A stretch of 28,019 bases of DNA. Origin: an uncultured bacterium (GTDB lineage: Bacteria; Omnitrophota; Omnitrophia; Omnitrophales; JACQLI01). Under the pieces are notes generated by a model. It was given only the letters and a program-made list of their open reading frames with translations, did not search any database and had not been told where the DNA came from. Where the stretch lies: NCBI GenBank assembly GCA_964373135.1, contig CAYJTI010000002.1:1-28019 (forward strand), in the 5' to 3' direction. This document shows positions 1 to 28,019 of this stretch, piece after piece; position 1 is the first letter of the stretch, and the number at the start of each line of letters is the position of its first letter. The position numbers and the translations under genes are program-made.

Positions 1-375
1 CCTGGACTCGTAGACATACGACCCGAACCCCGGCGTGGCGGCCGGATAATTGGCCGGAAGGATGTTGAGGGTCTCCAGGTCTTCTTGAAAGGCTTGAATG
101 TAACTCTCGGTGTAAGCCTCAAGCGGCTTCCCTTCCCGCTGGGCGCCCGCAATCGTCTTGTCGTCCACATCCGTGAGATTCATGACCTGTTTCACCTTGA
201 GGCCCTTAAACTCGAGGAAGCGCCGGAGCACATCTTCAAAGACGAAGGCCCGGAAATTCCCGATGTGGGCATAGTCATACACCGTCGGCCCGCAGGTGTA
301 CATCCGGACCTCCCCTTTTTGGAGCGGTTCAAAGGCCTCGACCTTTCCCGTCAGCGTATTAAAAAATCGAATCAT
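1..375 (-). CDS. cysS: Cysteine--tRNA ligase, N-terminal part (runs off the window start)
   Basis: Manual translation from ATG at 375: MIRFFNTLTGKVEAFEPLQKGEVRMYTCGPTVYDYAHIGNFRAFVFEDVLRRFLEFKGLKVKQVMNLTDVDDKTI. It contains the CysRS motifs CGPTVY, HIGN (HIGH) and N(L/I)TDVDDK. It is absent from the ORF track; the + ORF 85..378 is its antisense shadow. Confidence 0.96.
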   Translation of the reverse strand, partial: MIRFFNTLTGKVEAFEPLQKGEVRMYTCGPTVYDYAHIGNFRAFVFEDVLRRFLEFKGLKVKQVMNLTDVDDKTIAGAQREGKPLEAYTESYIQAFQEDLETLNILPANYPAATPGFGSYVYESR

Positions 376-384
376 TGAATCGAA

Positions 385-1452
385 TCATTCCTCGTAGCGC
401 TTTGCGAGCCCGCGGTCGAGCAGTTCCTGGTTGAGATAATTCCCTTTTTCTAAAACCTTTTGGGGGTCGGTTTCTCCTTTGAGATAAAACACGTCCGTCA
501 GGTAACGGTCAAACTTGTCTCGGCGCGTGACCCCAATGACCACGAAAGCCACTTGTGAAAGGACCCGCTTCACATACCGCGTCGCCTTTCGCCCTTCCTC
601 CGCCTCCGCCGCATTGATGCCACGCAAACGAATCTTTTGCCGCGTCCACACACGAAAGCCCAAATCAATTTGCAGCCAAAGCGTGTCTGCGTCCCAAACT
701 GTTTCGACCGTCGCCTTGTAGGTGTAAAGCGACGCCGGGCCCTTTGAACTTTTCTTGAACCGGTAACGGTCTCCCAGAGAACTTTTTTTTGTCCGGACCA
801 CCTCGACCAGCATTCCCTCCCTCGGCCGGGAAATCCCGCTGAGATTCAAATCGATTCGTGTCGTGAATCCGAGGTCGACGGAATAAAATTCCTCGGTCGG
901 GTGGAGGTCGCGCGGCTTGACAAGGCGGTAGGTGTAAAAGGCGCCGCGAATCGGCACCAGGGCCGGCAAGGGGCGGGCGCGCTCGGCGGAAGTGGGCGCT
1001 GGACTAAGAACGTCCCCGCCCGACAAGGGCAATTTTTTTCGCCGAATACGCTCGGTAAGTTCACGGGTGTTCCAGTGCCCACGGACTGCTTGGCGAAAAA
1101 GCCGTTCGCGTTCCCTCTTCTCCAAAACTTGTGAAAGGAGATTGTAGTGAGTCCAGGGCAATTGTGCGGGCACCCGCACAATTGGGAAACGCCGCTGGAA
1201 ATTTAGGATTTCATAAAGGTTCCGCCAGCTCATTCCAAGGTTGGGGGCGAGCCACCGGACGACCCCGCCGCCGTAACCGGCGCGGCCACGGTGTGTTCTC
1301 AGGTACCTATTGACAAGCCGACCCAGCCTCCAATACGTTCGGACCTTGACCGGCTCGACTGCGGCTTTGGCCTCGGCCCTCCCCTCGACTAGAATCGTTT
1401 TCGCCGCATCCAGAAGGGCTTCATCACTCCCGCGAACCGGCTCCTTCGTCAT
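385..1452 (-). CDS. DUF1016 (YhcG) N-terminal domain fused to a staphylococcal-nuclease (thermonuclease)-like C-terminal domain
   Basis: The N-terminus matches the YhcG-N pattern (TYWRLGRLV..RAGYGGGVV..MSWRNLYEILNF..QLPWTHYNLL..HWNTRELTERI). The C-terminus has SNase motifs (TVWDADTL, IRLRGINAAE, DKFDRYL, NQELLDRGLA). ATG 1452 is preferred because it directly follows the stop of the upstream small ORF; GTG 1491 is an alternative start. Confidence 0.85.
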   Translation of the reverse strand: MTKEPVRGSDEALLDAAKTILVEGRAEAKAAVEPVKVRTYWRLGRLVNRYLRTHRGRAGYGGGVVRWLAPNLGMSWRNLYEILNFQRRFPIVRVPAQLPWTHYNLLSQVLEKRERERLFRQAVRGHWNTRELTERIRRKKLPLSGGDVLSPAPTSAERARPLPALVPIRGAFYTYRLVKPRDLHPTEEFYSVDLGFTTRIDLNLSGISRPREGMLVEVVRTKKSSLGDRYRFKKSSKGPASLYTYKATVETVWDADTLWLQIDLGFRVWTRQKIRLRGINAAEAEEGRKATRYVKRVLSQVAFVVIGVTRRDKFDRYLTDVFYLKGETDPQKVLEKGNYLNQELLDRGLAKRYEE

Positions 1453-1453
1453 C

Positions 1454-1582
1454 TCACGCCACGGCACTTCTCGCGCGGCGCTTGGCCACACGTTTCCTCA
1501 TCTCTCGGTGCGAAATGCCGGCTTTCTTTTCGTACTCCTGAAGAGCGGCTTGAAGTGGTTGGAGAAGACGCGGCAATTTCAT
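1454..1582 (-). CDS. Putative 42-aa basic, helical small protein (MKLPRLLQPLQAALQEYEKKAGISHREMRKRVAKRRARSAVA)
   Basis: Manual translation, below the ORF-track cutoff. It fills the gap between the DUF2283 ORF and the nuclease gene, and its TGA lies 1 nt before the nuclease ATG. No clear SD and no recognised family. Confidence 0.35.
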   Translation of the reverse strand: MKLPRLLQPLQAALQEYEKKAGISHREMRKRVAKRRARSAVA

Positions 1583-1613
1583 TTAGGGCGGGCAAACTGA
1601 GAAGAAAATGGGG

Positions 1614-1802
1614 TTAGACAATCGCGGGGTCTTGTTTTAATTCCGTGGGAATCTTTTTGAGTTCGGGGCGGTTATAGATTTTTGCGAGTTCCACAAAGAC
1701 CCCCTCGAAATTTCCACCTGCTTTCTTTACGCCTACGAATTCAATCCCGACCAGGCCGCCGTTTTTGTCTAAATCAATGTTGACCGAAGGCGAGTGTTCC
1801 AC
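1614..1802 (-). CDS. DUF2283-family small protein (putative antitoxin-type); the 5' end may be truncated or have lost its start
   Basis: VEHSPSVNIDLDKNGGLVGIEF resembles the DUF2283 core. The frame stays open upstream to 1880 (..KYWKKESLYLQFSSEKGVKT..), which resembles the DUF2283 N-terminal strands, but there is no ATG/GTG/TTG in that extension. Confidence 0.7.
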   Translation of the reverse strand: MEHSPSVNIDLDKNGGLVGIEFVGVKKAGGNFEGVFVELAKIYNRPELKKIPTELKQDPAIV

Positions 1803-2004
1803 GGTCTTGACCCCCTTCTCACTGCTAAACTGAAGATAGAGACTCTCTTTTTTCCAATACTTGCAGCGCTTCTTTAAAGCTCAGATTCCGCTGTTGGAAT
1901 CTCTTTGGTGAATCTTTTGCGAATCAGGGGTTACAAGACCCGCTTGCCGCCGCCATTGCCGATGTCAATCAGCGCCATGAACCCTTGAGTTCGGTTTCGC
2001 AAAA

Positions 2005-2013
2005 ATTATATCA
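2005..2013 (-). promoter_or_regulatory. Candidate extended -10 promoter (TG-A-TATAAT) just downstream of gltX
   Basis: The minus strand reads TGATATAAT, 3 nt after the gltX stop and pointing into the accessory insert and cysS. No -35 hexamer is evident. Confidence 0.45.
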
Positions 2014-2016
2014 CAT

Positions 2017-3435
2017 TCAATGACCGAGCGCGCGGGTGAGGCGTGCGGTCAGGCGCTCGGCACCGAGCGGCGGGAAGAGGCGCTTGAGCTCGGGGCCGTG
2101 GGTTTTGCCGGTGAGGGCCATTCGAAGAGGCATGAAAAGGGCTTTCCCTTTCGCCTTGACTTTCCCTTGCAGGGCTCCGACAAAACGTTCATAGAGCTCC
2201 TCGCCGGCCCGAAGAGAAGGAAGGATTGAAGCCGCTGCCTGGAGGATTTCCTGCGCCTCTTTTGTCTTGAGGAGCTTCGAATCTTCGTACGGGAAATCCT
2301 CGTCAAGAATCTGAAGCCGTTCCTCCAGTTCGTCAAAGCGGACGATATTGTCTTTGAAGACCGGGAGGATTTTGTGGACGAGGGTTTCGTCCTGCTTCAG
2401 CTTTTTCTCTTCCTTGAGATAGGCCAGGGCGTGGCGCGAAAATTCTTCGTCCGAAAGCGAGCGGAGGTGCTCGCCATTGACCCAATCGAGTTTGCGGGGG
2501 TCATAAAGGGAGGCCGATTTCGTAATCCGGGAAAGGTCGAAAGTTTTCTTTAACTCCTCCCAGGTGAAGATTTCCCGGTTGTCGCCCGGGGACCAGCCGA
2601 GGAGGGCGATGTAATTGGCGAGGGCGTGAGGAAGCGTGCCCCGTCTCCGGAATTCCCGCACCGAAACCGACTCCAATCGCTTCGAAAGGGGTTCGCCTCC
2701 CGGCCCGTGAATGAGGGAGAGGTGCCCGTACTGGGGCGGGGTGAAGCCGAGCGCTTCAAAAAGAAGGAGATGCCGCGGGGTGTTGGAGAGGTGGTCTTCT
2801 CCGCGAATCACATGGGTGATTTTCATGAGCGCGTCGTCCACGCAAACGGCCAGGTGAAACGTCGGAATCCCGTCCGCCCTTTGAATCACAAAATCTCCCA
2901 TCATCTCATCGAGATTGAATTCGACTTCGCCCCGGATTAAATCATGAACCTTGAGGCGGGGGTTTTCGATTTTGAAACGGACCGTCGGGCGGATTCCCCG
3001 GGCCTTTCTTTTCTCAATCTCCTCCTTTGAAAAGGTGCGCCCCCGGTTGTCAAAGCGGGGCGGCCTCCGCTCAAGGCGCGCCGCGCGCTTCATCTCCTCA
3101 ATCTCTTCCTCTGTGACGTAGCAGTCGTAGGCCTTCCCTGCTTGAATCAGCTCGCGAATGTATTTCTGGTAGGTTGGAATCCGCTCGGATTGCCGGTAGG
3201 GTTCGTACTCCCCGCCCACGCCCGGCCCTTCGTCCCAGCGAATCCCGAGCCAGGCGAGGTCCTCAAGGATGGCGTCAAAATACTCGGGACGGCATCGTTC
3301 CTTGTCCGTGTCTTCAATCCGGAGGATAAATTTTCCGCCCACTTTTTGGGCGAAGAGGTAGTTGAAAAGCGCGGTCCGGACGTTGCCGAGATGAAGGCAG
3401 CCCGTCGGCGCGGGAGCGAAGCGGACGCGAATCAT
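2017..3435 (-). CDS. gltX: Glutamate--tRNA ligase
   Basis: RVRFAPAPTGCLHLGN (HIGH), LRIEDTD, ITHVIRGEDH, PLSKR (KMSKS) and the C-terminal PLRMALTG..GPEL anticodon domain. The ATG overlaps the ispDF stop (ATGA). Confidence 0.98.
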   Translation of the reverse strand: MIRVRFAPAPTGCLHLGNVRTALFNYLFAQKVGGKFILRIEDTDKERCRPEYFDAILEDLAWLGIRWDEGPGVGGEYEPYRQSERIPTYQKYIRELIQAGKAYDCYVTEEEIEEMKRAARLERRPPRFDNRGRTFSKEEIEKRKARGIRPTVRFKIENPRLKVHDLIRGEVEFNLDEMMGDFVIQRADGIPTFHLAVCVDDALMKITHVIRGEDHLSNTPRHLLLFEALGFTPPQYGHLSLIHGPGGEPLSKRLESVSVREFRRRGTLPHALANYIALLGWSPGDNREIFTWEELKKTFDLSRITKSASLYDPRKLDWVNGEHLRSLSDEEFSRHALAYLKEEKKLKQDETLVHKILPVFKDNIVRFDELEERLQILDEDFPYEDSKLLKTKEAQEILQAAASILPSLRAGEELYERFVGALQGKVKAKGKALFMPLRMALTGKTHGPELKRLFPPLGAERLTARLTRALGH

Positions 3436-4841
3436 CGCGGACTTCGAATGAGGGTCACAAGGGCCTCGGCCGTGACGGCGCGGCCTTCCCCTTCCGGACC
3501 CAAGCCCTCCATCGTTTTCGCCTTCACAGAGACCGCTTCCGCTTCCAGTCCGAGGAGGAGGGCGAGCCGCCTCCGGATGAGCTTTTTGTAAGGGCCGAGG
3601 CGGGGCTTCTCCAAAAGAATGACTGAATCAATCCGAGAAGGGAGATGATTTCTCCGGCGGACCTCTTTAAGAACCGCCCGCAGAATTTTTTCACTTCGAA
3701 TATTTTTATGACGGGGGTCCCGGTCCGAAAACCATTCGCCGATATCGCCGGCGCCAATCGCCCCGAGGAGGGCGTCGCTTGCGGCGTGCAAGAGGACGTC
3801 TCCATCCGAATGACCCAGCGCCCCTTTCTCAAACGGGATTCGAACGCCTCCGAGATAAAGTTTTCGCCCCTCGACAAGCCGGTGCGTGTCCCGCCCAAAC
3901 CCCACACAGAACCGGTTCTCTGGTACCGGTTCTGCCGTACCGGTTCTGCCGTACCGGTTCTGCGGTACCGGTTCTGCTGGAACCGGTTCGCGACGGTACC
4001 GGTTCTGCTGTACCGGTTCTGCGGTACCGGTTCTGCGGTACCGGTTCTGCCGTACCGGTTCTGCCGTACCGGTTCTGCCGTACCGGTTCTGCGGTACCGG
4101 TTCTGCTGGAACCGGTTCGCGAGAACCGGTTCGCGAGAACCGGTTCCGATATTCCGCTTCAGCCAGCCGGAGGTCTGAGGATGTGGTGACCTTGAGATTC
4201 AATCCGGAATAGGAAAAAATTTTCACTTTAGCTCCGATGTTTTCCAAAAGCGAGGCCTCATCCGTGGCCGCCAAGGCGCCCGGATGAATTCGGTAAGCCT
4301 TGAGCAAGGTGGAGCGGCGCACAAGCTGGGGTGTTTCGGCCTCGTAGAGATGGGTTCGGTCCACTGTCCCAAGTACTCGGCCATTTCCCGGCGCCACCTG
4401 CTTCAAGGTCGGCACCACGGGACGGGCGAGAATCACGCCCTCAGCCTCCCCCCGTTTTTTCAGAAGAGAGAGGACCGCCGCTTTGGGGGGGAAAGGACGG
4501 GCGCCGTCGTGGACGAGGACCCAGTCCAGTCTCGGAGAGGCTCGGCGGAGAGCGTTCTTCACGGATTCCGCTCGGGTGGCACCGCCCCGGACTAAGTGAA
4601 CCGGAGGGCCTGAGAATCCCCGAAGGATTTCCTTCCTCACCCAGGGCTCGGTCCCGGGCGCAACGGCGAGGAGAATTTCCCGGACCTCAGGGATTCCTTG
4701 AAAAGATTCTAAGGTGTGACGAAGGAGGGGCTTTCCTCCCAGGGGCTCGAAAAGTTTACTCAGGCGGTGTTTCGGCCGGGTCCCTTTATTCCAGAATCGC
4801 CTTCCGGAGCCTCCTCCCGCAATAATTAGGCTAACTCCCAT
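3432..4841 (-). CDS. ispDF: Bifunctional IspD/IspF (MEP cytidylyltransferase + MEcPP synthase) with an ~80-aa repeat-derived linker
   Basis: IspD: LIIAGGGSGRRF, VLVHDGARP, ETPQ, NLKVTT..DL. IspF: VGFGRDTH, GHSDGDVLLHA..DALLGA, VSVKAKT. One continuous frame. The start is set at ATG 4841; the track's extra 45 aa translate a REP hairpin. Confidence 0.93.
   Translation of the reverse strand: MGVSLIIAGGGSGRRFWNKGTRPKHRLSKLFEPLGGKPLLRHTLESFQGIPEVREILLAVAPGTEPWVRKEILRGFSGPPVHLVRGGATRAESVKNALRRASPRLDWVLVHDGARPFPPKAAVLSLLKKRGEAEGVILARPVVPTLKQVAPGNGRVLGTVDRTHLYEAETPQLVRRSTLLKAYRIHPGALAATDEASLLENIGAKVKIFSYSGLNLKVTTSSDLRLAEAEYRNRFSRTGSREPVPAEPVPQNRYGRTGTAEPVRQNRYRRTGTAEPVQQNRYRREPVPAEPVPQNRYGRTGTAEPVPENRFCVGFGRDTHRLVEGRKLYLGGVRIPFEKGALGHSDGDVLLHAASDALLGAIGAGDIGEWFSDRDPRHKNIRSEKILRAVLKEVRRRNHLPSRIDSVILLEKPRLGPYKKLIRRRLALLLGLEAEAVSVKAKTMEGLGPEGEGRAVTAEALVTLIRSPR
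3909..4146. repeat. Tandem array of 17 ACCGGT-core units, period 14 bp (consensus GGTACCGGTTCTGC), in frame inside ispDF
   Basis: ACCGGT cores counted at 3911, 3925, 3939, 3953, 3967, 3982, 3998, 4012, 4026, 4040, 4054, 4068, 4082, 4096, 4111, 4125 and 4139 (13 gaps of 14, 2 of 15, 1 of 16; total 228 bp = 76 codons). Confidence 0.97.
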
Positions 4842-4872
4842 TCCAATGGCGCATCGTCCTTTCTGAATACGC

Positions 4873-4979
4873 CGTTTGACAAATGCGTATCCGGTTTCAA
4901 CCCCCTCACCCTCCCCTCTCCCCCTCTGGGGGAAAGGGTTAAGGGTGAGGGGGAAATCGGGGGCGGAATTTGTCAAACG
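4873..4979. repeat. REP-like hairpin (CCCCTCACCC family, 4901-4953) enclosed by a perfect 12-bp inverted repeat
   Basis: Inner arms CCCCCTCACCCT (4901-4912) / AGGGTGAGGGGG (4942-4953). Outer arms CGTTTGACAAAT (4873-4884) / ATTTGTCAAACG (4968-4979). Intergenic, between the PIN/TRAM gene and ispDF. Confidence 0.85.
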
Positions 4980-4984
4980 CCCTA

Positions 4985-6001
4985 CTAACGACGTCCTGAG
5001 TCTTCGTCCGCGGGCTTCGCAAAAATCATCCGGCCCGCCTGGGTCTGGAGGACACTCGTAATCATCACATTAATGGTCTGGCCGATTCGCCGCCGGCCGT
5101 TGTCCACGACCACCATCGTCCCGTCATCCAAATAGGCCACGCCCTGGTCGTGCTCCTTCCCTTCCTTGAGAACCTTCACCTGCATCGTCTCGCCGGGAAT
5201 CACCACGGGCTTCAGGGCATTGGCGAGCTCGTTGATATTGAGGACCTTCACCCCTTGAAGCTCGGCGACTTTGTTGAGGTTGTAGTCATTGGTGAAAACC
5301 TTGGCATTCACGGCCTGCGCCATCTTCACGAGCTTTGCGTCGACCGTGGAGAGTTCGGGAAAGTCCATCTCCTGGATTCTCACTTCGATGTGCGGATTCC
5401 CTTTGATTCGGTTGAGGATGTCGAGCCCCCGGCGGCCCCGGTTCCGCTTGAGGGGGTCGGCCGAATCGGCAATCAGCTGAAGTTCCTTCAGGACGAACCG
5501 GGGAAGGACGAGACGGCCGCTCAAGAAATGCGCTTCGGCAATGTCTGCAATCCTCCCGTCGATAATGACGCTTGTGTCAAGAAGGATAAGCTCCTCGCCG
5601 GGACTTTTGCTCTCGAGCTTCACGAAGGGAATCAGAAGATTAAACTCTTCCTGTCCCCGGAGGATGGTCACCGCGCCGAGGTAACTGAACATCACGGCCG
5701 AAAGAACCCCGAGCTGATGCAGGCTCTCCTCGGGCATCTGGACATACTCGGCCACCCCCATGAAGAGCCGGTTGACGATAAGCCCCAGGCCAATCCCGAC
5801 CAGAATCGAAAGGATATTGCGGACGGTGTAGCGCTTAAAGAAGTAGTCGATGAGGACGACGAGGGCCGAAAAAAAGAGTCCGACTCCCGCGCCAATCCAC
5901 TTTCCCTGAGGCAGTTCGTAAGGGAAAAACCACTGGAAATGCGAAACATAACCGTAGAGGGTAAACAAACCGACAAAAAGAATTCTCAACATTAGAATCA
6001 T
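4985..6001 (-). CDS. yacL: YacL-family membrane protein with PIN and TRAM domains
   Basis: Four hydrophobic N-terminal segments, PIN motifs ILLDTSVIIDGRI and FTNDYNLNKVA, and TRAM segment VLKEGKEHDQGVAYLDDGTMVVV. SD AAGGAG lies 8 nt before ATG 6001. Its position before ispD matches B. subtilis yacL. Confidence 0.93.
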   Translation of the reverse strand: MILMLRILFVGLFTLYGYVSHFQWFFPYELPQGKWIGAGVGLFFSALVVLIDYFFKRYTVRNILSILVGIGLGLIVNRLFMGVAEYVQMPEESLHQLGVLSAVMFSYLGAVTILRGQEEFNLLIPFVKLESKSPGEELILLDTSVIIDGRIADIAEAHFLSGRLVLPRFVLKELQLIADSADPLKRNRGRRGLDILNRIKGNPHIEVRIQEMDFPELSTVDAKLVKMAQAVNAKVFTNDYNLNKVAELQGVKVLNINELANALKPVVIPGETMQVKVLKEGKEHDQGVAYLDDGTMVVVDNGRRRIGQTINVMITSVLQTQAGRMIFAKPADEDSGRR

Positions 6002-6027
6002 GGTCATCACTCCTTTTTATGATTGGA

Positions 6028-6096
6028 AAACTGTCCCCCCGGTACCGGTTCTCCGAGAACCGGTACCGGAGAACCGGTTCGCGAGAACCGGTACCG
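6028..6096. repeat. Intergenic cluster of ACCGGT-core repeats including a perfect 15-bp-arm hairpin
   Basis: Cores at 6044, 6059, 6073 and 6087. CCGGTACCGGTTCTC-C-GAGAACCGGTACCGG at 6039-6069. AAACTGTCCCC (6028-6038) is the reverse complement of 22666-22676. Confidence 0.92.
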
Positions 6097-6102
6097 AGAA
6101 TG

Positions 6103-6918
6103 TTAAACAAAGGGAACAACGGGAACCCCTTTCTTCCCCTTTTCGTCATCCCGCTTCAGAAGCCGCCAGGGATGGGTCTTAATCTCCCGAACAAAATCGC
6201 GCATCTCTTGATAAAGATCTTCCTCCACCACCAGACTCCCCACGGTCCCCTCTCCTTTTTCAATTTTCCCGAGAATGGTCTCCAGAGACCCGGCCGAGGC
6301 GTTGAGGTGTTTCAAGCTCTCCGTCAAATCCTTTTCGGACCCCGACAAGATTTGATTGAGGGAACGGGTCAAGCTCGCAAAGTTCGTAAGCGAGTCCCGG
6401 AGGGCGGTTTCGGTTTCCTTATCCTCAAGGGCCCGCTTCACCCGTTTCAGGATGGCTTCCAAGTGACTCGCAATCTCGTCGGCCCGAGTGATGAGTTCCT
6501 CCATCGGGACCGGGTTGGCCCCCCGGACCGTGTCGCCATCCCTGAGAAATCGGCCTTTTCCCGGCCGGGGGGTGATTTCAATATGAGGCTCGCTTAAGAT
6601 ATGCGTTCCTCGAATGCTGAGTGTGTAATTTTCCCTAATTTCATAACCCTTTGCAATGAAAAGTTGCACGTGAACCTCGGCCTGGCCCGTCTCGGGGTCC
6701 TCTTTGAGGGTGACCTTGCTGACCTCCCCGAGCCGGACCCCCGCCATCCGGACCGGCGCTCCCCGGTCGAGAATGCTCACATAATTGAAAATCACGTTCA
6801 CCTGATAGCCCGGCCGAAATAGGTAGACGCCGCTCACAAAAAACACCACCACCGAAAGCAGGATGAATCCGAAAATCACAAATGCCCCGACCCACACCTC
6901 ATTCCGTCTTCTCTTCAT
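6103..6918 (-). CDS. mlaD: MlaD/MCE-domain protein with a helical C-terminal extension
   Basis: N-terminal TM (VWVGAFVIFGFILL), MCE motif LDRGAPVRMAGVRLGEV, then a long heptad-like helical region. SD GGGAG upstream. Confidence 0.9.
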   Translation of the reverse strand: MKRRRNEVWVGAFVIFGFILLSVVVFFVSGVYLFRPGYQVNVIFNYVSILDRGAPVRMAGVRLGEVSKVTLKEDPETGQAEVHVQLFIAKGYEIRENYTLSIRGTHILSEPHIEITPRPGKGRFLRDGDTVRGANPVPMEELITRADEIASHLEAILKRVKRALEDKETETALRDSLTNFASLTRSLNQILSGSEKDLTESLKHLNASAGSLETILGKIEKGEGTVGSLVVEEDLYQEMRDFVREIKTHPWRLLKRDDEKGKKGVPVVPFV

Positions 6919-6939
6919 CCAGGCTCCCTTTCTCCGATT

Positions 6940-7683
6940 TCAGTCGGTAATCGGTCCCGTCGCCGACCCGGTGATGAACTGACGAATGATTGGATTCGCC
7001 GTGTTCTTAATCTCCTCGGGGGTGCCGGTCCCGATAATTTTCCCCTCGTAGAGCATCGCAATCCGGCTCGCCATCTTGTAGGCGCTTTTCATGTCGTGCG
7101 TCACCGCCACGCTCGTGACCCGGAGTTTTTGGTGCATCTCCACAATGAGGTCATTAATCCCGTCCGCCATAATCGGGTCGAGCCCGGTCGTCGGCTCATC
7201 ATAAAGAATAATTTTAGGATCGTAACAGATTGCCCGCGCCAAGCCAACCCGCTTCTTCATCCCCCCCGAAAGGGCCGCCGGCATCAAATCCCCGATTCCC
7301 GCCAGGCCCACAAGCCCCAATTTTTCCTGGACCTTCTCCCGCACCACCTCCGCGGGGAGCGTCGTATGTTCATCAAGGGAGAACCCGACATTCTCCCGGA
7401 CCGTCAGCGAATCAAAAAGCGCCGCCCCTTGAAAAAGCATCCCGAGTTTGAGGCGGAATTGGTCGAGCTCCCGCTCCGTGAGCGAAAAAATATCGACGCC
7501 GTCAATCACCACCGTCCCCTCGTCCGGCTGCATAATCCCCATGAGGTGTTTCAACAAAACACTTTTCCCGCATCCGGACCGGCCGATGATGACCAAGGTC
7601 TCCCCCGTCCGGATTTCAAGGTCGACGCCCCGGAGGACGTCATTCGCGCCGAAACTTTTGTGGAGCCCCTTGACCTCAATCAT
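6940..7683 (-). CDS. mlaF: MlaF-type ABC ATPase
   Basis: Walker A GRSGCGKS, FQGAALFDSLTVRENV, signature LSGGMKKR, Walker B ILYDEPT and H-loop VTHD. It sits between mlaE and mlaD. ATG at 7683. Confidence 0.93.
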   Translation of the reverse strand: MIEVKGLHKSFGANDVLRGVDLEIRTGETLVIIGRSGCGKSVLLKHLMGIMQPDEGTVVIDGVDIFSLTERELDQFRLKLGMLFQGAALFDSLTVRENVGFSLDEHTTLPAEVVREKVQEKLGLVGLAGIGDLMPAALSGGMKKRVGLARAICYDPKIILYDEPTTGLDPIMADGINDLIVEMHQKLRVTSVAVTHDMKSAYKMASRIAMLYEGKIIGTGTPEEIKNTANPIIRQFITGSATGPITD

Positions 7684-7690
7684 TAGAACC

Positions 7691-7721
7691 AAAAGGTGCC
7701 AGGCACTTTTCAGGTGCCTGG
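7691..7721. repeat. GGTGCC/GGCAC REP-like overlapping hairpins in the mlaE-mlaF gap
   Basis: AAAAGGTGCCAGGCACTTTTCAGGTGCCTGG. Stem CCAGGCAC (7699-7706) / GTGCCTGG (7714-7721), with an alternative imperfect palindrome at 7691-7710. Confidence 0.7.
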
Positions 7722-7740
7722 TCCCTGTTCACCTCCATCA

Positions 7741-8556
7741 TTAAAAGAAGTAGAAGACGGCGGTAAAGAAACAGTCGAGGGTGATGATTAAAATGAGCGC
7801 CACCACCACCGCCGTAGTGGTGGAACGGCCCACCCCCTCCGCGCCCCCCTCGGTCCGGAATCCGAAATAACAGCCGACAATCGTAATCACCGTCCCAAAA
7901 ACAAACGCCTTAATGAGGCCGGTCATCACATCCTTAATCATCAAGATTTCGATGCTTCGCTCAATGTATTGGTGCGAGCTAATCCCTAACTTGAAAACCG
8001 CCACAAAATAGCCGCCGAGCATCCCGATGCAGTCGGCATAGATGGTGAGAAAAAAAAGCATGAAGAACCCGGCGACGAGCCGGGGAACGACCAAATACCG
8101 GACCGGGTCCGTGGCGAGAGACCGAAGCGCGTCAATCTGTTCAGTGACCTTCATCGTTCCAATCTCCGCGGCAATCGAAGCGCCGACCCGCCCCGCGACC
8201 ACCATCGCCGTCAAAACCGGCCCCAACTCGCGCGTCATGTAAAGCGCCTCCAGGTTCGACGTGAACTGCTCCTCCGCAAAGTGGCGCAACTGGTAAGCCG
8301 ATTGCAGGGCGAGAACCATCCCCGTGAAAAGTGCCGTGAGAAAAACAAGCGGGAGGGAGGTCACCCCAATCCGAGTCATCTGCTCGAGCGTGTATTCCCA
8401 ACGAAGCCTGGTGGTAAAAAGCGTCGCCACGGCATCGCGAAGCAGGAGGGTAATCCCGCCGGCGTGGTAGGCGAAATCCAAAGAGTGCCGGCCGAACTCT
8501 CCGAGCCACGACCGAACCGAAACAATCCGTCGCAAGGTTTCTAATCGCTGGTCCAT
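7741..8556 (-). CDS. mlaE: MlaE-type ABC permease
   Basis: RELGPVLTAMVVAGRVGASIAAEIGTMKVTEQIDALRSLATDPVRYLVVPR and GGAEGVGRSTT are MlaE-family signatures. Confidence 0.95.
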   Translation of the reverse strand: MDQRLETLRRIVSVRSWLGEFGRHSLDFAYHAGGITLLLRDAVATLFTTRLRWEYTLEQMTRIGVTSLPLVFLTALFTGMVLALQSAYQLRHFAEEQFTSNLEALYMTRELGPVLTAMVVAGRVGASIAAEIGTMKVTEQIDALRSLATDPVRYLVVPRLVAGFFMLFFLTIYADCIGMLGGYFVAVFKLGISSHQYIERSIEILMIKDVMTGLIKAFVFGTVITIVGCYFGFRTEGGAEGVGRSTTTAVVVALILIITLDCFFTAVFYFF

Positions 8557-8560
8557 GGCT

Positions 8561-10462
8561 TTAGAACTTCACCTTCGGGCCCAAGAGGGCGTGCGTTTCG
8601 GCCTCGCCTTCCTTCTGAGAATCTCCACCGGCCCCCATCTCAAGCCCCATCGTCATTCGCTGGCCGAGCGGCTTCTCCGCCTGAATCGCCGACTCCCCTT
8701 CTTTCCACCCCACATTCATCCCTCTCCAAATCACGAGATGGTCCGGACCTTTGATTCGAATCCCGTGAAATACATTCGCGAGAGAAAGGTCAATCGCCCC
8801 GGTCATCTTCAAGGTATTCCGCCCCCTGAGAATCTTCGAGTCGTAGAGCTTGAGGTAGGGCGGAAAGCCCCGAAATTTTAAAATGGCCTGGTCAAAGTCG
8901 AGTTTTTCAAGCGTCCCCTCTTCAATCGTGAAATATCCCTCGACATCCGGCCGGTTGAGTTCCCCCCGGAGTTTCAGTTTTCCTTGGAGTCTTCCCGACA
9001 AGTTCGACGGGAGCGGGCGGCCGCCAAAATCTTGGACGGTTTCCAAGGGAAATCCCTCGACCCGAAGGACCAAATCCTTGCGGGGCTCAGACCCCTTGAA
9101 AAGAATTCGTCCGTCCAGGTGAAACACCTCGCCCCAATCGCAATCGATTTCGTGAATCCCTTCCCGGCTGAGCTCAAAGGTGCCGTGAAAATCATGAAAC
9201 GGCTCATACTCCATAATCAGAGTGTCAGTTTTCACGGTTCCCCGGAAACGGGCCGGGGCGTGCCGGGACGCCTTGGGAAGCGGAACAAGCTGAGCCTCTC
9301 CCGAGACGACCCAGTCGAGATTCGCCACTGAGACGTGCTCGAGCGCGAACTGTGTCTTGAATCCGAGCTCGCTCAGATTCGAATGAATCTCAAAACGGCG
9401 GCGCTCCCGATGGAACTGGGCCTCATAATTTCCATTCGAACGGTCCACCACCCCCCGGCCGGTGTAACCCCGGGGCAGGGCGAGGTTCAAAAAATGAATC
9501 TTCGGGCCTTCTTGAAGAACCGTCCCCGTGAAGGGGTAGCTCTTGCCCCGCCAGCCCAACGAGCCTCCGAGCTTTCTTTTCGCGAAATCGGCCTGAACCG
9601 AAAAACGTAACGTCCCCTCCCGGCTCTCCTGCCTCATCTCCAAATCCGCTCGCGGCTCCCCCTGCCATTCTTCAATCTTTCCCTTCCACTCCACCTCCCA
9701 GTCGTGGAAAAGGCTCGTCAGGCCCCGAGTCTGAATCACCCGGTCGCTCAAGGAGACCTCTCCCTTCATCGACTTCATGGGGATTCCGCTCGCCGCCAGA
9801 AAACTCACTCCCTCAAGCGACGCCTCAAGCTCGTAATGCTCAAACGGAAGGTCCGTGGTCCCCCGCAATTTTATTTCTCCCTCCGCGACGCCCGCCAGTT
9901 TGGCGCTCAATCTCACCTCAACCCGGCCCTTTGGATTCAACTTGGCCTTGAATTGAACGCCTGAAAGTTTGAGTTCCTCTCCCCCCTCTCCCCACGGATA
10001 ACGAAGCTCGCCCTGTCGAATGACGAGTTCGGCCGGAACCCGCGGGGCCGAGGCGAAGGCCGAATCGAGGAAGGGGAGCGGCTTCCGAGGGCTTTGAAAA
10101 CGAAGCATCGGGGCTTCGAGGACAATCCGGGAAGGGACCTTGAAATCACCCCGGATAAGATTCACCAGACCGTAGCCAAAGACGAGCCGCTTGAGCTCAA
10201 GTATCGAAACCGCCTGTCCGGCGGCGGAGTGGATTTCAATCCCTTCAAAAACGATTTGAGAGAGGGCGCCCAGCCGAATGGCTTTGATTTTGACCGGGGC
10301 CTTGAAAATCTCACTCGCCCGGGCCTCGGCAAACTCTTTAAAGGGCGTCCGGCTCAGGCGGGCTTGGGCAAATTGCAAGGCTCCCCAGTAGAGGAACAGG
10401 CCGAGCAGAAGAAGGAGGGAAACCAGCCGGCCCCGCCCGAGGCCCTCATGAGGCTTTCTCAA
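8561..10462 (-). CDS. AsmA/TamB-like membrane-anchored beta-rich protein (putative bridge-like lipid transfer protein)
   Basis: A single N-terminal hydrophobic anchor (RLVSLLLLLGLFLYWGAL), then ~600 aa of alternating beta-strand pattern (e.g. LSGRLQGKLKLRGELNRPDVEGYFTIEEG), ending in ..GPKVKF. Start placed at TTG 10462 with GGAGAG 10 nt upstream. The family call is by pattern only. Confidence 0.6.
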   Translation of the reverse strand: MRKPHEGLGRGRLVSLLLLLGLFLYWGALQFAQARLSRTPFKEFAEARASEIFKAPVKIKAIRLGALSQIVFEGIEIHSAAGQAVSILELKRLVFGYGLVNLIRGDFKVPSRIVLEAPMLRFQSPRKPLPFLDSAFASAPRVPAELVIRQGELRYPWGEGGEELKLSGVQFKAKLNPKGRVEVRLSAKLAGVAEGEIKLRGTTDLPFEHYELEASLEGVSFLAASGIPMKSMKGEVSLSDRVIQTRGLTSLFHDWEVEWKGKIEEWQGEPRADLEMRQESREGTLRFSVQADFAKRKLGGSLGWRGKSYPFTGTVLQEGPKIHFLNLALPRGYTGRGVVDRSNGNYEAQFHRERRRFEIHSNLSELGFKTQFALEHVSVANLDWVVSGEAQLVPLPKASRHAPARFRGTVKTDTLIMEYEPFHDFHGTFELSREGIHEIDCDWGEVFHLDGRILFKGSEPRKDLVLRVEGFPLETVQDFGGRPLPSNLSGRLQGKLKLRGELNRPDVEGYFTIEEGTLEKLDFDQAILKFRGFPPYLKLYDSKILRGRNTLKMTGAIDLSLANVFHGIRIKGPDHLVIWRGMNVGWKEGESAIQAEKPLGQRMTMGLEMGAGGDSQKEGEAETHALLGPKVKF

Positions 10463-12902
10463 AGGTAATAATCTCTCCGCGGAGTTCGACCCGAATTTTA
10501 TCGCCTTCTTGGAACTTTCCCGAGAGGATTTCTTCGGCGAGAACGTTTTCAAGGTAGCGCTGGATGGTGCGTTTCAAGGGGCGGGCGCCAAAATTTTCGT
10601 CGTAGCCTTTGTCGATGAGGAACTTCAGGGCCTCGGGAGAAACGGTGATTTCCATTTTCTTGTCCTTGAGGCGGTCCTTCAACTCTTTCATCTCGAGCTC
10701 GATGATTTTCTCAAGGTCTTCGCGCCGGAGGGCGTGAAAGACAATCATATCGTCCACCCGGTTGAGGAACTCAGGGCGGAAAACTTTTTTGACCTCGTCC
10801 AAGAGCCTTCGTTTCATCGCCTCATAGGTCTGCTCTTCCCCCTGGGCGCGGAACCCCAGTTCCCCCTGCTTTCGAAGGAGGTCCATTCCGACATTCGACG
10901 TCATAATGATGAGGGTGTTGCGGAAGTCGACCCTTCTCCCAAAGGAATCGGTGAGGCGCCCCTCTTCCATCATCTGGAGGAGGATATTGAAGACGTCGGG
11001 GTGCGCCTTTTCAATCTCATCGAAAAGGACGACCGAATAAGGCCGGCGCCTCACCTTCTCGGTGAGCTGACCTCCCTCCTCATAGCCGACATAGCCGGGG
11101 GGGGCGCCCACGAGGCGCGAGACGTTGAACTTCTCCATATATTCGGAACAGTCGATGGAAACGATGGCCTCCTGGTCCCCGAACATGAACTCGGCCAAGG
11201 CCCGCGCCAAAAGGGTTTTTCCAACGCCCGTCGGACCGAGGAAAATGAAGGCCCCCATCGGCCGCTTCGGGTTCCGGAGACCGGAACGGGAACGGCGGAC
11301 GGCATTGGAAATCGCCCGAACCGACTCGTCCTGCCCAATGACCCGCTTGTGAATTTCCTCCTCCATCCGGAGGAGACGGGTGGTCTCCTTCTCTTCCAGG
11401 CGGAGCAAGGGGACGCCGGTCCATTTTGAAACAATGGTCGCGATGTCTTCGGCCGTCACTTGAATTTCCACTTCGGATTTCGATTCCTTCCAGCTCTTCC
11501 GGAGCCGGCTCAGCTCGTCTTTTGTCTTCCGTTCCTCGTCCCGGAGTTTCGCCGCCTTCTCAAAATCCTGCCCCTTGATGGCGGCCTCTTTTTCCACTTT
11601 GAGCTCCTCAATCTGGGCCTCGAGTTTCTTCAAATCCTTGGGGAGGGTCGTCACGGAAAGACGGGCGCGCGAGGCCGCCTCGTCGACCAGGTCAATCGCC
11701 TTGTCCGGGAGAAAGCGCCCGGTGATGTAACGGTCAGAAAGCTTGGACGCCGCCTCGAGGGCCTCATCGAGAATCTTCACCCGGTGGTGCGCCTCATATT
11801 TATCCCGGAGCCCCTTCAGAATTTCAATCGTCTCATCCACCGACGGCGGGTCGACAATGATGGTTTGAAACCGCCGGGCCAGCGCGGCGTCTTTTTCAAT
11901 GTATTTCCGGTATTCGTCCAGCGTAGTCGCTCCAATGCACTGAATTTCTCCCCGGGACAAAGCCGGTTTCAGGATGTTGGACGCGTCAATGGCCCCTTCG
12001 GCGCCGCCCGCTCCCACGAGGGTGTGGAGCTCGTCGATAAAAATCACCACATTTTCGGAGCGGCGAATCTCGTCCATGACCGCTTTAATCCGCTCCTCAA
12101 ATTGGCCGCGGTATTTGGTCCCGGCCACCATGAGCGCCAGGTCGAGCACAACAATCCGTTTCTCAATCAGAACCTCCGGCACGTCCCCGGCCACAATCCG
12201 CTGGGCGAGCCCCTCGACGATGGCCGTTTTTCCGACGCCGGCCTCTCCGAGAAGGACCGGATTATTTTTGGTCCGGCGGGCCAGAATTTGAATCACCCGC
12301 TCGATTTCATTTTCGCGGTCGACCACCGGGTCGAGTTTCCCTTCACGGGCCAATGTAGACAAGTCCCGCCCAAACGCATCCAAGGCAGGGGTCTTGGTCT
12401 TTGTCTTCGTCCCGCCCGCGGTCGACCCCCCCCCGCCGCCGCCCCCTCCCCCGCCTCCCGGCGCTGAAGAACCGAGGAGCTTAATCACCTCCGCCCTCAC
12501 CTTGTTGAGATCTAATCCGACATTCATCAAAACATGACTGGCAACGCCCTCCCCTTCTTTAATGAGGCCGAGCAGGAGATGTTCCGTGCCGATGTAGTTG
12601 TGGCCCAATCGGCGGGCCTCATCCATCGCGAGCTCGATGACCTTTTTCGCCTTCGGGGTAAAAGGAATATCGCCGGAGACAATCGTGCTCGGTCCGAACT
12701 GGACAAGCTTCTCGACCTCGAGGCGAATCGTGTCCAGGGAGAGCCCCAGATTCTGGAGCACCGCCGCGGCCACGCTTTCTCCCTCCTTAATCAGGCCCAG
12801 GAGGATATGCTCGGTCCCGATGTAATCGTGGTTAAAACGCTTGGCCTCCTCTTTGGCGAGGATGATGACCTTCCGGGCTCTTTCGGTAAACCGGTCAAAC
12901 AT
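10446..12902 (-). CDS. clpC: ATP-dependent Clp protease ATPase subunit ClpC
   Basis: [12 protein letters not shown] with two Clp-N repeats ([16 protein letters not shown]), AAA1 GEAGVGKT and FIDELH, a UVR-like M domain, and AAA2 GPTGVGKT and [14 protein letters not shown]. The true start is ATG 12902; the track's 90-aa extension overlaps mcsB. Confidence 0.98.
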
Positions 12903-12916
12903 GGAATTCTCTCTGG

Positions 12917-13981
12917 TTAAATGGGGACGTTGGTTAACATCTCTCGGATTTTTTCCGCCCGGCGGACATCCCGCTCGGCGGCCCCGAGGGCGCGGCCGTC
13001 CATCTTCTGAAGATGGGCCGGCTGAATCACGAGGAAAAGCCGGTTCAGCTCCCGGTGGGTCAACTTGGAAATAAATCCCAAATCCACGCCCAGGCGGACG
13101 AGCGACAGAAGCTGCACCGCCTCTTCTGAGGAGACGACGCGGGCCGACTTCAACACACCGAGGGCCCGCCAAATTTGGTCTTCGAACTTCGACTTCCGCT
13201 TTTCCAACAGGTGCGCCCGGGCCTCCTTCTCGTGAGACACCATCTGGTGAATCACCTTTTCGAGTCCCGTGATGATTTCCTCTTCATTCTGCCCGAGCGT
13301 TATCTGATTTGAAATTTGGAAAAAGTTCCCCGTCGCCTGCGTCCCCTCCCCGTAAAGGCCGCGCGTCGCCAGATTCATCTTCGCCAGCGCCTGAAGCACC
13401 TTGTTGAGCTGCTTCGTCAAGACGAGGCTCGGAAGGTGAAGCATGCAGGAGGCCCGGAGGCCGGTCCCCACATTCGTCGGGCAGGCCGTCAGGTAGCCCA
13501 AGGCGGCGTGAAAAGAGAAGGGAATGCTTTGCTCCAGTTCGCTAATCACCTCGTGAATAATCCGCCAGGCCTCCGTCAGATTCAGCCCGGACTGGAGGAT
13601 TTGGAGCCTGACATGGTCCTCTTCCAGCATCATGAGGCTCACGACCTCGTTTGGGCTGACGGCCACCGCCTTTTCTCCCTGGTCCATCGCATGCTCCCGG
13701 CTAATGAGGTGCCGCTCGAGAAGGAATTGTTTATCGAGCTCGGTCACGTCATGGTAACGGATGAAAAGAACATCTTTCAAAGCGGGGGTCCGGTGAAGGG
13801 ACTCTTCCAGGAGGTCGATGATTTCCTCCGCATGCTCTTTCGTGAGTTTGGACAAGAAAGGGAAGCCGGCAATGTTCCGCGCCAGCCGGATTCGGGAGCT
13901 CATGACGACATCCGCATCCGGCCCGGTTCCCCGGAGCCATTCGGTCGGATTCTGAAGGAGCCGGTCGATGAGTTCACTCAT
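12917..13981 (-). CDS. mcsB: Protein-arginine kinase McsB
   Basis: SSRIRLARN, LEEDHVRLQ, GYLTACPTNVGTGLRAS, GNFFQISNQITLG and C-terminal RDxxRA (ERDVRRA). Directly upstream of clpC. Confidence 0.96.
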   Translation of the reverse strand: MSELIDRLLQNPTEWLRGTGPDADVVMSSRIRLARNIAGFPFLSKLTKEHAEEIIDLLEESLHRTPALKDVLFIRYHDVTELDKQFLLERHLISREHAMDQGEKAVAVSPNEVVSLMMLEEDHVRLQILQSGLNLTEAWRIIHEVISELEQSIPFSFHAALGYLTACPTNVGTGLRASCMLHLPSLVLTKQLNKVLQALAKMNLATRGLYGEGTQATGNFFQISNQITLGQNEEEIITGLEKVIHQMVSHEKEARAHLLEKRKSKFEDQIWRALGVLKSARVVSSEEAVQLLSLVRLGVDLGFISKLTHRELNRLFLVIQPAHLQKMDGRALGAAERDVRRAEKIREMLTNVPI

Positions 13982-13984
13982 GCG

Positions 13985-14506
13985 TCAGCCTTTCTTCTTT
14001 CCCTTCTTCCATTTCTCTTCCAGCTGTTTAATCTGGTCGCGCACTTTCGCCGCCTCTTCAAAGGCCTCTTCGCGGACAAATTTCCGGAGCCGGTTGTGTA
14101 ATTCCTTCAGGTCGTGCACGGCGCGGCCCGCGGAGTTGGACGAAGGGAGCGAGGCGGGGCGGAGCCCGGTGTGCTGGGCCGCGTGCTGAACCCGTTTGAT
14201 TAAAGGGATTAAGAGTTTGGAAAACGACTCGTAGCACTCCCCGCATCCGAGCCGGCCGCTCCGGCTGAATTCATCGTAATAAAGGCCGCAGTTTGAACAC
14301 TTGAGCGAACTCCTTTCAATCCCCGTCACCTCTTTGGCAAGCTCCGTCAGGTCGTGCAGGAGGTCCGCTGGGTTGAAGTGGGTCTTGAACTGCGTCCCCT
14401 TCTCCTGGGCACAGGTCTCACAGAGATGGATTTCGACCATCTGTTCGTTCACAATCTCGGTGAGGTGAATTGTCGCCTCGCTCGTGCCGCAAATGTTACA
14501 CACCAT
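13985..14506 (-). CDS. mcsA: McsA (CxxC zinc motifs + UVR domain)
   Basis: CNIC, CETC, CSNC and GRLGCGECY motifs, followed by a UVR coil (EEAFEEAAKVRDQIK). Upstream of mcsB. Confidence 0.95.
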   Translation of the reverse strand: MVCNICGTSEATIHLTEIVNEQMVEIHLCETCAQEKGTQFKTHFNPADLLHDLTELAKEVTGIERSSLKCSNCGLYYDEFSRSGRLGCGECYESFSKLLIPLIKRVQHAAQHTGLRPASLPSSNSAGRAVHDLKELHNRLRKFVREEAFEEAAKVRDQIKQLEEKWKKGKKKG

Positions 14507-14534
14507 TGTTCTTACCCTGCCAATCGACTGCTCA

Positions 14535-14564
14535 ATTGTAACATGCCTGCAAATTTAGTACCAA
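14535..14564 (-). promoter_or_regulatory. Candidate sigma70/sigmaA promoter for mcsA-mcsB-clpC
   Basis: Minus strand TTGGTA (14564-14559), 18 bp spacer, TACAAT (14540-14535), with a TG at the extended -10 position; 28 nt before the mcsA ATG. Confidence 0.55.
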
Positions 14565-14593
14565 AGCTACCCGCCCAGGCCTGGCCCCGGGGT

Positions 14594-15472
14594 TCAGAGC
14601 GAATATCGGACGCCCTCCTTTTTAGTTAACTCGTGGAAGGCCTTCATGAAAGCTTGGGTTTGGGGCCCCGGCTTCCCGCTCCCAATGGTCCGGCCGTCGA
14701 TTTTGACCACCGGAATGACCTCGGCCGCCGTGCCGGTCAGGAAGACCTCGTCCGCATTGAAGAGGTCGTGCCGGGTCAAGATACGCTCTTCCGCGGCCGC
14801 CTTCTTCCCTCTCGCCATCTCCAAAATGGCCTGCCGGGTAATCCCTTTGAGGACCCCTACGTAGGTGGGCGGTGTCAGCAACGTGCCGTTTTTAACCATA
14901 AAGATATTGTCACCGGTGCATTCCGCCACATAGCCCTGGTGATTCAGGAGGAGGGCCTCCAAATATCCCGAATTATTCGCCTCGATTTTCGCCAGGATAT
15001 TGTTGAGATAATTAAGAGACTTGAGGGCCGGATTCACCGCCTCGGGAAAATTCCGGACCGTCGGCACCGTGATAATTTCAAGTCCGTGCTGGTAGAGCCG
15101 CTCGGGGTAGAGAACGATTTTGTCCGTGATGATAATCACGGTCGGCCGCTTGCACTTGTTGGGGTCGAGCCCCAAATCGCCCGGGCCCCGGGTCACGACC
15201 ACGCGAATGTAGGCATCGCTGAGTGCGTTCCGCCGAAGCGTCTCGACGACGGCCCCGGTCATCTCCTTCTGACTCAGAGGAATCTTGAGGAGAATCGTGT
15301 GCGCCGATTCCCAGAGGCGGTCGAGGTGTTCTTTCAGCTTAAAAACCAAGCAATGGTAGGAACGAATCCCCTCGAAAACGCCGTCTCCATAAAGGAGGCC
15401 GTGGTCAAAGACCGAAACCTTGGCCTCGCTTTTTGGGAACCATTTCCCGTCAATATAAACTTGAATTTCCAT
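14594..15472 (-). CDS. ilvE: Branched-chain amino acid aminotransferase
   Basis: VFDHGLLYGDGVFEGIR, PLP lysine in ALKSLNY, AECTGDNIF, LKGITR and EVFLTGTAAEVIPV (fold-type IV). Confidence 0.96.
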   Translation of the reverse strand: MEIQVYIDGKWFPKSEAKVSVFDHGLLYGDGVFEGIRSYHCLVFKLKEHLDRLWESAHTILLKIPLSQKEMTGAVVETLRRNALSDAYIRVVVTRGPGDLGLDPNKCKRPTVIIITDKIVLYPERLYQHGLEIITVPTVRNFPEAVNPALKSLNYLNNILAKIEANNSGYLEALLLNHQGYVAECTGDNIFMVKNGTLLTPPTYVGVLKGITRQAILEMARGKKAAAEERILTRHDLFNADEVFLTGTAAEVIPVVKIDGRTIGSGKPGPQTQAFMKAFHELTKKEGVRYSL

Positions 15473-15492
15473 TCAGAATTTCTCCTCTAAGT

Positions 15493-16185
15493 TTAGATAG
15501 ATTTGATGCCGTCTTGAACCAAGACCCCGTCGTGGAGACGATAGAGGTTTCCATACTTTGCGGCCCGGCCCTCATCATGCGTGACAATCACAAGCGCCAG
15601 GCGAGACTCCCGGTGAAGCGAACTCACAAGGTTGAAAACCACCTCGGCCGTCTCGTCGTCCAGATTCCCCGTCGGCTCGTCGCAAAAGAGAACCTCGGGC
15701 TCATTCATTAAAGCCCGCGCGATGGCCGCCCGCTGCTGCTCCCCGCCTGAGAGCTCACTCGGGAAATGTCCCTCCCGCCCCTCAAGACCGACCCGTCCGA
15801 TGAGTTCCTTCGCCCGCCGGGGATTTGGACTTCGGGCGAGGAGGCTCGGGAGAAGGACATTTTCAAAAAGCGTCAGCTCCGGAAGCAGATGGAAGAGCTG
15901 AAAAATAAATCCAATCCTTCGATTCCGGTAAAGGGAAAGTTCCCTCTCACCCATCTGGCTCAAATCGGCCCCCTTGAAAAAAATTCTTCCCTCCGTGGCC
16001 CGGTCGAGCCCGCCCAAAAGATGAAGGAGCGTTGACTTTCCCGAACCGGACCGTCCGACGATGAAGGCCATCTCCCCGGCCGACAGGGAAAAGTCCACCC
16101 CTTTCAGGATAGCAAGCGGCCCTTCCGGCGTCGGAAAATCTTTCCGCACCTTCTCTGCGACCAGCAGCGTGACCCGATTACTCAT
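15493..16185 (-). CDS. lolD: LolD-type ABC ATPase
   Basis: [42 protein letters not shown] and VTHD. Overlaps the 3' end of the permease gene. Confidence 0.9.
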
Positions 16186-17482
16186 AACGAAGGGCCTCCA
16201 CCGGATTGAGGCTGGCGGCCCGCTGGGCGGGATAAATCCCGGCCAGAATCGCCGTCAGGAGCGCCAGGGTCACAATGGTCGTCACATCCAAAAAGTTAAT
16301 CTCGGTCGGAATCCGGTCCAGGTAATAGATGTCGCTCGGGAAGACAGCGAGTCCGGTTGTCTCTTCCAGAAAATCCGCAATCGGATTCAAATTCCAGGCG
16401 GTGACAAGCCCCAAGATCGAGCCGAGAATCACCCCGAAGACCCCCACGCTGAATCCCTCCAACACAAAGATCTTTCGAACGCCGGCGCGCGTCGCCCCAA
16501 GCGCCCGCAGGATTCCAATATCCTTCGTCTTTTCCATGACGACCATAATCAAGGTGGACGAGATGTTGAAGGCCGCCACGAGCACAATCAGCGCGAGGAG
16601 AATGGTCATGACGTTTTTCTCCACCTGGAGCGCCGCAAAAAAGTTTCGATTCATGTCGACCCACGAACGGACCCAGTAATCGGCCCCCAGCTCAAACTGA
16701 AAAAATGACTTGAGCTCCTCGGCCTGGTCCACGTCCTTAAACCGCACACTGAGCCCGGTCACCCGGTTTCCCAAATGATAAAGGCGCTGTGCCTCCTCCA
16801 GGCTCACGAGCGCAAGCCCCGTGTCAAAATCGTTCATCCCGAGCCGAAAGATGCCCGCCACCCGGAAGGTCTTCGCCTCCGCCTCCTCCAGCGAAAAGGG
16901 CTTCCCCTCCTCCGCAAAGGGCGCAATGAGGGAGACCCGGTCATTCGGACCGACCCCCAAAATCTGGGCCAAGGGTTCTCCCAACACAATCGAGGGAACC
17001 ATCTGGCGTTCTGTTTTCTTAAAGAGGCCGAAGAAGCGCCGTTTGACTTGGACCTCCTCAATCGGCTCAAAATCAAGGACCCCCCAACGAAGACTCTCGC
17101 CAAAAATGGTGAGGTCCTCCCGGAAACGGTCAATCCCTTTGACAAGGACGCCCGTCGCATTCTCGGCCGAGCGAAGAATCGCCTGGCCCTGAACAAAGGC
17201 CGAAACATTTTCCATTTCGGCCTCCTTCCAAGAATGAATCTTTGCCATCACCGCCTCGGGGTCTTCCACGCCTCCTTCTCTTTCAATCCGGAGGTGGGGA
17301 TGAACGTTGACGATTTTCTCCTTGAGCTCCCGGTCAAACCCGCTCATGACGGCGAGGACCACAATGAGCGCCATGACCCCCACCGCCACGCCCAAAATCG
17401 AAATCAATGAAATGAGCGAAATAAACCCCGTCTTTCTCCGCCGGGTTAAATGTTTGAAGGCAATCCAGGATTCGTAATTCAT
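16178..17482 (-). CDS. lolC/E: LolC/LolE-family lipoprotein-releasing ABC permease
   Basis: GVAVGVMALIVVLAVMSGF TM1, a large periplasmic domain, VMEKTKDIGILRALGA, and C-terminal [18 protein letters not shown]. LolC and LolE cannot be distinguished by eye. Confidence 0.9.
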   Translation of the reverse strand: MNYESWIAFKHLTRRRKTGFISLISLISILGVAVGVMALIVVLAVMSGFDRELKEKIVNVHPHLRIEREGGVEDPEAVMAKIHSWKEAEMENVSAFVQGQAILRSAENATGVLVKGIDRFREDLTIFGESLRWGVLDFEPIEEVQVKRRFFGLFKKTERQMVPSIVLGEPLAQILGVGPNDRVSLIAPFAEEGKPFSLEEAEAKTFRVAGIFRLGMNDFDTGLALVSLEEAQRLYHLGNRVTGLSVRFKDVDQAEELKSFFQFELGADYWVRSWVDMNRNFFAALQVEKNVMTILLALIVLVAAFNISSTLIMVVMEKTKDIGILRALGATRAGVRKIFVLEGFSVGVFGVILGSILGLVTAWNLNPIADFLEETTGLAVFPSDIYYLDRIPTEINFLDVTTIVTLALLTAILAGIYPAQRAASLNPVEALRYE

Positions 17483-18906
17483 GCAGGCCTCAGCTGAGGA
17501 AAGAAAATGACCTCTCGGATGGACGGGCGGTTTGTGAGAATCATGACGAGCCGGTCGATTCCGATTCCCAGGCCGCCGGCCGGCGGCATGGCATATTCCA
17601 GGGCCGTGAGGAAATCTTCGTCCACCTGCTTATTGCCTCCGATAATCTCCGCCTGATTTTCAAGGCGTTCACGCTGAATCACCGGGTCATTCAATTCCGA
17701 AAAGGCGTTCGCGATTTCCATTTTTCCAATGTAAAGTTCGAACCGGTAGACGAGCTCTGGGTTTCCCTCCTTCGGTTTGGCCAAGGGCGTCAGGGCCGCC
17801 GGGTAGTCCACCACAAACGTCGGGTCCCAAAGCTCGGGCTCGACAACGTGGCCGAAGACGATATTCAGGACGTCCATCGCTTCGTCTGCCGGGTCAAATT
17901 CGATGCCGAGCCGTTTCGCCTCCTTTTTGATGTCGGCCTTCCGCCAGTCAACTTTTGTTTTCTCCCGAAGCGCCTCGTAAAAAGAGACTCGCCTCCAGGG
18001 CCTCTTGAAACGGACCGGCCGGTCCCCGTAGGTCAATTCGTCCCGGCCGTGAATCTTCTCCACCAAATTCGCCAGGAGCTCTTCCGTCAACGCCATCATA
18101 TCGGAATCATCGGCATAAGCCTGGTAGAGTTCGAGCATCGTGAATTCGGGGTTGTGCCGGACCGAAATCCCCTCGTTCCGGAAATTCCGGTTAATCTCAT
18201 AGATTTTCTCCAGGCCGCCCACGAGGAGCCGCTTGAGGTAAAGCTCCGGGGCGACCCTGAGGTAAAGGTCCAGATCGAGCGTTTCATGGTGCGTGGCAAA
18301 GGGACGGGCCCGGGCGCCGCCCGGAATCGGCTGCATCATCGGGGTTTCCACTTCGAGAAAACCCCGGCCGTCCAGAAACTGGCGAATCTCCCGGACAATC
18401 CGGCTTCGTTTGAGAAAGGCGTCCCGGACTTCTTCATTGACCAGTAAATCGACCGAGCGGTTTCGGTAACGGATTTCAACATCCTTGAGCCCGTGCCACT
18501 TTTCGGGGAGGACCCGGAGGATTTTCGAAAGGAGGGTGAAGGTCTCAATTCGAATCGTCCGCTCCCCCATCTTGGAGGTAAAAAGCGGCCCCTCCAATCC
18601 AATGATATCTCCCAGGTCTAAACTGAGAAACCTTTCATACTCCTTGGCCCCCAGAACCTCTTCTTTGGCGTAGAGCTGAATCTTACCGCTTCCATCTTTG
18701 AGGTCCGAGAAGGTGCTTTTCCCGTGGCTTCGCCGGGCCATGAGCCGCCCCGCCACCCGGACCTTTCGTCCTTCTTCGAACCGGCTCAAAATTCCTTCCA
18801 GCGGCTCCACCGGCAGAAATCGTCCGCCATACGGAGCCCTCCCCTCCTTGAGGTAGGCTTCGCGCTTCGCTTTCCTTTCTCGGAACAGCTCTGATTCCTC
18901 GCTCAT
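17479..18906 (-). CDS. lysS: Lysine--tRNA ligase (class II)
   Basis: OB anticodon domain (VAGRLMARRSHGK), LPEKWHGL, YLRVAPELYLKRL, FRNEG, EFTMLELY and GLGIGIDRL. The start is ATG 18906; the track's 41-aa extension translates the leader repeats. Confidence 0.98.
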   Translation of the reverse strand: MSEESELFRERKAKREAYLKEGRAPYGGRFLPVEPLEGILSRFEEGRKVRVAGRLMARRSHGKSTFSDLKDGSGKIQLYAKEEVLGAKEYERFLSLDLGDIIGLEGPLFTSKMGERTIRIETFTLLSKILRVLPEKWHGLKDVEIRYRNRSVDLLVNEEVRDAFLKRSRIVREIRQFLDGRGFLEVETPMMQPIPGGARARPFATHHETLDLDLYLRVAPELYLKRLLVGGLEKIYEINRNFRNEGISVRHNPEFTMLELYQAYADDSDMMALTEELLANLVEKIHGRDELTYGDRPVRFKRPWRRVSFYEALREKTKVDWRKADIKKEAKRLGIEFDPADEAMDVLNIVFGHVVEPELWDPTFVVDYPAALTPLAKPKEGNPELVYRFELYIGKMEIANAFSELNDPVIQRERLENQAEIIGGNKQVDEDFLTALEYAMPPAGGLGIGIDRLVMILTNRPSIREVIFFPQLRPA

Positions 18907-18940
18907 TCGTAAAATGCGTAAAATGGAATTTTTTCCGACT

Positions 18941-19127
18941 TGAGTTTGGCACTTTTTCAAATCATCCCTTCTCCCCCCAAGGGGGGAGAAGGTAAGGATG
19001 AGGGGGGTCGATTCTCGAAGTCCCCTCACCCTAACCCTCTCCCAGAGGGAGAGGGTAAATCAGAATTGGCTCCAATTTCTTTTCTCCCCTCCCTCTCAGA
19101 GGGAAGAGGGAAAAACTGCCAAACTCA
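18941..19127. repeat. 187-bp MITE/BIME-like element: three REP-like hairpins enclosed by 17-bp inverted repeats
   Basis: TGAGTTTGGCACTTTTT (18941-18957) vs AAAAACTGCCAAACTCA (19111-19127), 16/17 complementary. Inner hairpins at 18967-18992, 19034-19056 (within CCCCTCACCCTAACCCTCTCCC) and ~19082-19110. Confidence 0.85.
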
Positions 19128-19133
19128 GGTTTT

Positions 19134-21500
19134 CTAACTTAAACGGCTGATTATAGATGAGGCGGTTTGGGGTGTCAAAGTTTCTTTGGAAAGTTTGGAA
19201 AGTGCCCCAAACAGAGGGGCCTTCCCGAAGGGCTTGAGGAGAATCAGGATGAGGGGGAGCAAAACCAGGGTGCAGACGAGGGCGAAAAAGATGGTGAGGC
19301 TCGTCAAGAGGCCAAAATAAATCGTGGGACGAAAGCTTGCGAAGACGCTCGAGGCGAAGCCGAAGACCAAAATCAGAGTGGCCACGACGAGGGCCTGACC
19401 CACATTTCGGTAGGTGTGGTGCAGGGCCTGAAGGTAGTGGTGCCGATGGTCAAATTCGAAACGAAACCGGTAAAGAAAATGGACCGAGGCATCGACCACC
19501 AGGCCGAGGGCGACGCTCGAAATCATCGCCGTCGTCGTCGAAAGTTCTATCCCCGCCCAGCCCATGAGCCCGTAAAGGCCGAGAATCGGAAATAAGTTTG
19601 GGACGGCCGCAAGAAGTCCCATCATGAAGGAGCGGAAGAAGAAGGCGATGAGCGCCAAAATCAAGAAAAAGGTGAAGCCGAGGCTCTGGAGCTGATTGGT
19701 GACCAGCCGCTCGGCCATCTGACCCAGGAGGACGACGCTTCCCGTGAGACGGATTCGATACTCATCGCCAAAATTTTCTCTCACGTAACTCCAAATCTTT
19801 TCCTCCCTGACCCGCCCCTTTTCGGTGCCGATGGCCTTCATCCGGCCCTCGAGCGAGAGCCGGCGGAAATCCCGGGAAATAAAACTCCAAAAGTCCGGGT
19901 TGTTGGACTCTGCCATCTTCTCAAGGTAAGTTTGAAGGGTTTCCTCGTCTTCGGGAATGGCAAAGGCGGCCGCCTCTCCCTCTCTCGCTTCGTGAACCTT
20001 TTTGACCAGGAGCGGGAGGGAGTTCACCTTCGTGATTTCAGGCATTGCTTCCATAAATTGCGCAAAGGCATCGACCTTCTTCATCGTTTCGACGGTCACC
20101 ATCGGCCCCCGGTCTTTGCGCTCAATCGAAATCCCGAGCGAATAGACCCCGGCGAGGCGCTGGTCGATGAAACGGGTGGCGACGGCCAAGGCCGAGTCAG
20201 GACGGAGGTCACGAACCAGATTGGTGTCTATCCGGATTCTGGGGAGGCCGACGACCGCAAGAATCAAAAGAAGGGCGGCAATCGCCAGAAGAATCCACTT
20301 CAGGTGGAATTCAATCCGCTCGAGCGCGTAAACGATGATGCGGTTAAAGAAATGCTGCTCGCCCTCGGCCCGCCAATCCCCTTTCAACGGAAGGATGGGG
20401 AGAAGGAGAGGGGTCAGGACCATCGTAATGAGATACGAGTAAGAGGTCCCAATCGCAGCCGCCACGCCAAAGCTTTGGACCGCCGGGACCCGGTTGAGAC
20501 AGAGCGACAAAAATCCGGCCACGGTCGTAGCCGCCGCCAGGAAACAAGGAATCCCCAAGTGCTGAAGCGTGAGGCAAATGCACTCCCTCAAACTCGGGTG
20601 GTGCGGCCTCAGCTCACAAAAAAGATTAATGAGATGGACAACGCTCGTCACCGTCACAATCATCACCACAGGACCCAAAAGAGAATTGACCAGATTGAGC
20701 GGCCTTCCCATGAGGGAGACGGTCCCAAAGGTCCAAACGAGGGTGACAAAAACAACCGACATCGCCACAACGACGCTCGCCCCGTTCCGGTAAATCAGGA
20801 AGGTCGCCAGAATCAGAAAAAGCGCGACGGCGGGGATGAAGAAGGCCTGGTCTCTTTGAATCGAGTCGGTCAGGTCGTACTGCTCCACCGGCGAACCGGC
20901 CACATAAAAACGGACCCCCCGCCAGGAGAAGGACTTCAAGGTCCGGCGAAGCTCGCCAATGTAACCTTGAAGAAAGTTCGGGTCCTTCGGTTTGGCCCGG
21001 AGGCGTAAAAGGATGGCCCCCACCTTCCCGTCCCGGGAAACAAGGTTTCCTTGAATCAAGGGGTGGCGCAGGGCCTCTTCGCGAAATTCCTGAATCGATT
21101 TCTCCCCCTCGAAGACCCCCGAAATCAGGGGTTCGATCTTCACGCCGAAAATCTTGTGCCGGATGTCTAAGGCATTCGTCACGCTCACCACCCGGTCCAC
21201 CCGCCGGTCAGAGGCGAGGAGGCGTGTCAAGACATGTGTCAGGCGGAGGTTTGTGAGCGTGAGATAATCGGAGGTCTCAATCGCCACGGCCACCAAATGG
21301 TCGCTCCCGAAATTTTCCTTGAACTCCTGATAAAAGCGGTACTCGGGGGTGGTCTTCGTGAAAAGGGTTTCCGTGGAGGGGTCGATTCTGAGCGAGGTCG
21401 CCTCATAGCCAAAGAAAAGGGTGGCGAGGATGAAGGCCAAGAGAAGGGGCCAACGTAGGACGAATACCAAAACGGCGAATTTTCTGAACCCCTGACTCAC
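19134..21500 (-). CDS. MMPL/RND-family transporter
   Basis: 788 aa with the duplicated RND topology (1 TM, periplasmic domain, 5 TM, twice) and ALGLVVDASVHF in the second half. GTG start. Confidence 0.88.
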   Translation of the reverse strand: MSQGFRKFAVLVFVLRWPLLLAFILATLFFGYEATSLRIDPSTETLFTKTTPEYRFYQEFKENFGSDHLVAVAIETSDYLTLTNLRLTHVLTRLLASDRRVDRVVSVTNALDIRHKIFGVKIEPLISGVFEGEKSIQEFREEALRHPLIQGNLVSRDGKVGAILLRLRAKPKDPNFLQGYIGELRRTLKSFSWRGVRFYVAGSPVEQYDLTDSIQRDQAFFIPAVALFLILATFLIYRNGASVVVAMSVVFVTLVWTFGTVSLMGRPLNLVNSLLGPVVMIVTVTSVVHLINLFCELRPHHPSLRECICLTLQHLGIPCFLAAATTVAGFLSLCLNRVPAVQSFGVAAAIGTSYSYLITMVLTPLLLPILPLKGDWRAEGEQHFFNRIIVYALERIEFHLKWILLAIAALLLILAVVGLPRIRIDTNLVRDLRPDSALAVATRFIDQRLAGVYSLGISIERKDRGPMVTVETMKKVDAFAQFMEAMPEITKVNSLPLLVKKVHEAREGEAAAFAIPEDEETLQTYLEKMAESNNPDFWSFISRDFRRLSLEGRMKAIGTEKGRVREEKIWSYVRENFGDEYRIRLTGSVVLLGQMAERLVTNQLQSLGFTFFLILALIAFFFRSFMMGLLAAVPNLFPILGLYGLMGWAGIELSTTTAMISSVALGLVVDASVHFLYRFRFEFDHRHHYLQALHHTYRNVGQALVVATLILVFGFASSVFASFRPTIYFGLLTSLTIFFALVCTLVLLPLILILLKPFGKAPLFGALSKLSKETLTPQTASSIISRLS
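19150..19178 (-). promoter_or_regulatory. Perfect-consensus sigma70 promoter for the lysS operon, embedded in the MMPL gene's last codons
   Basis: Minus strand TTGACA (19178-19173), 17 bp spacer, TATAAT (19155-19150). Confidence 0.8.
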
Positions 21501-21524
21501 TTTGTGTTACTTTATTCTCCTTAA

Positions 21525-22637
21525 ATGTTAAGCGTCTGCCTAGCGTTATTTTATTCGGCTGTGGCCCTCGTCTGGCTCACCCGAGCGGGACGGGCCCTCC
21601 GCTTCCTCCGGAAATGTCCTGAAGTCCTTCCCTCGCAGGCTTCGCAAGACCCGCTTCCCCGAGTCTCGGTCCTCCTCCCGGTTAAAAATGAGGAGGTCAA
21701 TATCGAGGCGTGGCTCGCCCGTCTTTTGGCCCAGGATTCTCCCGCCGATGAAATTATCGTCACCAACGACCATTCCACTGACCGGACTCCGGAAATCCTG
21801 GCTCACTTCGAACGCCTGAATCCCGGCCGGCTTAAGCTCCTCGAGGCGCCGGCGGTCCCGGAGGGGTGGACGGGAAAAAATTGGGCCTTGGCCCAAGGCG
21901 AGCGGGAGGCCCAGGGGGAGTGGTTTCTTTTTACCGACGCCGACACCCGCTTTGAGCCCTTCACGATTTCGAGTGCCGTCCGTCATGCGGAAGCAAGGCG
22001 GCTTGATTTCCTCACCCTCTCGCCCCGCTGCCTCGTGGAAGGCTTTTGGGAAAAGTTACTCGAGCCCTTTGCGATGGCTTTTTTCGGACTCTGGTTTCCC
22101 CTGGAAAAGGCGAATGAACCCGATTCGACCGCCGTCTTTGGAAACGGACAGTACCTGATGATACTGAAGTGGCTTTGCCAGAAAATCGGCGGCCACGAGA
22201 AGGTGAAGGGAAGTTATTTGGAAGACTTCGCGCTCGCGAGGGAAGCCAAAAAGGCCGGCGCCCGGGTCGAGTGTGCGAGGGGGACGAAAATTTTCGGGAC
22301 CCGGATGTATCGCTCCTTTTCAGGAATCTGGCTGGGGTGGCGGCGAATCTTTCTTCATGCGTTTGACAAGAATGCCGTTCGTCTCGGGGCGAAGGCGGGG
22401 CTCCTCTTCCTATTTTCCTTTCTTCCCTTCGCCCTGTTTCCCTGGCTGGCTCCCTCGCCGCTTGCGGCGATTCCCGTCTTCGCCCTGATTTTTATCACAA
22501 GCGCCCGGGCCTATGCCCTCGTCGGAGCGCCCCAAGCTTATGCGCTCCTCCACCCCCTCGCCGGGCTCCTCCTGGGCGGAATCCTCCTCGATGCCGCCTC
22601 ACTCGCCCTCCGAAAAAAAGAAGTGACGTGGCGTTAG
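21525..22637 (+). CDS. Membrane-bound GT2 glycosyltransferase (HpnB/CruC/CrtQ-like lipid glycosyltransferase group)
   Basis: VSVLLPVKNEE, NDHSTDRT, GWTGKNWA, LFTDAD (DxD), GNGQY, LEDFAL, RMY, plus N- and C-terminal TM segments. Confidence 0.88.
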   Translation: MLSVCLALFYSAVALVWLTRAGRALRFLRKCPEVLPSQASQDPLPRVSVLLPVKNEEVNIEAWLARLLAQDSPADEIIVTNDHSTDRTPEILAHFERLNPGRLKLLEAPAVPEGWTGKNWALAQGEREAQGEWFLFTDADTRFEPFTISSAVRHAEARRLDFLTLSPRCLVEGFWEKLLEPFAMAFFGLWFPLEKANEPDSTAVFGNGQYLMILKWLCQKIGGHEKVKGSYLEDFALAREAKKAGARVECARGTKIFGTRMYRSFSGIWLGWRRIFLHAFDKNAVRLGAKAGLLFLFSFLPFALFPWLAPSPLAAIPVFALIFITSARAYALVGAPQAYALLHPLAGLLLGGILLDAASLALRKKEVTWR

Positions 22638-22712
22638 GTACCGGTTCTGCCGAACCGGTTCTGCAGGGGACAGTTTACAAATTTGTAAAGTGTCCCCTGC
22701 AGAACCGGTACC
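22638..22712. repeat. ACCGGT-family palindrome (56 bp, one mismatched pair) with a duplicated left arm, between convergent genes
   Basis: ACCGGTTCTGCAGGGGACA-G-TTTACAAATTTGTAAA-G-TGTCCCCTGCAGAACCGGT at 22654-22709, with an extra arm GGTACCGGTTCTGC at 22638-22651. Confidence 0.93.
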
Positions 22713-22715
22713 GAA

Positions 22716-23810
22716 TTAGAGGAGGATGTAGCCCGCCTCGATGGCGTAACGGACGATTTTTTTCAGGAATGCAAGGTCGGTATTCGGGAAGCGGATGGAA
22801 GTGTCTCGGAGAAACGTGCGGGTATTCGTGACATCGAAGGTGAGGGAATTTCCCAGGTAGCCCAGATAAGGCTGAATTTTAGAAAAAATTTCCCGCTCCA
22901 CGGCATCCAGCTTCTCCAGGGAAAATTTCTCGGGGTCAATCACCTCCACCGGCGAAGAGATTCCAAATTCCTCTTTCACCTGGAGGAGCATTTCCAAGGT
23001 GGGCGGATTTTCCGTGACGAGATGAAAGGTCCGGCCCTGGCTGTCCGAACGCCCGGAGAGCGCGAACGCCGCCTCGACGACAAAATCCATCGGCACCAAA
23101 TTGAAGGAATTTTCAAGCCGGGAAGGGACCTTTTTCAAAAGGCCGTGCGCAAAAAGGCGCCAAAAGGGATAAATGACGTTGAACTCACTCACCGCGCCCC
23201 GCTCCGAATCCCCCACGACAATGCTCGGCCGGAAAATCATCGCCGGAAGCCCCTCGGCCAACGCTTCGCGGACCCTTTTCTCGGCCAGATACTTCGTTGC
23301 CTCGTAATGATTGGCAAAGGCGGGCTCCGAGGGAAGCTCATCCTCGAGCGAGTGAAGGGGCGTAAAACTGCCCGCCACATAGGCCGTGCTGAAATAAATG
23401 AAACGCTCAAACGGCCCCCGCTCTTTCATCTCCCAGGCCGCTTCGAGCGCGTGACTCGTCCCTTGAAAATTAATCCGCTCGGCCGCCTCCCACTCGGCCC
23501 CCAGGTTGGTCAAGGCCGCGATGTGATAAAAGTCATGCGTGTGGGCGGTCACGAAATTCCAATCCGTCGTGCTGAGCCCGAGCCTCGGCTCGGTCACATC
23601 CCCCGCCAAAACCCGGATTCGGTCTTTCCCTTTTCCATTGACCCCGAGCTGGCTCAAGAGCCTTTCGGCCCGGGCCTCGTGGGAGTCCCCATTTTTCGAC
23701 CGGACGAGGAGGACGAGTCCGTGGCCGGTCCTTTCCAAAAAAACTCGGACCAACTCCCGTCCGATTCCCCCCGTGGCGCCGGTGAGAAAAACCGTCTTAC
23801 GCCCCATCAT
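22716..23810 (-). CDS. Extended SDR, fatty-acyl/thioester reductase-like (NAD_binding_4 type)
   Basis: FLTGATGGIG, LVLLVR, GDVTEPRLGL, YFSTAYVAG, YEATKY (YxxxK) and IFRPSIVVG. GGAG lies 5 nt before ATG 23810. Confidence 0.88.
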   Translation of the reverse strand: MMGRKTVFLTGATGGIGRELVRVFLERTGHGLVLLVRSKNGDSHEARAERLLSQLGVNGKGKDRIRVLAGDVTEPRLGLSTTDWNFVTAHTHDFYHIAALTNLGAEWEAAERINFQGTSHALEAAWEMKERGPFERFIYFSTAYVAGSFTPLHSLEDELPSEPAFANHYEATKYLAEKRVREALAEGLPAMIFRPSIVVGDSERGAVSEFNVIYPFWRLFAHGLLKKVPSRLENSFNLVPMDFVVEAAFALSGRSDSQGRTFHLVTENPPTLEMLLQVKEEFGISSPVEVIDPEKFSLEKLDAVEREIFSKIQPYLGYLGNSLTFDVTNTRTFLRDTSIRFPNTDLAFLKKIVRYAIEAGYILL

Positions 23811-25140
23811 ACCGCTCCACCACGAGACAAATATTCTGCCCGCCGAATCCAAACGAGTTGCTGAGAGCCCGGTCCACTTTCACCTCCCGGGCTTGATTCG
23901 GAACATAATCCAAGTCACACACGGGGTCCGGCTCTTCATAGTTAATGGTCGGTGGAATCACCCCGTCGCGCATGGCGAGGAGGCAGGCAATGAGTTCCGT
24001 GGCGCCTGCCCCCGCAATCATGTGGCCGACCATCGACTTAATGGAACTCACCGGGATGTCGTAGGCCTTTTCTCCAAACACCCGTTTGATGGCCAAGGTC
24101 TCGATGGAATCGTTCACGAGGGTGGCCGTGCCGTGGGCATTAATGTAGTCGATGTCGTTGGGTGAGAGGCCCGACTTCCGAAGCGCCTGCTCCATCGCCC
24201 GCTTCGCGCCGTCTCCCTCGGGGTCCATATCCGTGAGACGGAAGGCGTCGGCCGTAGAGCCATAACCGGCCACCTCCCCGTAAATCTTGGCTCCCCGCTT
24301 CCGGGCATGATTTAATTCTTCCAAGACCAAGACCGCCGCCCCTTCAGAGAGGACGAAGCCGTCACGGCGTTTATCGAAGGGGCGAGATGCGCGTTCCGGC
24401 GCTTCGTTTCGCCGGGAGAGGACCGTGAGCTGACTGAAGCCCGCAATCCCAAAGGGGTAAATCATGGAATGCGCTCCTCCCGTGAGAAGGATGTCGGCCT
24501 CCCCCCTCCGAATCCATTCACACGCCTCGCCAATCGCCTGACTCGATGCGGCGCAGGCTGTGAGACAACTTGAGACCGGCCCTTTAATCTTAAATTGTCC
24601 GGCCAAATGTCTCACGGTCATAAACGGCTGGATTTCAAGCTCCTGGTGCCCCGTGAGGAAATCCGAGCTTCTTGTGACGTAGCGGGCCGGGTCAACCAGT
24701 TTGCCGTTGTCTCCCCAGGCCGAACAGATGGTGGAAATGAAACCGTCGAGATTGAATCCCCAGTCCCCGGCGGCGAAATAAATCCCGACCCGCTCACTGG
24801 CTACCGGTTCCGAAGGTGCCACGTTCGCGAACGTGGCACCTTCGGAACCGGTACCGAGGCCGGCGTCCCGAAACGCCTCGTCCGCCGCCTGCAGGGCAAA
24901 AAAGGTTGAGCGGCCGGCCGATTTAATTTCAGGATTCCGCCCGCGCCAAAAATTGAAATCAAATCCCCGCACCTCGCCCGCAATCCGGACCGGAAACTCC
25001 TCCGCATTAAAGAGGGTAATGGGTCCGATGCCGGATTTGCCGGCAATCCAATTTTCCCAGTTTTCAGAAACCGTGAGGCCGAGCGGTGTCACCGCTCCCA
25101 AGCCGGTGACCACGACACGCCTGAGACCGTTACTCCCCAT
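23797..25140 (-). CDS. fabF: Beta-ketoacyl-ACP synthase (FabF-like, intact Cys-His-His)
   Basis: RRVVVTGLGAVTPLG, catalytic Cys in TACAASSQA, DGFVLSEGA, YINAHGTAT, KSMVGH and SNSFGFGGQN. Confidence 0.93.
   Translation of the reverse strand: MGSNGLRRVVVTGLGAVTPLGLTVSENWENWIAGKSGIGPITLFNAEEFPVRIAGEVRGFDFNFWRGRNPEIKSAGRSTFFALQAADEAFRDAGLGTGSEGATFANVAPSEPVASERVGIYFAAGDWGFNLDGFISTICSAWGDNGKLVDPARYVTRSSDFLTGHQELEIQPFMTVRHLAGQFKIKGPVSSCLTACAASSQAIGEACEWIRRGEADILLTGGAHSMIYPFGIAGFSQLTVLSRRNEAPERASRPFDKRRDGFVLSEGAAVLVLEELNHARKRGAKIYGEVAGYGSTADAFRLTDMDPEGDGAKRAMEQALRKSGLSPNDIDYINAHGTATLVNDSIETLAIKRVFGEKAYDIPVSSIKSMVGHMIAGAGATELIACLLAMRDGVIPPTINYEEPDPVCDLDYVPNQAREVKVDRALSNSFGFGGQNICLVVERYDGA
24802..24853. 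repeat. Perfect 52-bp palindrome with ACCGGT termini, in frame inside the ketosynthase
   Basis: TACCGGTTCCGAAGGTGCCACGTTCG|CGAACGTGGCACCTTCGGAACCGGTA; each half is the exact reverse complement of the other. Confidence 0.95.
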
Positions 25141-26383
25141 GACGCCCCACCACCATCGCCGCGCTTTGGTCGCCGAAGCCGAAGGTATTCAAAAGAAAGT
25201 TCCGGGCCTCGACATTTTTGGGCCGGTCAAGAACGAAATTAAGTTCACACTCCGGGTCCGGATGTTCCAGATTGACCACGGGAGGAAGAAGCTTACTTTG
25301 AAACGCAAAGAGGGCGAGGCCCAATTCGGTCACTCCCGCCGCATCGACCAAGTGACCCGTGACCGATTTGGTGGCAATCACCGGAACCCGATGCGAACCG
25401 TTCCGGAAAATTTCAAGGAGCGAGCGCGCCTCGGAAACATCCTCCTCGGGGACCCCGCTCCCGTGGGCGTGAATAAAATCGATGTCCCGCTCGTCCCGGT
25501 CTGCTTCCTCGAGCGCCTTTTTAATCGACAGGCCCTGGGTATTAAAGGTCGCGCTGTAGCCCAAAATCTCGCCATAAACCCGGGCCCCTCGTCTTAACGC
25601 GTGCTCCCTTTCTTCGAGGACAAAAAGGCCGGCCCCTTCCCCCACCACCATCCCGTCCCGGTGACGGTCAAAGGGGCAGTAAACTTTTTCCGGGGCCTGG
25701 TCTTTTTTCGAGAGAATTCCCAACAAATGAAGACGGGCCAACCCCAGGGGATTGAGTTTGGAATCGGTCGCGCCCGCCAGCATTAAATCGGCGTCGTCCC
25801 GTTGAATCACTCGGCAGGCCTCCCCGACCGCCTGGACTCCCCCGGTGGAAGAGGTCAAGAGCGTGTTGCTTGGCCCCTTGAGGCGGTGAAGCACGGAAAT
25901 GTGACAGGCCGGCATATTCGGCAGATATTTGAGGAGCCAAAGGGGATAAAGCGCCCGAATCCCCTCTTGACCGAACTGGCTGATTTGGAACCGGCCTTCC
26001 GAATCGAGCGACTCCCGAATCCCGGCGCCCAACTCTTCAAGGTCATTATTAATTAAACCCGCGCCCAGCGTGACCCCCGCCCGCCATGAATCAAACGAGC
26101 CCGGGCCAATCTGAGCGTCTGCCATCGCCAAGGTGCTCGCCGCAACGGCCAGCCGGATGTCCCGGCTCATCACCTTGAGGCTTTTCCGTTCCCTGACAAA
26201 ATCTTCGGGACGGAAATTTGGCACTTCTCCCCCCACTCGGATGGGGGAACCATTGGCAGAAAAATCCGACAGGAATCGAATGGCGGAGCGGCCCTTCAAG
26301 GCCGACTCCCAGAGCGGCTCCCGGCCGAGCCCGCAGGCGCTCACCATTCCAATGCCCGTAATGACGACCCGCCGGCCGAGCAT
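25130..26383 (-). CDS. Ketosynthase-fold protein with Cys->Ser at the catalytic position (chain-length-factor- or decarboxylase-like)
   Basis: RRVVITGIG, LKYLPNMPACH, GPSNTLLTSSTGG (aligns to GPVSSCLTACAAS of the neighbour), IHAHGSG, KSVTGH and NTFGFGDQ. Confidence 0.88.
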   Translation of the reverse strand: MLGRRVVITGIGMVSACGLGREPLWESALKGRSAIRFLSDFSANGSPIRVGGEVPNFRPEDFVRERKSLKVMSRDIRLAVAASTLAMADAQIGPGSFDSWRAGVTLGAGLINNDLEELGAGIRESLDSEGRFQISQFGQEGIRALYPLWLLKYLPNMPACHISVLHRLKGPSNTLLTSSTGGVQAVGEACRVIQRDDADLMLAGATDSKLNPLGLARLHLLGILSKKDQAPEKVYCPFDRHRDGMVVGEGAGLFVLEEREHALRRGARVYGEILGYSATFNTQGLSIKKALEEADRDERDIDFIHAHGSGVPEEDVSEARSLLEIFRNGSHRVPVIATKSVTGHLVDAAGVTELGLALFAFQSKLLPPVVNLEHPDPECELNFVLDRPKNVEARNFLLNTFGFGDQSAAMVVGRHGE

Positions 26384-26386
26384 AGG

Positions 26387-26791
26387 TTACCTCAACGCTC
26401 CGATTAAGGTCTCCGGGAAAGTAATCGGTCCGATTCCGTCGGGCCGGAGACGGCCGACATTCATTAAAAGGACTCTCCCCTTGGCAAGTTTCCGTCCCTC
26501 CTGAAAAACCTCTCCCCGAAACCAGCCGGCTTCTTTCCTCAATCCCTCTGCCTCGACTTCGATTTGGACCTCCTTCTCAGGGGTCGGGCGCTCAAAAAAT
26601 TCAACCCCTTCAATCTTTGTGAAAACCAAGTCATCCTTGAAATCGCTTTCGGCTCCCAAAAGAAGCGCTCCGGCCTGGGCGATTAACTCCACCAAATAAC
26701 TCTGAGGGTAGGAAGGCTCCCAATTTTTCCTCGCCCTCACCCCCCTCGCCTTCTCAAAACTTTCCACCCCGTCTAACCAAATCCAGCTCAT
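26387..26791 (-). CDS. FabZ/FabA-like hotdog-fold protein lacking the GHFP catalytic-His loop
   Basis: WLDGVESFE..ARKN, YPQSYLVELIAQAGALL and FTKIEGVEF follow the FabZ order, but the segment between KN and the P..L.E..AQ helix is short and has no His. Confidence 0.7.
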   Translation of the reverse strand: MSWIWLDGVESFEKARGVRARKNWEPSYPQSYLVELIAQAGALLLGAESDFKDDLVFTKIEGVEFFERPTPEKEVQIEVEAEGLRKEAGWFRGEVFQEGRKLAKGRVLLMNVGRLRPDGIGPITFPETLIGALR

Positions 26792-27153
26792 CGAATGAGT
26801 TTGGCTCCAATTCCATCCGGCGTCGGGAAGAAATTTCCCTCCGCGTGCCGGTCATTGCGATAACTCCCTTTGGCGCGAAACCGGCTGTTTCCCTCCATTG
26901 AAATCTCGATGTCACGGAGCCGGCCTTCATCGAATCCGAGATTCTCCGAGGCTTTCAAATAAGCCTCCTTCGCCACAAAGCAGCGCGCAAAAAACTCGAC
27001 CGGACGAGGGGCGGTTTCATAGCCCGCCTGCTCTTTGGAGCTCAGGAGACGAGCGACGGACTTCAGGGGATGTTCACGGAGCAGTCTTTTAATTCGATTC
27101 CAGGAAATGAGGTCGACTCCCACTCCGACCGGTTTTTGGCTAAAGGGAATCAC
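26788..27153 (-). CDS. acpS: AcpS-type phosphopantetheinyl transferase
   Basis: GVGVDL..RI and FARCFVAKEAYLKA motifs, 121 aa. The C-terminus is divergent. GTG start overlaps the ACP stop. Confidence 0.8.
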   Translation of the reverse strand: MIPFSQKPVGVGVDLISWNRIKRLLREHPLKSVARLLSSKEQAGYETAPRPVEFFARCFVAKEAYLKASENLGFDEGRLRDIEISMEGNSRFRAKGSYRNDRHAEGNFFPTPDGIGAKLIR

Positions 27154-27551
27154 AAGGCTTGAACTTTTTTGGTGGAAACCCGCTCCCGGACGTAATCGAT
27201 AATCATCTGAACATTGAAAAGCCCGGCCAACTGTGAAACCTGAGGCTCTTTTTCAAATTCGCTGACATTGAGAAGGGGGACCTTCTCCCGCAAAACTTTA
27301 AGTCCGGCCGGGGTGACTCGTCCGGCCTCCACGAGACCCTCTTGGTTCAAGAGATTCCCCGGAAAGAGCTCCCCCGCTGGGATCTTAATGTCGAAGGCCT
27401 TCTCGAGGCGGAAGATGATGTCAATGAAGTCAATCGATTCGGCGCCGAGGTCGTTCACGAGCGAGGATTCGAGCCGGATTTCCTTGGTGTCGAGCGCCAA
27501 GGCCCCCGCCAGACACTCCTGAACTTTTTTCAAAATCAGGCGGTCATCCAT
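27150..27551 (-). CDS. Large acyl carrier protein (133 aa) with an internal insertion
   Basis: Ppant serine in DLGAESIDFIDIIFRLEKAFDIKIP; ~50 extra residues precede the last helix (NVQMIIDYV). Confidence 0.9.
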   Translation of the reverse strand: MDDRLILKKVQECLAGALALDTKEIRLESSLVNDLGAESIDFIDIIFRLEKAFDIKIPAGELFPGNLLNQEGLVEAGRVTPAGLKVLREKVPLLNVSEFEKEPQVSQLAGLFNVQMIIDYVRERVSTKKVQAL

Positions 27552-28019
27552 GGTTCGGTTTCAGAACGAAAATTCCATTGAAGATGGGAATCCCCAAGAT
27601 TTGAGTCCAGAGGTCCTTTTCAAAAATCGTTTCGAGGCCGAGCCGGCGAAAGGTCTGGCGCCACTCGCTCCGCTTCCGGAATTGCCGGGGATGGCCGACA
27701 TACTCAAACGTAAACATCGCGTCTCTCAAGATCGTAAAAATTCTCTCCAGGGAACTTTCATAGAGGTCTTCCACGACAATCACGGCCTGTCGAGTCACCC
27801 GCTTGGCCTCGGCCAAAAGTTTCTCAGGCTGGGAGACGTGGTGCAGGACCGTGACGAGCAAGCTCACATCAAAGCCCTGGTCCGGAAAGGGGATGTGGTC
27901 TCCCTCATAAGTCGTGACCGGCGCCTTTTTAAAGGAGGGTTCAACCACGTCGAGCACCGTCACCTCACAGCGACAAATCCGCCGCAGGGGTTCCACATAG
28001 AAGCCCCACCCCCCGCCGA
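27544..28019 (-). CDS. Class I SAM-dependent methyltransferase (5' end beyond the window)
   Basis: The frame is open to the window edge and gives motif I xGGGWGF upstream of the track's GTG, then TVLDV, IPFPDQGFDV, VLHH and LLAEAKRV. It overlaps the ACP start. Confidence 0.85.
   Translation of the reverse strand, partial: GGGWGFYVEPLRRICRCEVTVLDVVEPSFKKAPVTTYEGDHIPFPDQGFDVSLLVTVLHHVSQPEKLLAEAKRVTRQAVIVVEDLYESSLERIFTILRDAMFTFEYVGHPRQFRKRSEWRQTFRRLGLETIFEKDLWTQILGIPIFNGIFVLKPNHG

What the first reader, a model, noticed from the sequence alone, without database searches (positions are those of the whole stretch)
385..1452. DUF1016-N domain paired with an SNase nuclease instead of its usual PD-(D/E)xK domain
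Seen: a YhcG/DUF1016 N-terminal domain followed by an SNase-fold domain with DADT, R, E and DKFDR motifs; the D40-equivalent reads N (GINAAE). Known: YhcG proteins normally end in a PD-(D/E)xK nuclease. Inference: this is a nuclease-swap architecture with no N-terminal signal or TM segment, so it is cytoplasmic. It is inserted between gltX and cysS and could be a defence, toxin or DNA-processing effector.
Basis: partly seen in the sequence, partly recalled or inferred. Interest (0 to 1): 0.7.

Follow-up and report, generated by a model that had tools for sequence, protein, structure and literature searches.

The report
ParB-like SNase nuclease carrying palindrome
The gene encodes a real, probably dimeric DNA-cutting enzyme that joins the DNA-binding head of the uncharacterised YhcG family to a staphylococcal-type nuclease. 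Like YhcG genes in general, including E. coli yhcG, it carries a perfect DNA palindrome at one fixed spot in its coding sequence, which is probably the enzyme's own binding site.

Summary
Window 385-1452 (-) encodes a 355-aa protein with no signal peptide or membrane segment. The D40-equivalent is N, as in 28% of relatives.

It is not a one-off swap. The family has at least 404 clusters at 50% identity, centred on Omnitrophota and Latescibacterota, often with several copies per genome.

The gene is an accessory insertion. gltX and cysS have no gene between them in 7 of 8 relatives. A sister clade sits at asd|truA, which is empty in 11 relatives. Paralogues share homology over the ORF only.

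New points:
- The head matches the ParB/Noc DNA-binding domain by sequence profile and by fold.
- A symmetric homodimer is predicted.
- A 26-bp perfect palindrome (1159-1184) lies in the head's coding sequence. Relatives carry one at the same codon position, with Watson-Crick-only covariation. So do canonical YhcG genes and E. coli yhcG.
- Copies of the same palindrome occur elsewhere in several of the genomes.

Best reading: a palindrome-directed dimeric nuclease acting as a selfish or defence gene. Binding, cleavage and biological role are untested. Earlier notes of this scan reported the palindrome on other DNA.

The parts
385..1452 (-). ORF of the 355-aa nuclease (stop at 385-387)
1033..1452 (-). 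DUF1016_N head, residues 1-140: long helix 10-53 (predicted dimer interface) plus a ParB/Noc-like HTH DNA-binding domain
   Evidence: Pfam 59.2 bits. VIA ParB 6s6h_B Z 8.8, Spo0J Z 7.6, KorB Z 6.9. Profile hit to Spo0J 6sdk at E 6e-4, then ParB and Noc chains. Dimer model.
1159..1184 (.). Perfect palindrome, 12-nt arms CAATTGTGCGGG / CCCGCACAATTG with a 2-nt spacer. It encodes the variable loop PIVRVPAQL (about residues 90-98) inside the head.
   Evidence: A second near-copy lies at G000:C7:13279-13304.
958..1032 (-). Low-confidence linker, residues about 141-165
   Evidence: pLDDT below 50 for residues 146-157
733..957 (-). Small five-stranded beta-barrel, residues about 166-240. Its first 29 residues duplicate the SNase beta1-beta2 hairpin (LYTY...DLGF). 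D193, G195 and F196 are near-invariant.
   Evidence: hhalign probability 94.9%. Weak cold-shock-domain-like match, Z 5.1.
388..732 (-). SNase (thermonuclease) domain, residues 241-355, lacking the last SNase helix
365..389 (.). Two perfect copies of a 12-nt word (365-376 and 378-389, one base between). On the coding strand it reads AATGATTCGATT. It covers the nuclease stop codon and the cysS start codon.
   Evidence: unexplained
1614..1880 (-). DUF2283 (antitoxin-type) remnant with no usable start codon before the GTG at 1802. It is part of the same 1641-nt insertion (376-2016).
   Evidence: 34.7 bits when read from the upstream stop
2005..2013 (-). TGnTATAAT-like extended -10 word directly after the gltX stop, at the edge of the insertion
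   Evidence: read; the consensus scan found no full promoter

Best explanation
The gene encodes a cytoplasmic, homodimeric, site-directed DNA endonuclease of the YhcG kind. Two ParB/Noc-type HTH heads, held together by the long N-terminal helix, recognise a long palindrome. A copy of that palindrome is written into the gene's own head-coding sequence. Through a flexible linker, a beta-barrel and a Ca2+-type SNase domain cut DNA near the bound site. This would be a FokI-like division of labour with a homing-endonuclease-sized site. Biologically it is an accessory, self-perpetuating gene. It entered the gltX|cysS junction as a small cassette and has since been inherited vertically under purifying selection. 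In other genomes the family multiplies as a bare ORF. I propose that breaks at other genomic copies of the palindrome are repaired from the gene. This would spread the gene, or fragments of it, in a homing-like way. SHOWN: the domain architecture, intact catalytic residues, insertion status, copy-number behaviour, the palindrome with its covariation, and the extragenic copies. INFERRED: that the head binds the palindrome, that the enzyme cuts DNA, and the homing-like spread.
For: Architecture and fold. Active site across 196 members: D21-equivalent 196, R35 195, R87 195, E43 180; D40-equivalent is D in 137 and N in 54. The head resembles the ParB DNA-binding domain. The N-domain profile hits Spo0J 6sdk at E 6e-4 on the LSxGHxRxLL helix, and five of the six other hits (E 0.13-0.16) are ParB or Noc chains. 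Fold matches to ParB, Spo0J, KorB, SopB and VirB give Z 5.1-8.8. Homodimer model: score 0.72 against a best control of 0.38. That mark was reached by 20 of 30 proteins solved as pairs of one chain and 1 of 23 solved as single chains. The runs agree in at least 96% of contacts and partner pLDDT is at least 78. The interface is the antiparallel helix 9-54. Palindrome: 83 of 104 family ORFs have at least 11 of 14 complementary positions at the same codon position. On 98 rows, 85.1% of cells pair, against 57.0 +/- 0.9 in shuffles (0 of 500 reach it). There are 351 double-sided changes against 105 +/- 9.5. Slid controls give 26-47%. G-U pairs are rare in the inner 8 pairs, which points to a DNA-level rather than RNA-only constraint. 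The same feature occurs in canonical YhcG genes and in E. coli yhcG, as a perfect 15+3+15 palindrome. Extra copies of the same palindrome: G000 has 1, G002 has 2, G042 has 4 sites. G041 has 18 sites, about 6 of them in gene fragments centred on the palindrome. Accessory status: gltX|cysS has no gene between them in 7 of 8 relatives and asd|truA is empty in 11. 27 of 41 related genomes have matches, with up to 6 near-full-length copies. Same-genome paralogues are alike over the ORF only, for example 94% over 1027 nt.
Against: No binding or cleavage was tested. SNase is intrinsically non-specific and needs Ca2+, which is scarce in cytoplasm. The E. coli yhcG and G003 palindromes are unique in their genomes, so extragenic targets are not a general feature. 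A gene holding its own target would also be cut. Near-identical paralogues lie at unrelated sites with no shared flank motif. Orthologues at asd|truA diverge no faster than their neighbours (Asd 80-82%, nuclease 72-78%, TruA 64-70%). That looks like stable vertical inheritance, not active homing. The ParB likeness rests on modest scores for a helical domain. G000 is rich in unrelated REP-like palindromes (159 against about 3.5 expected). The correlation between palindrome and HTH divergence is only weakly stronger than for other domains.
Confidence: 0.45

Rival explanations
1. Single-gene anti-phage or anti-plasmid defence nuclease, a YhcG/PDC-S02 variant with a swapped effector. The internal palindrome is an autoregulatory operator or self-mark that keeps a toxic nuclease repressed or sequestered. 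Extragenic copies are relics of dead paralogues.
For: The head matches 26 PADLOC PDC-S02 models (best E 6e-20). DUF1016 genes are enriched next to restriction-modification and BREX loci (PMC9881135). Some family members lie beside an MmeI-type restriction-modification gene, canonical YhcG, ORF6N, HsdM, an integrase and toxin-antitoxin genes. A unique palindrome in single-copy E. coli yhcG fits a cis-regulatory site. Strong purifying selection acts on the gene.
Against: PDC-S02 is only a candidate system, and only the head matches it. Many copies sit alone inside housekeeping operons, not in defence islands. Multiple ORF-only paralogues per genome and palindrome-centred gene fragments are not expected of a defence gene.
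Confidence: 0.3
2. The palindrome acts as a nucleic-acid hairpin or cruciform, for example an mRNA structure limiting translation or a ssDNA hairpin in recombination. It would then be unrelated to what the head binds. The protein would be a general DNA- or RNA-degrading enzyme.
For: Symmetry is perfect through the centre and arms reach 15 nt in ORFs and 18-22 nt in extragenic copies. That is more than a protein site usually needs. The host genome is rich in hairpin repeats.
Against: G-U pairs are almost absent in the inner 8 pairs. No U-tract follows the stem. The element sits in the DNA-binding domain's coding region in every subfamily. A symmetric dimer is predicted.
Confidence: 0.12
3. Toxin of a toxin-antitoxin pair, with the small upstream gene as its antitoxin.
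For: Small antitoxin-type genes lie directly upstream in several loci: the DUF2283 remnant here, a MazE-like gene in L012, Phd-ParE in L042, and HTH_37 in L038.
Against: The upstream genes belong to different families and often have their own toxin. They are absent at many loci, where asd, msrAB or gltX lie directly upstream. The one here lacks a start codon.
Confidence: 0.05
4. Host housekeeping enzyme for DNA repair or nucleotide salvage in small-genome Omnitrophota.
For: Co-oriented and tightly packed with gltX/cysS or asd/truA, with overlapping stop and start codons. It evolves no faster than its neighbours.
Against: No match in 14 of 41 related genomes, including 6 of 23 high-quality ones. 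Copy number is variable. Both junctions are empty in most relatives.
Confidence: 0.05

Closest known systems
YhcG / DUF1016 family (COG4804; Pfam PF17761 + PF06250; PADLOC candidate PDC-S02)
   Same: Same N-terminal head (59 bits) and the same ORF-internal palindrome at the equivalent loop, including in E. coli yhcG. Single-gene and accessory. Function unknown.
   Different: The C-terminal PD-(D/E)xK domain is replaced by a beta-barrel plus SNase. The family centres on Omnitrophota and Latescibacterota and is often multi-copy.
Staphylococcal nuclease / thermonuclease, and phage thermonuclease-like endonucleases (phrog_452)
   Same: Same fold and catalytic set (D21, R35, E43, R87 equivalents). 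35-39% identity to phage 'thermonuclease/endonuclease' proteins.
   Different: Not secreted. Lacks the last helix. The D40-equivalent is N. Fused to a DNA-binding head and an extra barrel.
ParB/Spo0J, Noc and KorB DNA-binding domains with their palindromic sites (parS, NBS, OB)
   Same: The HTH domain is alike by profile and by fold. A palindromic site associated with the protein's own gene recalls parS near parB (the latter from my own knowledge).
   Different: No ParB N-terminal CTPase domain and no partition partner. The palindrome is longer (22-33 bp), and binding is untested.
FokI-type and homing endonucleases
   Same: A separate recognition module and an unspecific cleavage module. A dimer on a long site. 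Free-standing ORFs lodged between conserved genes, with presence/absence between relatives.
   Different: SNase is not among the homing endonuclease catalytic families I know of (own knowledge). The site lies inside the gene rather than being split by it. No homing has been shown.
REP/REPIN elements with RAYT genes; Rickettsia palindromic elements
   Same: A gene linked to short palindromes dispersed in the same genome, some lying in frame inside other genes (gshB in G002).
   Different: Few copies (1-18). The palindrome lies inside the gene, not flanking it. The nuclease is not of the HUH type.

Membership tests
DUF1016_N (PF17761) | Pfam score over the gathering threshold | tested here: met
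   59.2 bits against 32.8, residues 18-139
YhcG family proper (COG4804 = PF17761 + PF06250) | C-terminal PD-(D/E)xK YhcG_C domain | tested here: not met
   No PF06250 hit at E<=1. The C-terminus is an SNase domain.
SNase / thermonuclease (PF00565) | Pfam gathering score | tested here: inconclusive
   20.7 bits against 21 for this sequence. Many relatives pass. The family profile hits thermonuclease chains at E 3.8e-6.
SNase / thermonuclease (PF00565) | OB-type SNase fold | tested here: met
   VIA Z 12.7, rmsd 1.6 A, 99 residues; Foldseek TM 0.67
SNase / thermonuclease (PF00565) | Catalytic and Ca2+-binding residues D21, D40, E43, R35, R87 | tested here: met
   All are present except D40, which is N. 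N occurs in 54 of 196 relatives and D in 137.
ParB/Noc/KorB-type HTH DNA-binding domain | Sequence or fold match to the DNA-binding domain | tested here: inconclusive
   Profile hit to Spo0J at E 6e-4; ParB and Noc at 0.13-0.16. Z 8.8, 7.6 and 6.9 are below the safe level for helical folds.
ParB family proper | N-terminal ParB/Srx CTPase domain | tested here: not met
   No such Pfam hit; residues 1-55 form one long helix
PADLOC PDC-S02 candidate defence gene | Full-length match to the models | tested here: not met
   Matches cover residues 1-160 only
Defence-island gene | Regular neighbourhood of defence genes | tested here: inconclusive
   Neighbours are mixed: housekeeping genes at many loci; restriction-modification, toxin-antitoxin, ORF6N and integrase genes at others
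Type II toxin-antitoxin toxin | A conserved adjacent antitoxin gene | tested here: not met
   The upstream genes differ in family or are absent
Homing endonuclease gene | Cleavage of the empty allele and copying of the gene into it | not testable with these tools
   Only indirect signs: site-specific clades, empty sites in relatives, ORF-only paralogues

The most novel reading that the evidence does not exclude
DUF1016/YhcG heads, whatever nuclease they carry, are palindrome-guided selfish nucleases. Each gene encodes a dimeric ParB-like head that recognises a long palindrome embedded in its own coding sequence. Breaks made at other copies of that palindrome are repaired from the gene, spreading the gene or palindrome-centred fragments of it. 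This would be a new kind of homing element, testable in E. coli with yhcG.
Probability: 0.2. Interest if true: 0.85.

Novelty: new variant of a known kind. Interest (0 to 1): 0.62.

Why it matters
YhcG/DUF1016 is a very widespread 'unknown' nuclease family. It is listed as a candidate defence gene and is common in restriction-modification loci and mobile elements. This work shows three things: its head looks like a ParB-type dimeric DNA binder; the effector domain is interchangeable (PD-(D/E)xK or SNase); and every subfamily keeps a covarying perfect palindrome inside the head's coding sequence. Together these give a concrete, testable handle on what the family recognises. E. coli yhcG carries the same feature, so the question can be tested in a model organism. 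If the palindrome is the cognate site, these proteins would be natural long-site nucleases with a modular design.

Tried and rejected
- A single-sequence search against PDB chains found nothing.
- NCBIfam gave only a weak EcnA match, 18 bits against a cut-off of 180.
- Rfam found no family in 1-6000.
- The consensus scan found no full promoter or convincing terminator on the minus strand between gltX and cysS.
- No RNA holder was listed among public runs, so nothing can be said about expression.
- Two contigs in run X1 join cysS to gltX, skipping about 1700 nt. Their matching sides are only 20-30 nt at 90% likeness, so they are probably relatives with an empty site, not an empty allele of this strain.
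- No conserved flank motif or target-site duplication was seen around paralogues. At asd|truA at most 2 nt are ambiguous at the junction.
- Junction sequences of relatives are too diverged to fix the insertion ends at gltX|cysS.
- Partial Mantel test: palindrome against HTH divergence r 0.21, against other domains 0.11. This is too weak and too confounded by phylogeny to count.
- Paper searches for DUF1016/YhcG with palindrome or inverted repeat, for PDC-S02 or COG4804, and for SNase with anti-phage found no description of this architecture or of the palindrome.
- The ORF-internal palindrome is not a terminator: no U-tract follows it.

Full report
**1. The gene and its domains**

The ORF runs from the ATG at 1452 to the stop at 385-387 on the minus strand and encodes 355 residues. 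Homologues start at the same place.

- Pfam finds DUF1016_N well over threshold: 59.2 bits against 32.8, residues 18-139.
- SNase scores 20.7 bits, a hair under its threshold of 21.
- Several other results settle the SNase call. phrog_452 'endonuclease' matches at E 2e-22. Phage 'thermonuclease/endonuclease' proteins are 35-39% identical. The family profile hits thermonuclease chains at E 3.8e-6. An AlphaFold model (pLDDT 87) matches SNase with Foldseek TM 0.67 and VIA Z 12.7, rmsd 1.6 A over 99 residues.
- No YhcG_C (PF06250) domain is present.
- The N-terminus is hydrophilic and modelled as one long helix, so the protein is presumably cytoplasmic. This is read from the sequence; no signal-peptide predictor was run.

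**2. Active site**

Counts among 196 full-length relatives:

| SNase residue | Conserved in |
|---|---|
| D21 equivalent | 196 |
| D19 equivalent | 194 |
| R35 equivalent | 195 |
| R87 equivalent | 195 |
| E43 equivalent | 180 |
| D40 equivalent | D in 137, N in 54 |

The asparagine here is therefore a normal variant, and the family is under selection to stay catalytically competent. The last SNase helix is missing throughout the family.

**3. A third domain**

Residues about 166-240 form a five-stranded barrel. Its first 29 residues are a duplicate of the SNase beta1-beta2 hairpin, LYTY...DLGF (hhalign probability 94.9%). D193, G195 and F196 are as conserved as the catalytic residues. Stand-alone 'barrel + SNase' proteins of about 205 residues also exist (P0020, P0025, P0030).

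**4. The head resembles a ParB-type DNA-binding domain**

- Fold search places residues 32-143 on ParB (6s6h_B, Z 8.8), Spo0J (Z 7.6), KorB (Z 6.9), and on SopB and VirB.
- Independently, a profile of the head alone hits B. subtilis Spo0J at E 6e-4 on the LSxGHxRxLL helix. Five of the six other hits, at E 0.13-0.16, are ParB or Noc chains.
- Each score is modest, but the two lines agree.
- A homodimer prediction passes its controls. The score is 0.72 against a best control of 0.38. That mark was reached by 20 of 30 proteins solved as pairs of one chain and 1 of 23 solved as single chains. The runs agree in at least 96% of contacts and partner pLDDT is at least 78.
- The interface is the antiparallel long helix 9-54, which would place two heads symmetrically.

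**5. Size and spread of the family**

- An exhaustive search finds 3619 cluster representatives at E<=1e-3 and 404 at E<=1e-30. Most of the best 150 listed match over nearly the whole query.
- Among GTDB species genomes, 397 loci encode a relative. The top hits are Omnitrophota, Latescibacterota, MAGs labelled Planctomycetales, Marinamargulisbacteria, Verrucomicrobiota and others.
- The window's genome belongs to Omnitrophota. G002 is placed in its family by the genome search, and one G002 family-member protein is identical to that of a named Omnitrophota MAG.
- Of 41 related genomes, 27 have matches, with up to six near-full-length copies in one 1.5-Mb genome.
- No paper in the searchable library describes the architecture.

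**6. The gene is an insertion**

- ispDF-gltX-cysS is conserved. In 7 of 8 relatives no gene lies between gltX and cysS: 6 have gaps of about 40 nt or less and one has 179 nt.
- The eighth relative, G001, holds an RHH antitoxin, a ParE toxin and a membrane protein at that spot.
- Here 1641 nt (376-2016) are inserted: the nuclease gene plus a DUF2283 remnant without a start codon.
- A 56%-identical homologue (P0004) sits at the same junction in another organism.
- The sister clade (P0011-P0013, about 50% identity) always sits between asd and truA. That junction is empty in 11 relatives.
- At asd|truA the three orthologues are 72-78% identical, against 80-82% for Asd and 64-70% for TruA. After insertion the gene has therefore been inherited vertically under purifying selection, with its stop overlapping the truA start.
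- Neighbours of 22 further copies are a mixture. Housekeeping genes include hemE, ligA and comEC. Others are toxin-antitoxin, restriction-modification, ORF6N and integrase genes. One copy lies in a clear restriction-modification island beside a canonical YhcG.

**7. Behaviour as a bare ORF**

The tree shows genome-specific bursts of paralogues. Same-genome paralogues are alike over the ORF only. For example, L087 and L090 are 94% identical over 1027 nt, starting 11 nt after the start codon and ending 9 nt after the stop. No flank motif is shared.

**8. The palindrome**

- Inside the head's coding sequence, at 1159-1184, lies a perfect palindrome with 12-nt arms and a 2-nt spacer. Arms of 11 nt or more turned up in 1 of 200 codon shuffles of this ORF.
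- Relatives carry their own palindrome at the same codon position, the variable loop 'FPI-x6-L-W'. Of 104 ORFs, 83 have at least 11 of 14 complementary positions.
- The sequences differ between members but stay complementary. On 98 rows, 85.1% of cells pair, against 57.0 +/- 0.9 in shuffles (0 of 500). There are 351 double-sided changes against 105 +/- 9.5. Slid controls give 26-47%.
- G-U pairs are nearly absent in the inner eight pairs, which points to a constraint on duplex DNA or on both strands, not on the mRNA alone.
- Caveat: each row's axis was chosen by best complementarity, which inflates the figures somewhat.
- Canonical YhcG genes of relatives have the feature too. L178 and L187 differ by a compensatory change.
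- E. coli K-12 yhcG has a perfect 15+3+15 palindrome at residues 126-137, unique in its chromosome.
- I found this before looking at the scan's notes. Earlier follow-up notes on other genomes report the same feature. I found no paper on it.

**9. Copies of the palindrome elsewhere**

| Genome | Copies of the gene's palindrome |
|---|---|
| G000 (this genome) | One extra, 2 mismatches, in the gap after rarA |
| G002 | Two extra, 1 mismatch each; one inside gshB |
| G003 | None beyond the gene |
| G041 (Latescibacterota) | 18 sites in all |
| G042 (Latescibacterota) | 4 sites |

The 18 sites in G041 break down as follows: two in paralogues, one in a further copy, about six in gene fragments centred on the palindrome, and about eight isolated. 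The isolated ones include mirrored (compensatory) variants and arms extended to 18-22 nt.

G000 is in any case rich in unrelated REP-like palindromes: 159 with arms of 11 nt or more, against about 3.5 expected.

**10. Reading**

The simplest account of a dimeric ParB-like head and a covarying duplex palindrome kept in the head's own gene across all subfamilies is that the palindrome is the head's cognate site. The nuclease domain, which is interchangeable, would then act near bound sites.

What that does for the cell is open.

- For a selfish, homing-like reading: ORF-only multiplication, insertion between abutting conserved genes, site-bound clades, and palindrome-centred fragments.
- For a defence nuclease with an internal operator: the restriction-modification and toxin-antitoxin contexts, the PDC-S02 likeness of the head, and the unique palindrome of single-copy yhcG.
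- Stable vertical inheritance fits a defence gene or a domesticated element better than active homing.

I rank the selfish reading slightly ahead. Nothing here shows binding, cleavage or a phenotype.

**11. Verdict**

It is a real nuclease swap, but a common one, with a missed domain and a missed cis element.
- Novelty: a new variant of a known but uncharacterised kind.
- Interest is moderate to high, mainly because the palindrome and the ParB-like head make the whole YhcG family testable.

Noticed in passing
window 3911-4146: A 14-nt unit (ACCGGTTCTGCGGT) repeated 16.6 times in frame inside ispDF gives an ~80-residue linker. The unit belongs to a palindromic repeat family seen across the genome. 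The scan has already noted this (e1-5285966, e1-5285967).
   Followed up: partly
window 1614-1880 (-): DUF2283 (antitoxin-type) reading frame, 34.7 bits. It has no ATG, GTG or TTG before residue 27, so it is probably a decaying remnant of a toxin-antitoxin cassette at the same insertion spot.
   Followed up: partly
window 365-389: Two perfect copies of a 12-nt word, one base apart (coding-strand reading AATGATTCGATT). It gives the nuclease gene its stop codon and cysS its start codon. The origin is unexplained; it may be a repair scar of the insertion.
   Followed up: no
L030 (G001:C8) 1945-3176: In a relative of the same family, the gltX|cysS gap holds an RHH antitoxin, a ParE toxin and a 220-residue membrane protein instead of the nuclease. 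The junction is therefore a hotspot for accessory genes.
   Followed up: yes
whole genome G000, e.g. C1:11085-11110, C15:6653-6678, C93:4604-4659: 159 perfect palindromes with arms of at least 11 nt, against about 3.5 expected. They fall into several REP-like families, e.g. GTAGGTCACACTT|AAGTGTGACCTAC in many copies.
   Followed up: partly
L158 (G002:C2) 1482-1503: The palindrome of one G002 nuclease paralogue also lies inside the glutathione synthetase gene gshB, in its N-terminal domain. This recalls palindromic elements inserted in frame in Rickettsia genes.
   Followed up: partly
L002 1420-1806 and L003 1363-1887 (G000 contigs C78, C5): Two short ORFs (128 and 174 residues) in the same genome carry only a weak DUF1016_N-like domain with no nuclease domain. 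They score 24-30 bits, below the cut-off.
   Followed up: partly
L011 6533-6904: A 23S_rRNA_IVP/bAvd-type four-helix-bundle gene is lodged between leuB and asd, next to the asd|truA nuclease insertion. It is another small gene of a kind often found scattered in genomes.
   Followed up: no
L090 5094-5720 and L087 5830-6055 (Latescibacterota G041): A short repeated array lies downstream of two nuclease paralogues: several blastn matches of 60-160 nt at 76-90% identity. I did not study it.
   Followed up: no
window 4985-6010 (-): A PIN-TRAM protein gene lies directly upstream of ispDF, as on the P0004 contig, so it is part of the conserved synteny.
   Followed up: no

Follow-up and report, generated by a model that had tools for sequence, protein, structure and literature searches.

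An array of 17 tandem 14-bp units, located in frame within the ispDF gene of an Omnitrophota genome, is very probably a locally expanded copy of a lineage-specific, dispersed, hairpin-forming selfish repeat that was tolerated at a permissive junction between two enzyme domains. The array was found in a stretch of 28,019 nucleotides (hereafter, the window), which is one entire contig of the source genome, a 1.42-Mb metagenome-assembled genome (MAG) of 196 contigs and 77% completeness. Three lines of evidence carry this reading: the array is built from the units of a repeat family scattered over the genome, it lies exactly between two intact enzyme domains, and in the relatives and homologues compared the junction is shorter.

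Structure of the Array and of the ispDF Gene

The ispDF gene has 469 codons plus a stop, begins with ATG at 4841 and is an intact open reading frame, the stop codon of which overlaps the gltX start at 3435. The features of this region, in window positions, are:

3432-4841, minus strand: ispDF gene
4149-4841, minus strand: IspD (cytidylyltransferase) domain, residues 1-231, with Pfam PF01128 at residues 19-229
3435-3908, minus strand: IspF (MEcPP synthase, YgbB) domain, residues 312-469, with Pfam PF02542 at residues 312-464
3909-4146, minus strand: 17 tandemly arrayed 14-bp units, core (G/T)AACCGGT(T/A)C, encoding the IspD-IspF linker
3909-3994, minus strand: Block A, putative core-less copy of the element: units 1-5 of left-arm type, 9-nt centre TCTGCTGGA, unit 6 of right-arm type
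3995-4146, minus strand: Block B, putative second core-less copy, opening with the family terminal signature GGTACCGGTTC
3923-3993, minus strand: 71-bp exact duplication, copy 1
4052-4122, minus strand: 71-bp exact duplication, copy 2, at an offset of 129 bp (43 codons)

An earlier note on this DNA, made from the sequence alone, had described a 17-copy array of 14-bp units spanning 228 bp from core to core, and two counts agree with it. TRF reported a single array at 3911-4146 (period 14, 16.6 copies, 89% matches, score 313), and a script counted 17 ACCGGT cores between 3911 and 4144, with start positions from 3911 to 4139. Consecutive cores are spaced by 14 bp in 13 cases, by 15 bp in two and by 16 bp in one, giving a total of 228 bp, or 76 codons. 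The absence of stop codons from all six frames, which had also been claimed, was borne out for the 238 bp at 3909-4146, and of 5000 segments of that length drawn at random from the genome not one was open in this way. The internal duplication, described earlier as a 60-bp block, is indeed exact, but it extends over 71 bp and is the longest exact repeat inside the array. Since its offset of 129 bp corresponds to 43 codons, this higher-order duplication is in frame.

Block B comprises eight left-type units (7-14), the same centre TCTGCTGGA and three right-type units (15-17), and the whole array reads as two core-less family elements in tandem, judging from the order of its units. It terminates in GAACCGGTTC, unlike the canonical GGTACC ends of the family. 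The array RNA has a computed fold of -151.9 kcal/mol (z = -8.2), and for GAACCGGT the window has 35 occurrences where 1.5 would be expected. Because the period is 14, three units cycle through all three frames and one type of peptide results whichever frame is read, consisting of EPV, NR(Y/F) and TG(S/T) plus spacer residues. In the linker as translated, Arg, Pro, Glu, Val and Thr are abundant, the net charge is +7, and the predicted tryptic peptides include TGTAEPVR and EPVPAEPVPQNR.

The two domains flanking the array are those of a bifunctional IspDF. Both lie in a single open reading frame, and the IspDF structures PDB 8xhu and 1w55 were matched; in an alignment with about 35 homologues, every invariant column was retained in the IspDF of the window, and D318 and H320 of IspF were likewise kept. 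The MEP pathway is normally essential, and no second ispD or ispF locus was found besides ispDF in the 77%-complete genome. The IspF domain begins two codons past the array, with no separate start or ribosome-binding site, and from this arrangement, together with the evident purifying selection, we infer that translation runs through the array.

An AlphaFold2 model of IspDF, run with the homologue alignment, had a mean pLDDT of 83 and predicts IspD and IspF as two confident domains joined by a disordered linker. Linker residues 240-307 had pLDDT below 50 and no secondary structure, which agrees with the disorder that the earlier note had proposed to look for. Outside the linker, ten-residue blocks mostly had pLDDT above 84: the IspF domain exceeded 88, and the block means in IspD were 84-98, apart from 74 at residues 231-240 and 54-63 at the low-confidence residues 11-30. 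The protein is best read as a normal IspD and a normal IspF that would be tethered by a disordered, Arg/Pro-rich linker of ~80 residues.

A Dispersed Palindromic Repeat Family

The 14-bp unit of the array is the arm of a palindromic element that occurs genome-wide, in which GGTACCGGTTC arms of one to four units usually flank a GGGGACAGTTT...AAACTGTCCCC core. With a second motif included, the family amounts to about 79 element loci and 4.4 kb in total in the 1.42-Mb MAG. Clusters with at least two cores number 73, and GAACCGGTTC was observed 109 times genome-wide against 1.6 expected. A canonical element starts with GGT followed by ACCGGTTC and one to four 14-bp arm units, has in its middle GGGGACAGTTT, a short loop and AAACTGTCCCC, and closes with one to three arm units of opposite sense, ending in GAACCGGT followed by ACC. 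Terminal inverted repeats (GGTACCGGTTC / GAACCGGTACC) are present at most loci, and the spacers TCTGCCG and TCGCGAGA recur across the family. The full core palindrome, an inverted repeat, was found at 24 loci; half elements also occur, often truncated by contig ends. A further form, with 26 copies, is arm-only (core-less), its arms joining at a 9-nt centre such as TCTGGCAGA. Two intergenic copies lie in the window itself:

6028-6092, unstranded: intergenic family copy, with the half core AAACTGTCCCC and four arm units
22640-22709, unstranded: full intergenic family copy, with arms, GGGGACAGTTTACAAATTTGTAAAGTGTCCCC and an arm

Each arm unit consists of GAACCGGTTC plus four variable bases, and stop triplets are almost absent from it in all frames. 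Of the 26 arm-only loci, 21 have all six frames open, and the mean is 5.8 open frames as compared to 4.3 in random segments. Using a codon-usage classifier, five of the 62 evaluable loci were placed in frame inside coding sequence and the remainder were mostly intergenic, which is the distribution that purifying selection against random intragenic insertion would give. A search for a RAYT/Y1 transposase (PF01797) returned no hits in the 77%-complete genome, and no direct repeat indicative of target-site duplication was visible outside GGT...ACC at the family loci; as neither was seen, it is from the distribution alone that mobility of the family may be argued. A clear signal of restriction-site avoidance was absent for both GGTACC and ACCGGT.

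Outside the source genome, comparison was made with 30 relatives, of which four represent other genera of the same family and the remainder belong to the same order. A two-unit pattern had 179 matches in the source genome versus 0 to 1 in each of the 30 relatives, and a 26-mer consensus had no exact match among other GTDB species representatives. From these sequence comparisons, the palindromic family is best read as lineage-specific; no publication on such repeats in Omnitrophota was found. A looser three-unit pattern matched 53 genome loci and 42 metagenome loci. Among the matches listed, those with arrays of at least four cores or with several clusters were homogeneous local 14-bp minisatellites, having neither the GGGGACAGTTT core nor GGTACC ends. 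The exception among these was a single stray core-like match in L113. In the remaining loci core matches were absent, and no locus had more than one three-core cluster. As candidate family members these loci were rejected, and they are treated as unrelated local minisatellites.

In-Frame Copies in Other Genes

Besides ispDF, family copies were found in frame in fabF, queA and the genes of a CusB-like adaptor, a prephenate dehydrogenase and a ketosynthase. The fabF copy, of seven units (contig C113 of the source genome, 1441-1532), adds 36 amino acids, EPVPQNRYPRTGTAEPVRRNRYSRTGSLEPV plus flanks, to a loop; in each of the four other genera of the family the FabF orthologue has this loop short, and the Pfam ketoacyl-synthase N domain is still one continuous match across the insert. 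In queA, a full element lies within a loop, and the CusB/HlyD-type adaptor and the prephenate dehydrogenase carry inserts of 12-17 residues within or between Pfam domains. The ketosynthase copy lies in the window and lengthens the ketoacyl-synt N domain by ~18 residues (GTGSEGATFANVAPSEPV):

24803-24852, minus strand: in-frame palindrome in the ketosynthase open reading frame at 23797-25140, its ends being of the ACCGGT family

One family copy was also located at the RnfC-RnfD boundary of a single open frame. The element was considered as a possible creator of this rnfC-rnfD fusion; in the same-family relative G002 the two genes also form one fused frame, there without the element family.

A more far-reaching proposal, that the 14-bp element is adapted to survive inside genes and, in Omnitrophota generally, gives rise to linkers between domains, longer loops and fused genes, appears unlikely. 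It would start from an element that is stop-free in six frames and gives one soft peptide type whichever frame is read, and from the IspD/IspF junction and one QueA loop, each of which different repeat families have hit independently in different genera. If the proposal were true, protein architecture in Omnitrophota would be shaped to a significant degree by palindromic repeats, and a fragile array in an essential gene would represent a measurable mutational load.

Support for the Array in Independent Sequence Data

Support for the array was evaluated in Logan contigs (k=31) from four public runs of two studies, contigs in which rare length variants are invisible. Unique IspF sequence was joined to the array with 0 mismatches in all four runs (3754-3954, 3683-3948, 3672-3942, and 3802-3952), the IspF-side contigs reaching ~40 bases into the array. 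On the other side, the array was joined to unique IspD sequence in two runs (4080-4243 and 4075-4160), and the distinctive centre of the array was covered by one Logan contig (3936-4039). Among the contigs of the four runs, none skipped the array, no indel or alternative joint was seen inside it, and none spanned it in full, the unit count of 17 being that of one short-read assembly. In the organism itself there could be more or fewer copies, the difference being a multiple of three units or the 129-bp block. With its edges bridged and its longest internal repeat at 71 bp, the existence and position of the array are well supported.

These data also bear on the possibility of an assembly artefact, in which the assembler would have looped through the dispersed repeat and thereby created or mis-sized the array. 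Many contigs of the 196-contig MAG do end within family elements, the array is unspanned by any Logan contig, and its runs of three identical units are longer than k=31. However, independent runs from the two studies contain both edges and the unique centre without a mismatch, and the flanking synteny is the same as in relatives. Moreover, the 71-bp repeat is shorter than the usual read and maximum k-mer lengths, and the assembled length is in frame, for which an arbitrary length would have a 1 in 3 chance. An artefact of this kind is thus very unlikely.

The IspD/IspF Junction in Relatives

A fused ispDF gene was present in 30 of the 30 relatives, with open frames of 394-473 amino acids, and the order PIN/TRAM-ispDF-gltX in the four same-family genomes is that of the window. 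The alignment revealed a ~77-residue insertion in the window protein, located precisely where IspD ends and IspF begins. Measured from one fixed anchor column to the other, the window protein has 86 residues versus 11-19 in 103 of the 119 homologues (maximum 59), and the junction is shorter than that of the window in all 30 relatives and all 119 homologues. These results are in accordance with the ~80-residue linker of the earlier note: an extra in-frame linker of about 77-80 residues, presumably translated, lies at this very junction. An ancient linker shared with relatives, which had been named as grounds for giving up the reading of an expanded repeat, was not encountered, the junctions of the relatives being compact.

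In a word-indexed search of 5.8 billion proteins the IspDF of the window is a singleton, with no hit exceeding about 65-70% identity; for the nearest protein, identity is 65% by BLASTP and 70% in the homologue alignment. The names that the homologues bear assign the organism to Candidatus Omnitrophota. An exact search with the flanks in JGI metagenome contigs gave no match. No genome of the same genus or species by which to date the insertion was found. The linkers of the four same-family relatives contain no GAACCGGTTC site; that of G002 is slightly longer (RGSGRPAAPVPVKA) and has only CCGGTGCCGGT. This motif was considered as a relic of the repeat and rejected as a chance occurrence, CCGGT pairs two bases apart not being enriched in G002.

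Longer junctions, of 20-59 residues, were found in 16 of the 119 homologues. Two of the longer inserts were checked as DNA, and both proved to be strong palindromes, from families unrelated to the 14-bp repeat:

L125, 1562-1726: junction insert palindrome in a homologue, -49.5 kcal/mol
L126, 2200-2277: junction insert palindrome in a homologue, -50.2 kcal/mol

Likewise, the QueA loop that is hit in the source genome bears in-frame palindromes in the relatives G004 and G001 as well, with four further loci of the G004 palindrome and one further locus of the G001 palindrome in their own genomes. The sequences suggest that the IspD/IspF junction and one QueA loop have been colonised repeatedly, in different genera, by unrelated palindromic repeats.

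Origin of the Array

In the most probable course of events, a core-less element would have arrived at the IspD/IspF junction, which is the most permissive site in IspDF because both enzymes are separate proteins in most bacteria. The array would then have grown by slippage of units and by one in-frame duplication of 129 bp (43 codons), with purifying selection removing all out-of-frame lengths. The earlier note had argued that selection would tolerate nothing but multiples of three when the length changes, and arithmetically this is true. As the arms are stop-poor and give one peptide type in every frame, a copy of total length divisible by three, placed in a tolerant site, would leave the gene working, and the insertion would have been nearly neutral.

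The earlier note had instead placed the origin within the gene itself, from a chance GAACCGGTTC in the original linker that was amplified in place by slippage, the other loci being uninvolved. The array does start and end with GAACCGGTTC, and collapsing it restores, as had been claimed, a compact junction (..AEAEYRNRFCVGFGRDTH..), in which the anchors are ~10 residues apart; the relatives have 11-19, so that the collapsed junction comes close to their minimum of 11. Against this origin, slippage requires at least two tandem units at the outset, the four same-family linkers have no such site, and Block B opens with the terminal signature of the family. Furthermore, the 14-bp unit, the spacers (TCTGCCG and TCGCGAGA), the GGTACC ends and the 9-nt centre all recur across the 79 mostly intergenic loci, which indicates that the seed of the array came from the dispersed family and was followed by local growth. 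Expansion from a native site was therefore not sustained and is considered highly improbable.

Selection for the linker itself, as a long, flexible and positively charged tether that changes the assembly, channelling or localisation of IspDF, has in its favour that junction insertions recur in about 16 of the 119 Omnitrophota-type homologues. The recurrent insertions, however, are unrelated repeat families with unrelated peptides, which argues for tolerance rather than function; in addition, the near-identical repeat units look recent, and the peptide type of the array is found in unrelated enzymes too. The chance that the linker is adaptive in this sense is accordingly slim. Least probable of all is the contingency switch that the earlier note had offered, in which gain or loss of a single 14-bp unit would toggle IspF expression in the population: although the unit length is not divisible by 3 and the array, given exact repeats of 71 bp inside it and a strong propensity for hairpins, would be expected to slip readily, an off state at a single ispD/ispF locus of a normally essential pathway would be lethal and not adaptive, no indel, length variant or alternative joint of the array was seen in the contigs of four runs (which hide rare variants), and the repeat also occurs in the housekeeping genes fabF and queA, where switching makes no sense.

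For an array that arose by local expansion of a dispersed, tolerated element, the very stable RNA fold and the slippage-prone 71-bp exact repeats indicate that it is probably a mutational liability, not a regulatory device.

Comparison With Known Systems

Contingency loci, as known from Neisseria and Haemophilus, have units of 1-8 bp, lie in dispensable surface or restriction-modification genes and are polymorphic in populations. They resemble the ispDF array in that a tandem repeat lies within a gene and its unit length is not divisible by three. The ispDF array differs in its 14-bp unit, in the contigs, where no variants were seen, and in its location in an essential gene, ispDF being neither a dispensable nor a redundant target.

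Compared with ordinary IspDF (PDB 1w55 and 8xhu), the IspDF of the window has both domains in the usual order and retains the catalytic residues. The solved chains have 371-381 residues and a compact junction, IspF starting near residue 204-222, whereas the IspDF of the window has ~80 extra residues that are predicted to be disordered. An essential two-enzyme fusion can thus bear, at its hinge, ~80 residues of freshly expanded repeat DNA. In practical terms, such repeats break up MAG assemblies, inflate annotations of 'novel linkers' and seed spurious repeat peptides in protein databases.

In anatomy the 14-bp family is REP- or MITE-like. Among dispersed repeats, the prokaryotic MITEs (Correia/NEMIS, ERIC, BOX and QMITE; PMC10969869) resemble the 14-bp family in their terminal inverted repeats, small size and occasional in-frame fusions with open reading frames. 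In the 14-bp family, however, no target-site duplication was visible at the element loci, no parent IS was identified in a search that covered RAYT, and length is set by the number of 14-bp units instead of being fixed. With REP, BIME and REPIN sequences, the family has in common short GC-rich imperfect palindromes, clusters of inverted pairs, a mostly intergenic location and copy numbers on the scale of hundreds per Mb. Unlike the REP/REPIN-RAYT system, it has no GTAG-type head, and PF01797 was not found in the 77%-complete genome; unlike REP, its arms are tandemly iterated and several copies lie in reading frames, where they would be translated.

The closest known phenomenon appears to be that of the Rickettsia palindromic elements (RPE), which, in the account of Ogata et al. 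(2000, Science 290:347) as relayed in PMC10969869, are dispersed palindromes found in frame in unrelated housekeeping genes. The assignment is to a class of behaviour and not to a line of homology. As in RPE, the 14-bp family is multi-copy and dispersed, palindromic and hairpin-forming, and in frame in unrelated genes whose orthologues have no insert. Its in-frame peptides lie at surface loops or domain junctions with the fold unbroken, as indicated by the AlphaFold2 model and by Pfam matches across the inserts, and in both cases the hosts of insertion are mostly metabolic enzymes. RPE are single units of about 100-150 bp in obligate intracellular alpha-proteobacteria, whereas the 14-bp family has tandem arm units in variable copy number that would expand in place (17 units, 238 bp) and is mostly intergenic, in an Omnitrophota MAG; the likeness is one of behaviour, and no sequence relationship is expected. 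What sets the family apart from RPE is its modular build from 14-bp units, its presumed ability to expand in place and the phylum in which it occurs; the modular 14-bp arms, frame-neutral and stop-free, are a new architecture for repeats of this class.

Repeats at the IspD/IspF junction in other Omnitrophota

The junction between IspD and IspF, measured between fixed anchor columns, was 20-59 residues long in 16 of the 119 homologues. Two of these 16 were analysed at the DNA level, and in each the junction insert proved to be a strong palindrome (L125:1562-1726 and L126:2200-2277, both ispDF loci of other Omnitrophota). Because both inserts examined are palindromes, and of unrelated repeat families, the IspD/IspF junction is a recurrent landing site for repeats.

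Upstream of ispDF, the window also carries a GC-rich palindrome, CCCCCTCACCCT...AGGGTGAGGGGG, distinct from the ACCGGT element; it is located at 4901-4953, within the 143-bp gap separating the PIN/TRAM gene from the ispDF start. Palindromes of this type form the in-frame IspD/IspF linker in four IspDF proteins of other Omnitrophota (P0091, P0093, P0114, and P0017), where they yield peptides like PSPLSS..GRGxGEG.

In-frame repeats in other genes

Repeats inside open frames were also found in fabF, rnfC-rnfD and queA of the genome holding the window (G000), and in queA of G004 and G001, two of the four other genera of the family compared (G001-G004):

L013:1441-1532 (G000, contig C113), seven-unit ACCGGT-family array in fabF
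L017:224-2302 (G000, contig C20), RnfC and RnfD in a single open frame of 693 codons
L027:1606-1692 (G004), in-frame palindrome in queA
L029:1699-1755 (G001), in-frame palindrome in queA

The fabF array lengthens a loop of the protein by ~36 residues, and its peptide, EPV-QNRY-RTGTA, is the same as in the ispDF linker; the insert was missing from the four orthologues compared. In the RnfC-RnfD frame, one element copy lies at the boundary between the two proteins; ahead of that boundary, RnfC contains another, degenerate copy. This frame is fused in G002 too, and the genes are separate in G001, G003, and G004. The QueA loop that bears the ACCGGT element in G000 is occupied in the sister genera G004 and G001 by palindromes of other kinds, likewise in frame; the one in G004 has four further loci in its genome, and the one in G001 has one.

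Element copies and the assembly

Many G000 contigs end within ACCGGT element copies, for example:

C20:13140-13190
C124:4328-4378
C156:3359-3378
C19:13200-13238
C72:9-66
C112:7-78

The assembly is fragmented by this family, and the 79 loci counted fall short of the true number. The genome has 197 GGTACC sites, 116 of them inside elements of this family or at element ends; elsewhere the site is rare (81 sites).

A possible ispDF operon

The stop codon of ispDF and the start codon of gltX overlap at 3432-3435 (ATGA-type), and the gene order PIN/TRAM-ispDF-gltX is kept across the family, which together suggest one translationally coupled operon. If so, transcription would have to pass through the hairpin-rich array in ispDF.

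Follow-up and report, generated by a model that had tools for sequence, protein, structure and literature searches.

A probably selfish palindromic repeat family with ACCGGT arms, inserted between and within genes of an Omnitrophota genome

Rickettsia palindromic elements (RPEs) were reportedly described by Ogata et al. in 2000. These elements have been reviewed (PMC10969869; see also PMC1166351), as have bacterial MITEs such as the Correia elements (PMC10969869), and a third body of work concerns REP and REPIN repeats and their REP-associated tyrosine transposases, or RAYTs (Bertels & Rainey 2011, PMC3116915; PMC3337134; PMC5581495). Here we analyze a family of repeats with ACCGGT cores in an Omnitrophota metagenome-assembled genome (MAG) of 1.42 Mb in 196 contigs (77% complete, 1.6% contamination). 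We consider it probable that the family is an inserted, selfish, lineage-specific and non-autonomous palindromic element of the REP/REPIN-MITE kind.

The resemblance to REP/REPIN systems is broad. Both consist of short hairpin repeats in tens to hundreds of copies that are mainly extragenic (here about 77 loci, some 52 of them intergenic), form inverted doublets with a variable spacer, are lineage-specific in sequence and lack target duplications. REP/REPIN systems also have a low-copy Y1/HUH transposase with the repeat motif at its flanks; the genome studied here has a candidate gene, and the motif, GGGGACAG, is seen at the flanks in relatives. However, the ACCGGT arms are made of tandem 14-bp units that contain a perfect 10-bp palindrome and have dedicated GGTACC ends, so that length is quantised and growth into long arrays is possible. 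Furthermore, the REP-like centre is missing from half of the copies, the RAYT of this genome is frameshifted and not flanked by ACCGGT arms, and many copies are translated. With RPEs the family shares the in-frame insertion of palindromes at sites of conserved housekeeping genes that encode surface or linker positions, with translation of the insert (at least eight cases here), as well as a small host genome and the lack of a known transposase. The analogy is functional only: no sequence relationship is known, and the host phylum and the unit architecture are different. RPEs are single units of about 100-150 bp, whereas the ACCGGT family forms 14-bp modular arrays, has only about 10% of its copies in genes, and offers a specific candidate for the mobilising enzyme, namely a RAYT with a REP motif that appears to form the core of the element. 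Like MITEs, the elements are small and non-autonomous, with terminal inverted repeats, sharp boundaries and occasional stop codons or coding sequence; unlike MITEs, they show no target-site duplication, and a parent insertion sequence (IS) with the same ends was not found in the 77%-complete assembly.

The window analyzed is a stretch of 28,019 nt, in which the initial annotation had named four loci with 26 ACCGGT cores and one shared arm. Its features are as follows.

3432 to 4841, minus strand: gene for a bifunctional IspD-IspF protein, in which the array lies; translation probably starts at the ATG at 4841
3909 to 4146, unstranded: tandem array of 17 ACCGGT units with period 14, occasionally 15-16 (from sequence, TRF and six-frame check)
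6041 to 6095, unstranded: 55-nt hairpin-less element with four cores and GGTACC at both termini, bridged by an independent unitig
22637 to 22712, unstranded: 76-nt full element in which a central GGGGACAG-loop-GTGTCCCC hairpin separates two units on the left from one on the right
24800 to 24855, unstranded: near-perfect palindrome with ACCGGT arms and AAGGTGCCAC at its centre, lying in frame within a FabF-like ketosynthase loop

Recounting gave 17, 4, 3 and 2 cores at the four loci, in agreement with the annotated 26. The window as a whole holds 32 ACCGGT against 5.88 ± 2.44 expected, a count reached by none of 100 shuffles. All four loci fold into strong hairpins (z of -7 to -11), and an Rfam scan of the window gave no match. 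The arm attributed to all of them, GGTACCGGTTC, is complete in three, and in the fourth only when the end is shifted 2 nt to 24855. Six-frame checks bore out the statement that the in-gene copies (3909-4146 and 24802-24853) are free of stops, and 6039-6096 likewise had no stop in any of six frames. The AT-rich core of the intergenic copy at 22638-22712 does contain stops, as annotated: they occur in two of six frames and come from the AT-rich loop.

Both in-gene copies keep the frame of their host gene, also as annotated. Read on the minus strand, the array forms a low-complexity linker of about 78 aa between IspD and IspF. TRF places it at 3911-4146, with 16.6 copies of a 14-nt period, and an 83-nt block (3911-3993) recurs at 4040-4122 with 96% identity and an offset of 129 nt, a higher-order duplication. 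The number of units in this 238-nt array is that of a short-read MAG, with no bridging independent contig seen. A 14-nt period means that translation passes through each of the three unit frames in turn (EPV, NRY-NRF and TGT-TGS). The insert is predicted to be disordered (AF2 pLDDT of about 32 across residues 237-309) and both domains to be folded. The closest IspDF among 5.8 billion proteins is about 65% identical, and in orthologues from relatives the insert site is empty. IspD and IspF are fused across the whole order, an ancestral arrangement that rules out the array as the cause of the fusion; the array instead lengthened a pre-existing linker. The second in-gene copy adds a net 13 aa to a loop of the FabF-like ketosynthase (23797-25140, minus strand), and FabF orthologues in relatives lack the insert.

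Two copies in the window are intergenic. The element at 6041-6095 lies in the gap between the stop of an mlaD-like gene and the start of a PIN/TRAM gene and follows half of a GGGGACAG-type hairpin (AAACTGTCCCC, 6026-6038). The element at 22637-22712 lies exactly between the stops of two convergent genes, its first G completing the upstream TAG; at the orthologous site of genomes G003 and G004 the stops abut and the element is absent.

Enrichment extends across the genome. GAACCGGTTC was counted 218 times where 5-8 are expected, and GGTACCGGTTC 126 times where the expectation is below one, an enrichment of at least 30-fold under Markov orders 1-4; these orders replaced the maximal-order expectation, which is uninformative because the sub-words themselves derive from repeats. 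The intergenic loci lie in 36 tandem, 8 convergent and 8 divergent gaps, and 14 loci are at contig ends. The extended motif was found on 25 of 362 single cores, half of these being decayed elements, and isolated motifs are thus not enriched.

Elements are bounded by (C)GGTACCGGTTC(T), with (C)GGTACCGGTTC at 107 of 149 locus ends, and past position -1 the sequence is random. The 13-bp inverted form, CGGTACCGGTTCT, provides terminal inverted repeats at the same proportion of ends (107/149). An arm comprises one to several 14-bp units, each a perfect 10-bp palindrome (GAACCGGTTC) followed by a 4-nt spacer that reads TSSC on one arm and GSSA on the other. About half of the copies contain a central hairpin, GGGGACAG...CTGTCCCC (written GGGGACAG-TTT-loop-AAA-STGTCCCC), and the 26 complete central modules (GGGGACAS-loop-STGTCCCC) have a hypervariable loop. 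Hairpin-less forms of 27, 41 or 55 nt consist of inverted ACCGGT arms only; elements with the hairpin measure 62-130 nt. The longer arm adjoins GGGGACAG in 13 cases versus 3 and is downstream with respect to gene direction in 11 versus 3. About nine near-identical copies with a ACAAATTTGT loop occur at different loci, which we count as support for probable recent copying. In 39 complete elements, direct repeats of at least 3 nt were no more frequent than in shuffled sequence, whatever the offset.

Cores are invariant, and spacers and loops are saturated with change, a pattern equally compatible with a host protein that reads the cores. Variable arm positions were paired in 38 of 78 cases (31 expected). 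Covariation is unconvincing as proof of a selected hairpin, given that paired positions are either invariant or marginally above shuffles. A role as transcription terminator was rejected, since the elements carry no T-run and show no preference for 3' ends.

A count of the paired-unit pattern gave 128 occurrences here and zero across 98 other class genomes; the ACCGGT arms and the way they grow in 14-bp steps are what sets this genome apart. Among the matches listed for public genome contigs, a pattern of three cores spaced 14 nt apart hit nothing but 7- or 14-nt tandem repeats unrelated to the family; among those listed for metagenome contigs, the two-unit pattern hit an unrelated dispersed element, AT-rich and from a different organism, that has no homology to this genome. 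A literature search found no paper on an ACCGGT-armed family, and the description of the repeat as new holds for these arms. Five genes and one intergenic junction are unoccupied in family-level relatives, in comparisons that span genera rather than sister strains or species. Orthologues with empty sites include IspDF, FabF, QueA, prephenate dehydrogenase and RnfC/D (two sites); an insert in a second ketosynthase is absent from the paralogue compared, one in a CusB-like protein has Pfam matches on both sides, and boundaries at insertion sites are sharp. Judged from sequence comparison, these sites show that copies entered many unrelated positions after the lineage split from its family-level relatives. 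Surviving copies mostly occupy tiny intergenic gaps. For at least eight, orthologues or Pfam matches support an in-frame position within a linker or loop; these persist because no frame of the units contains a stop, because the inserts add a net length divisible by three, and because they fall in linkers or surface loops. As read from their frames, these copies are translated into disordered peptides rich in G, T, S, E, P, V, N, R and Y. Enrichment, lineage specificity, empty sites and in-frame copies together uphold the original proposal of a lineage-specific selfish repeat similar to REPs and RPEs. Arm length would shift in 14-bp steps through slippage or unequal exchange, and the 17-unit ispDF array would be the extreme case of such growth.

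The window was correctly said to hold no mobilising enzyme; a RAYT-like Y1 gene with one frameshift sits on another contig (C151:2928-3435). It scores 70 bits (E 1e-19) against NF047646, under the NCBIfam equivalog cut-off of 80, and 26.6 bits against PF01797, over the cut-off of 23. A look-up of the fragment in public assemblies gave no record. The initial annotation had proposed to look for a RAYT or nuclease gene flanked by the same repeats; at this gene the upstream side carries GGGGACAGGCACC repeats, not ACCGGT ends, and the contig stops 100 nt downstream. In relatives, the homologous RAYT genes are intact, and inverted copies of GGTGCCAGGCAC-N-GGGGACAGG flank them. Full ACCGGT elements have the GGGGACAG part of this REP at their centre, and the FabF palindrome has the AAGGTGCC part. 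We infer that the central hairpin may be the REP that belongs to a RAYT tyrosine transposase found across the class. Given that this hairpin is the motif flanking RAYT genes throughout the class, spread would be catalyzed in trans by the RAYT-type Y1 (HUH) enzyme of this genome acting on single-stranded hairpin DNA. That such a transposase drives the spread, with the central hairpin as REP motif, is a serious candidate that we stop short of calling probable. Given the 77% completeness and the 14 loci at contig ends, the assembly may lack an autonomous copy or a further enzyme. More tentatively still, a vertically inherited, class-wide RAYT/REP system could have gained ACCGGT arms here and become an element that extends itself in 14-bp steps, actively supplying core enzymes (IspDF, Rnf, QueA, ketosynthases) with new disordered linkers and loops; the stop-free unit is what would enable it to do so.

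A selfish mobile element could also have been moved by something other than a RAYT, either the IS110-family transposase on C107 or an enzyme on unassembled DNA, with the GGGGACAG hairpins acting as landing sites or passengers rather than recognition sites. This IS110-family transposase makes no target duplication and has relatives that target palindromes, C107 carries an intact 350-aa IS110-type ORF, and the incompleteness of the assembly, the absence of the GGGGACAG module from half of the elements, and the frameshift and unmatched flank of the RAYT all fit this explanation. However, no ACCGGT terminus lies next to the IS110 gene, all genes between neighbouring ACCGGT loci are housekeeping genes with no transposase among them, rve, DDE_3, DDE_Tnp_1 and TnpB genes were not found in the 77%-complete assembly, and both halves of the RAYT-flanking REP serve as centres of ACCGGT-armed elements. 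We regard a non-RAYT mover as unlikely. Decidedly improbable is a host function, in which a dimeric DNA-binding protein with a nucleoid, segregation or regulatory role would recognise GAACCGGTTC, clusters of sites being selected and in-gene copies tolerated. The invariant 10-bp palindrome with freely varying spacers and loops, the regular 14-bp spacing and the orientation bias relative to genes would suit such a protein, but sites occur only in bounded units with fixed GGTACC ends and are not enriched in isolation, gap types reveal no promoter or terminator preference, relatives of the same gene content have none, and near-identical whole copies recur at unrelated loci.

Local expansion of hairpin-prone, microsatellite-like sequence, arising independently or by gene conversion and growing by slippage with no transposition, has very little probability: 14-bp steps in unit number, the 129-nt internal duplication of the ispDF array and the tandem amplification of mutated units (e.g., GAACCGGAT on C20) illustrate such growth, but the same 13-bp ends and central module recur at 77 dispersed loci, the seed sequence is absent at orthologous sites, and a 10-11-mer expected from fewer than one to 8 times cannot arise independently about 200 times. 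Mis-joining of repeats in a fragmented MAG can be dismissed as scarcely credible, for although there are 196 contigs with 14 loci at contig ends and an array that exceeds typical read length, in-gene copies leave the frame intact and connect the proper halves of conserved proteins, contamination is low, and an independent unitig from another study spans 6039-6096 with zero differences. This was the only locus bridged in Logan contigs of four runs, where unitigs were short and broken inside elements.

As a probable selfish palindromic family, the ACCGGT repeats would provide a second, independent and unusually clean case of such DNA translated within essential enzymes, in a phylum far from Rickettsia, and the RAYT candidate makes the mechanism of spread testable. 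Should the class-wide RAYT/REP reading be true, the family would be a live example of selfish hairpin DNA making protein sequence outside Rickettsia. In Omnitrophota MAGs, the repeats break assemblies (as at the 14 contig ends), can pass for gene fusions or novel domains in annotation, and push ORF calls upstream of true starts. The longer IspDF ORF, which extends to 4976, overruns another repeat.

The window carries 32 ACCGGT hexamers where 5.9 are expected, and the observation of a repeat family in the initial annotation is confirmed here, from the count of 26 cores in its four loci to a genome-wide census. With boundaries refined, these loci are:

3909-4146, tandem array of 17 units with a period of 14 nt
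6041-6095, four-core cluster, 55 nt
22637-22712, palindrome of two left units, central hairpin and one right unit, 76 nt
24800-24855, near-perfect palindrome

All four fold far more strongly than shuffled sequence, and the array contains a higher-order duplication of 129 nt (3911-3993 vs 4040-4122, 96% identity). Earlier statements on stop codons (none in any frame of the two in-gene copies, a stop-containing core in the intergenic one) are correct at the coordinates then used (3909-4146, 6039-6096, 22638-22712 and 24802-24853).

Clustering of ACCGGT cores across the metagenome-assembled genome that holds the window as contig C2 (1.42 Mb, 196 contigs, 77% completeness, 1.6% contamination) gave 78 multi-core loci, and an extended-motif filter on the clusters left 77 family loci. 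The names of homologues assign this genome to Candidatus Omnitrophota. The genome-wide enrichment proposed as a check was recovered, with GAACCGGTTC occurring 218 times against 5-8 expected and GGTACCGGTTC 126 times against <1. Isolated extended motifs showed no enrichment (carried by 25 of the 362 single cores, half of the 25 being decayed elements), indicating that the element multiplies and not the site. Compared side by side, the family loci revealed a single grammar:

Part 1, outer end (C)GGTACCGGTTC(T)
Part 2, n units, each GAACCGGTTC + TSSC
Part 3, optional centre, TCT-NNN-GGGGACAS-TTT-loop-AAA-STGTCCCC-NNN-AGA
Part 4, m units, each GSSA + GAACCGGTTC, then the inverted end

GGTACC-type ends were present at 107 of 149 locus ends, with random sequence past position -1. 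A complete element is 27, 41 or 55 nt long when the centre is missing and, likewise in 14-nt steps, 62-130 nt when it is present. The elements are polar: in 13 cases vs 3 it is the multi-unit arm that adjoins GGGGACAG and the single-unit arm that adjoins GTGTCCCC, and in co-directional gaps the long arm is downstream in 11 cases vs 3. A subfamily of ~9 copies at unrelated loci shares the ACAAATTTGT loop, and some of its members also the variable triplet, which is what recent copying would predict; in the remaining copies cores and stems are invariant, and spacers and loops are saturated. At C20:10880-10915 a mutated unit, GAACCGGAT, is tandemly repeated beside intact units, direct evidence that arms grow via local duplication of neighbouring units.

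The two-unit pattern occurs 128 times in this genome and is absent from all 98 other class members compared, a set in which the family itself is represented by four further genera. Together with empty orthologous sites, this absence supports the proposed reading of a lineage-specific selfish repeat. The element at 22637-22712 lies exactly between the stop codons of two convergent genes, and the upstream TAG takes its G from the element; in two related genomes (G003 and G004) the site is empty and the stop codons abut. Comparison of filled and empty sites with relatives from other genera showed every in-gene copy to be an insertion in orthologue alignments, which also bears out the suggestion that the repeat adds peptide segments to proteins:

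IspDF, ~78 aa placed precisely in the linker of IspD and IspF, whose fusion is common to the whole order
FabF-like ketosynthase, net 13 aa, against orthologues at 74-80% identity
QueA, ~20 aa from a full element, central hairpin included, against orthologues
Prephenate dehydrogenase, 11 aa where its two domains join, against orthologues
Second ketosynthase, ~31 aa from a 7-unit array, against a paralogue
CusB/HlyD-like protein, 4-unit element flanked on both sides by Pfam matches
RnfC-RnfD, element at the junction and a second, decayed element in the RnfC N-terminal region

RnfC and RnfD form one open reading frame here (C20:8723-10801) and in the nearest relative, G002 (C15:67240-69249), but the frame of G002 is element-free. 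The genes are separate in G003 and G004, and a natural RnfCD fusion may exist in part of the family.

Translated in three frames on either strand, the unit gives EPV, NR(F/Y) and (R/G)TG(S/T), and since the period is 14 nt the IspDF array cycles through all three frames. In an AlphaFold2 model of IspDF both enzyme domains are confident (pLDDT 80-95), and residues 237-309, the array product, have pLDDT ~32 and no secondary structure.

A crude gene call placed 36 loci in co-directional, 8 in convergent and 8 in divergent gaps, which rules out a terminator-like distribution; 14 loci lie at contig ends. The same call made 9 loci genic, 6 of them confirmed family insertions. At least 8 in-gene insertions have alignment or Pfam support, a count that adds the prephenate dehydrogenase copy (assigned to a gap by the gene call) and the decayed RnfC copy. 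With ~86% of the genome coding, so few genic copies imply strong purging of in-gene insertions, the survivors being only in-frame copies at tolerant positions.

The family works like REP/REPIN elements (PMC3116915, PMC3337134, PMC5581495) and its coding insertions like Rickettsia palindromic elements (PMC10969869, PMC1166351), analogies already drawn in the initial annotation and upheld here. No target-site duplication, as a MITE would show, was found at any offset around the elements. No paper with the ACCGGT motif, or on repeats of this kind in Omnitrophota, came up in a literature search; what sets this genome apart is the arm module, the quantised way in which it grows and the long array that is translated.

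No mobilising enzyme was found in the window, as previously claimed, and throughout the assembly the intervals between adjacent ACCGGT loci are free of transposase genes. Searches of the 77%-complete assembly for TnpB, DDE_Tnp_1, rve and DDE_3 returned nothing significant. The one IS110-type gene, on C107, is intact (3111-4200) and adjoins a 300-aa Y1-like protein (2160-3051) whose HUH motif is degenerate (SFH) and whose C terminus has an HTH-like tail. A candidate gene for a REP-associated tyrosine transposase (RAYT) is:

C151:2928-3435 (record L030:1317-1827), RAYT-like Y1 gene with one frameshift

Read across the single frameshift, it scored 70 bits against the RAYT model (E 1e-19, cut-off 80) and 26.6 bits against Pfam Y1_Tnp (cut-off 23). 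Its HUH motif (HFH) and downstream tyrosine region are intact, and two GGGGACAGGCA motifs lie directly upstream. The one-base frameshift immediately precedes the HUH motif (...CLMNTY / HFHLVV...) and may mark a true pseudogene or be an error of assembly.

Of 99 genomes of the class, 70 have homologues of this gene and 73 have GGGGACAS...STGTCCCC (GGGGACAG) hairpins (control pattern 0-1). In 6 of 9 relatives examined (L277, L279, L280, L282, L284 and L285, from G058, G060, G052, G097, G070 and G059, respectively), an intact RAYT gene of ~200 aa is bracketed by inverted GGTGCC(A/T)GGCAC-N-GGGGACAGG, also written GGTGCCAGGCAC-N5-7-GGGGACAGG, the classical RAYT-REP arrangement. Omnitrophota thus appear to carry a class-wide, apparently undescribed REP-RAYT system. 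Its GGGGACAG part is the centre of full ACCGGT elements, and its AAGGTGCC part that of the FabF palindrome and of the 7693-7730 hairpin. These shared modules are the only tie between the family and the RAYT/REP system, and RAYT action on the ACCGGT ends is putative.

A second dispersed family, found genome-wide, consists of an A-run, GGGGACAGG(C/T)... hairpin ...CCTGTCCCC and a T-run, often nested as GGGGACAGGCACC-TTTAA-GGGGACAGGCAAAAA-TGGGTGTCCCC-AAAAA-GGTGCCTGTCCCC (window 7693-7730; C5:19818; C11:12599; C20:7018; C151:2869-2900). Its stem shares a G/G mismatch with the GGGGACAG centre, its interiors show compensatory changes, and it looks like REP/REPIN sequences that also serve as bidirectional terminators. 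A third hairpin family (window 4880-4960 and 18990-19110), rich in CCCCTCACCCT / CCCTCTCCC...GGGAGAGGG, extends the ispDF reading-frame call upstream to 4976; its translation matches ~40 other places in the genome, and in public runs it gives rise to loose contig ends by the dozen. JGI metagenome contigs (L151-L229) carry an unrelated dispersed element, from another organism, that begins TAGTGATTTGACGTAGGAACCGGTTCC and bears three GGAACCGGTTC motifs; it occurs on well over 100 contigs of GC ~0.42-0.46 from a few related metagenome projects.

Follow-up and report, generated by a model that had tools for sequence, protein, structure and literature searches.

Results

Gene Content and Operon Structure

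The window analyzed here is an entire contig (C2; 28,019 nt) from an uncultured bacterium of the Omnitrophota, which are uncultured, very small, and widespread PVC bacteria. An earlier note on this DNA had described a tightly overlapping operon of lipid-synthesis genes, and we confirmed its nine open reading frames (ORFs) with their coordinates and domains, as follows:

19134-21500, minus strand: MMPL/HAE3 RND-type lipid transporter (MMPL E 7e-35; HAE3 E 6.4e-65; HpnN-like E 4e-25)
21525-22637, plus strand: membrane GT2 glycosyltransferase, HpnB/CruG-like (Glycos_transf_2 E 4.3e-21; CruG E 4.2e-44; HpnB E 7.2e-43)
22716-23852, minus strand: stand-alone terminal thioester reductase (TR; SDR, NAD_binding_4 E 1e-50; TIGR01746 E 1.8e-45)
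23797-25140, minus strand: active ketosynthase KS, Cys-His-His (FabF-type KS; triad residues)
25130-26383, minus strand: partner ketosynthase KS', Ser-His-His, chain-length-factor-like (alignment to FabF)
26387-26791, minus strand: FabZ-fold hotdog protein (DH2), no catalytic His (sequence; fold model)
26788-27153, minus strand: AcpS-type phosphopantetheinyl transferase (ACPS E 4.5e-12)
27150-27551, minus strand: dedicated acyl carrier protein (ACP), 133 aa (PP-binding E 5.5e-11)
27544-28019, minus strand: class I SAM methyltransferase (MT), 5'-truncated by the contig end (Methyltransf_11 E 1.2e-11)

Genes on the minus strand overlap by 4 to 11 nt or are separated by gaps of 3 nt, a spacing that fits a single operon. 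The operon was expected to run on beyond the window, and its upstream part indeed lies on another contig of the same genome (C196), where the radical-SAM gene proposed as a check is found: C196 carries a B12 radical-SAM enzyme (rSAM), a small ORF, and an SDR predicted to be a FabL-type enoyl reductase (ER). In close relatives, the full order is ER; small ORF, rSAM, MT, ACP, AcpS, hotdog, KS', KS, TR, GT2, and MMPL. Four public DNA runs belonging to two studies yielded contig pieces that cover every window gene at 95 to 100% identity. None of the RNA runs searched holds the locus, promoter and terminator scans gave nothing above chance, and an exact look-up of the window KS' sequence returned no record.

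Carrier Protein, Hotdog Protein, and Ketosynthase Pair

The window ACP has the attachment site DLGAESIDF and a conserved insertion of ~45 aa after helix II, and the alignment of 12 relatives contained 36 invariant columns. Its AlphaFold model (pLDDT 89) comprises an ACP bundle with extra elements, the closest solved folds being ordinary ACPs. AcpS motifs (GVDL and KEAYLKA) are present in the neighboring transferase, whose gene lies between ACP and hotdog in Omnitrophota loci; no AcpS gene was detected at that position in Planctomycete loci.

The earlier description of the hotdog protein as FabZ-like held for its fold, since the model (pLDDT 94) matched E. coli and C. jejuni FabZ best (TM 0.72 to 0.75), but the sequence contains no histidine at all. 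A deletion of 11 to 13 aa takes out the DHFP segment, and a glutamate (E35) is invariant. Judged by these residues, the protein cannot serve as a stand-alone dehydratase. Relatives are scarce: among 1.8 billion proteins searched, no more than 55 representative clusters passed E ≤ 0.001, and the contigs bearing distant relatives measured only 0.6 to 2.9 kb.

The two ketosynthases had been read as a KS(Ser)/KS(Cys) pair, and this reading stands. When KS' is aligned to FabF, its TSSTGG falls on TACATG, such that Ser replaces Cys and both His residues are retained. Across the KS' clade (support 100, sister to the active KS clade), the triad is degenerate, with E, D, S, A, V, T, or N in the Cys position and loss of His in some members outside the window. 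The active KS has a clade-specific insertion of ~20 aa and another of 13 aa that is encoded by a 52-bp palindrome (24802-24853). KS and KS' were adjacent in all loci examined, giving the arrangement of KS/chain-length-factor-type systems, in which an active KS stands beside a paralogue with a nonconserved triad. The predicted KS–KS' pairing reached an ipSAE of 0.94, compared with 0.00 for the best control (51 of 78 solved complexes attained that mark, as did 2 of 108 mismatched pairs), although heterodimer and homodimer are indistinguishable by this measure, as all KS enzymes dimerize; the predicted heterodimer may thus merely reflect this general property.

Reductase, Tailoring, and Envelope Genes

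The TR matched PF07993 over its full length (172.8 bits) and TIGR01746 at 155.7 bits, under the cut-off of 213. It has the motifs (TGATGGIG and YEATK) and the length of a terminal thioester reductase, and its closest solved relative is the reductase domain of MxaA, a terminal polyketide synthase (PKS) reductase that makes an alcohol. With these motifs intact, it classes as a PKS/NRPS-type terminal reductase, predicted to reduce an ACP thioester to an aldehyde or alcohol, in agreement with the earlier assignment.

Only the C-terminal 157 aa of the MT are encoded in the window, with the first ~50 codons beyond the contig end; this part is 64% identical to residues 52 to 208 of a 208-aa orthologue in a relative (L025) and matched the DVU_1556-family MT and BioC weakly. 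The rSAM on C196 is of the B12-binding type, with a CxxxCxxC motif, and also occurs in relatives L025 to L027. The SDR on C196 shows Y-x6-K enoyl-reductase spacing and scored 301 bits on the FabL model NF005975 (cut-off 328). All Omnitrophota cluster SDRs share the motif NYGAIGVSK, whereas the Planctomycete ones are Y-x3-K; by this spacing, the C196 enzyme is predicted to be an enoyl reductase and not a ketoreductase. A FabL-like SDR was found in all order relatives from the cluster-bearing families f1 (4/4), f5 (12/12), and f10 (1/1), and in 0 of 19 relatives from the cluster-less families f2, f3, f4, f7, and f9.

The GT2 has DAD and ED motifs and hydrophobic N- and C-terminal segments. Both its closest named families (CruG and HpnB) and those of the pump (HpnN and HAE3) are lipid-acting or lipid-associated. 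The proposed linkage of GT2, MMPL, and SDR was borne out for two of the three genes: among the 11 Omnitrophota loci having MT and TR, TR was present in all and GT2 adjoined in 10, across 37 to 52% identity, but MMPL, which adjoins GT2 in the window's family, was linked in just 5.

A Long-ACP Cassette in Three PVC Phyla

Related loci were gathered with the ACP alignment; in GC-rich loci, ORFs were anchored by tblastn, since greedy ORF calling gave antisense artefacts there. The core of long ACP, hotdog, dead KS', and active KS spans three phyla (Omnitrophota, Planctomycetota, and Auribacterota) and no fewer than 586 species genomes, headed by the long ACP with its signature DLGAESIDF...GELFP, while the release and head-group genes around it differ among lineages. 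The likeness to Planctomycete ACP-FabZ-KS-KS clusters proposed in the earlier note is real. The Planctomycetota/Auribacterota cassette (DH1, KR, ACP, DH2, KS', KS) has the gene order of the window core, an orthologous ACP (46 to 53% identity), and KS' and KS that join the window's clades with support of 100. The Planctomycete versions differ in retaining a His in DH2 (the window hotdog is His-less), in having a Y-x3-K ketoreductase, and in lacking AcpS, MT, TR, GT2, and MMPL, all five of which are in the window operon.

In Planctomycetota, the core is followed by an alpha/beta-hydrolase in 20 of 80 loci and by a GH3 ligase in 6 loci, enzyme types that make ornithine lipid (PMC12493201). Such neighbors fit a chain-supply cassette with a variable head group; by analogy of enzyme type with OlsI/OlsH, the output of the Planctomycete cassette probably goes to amino lipids. 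A third Omnitrophota architecture combines the same core with an aminotransferase, an AMP-binding enzyme, a HAD protein, and an acyltransferase and has no TR, which implies that the core's output is routed in several ways.

Relation to Primary Fatty Acid Synthesis and to Other Type II Systems

If the cluster were the organism's primary fatty acid synthase (FAS), its ACP and KS should have no canonical counterparts. The window ACP is the sole PP-binding match in the organism's own genome, and fabD was not found there (77% complete). That genome nevertheless has a separate canonical fabF, within which contig C77 starts (214 bits over 141 aa; lpxA nearby), and a canonical fabZ on contig C3 (173 bits). 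In two relatives of the same family (G001 and G003), which also have the long-ACP cluster, a canonical acpP lies immediately upstream of fabF. Among 40 order relatives, a KS' orthologue with adjacent KS was present in 21, and the remaining 19 yielded no cluster. Reductive release, moreover, would not feed phospholipid synthesis. Primary synthesis is thus an extremely unlikely role, and these observations support a self-contained accessory type II FAS-like system, as had been suggested. Equally little credence goes to an aryl-polyene (APE)-like type II PKS making a pigment lipid. DH1 of sister families matches the Pfam ApeI-like family, and APE clusters also carry GT2, MMPL-type, and methyltransferase genes. 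However, the predicted Y-x6-K enoyl reductase in the cluster speaks against a polyene; no KR, aryl-starter (aryl-CoA) ligase, LolA-like protein, or acyltransferase was present in the window or the relatives' cluster; and for both KSs, FabF models gave much better scores than PRK07103, PRK09185, and PRK06147, which we take to be the APE-associated KS models.

A resemblance to anammox ladderane-candidate loci had been raised earlier, so a further alternative is a ladderane-type or other radical-SAM-cyclized lipid pathway with homology to anammox Cluster I. Cluster I (KustE3603-3608) encodes amxACP, amxFabZ, amxFabFmut/amxFabF2, a phytoene-desaturase homologue, and a B12 radical-SAM enzyme (bioRxiv 10.64898/2026.05.19.726425; PMC10139942), and antiSMASH tags such clusters in Omnitrophota metagenome-assembled genomes (MAGs) as "ladderane" (PMC9902471). 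The layout is shared: a dedicated ACP, a FabZ-fold protein, a dead KS beside an active KS (both FabF-derived), and a B12 radical-SAM enzyme, all within the PVC superphylum. In the KS tree, where rows marked "OMN canon" are noncluster FabF paralogues rather than proven housekeeping FabF, the KS and KS' of the long-ACP cassette formed clades of their own, each with support of 100, and the anammox cluster KSs fell outside both, grouping with other FabF paralogues. A single clade of active KSs was rejected (p-AU 0.019), whereas one joining KS' and the anammox FabFmut, the dead KSs, was not (p-AU 0.15). Both window KSs also scored higher against ordinary FabF than against the chains of PDB 9s5h, presumably the amxFabF heterodimer. 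Further differences are that amxACP has 86 aa and lacks the insertion, that amxFabZ retains its His, and that the window-type cluster adds AcpS, MT, the FabL-type ER, TR, GT2, and MMPL while lacking the phytoene-desaturase homologue: neither the window's cluster nor those of its relatives contained a CrtI-family gene, unlike L122, which has one. The rSAM is only 28 to 29% identical to anammox rSAMs and, beyond the window's family, turns up in just a few lineages; on TIGR04072 it scored 74 bits, but the anammox Cluster I enzyme itself scored 87 against a cut-off of 360, so this model was not used to judge ladderane affinity. Five anammox genomes yielded no KS of the long-ACP type; they were chosen by paired HZS ORFs of ~810 to 830 aa and about seven FabF paralogues, one being confirmed by its Cluster I layout; Pfam HZS_alpha matches 49 of 401 planctomycete genomes and was for that reason not used, and the class of a "Brocadiia"-labeled MAG had only 12 genomes, none clearly anammox. 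The KS duplication of the long-ACP cassette appears to be independent of the anammox one, and the ladderane link is weakened to a likeness in layout only, the pathway itself presumably being a different one. We regard homology to Cluster I as very unlikely, and the comparison suggests that the antiSMASH "ladderane" label on such clusters in nonanammox genomes is misleading.

Discussion

The observations cover the genes present and their motifs, the structure of the operon, its conservation, and its separateness from primary FAS. From them we infer each chemical step of a pathway in which an accessory, ACP-dependent fatty-chain synthase would be followed by reductive release and glycosylation of the chain and by export of the resulting envelope glycolipid, a reading to which we give about an even chance. 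The oversized ACP would be activated by the cluster AcpS. The active KS would then pair with the dead-type KS', the two together elongating the chain; KS' could set chain length and possibly prime synthesis through malonyl-ACP decarboxylation. Saturation would fall to the FabL-type enoyl reductase on C196. In the window's family, the cluster encodes no KR, DH1 has been lost, and the one remaining hotdog, DH2, is His-less, so that on paper the cycle lacks steps and ketoreduction and dehydration would have to be borrowed from the primary FabG and FabZ. The MT and the B12 rSAM may modify the chain, most likely by methylation, although the roles offered here for these two enzymes, like any for the His-less hotdog, are guesses. 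The TR would free the chain as an aldehyde or alcohol, the membrane GT2 would glycosylate its hydroxyl, and the MMPL/HAE3 pump would move the lipid outward. The product is most likely, from the genes present, a fatty alcohol that is capped with a sugar and destined for the cell envelope. The long-chain alcohol, glycosylated and exported, of the earlier note is thus retained as a candidate product whose TR and GT2 steps have conserved linkage and whose export step has it less often.

What counts against this reading is that the GT2 gene lies on the opposite strand to the rest of the cluster, that MMPL is absent from 6 of the 11 Omnitrophota loci, that the reduction cycle has the gaps described above, and that no fabD turned up in the 77%-complete genome. 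The first two facts would suit a cassette and reductase whose fatty aldehyde or alcohol meets another fate (ether lipids, wax esters, or amination, for example), with GT2 and MMPL having a separate envelope role, as would the replacement of TR by other enzymes in the third architecture. Yet GT2 adjoins the cluster in nearly all loci and recurs, at a different position, in that third architecture, and the cluster has no ether-lipid or wax-synthase gene; we consider such a fate unlikely, if less so than any of the alternatives weighed above. A more elaborate version of the glycolipid reading, which we rate as a long shot, is that the PVC-wide cassette was rebuilt, with a B12 radical-SAM enzyme replacing the active dehydratase DH1 and the His-less FabZ fold, the methyltransferase, and the Ser-His-His KS' being kept, so that radical tailoring of the ACP-bound chain would yield a multimethylated or cyclized hydrocarbon, exported as an alkyl glycoside. 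If true, this would be a second independent lipid strategy of dead KS, dedicated ACP, and B12 rSAM, besides that of anammox bacteria.

Two known systems resemble parts of this scheme. The rhizobial acpXL-fabZXL-fabF2XL-fabF1XL-adhA2XL-lpxXL cluster makes a very-long-chain fatty acid, an envelope lipid chain, and likewise groups, within one operon, genes for a specialized ACP and a dehydratase with two FabF paralogues and a gene of reductase type. The window cluster differs in its reductive release and has no LpxXL acyltransferase, and it scored far under cut-off on what we take to be the rhizobial XL models (PRK06501, 363 against 629; PRK06519, 78 against 320; PRK06508, 40 against 83); membership was rejected on these scores and on the missing acyltransferase. 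The cyanobacterial heterocyst glycolipid pathway, with a PKS bearing a terminal reductase, a glycosyltransferase, and a dedicated exporter, follows the same proposed logic of reductive release to a fatty alcohol, glycosylation, and export to an outer layer. It differs in using a type I PKS, an unrelated glycosyltransferase, and an ABC/TolC exporter, and its core is not homologous.

One ACP/KS'/KS cassette is common to three PVC phyla, but the release and head-group enzymes to which it is coupled vary, with reductase and GT2 in the window's operon versus hydrolase and GH3 ligase in planctomycetes, which provides a framework for tracing where planctomycete amino lipids get their acyl chains. Our literature search found no study of Omnitrophota lipids; for these bacteria, the operon predicts a testable lipid class, alkyl glycosides, with its candidate genes named.

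Gene content and placement of the cluster

The window spans contig C2 from end to end; the contig belongs to a metagenome-assembled genome (MAG) of 1.42 Mb that is 77% complete. All nine ORFs named in the earlier note were recovered, with the domains it gave them, at these positions:

Genes of the cluster and its neighbors (each called from ORF and domain)
19134-21500, minus: MMPL/HAE3 transporter
21525-22637, plus: membrane glycosyltransferase (GT2)
22716-23852, minus: NAD_binding_4 thioester reductase (TR)
23797-25140, minus: active ketosynthase (KS), Cys-His-His
25130-26383, minus: dead-type partner ketosynthase (KS'), Ser-His-His
26387-26791, minus: hotdog protein (DH2)
26788-27153, minus: AcpS
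27150-27551, minus: ACP, 133 aa
27544-28017, minus: class I methyltransferase (MT), last 157 codons

Neighboring minus-strand genes of the cluster share 4-11 nt or are spaced by 3 nt. Public contig pieces from four DNA runs in two studies covered every gene at 95-100% identity and were interrupted at palindromic repeats only. A perfect 52-bp palindrome (24802-24853) lies in frame within the active KS gene, giving ~13 extra residues in a surface loop that are absent from five orthologues; since public contigs break there and also at 19023-19055 and 22637-22713, it belongs to a dispersed repeat family. The rest of the window (1-19029) is housekeeping: cysS, gltX, ispDF, PIN-TRAM, mlaDFE with a TamB-like gene, clpC-mcsB-mcsA, ilvE, a lolCD-type ABC transporter and lysS. 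Distant Omnitrophota families carry the cluster at the same position (secA-lnt ... lysS-lolCD), which suggests vertical inheritance with losses.

Close relatives, whose KS' is 66-73% identical, show the complete gene order: an SDR on the opposite strand, an ~80-aa ORF, a B12-binding radical-SAM enzyme (rSAM) with DUF4070, MT, ACP, AcpS, hotdog, KS', KS, TR, GT2 (opposite strand) and MMPL, then lysS and lolCD. The operon does run past the window, as had been proposed: its missing part, comprising rSAM residues 1-405, the small ORF and the SDR, lies on a 2.5-kb contig of the same MAG (C196), with ~0.5 kb up to the window end lacking assembly; this gap would be expected to encode rSAM residues 406-537 followed by MT residues 1-51. 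In this comparison the rSAM part is 83% identical, and it keeps CxxxCxxC.

Separation from primary fatty acid synthesis

We considered whether the cluster holds the genome's only fabF and acpP. A canonical fabF fragment opens contig C77 (214 bits over 141 aa), and a canonical fabZ lies on C3 (173 bits). The window ACP is the sole ACP detected in the MAG; given that two family relatives (G001 and G003) have, besides the long-ACP cluster, a canonical acpP directly 5' of canonical fabF, the MAG's own acpP most likely lies just beyond the end of C77. No fabD match was found in this incomplete genome. KS' orthologues (42-73% identity), each with a neighboring KS, occurred in 21 of 40 order relatives, namely families f1, f5, f6, f8 and f10, and were not found in f2, f3, f4, f7 and f9. 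Canonical genes elsewhere in the MAG and in its relatives, and the families in which the cluster was not found, speak against the reading that these are the only fabF and acpP.

Separately, bioB, a FabG-like SDR, a third FabF-like KS (435 aa, divergent, on a very long branch) and bioF are grouped on C113 (1-3494), which suggests a dedicated KS/KR pair making pimelate for biotin.

Enzyme features

In alignments to a solved FabF, the KS catalytic triad is complete, while TSSTGG of KS' aligns with TACATG and both KS' His are retained. Across the KS' clade the Cys position is occupied by E, D, S, A, V, T or N, with His residues frequently missing; Ser-His-His is limited to the window's own family. 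Judged by sequence, KS' is a chain-length-factor-like partner. KS and KS' were predicted to bind (ipSAE 0.94 versus 0.00 for the best control, a level attained by 51/78 solved complexes and 2/108 mismatched pairs), a result that speaks for likeness only, since all KS enzymes dimerise.

DH2, previously described as FabZ-like, has the FabZ fold in its predicted model (pLDDT 94) and an invariant Glu, but contains no histidine; a deletion of 11-13 residues, specific to the main Omnitrophota type, takes out the DHFP segment. DH1, the ApeI-like hotdog of the core, retains both His and Glu. Its gene is lost in the window's family, where rSAM and the small ORF occupy the site 5' of MT, and no further ApeI-like gene was found in the MAG. 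The Omnitrophota cluster SDR has Y-x6-K spacing, as in FabI/FabL enoyl reductases, scores 301 bits against the FabL model (below its cut-off of 328) and is restricted to cluster-bearing families; planctomycete cassette SDRs have Y-x3-K, the ketoreductase spacing. From these motifs we assign the Omnitrophota SDR as a putative enoyl reductase. TR carries TGATGGIG and YEATK, its closest solved relative being the MxaA reductase domain, and GT2 has DAD and ED motifs and two hydrophobic termini.

A cassette shared with Planctomycetota and Auribacterota

The long ACP is unusually well conserved, with 36 invariant columns across 12 diverse relatives, including an ~45-residue insertion after helix II. 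At least 586 species-representative genomes of Omnitrophota, Planctomycetota (Phycisphaerae, Planctomycetia, Pirellulales and one Brocadiia-labelled MAG) and Auribacterota encode it. In 80 retained loci the core order was constant (DH1, sometimes SDR, long ACP, DH2, KS', KS), and genes beyond it varied by lineage. The main Omnitrophota type adds MT, AcpS, the divergent SDR, TR (in 11/11 loci), GT2 (10/11) and MMPL (5/11), so that the linkage expected by the earlier note is conserved for TR and GT2 and in part for MMPL. A second Omnitrophota architecture has GT2, SDR, a hexapeptide acyltransferase, HAD, a class III aminotransferase and an AMP-binding enzyme.

In Planctomycetota and Auribacterota, 20 of the 80 loci carry an alpha/beta-hydrolase and 6 carry a GH3 ligase; both lie directly downstream of KS at L062, L066, L076, L086, L093 and L097. 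These neighbors are alike by enzyme type to OlsI/OlsH, the alpha/beta-hydrolase and GH3 ligase types that make ornithine lipid in Singulisphaera (PMC12493201), and on this analogy the cassette may supply the ornithine-lipid acyl chain.

Two planctomycete lineages (L128, on G045:C3, and L063) carry a B12 rSAM gene within the cassette, in the order DH1, rSAM, KR, ACP, DH2, KS', KS. Their enzymes are 31-33% identical to that of the window's family; the cassette thus recruited rSAM more than once, or long ago.

Comparison with anammox ladderane-candidate loci

As markers of anammox genomes we took paired HZS ORFs of ~810-830 aa together with about seven FabF paralogues. One of them, G179, has a locus with the layout published for Cluster I, the ladderane-candidate locus (bioRxiv 10.64898/2026.05.19.726425): it encodes an ACP of 86 aa, a genuine FabZ (152 bits), two KSs, a member of the CrtI family and a B12 rSAM. 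In KS trees (FastTree, 140 sequences; IQ-TREE, LG+C20+F+G4, 57 sequences), the cluster KS and KS' clades each had support of 100, and a branch with SH-aLRT 98 set the two together apart from all anammox cluster KSs, which fell among other FabF paralogues. A constraint uniting the active KSs as one clade was rejected (p-AU 0.019); one uniting the dead partners was not (p 0.15). Both window KSs scored higher with ordinary FabF than with the chains of PDB 9s5h, presumably amxFabF. Sequence search with the window hotdog did not retrieve amxFabZ, a fold search with the long ACP yielded ordinary ACPs, and five anammox genomes searched held no long-ACP-type KS. Together, these results indicate that the resemblance noticed earlier is one of design; by sequence comparison it is likeness, not orthology, with both designs most likely derived from FabF in parallel.

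In several Omnitrophota genomes a further FabF paralogue (L129, G002:C1; L131, G026:C23; L132, G010:C1; L133, G034:C1) falls together with the KSs of the anammox clusters (SH-aLRT 88), not with anammox housekeeping FabF; no match to it was found in the MAG. Studies based on antiSMASH report 'ladderane' clusters from Omnitrophota and other non-anammox phyla and assign them no function (PMC9902471, PMC5383146).

Proposed pathway and alternatives

We propose, with about an even chance of being right, that the cluster encodes a chain synthase with reductive release, glycosylation and export, each chemical step of which we infer. ACP activation would come first; KS/KS' would elongate the chain, the FabL-type reductase saturate it, and MT and rSAM tailor it. 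The chain would then be reductively released, glycosylated and exported. Ketoreduction and dehydration would be lent by the primary FabG and FabZ, or the hotdog could pair with another FabZ-fold protein.

The main rival, itself unlikely, is that an alcohol or aldehyde is made, yet routed elsewhere. Ladderane-type chemistry, which the shared design brings to mind, is improbable in view of the KS trees, the AU test and the sequence and fold comparisons. That the cluster serves as primary FAS is highly improbable: canonical fabF and fabZ lie elsewhere, relatives have acpP-fabF, and its distribution is patchy. An aryl-polyene-like pigment is disfavored by the tests run, and we regard it as just as improbable.

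In the literature we found no paper that treats this operon of Omnitrophota, or the PVC-wide cassette, as an entity. Its class of design, a dedicated ACP with a KS/dead-KS pair, is known in type II PKS and the rhizobial acpXL cluster. It is also already present in anammox Cluster I (bioRxiv 10.64898/2026.05.19.726425). Three traits are new in the window's family: a B12 rSAM takes the place of DH1, KS' has Ser-His-His, and an MMPL transporter is linked.
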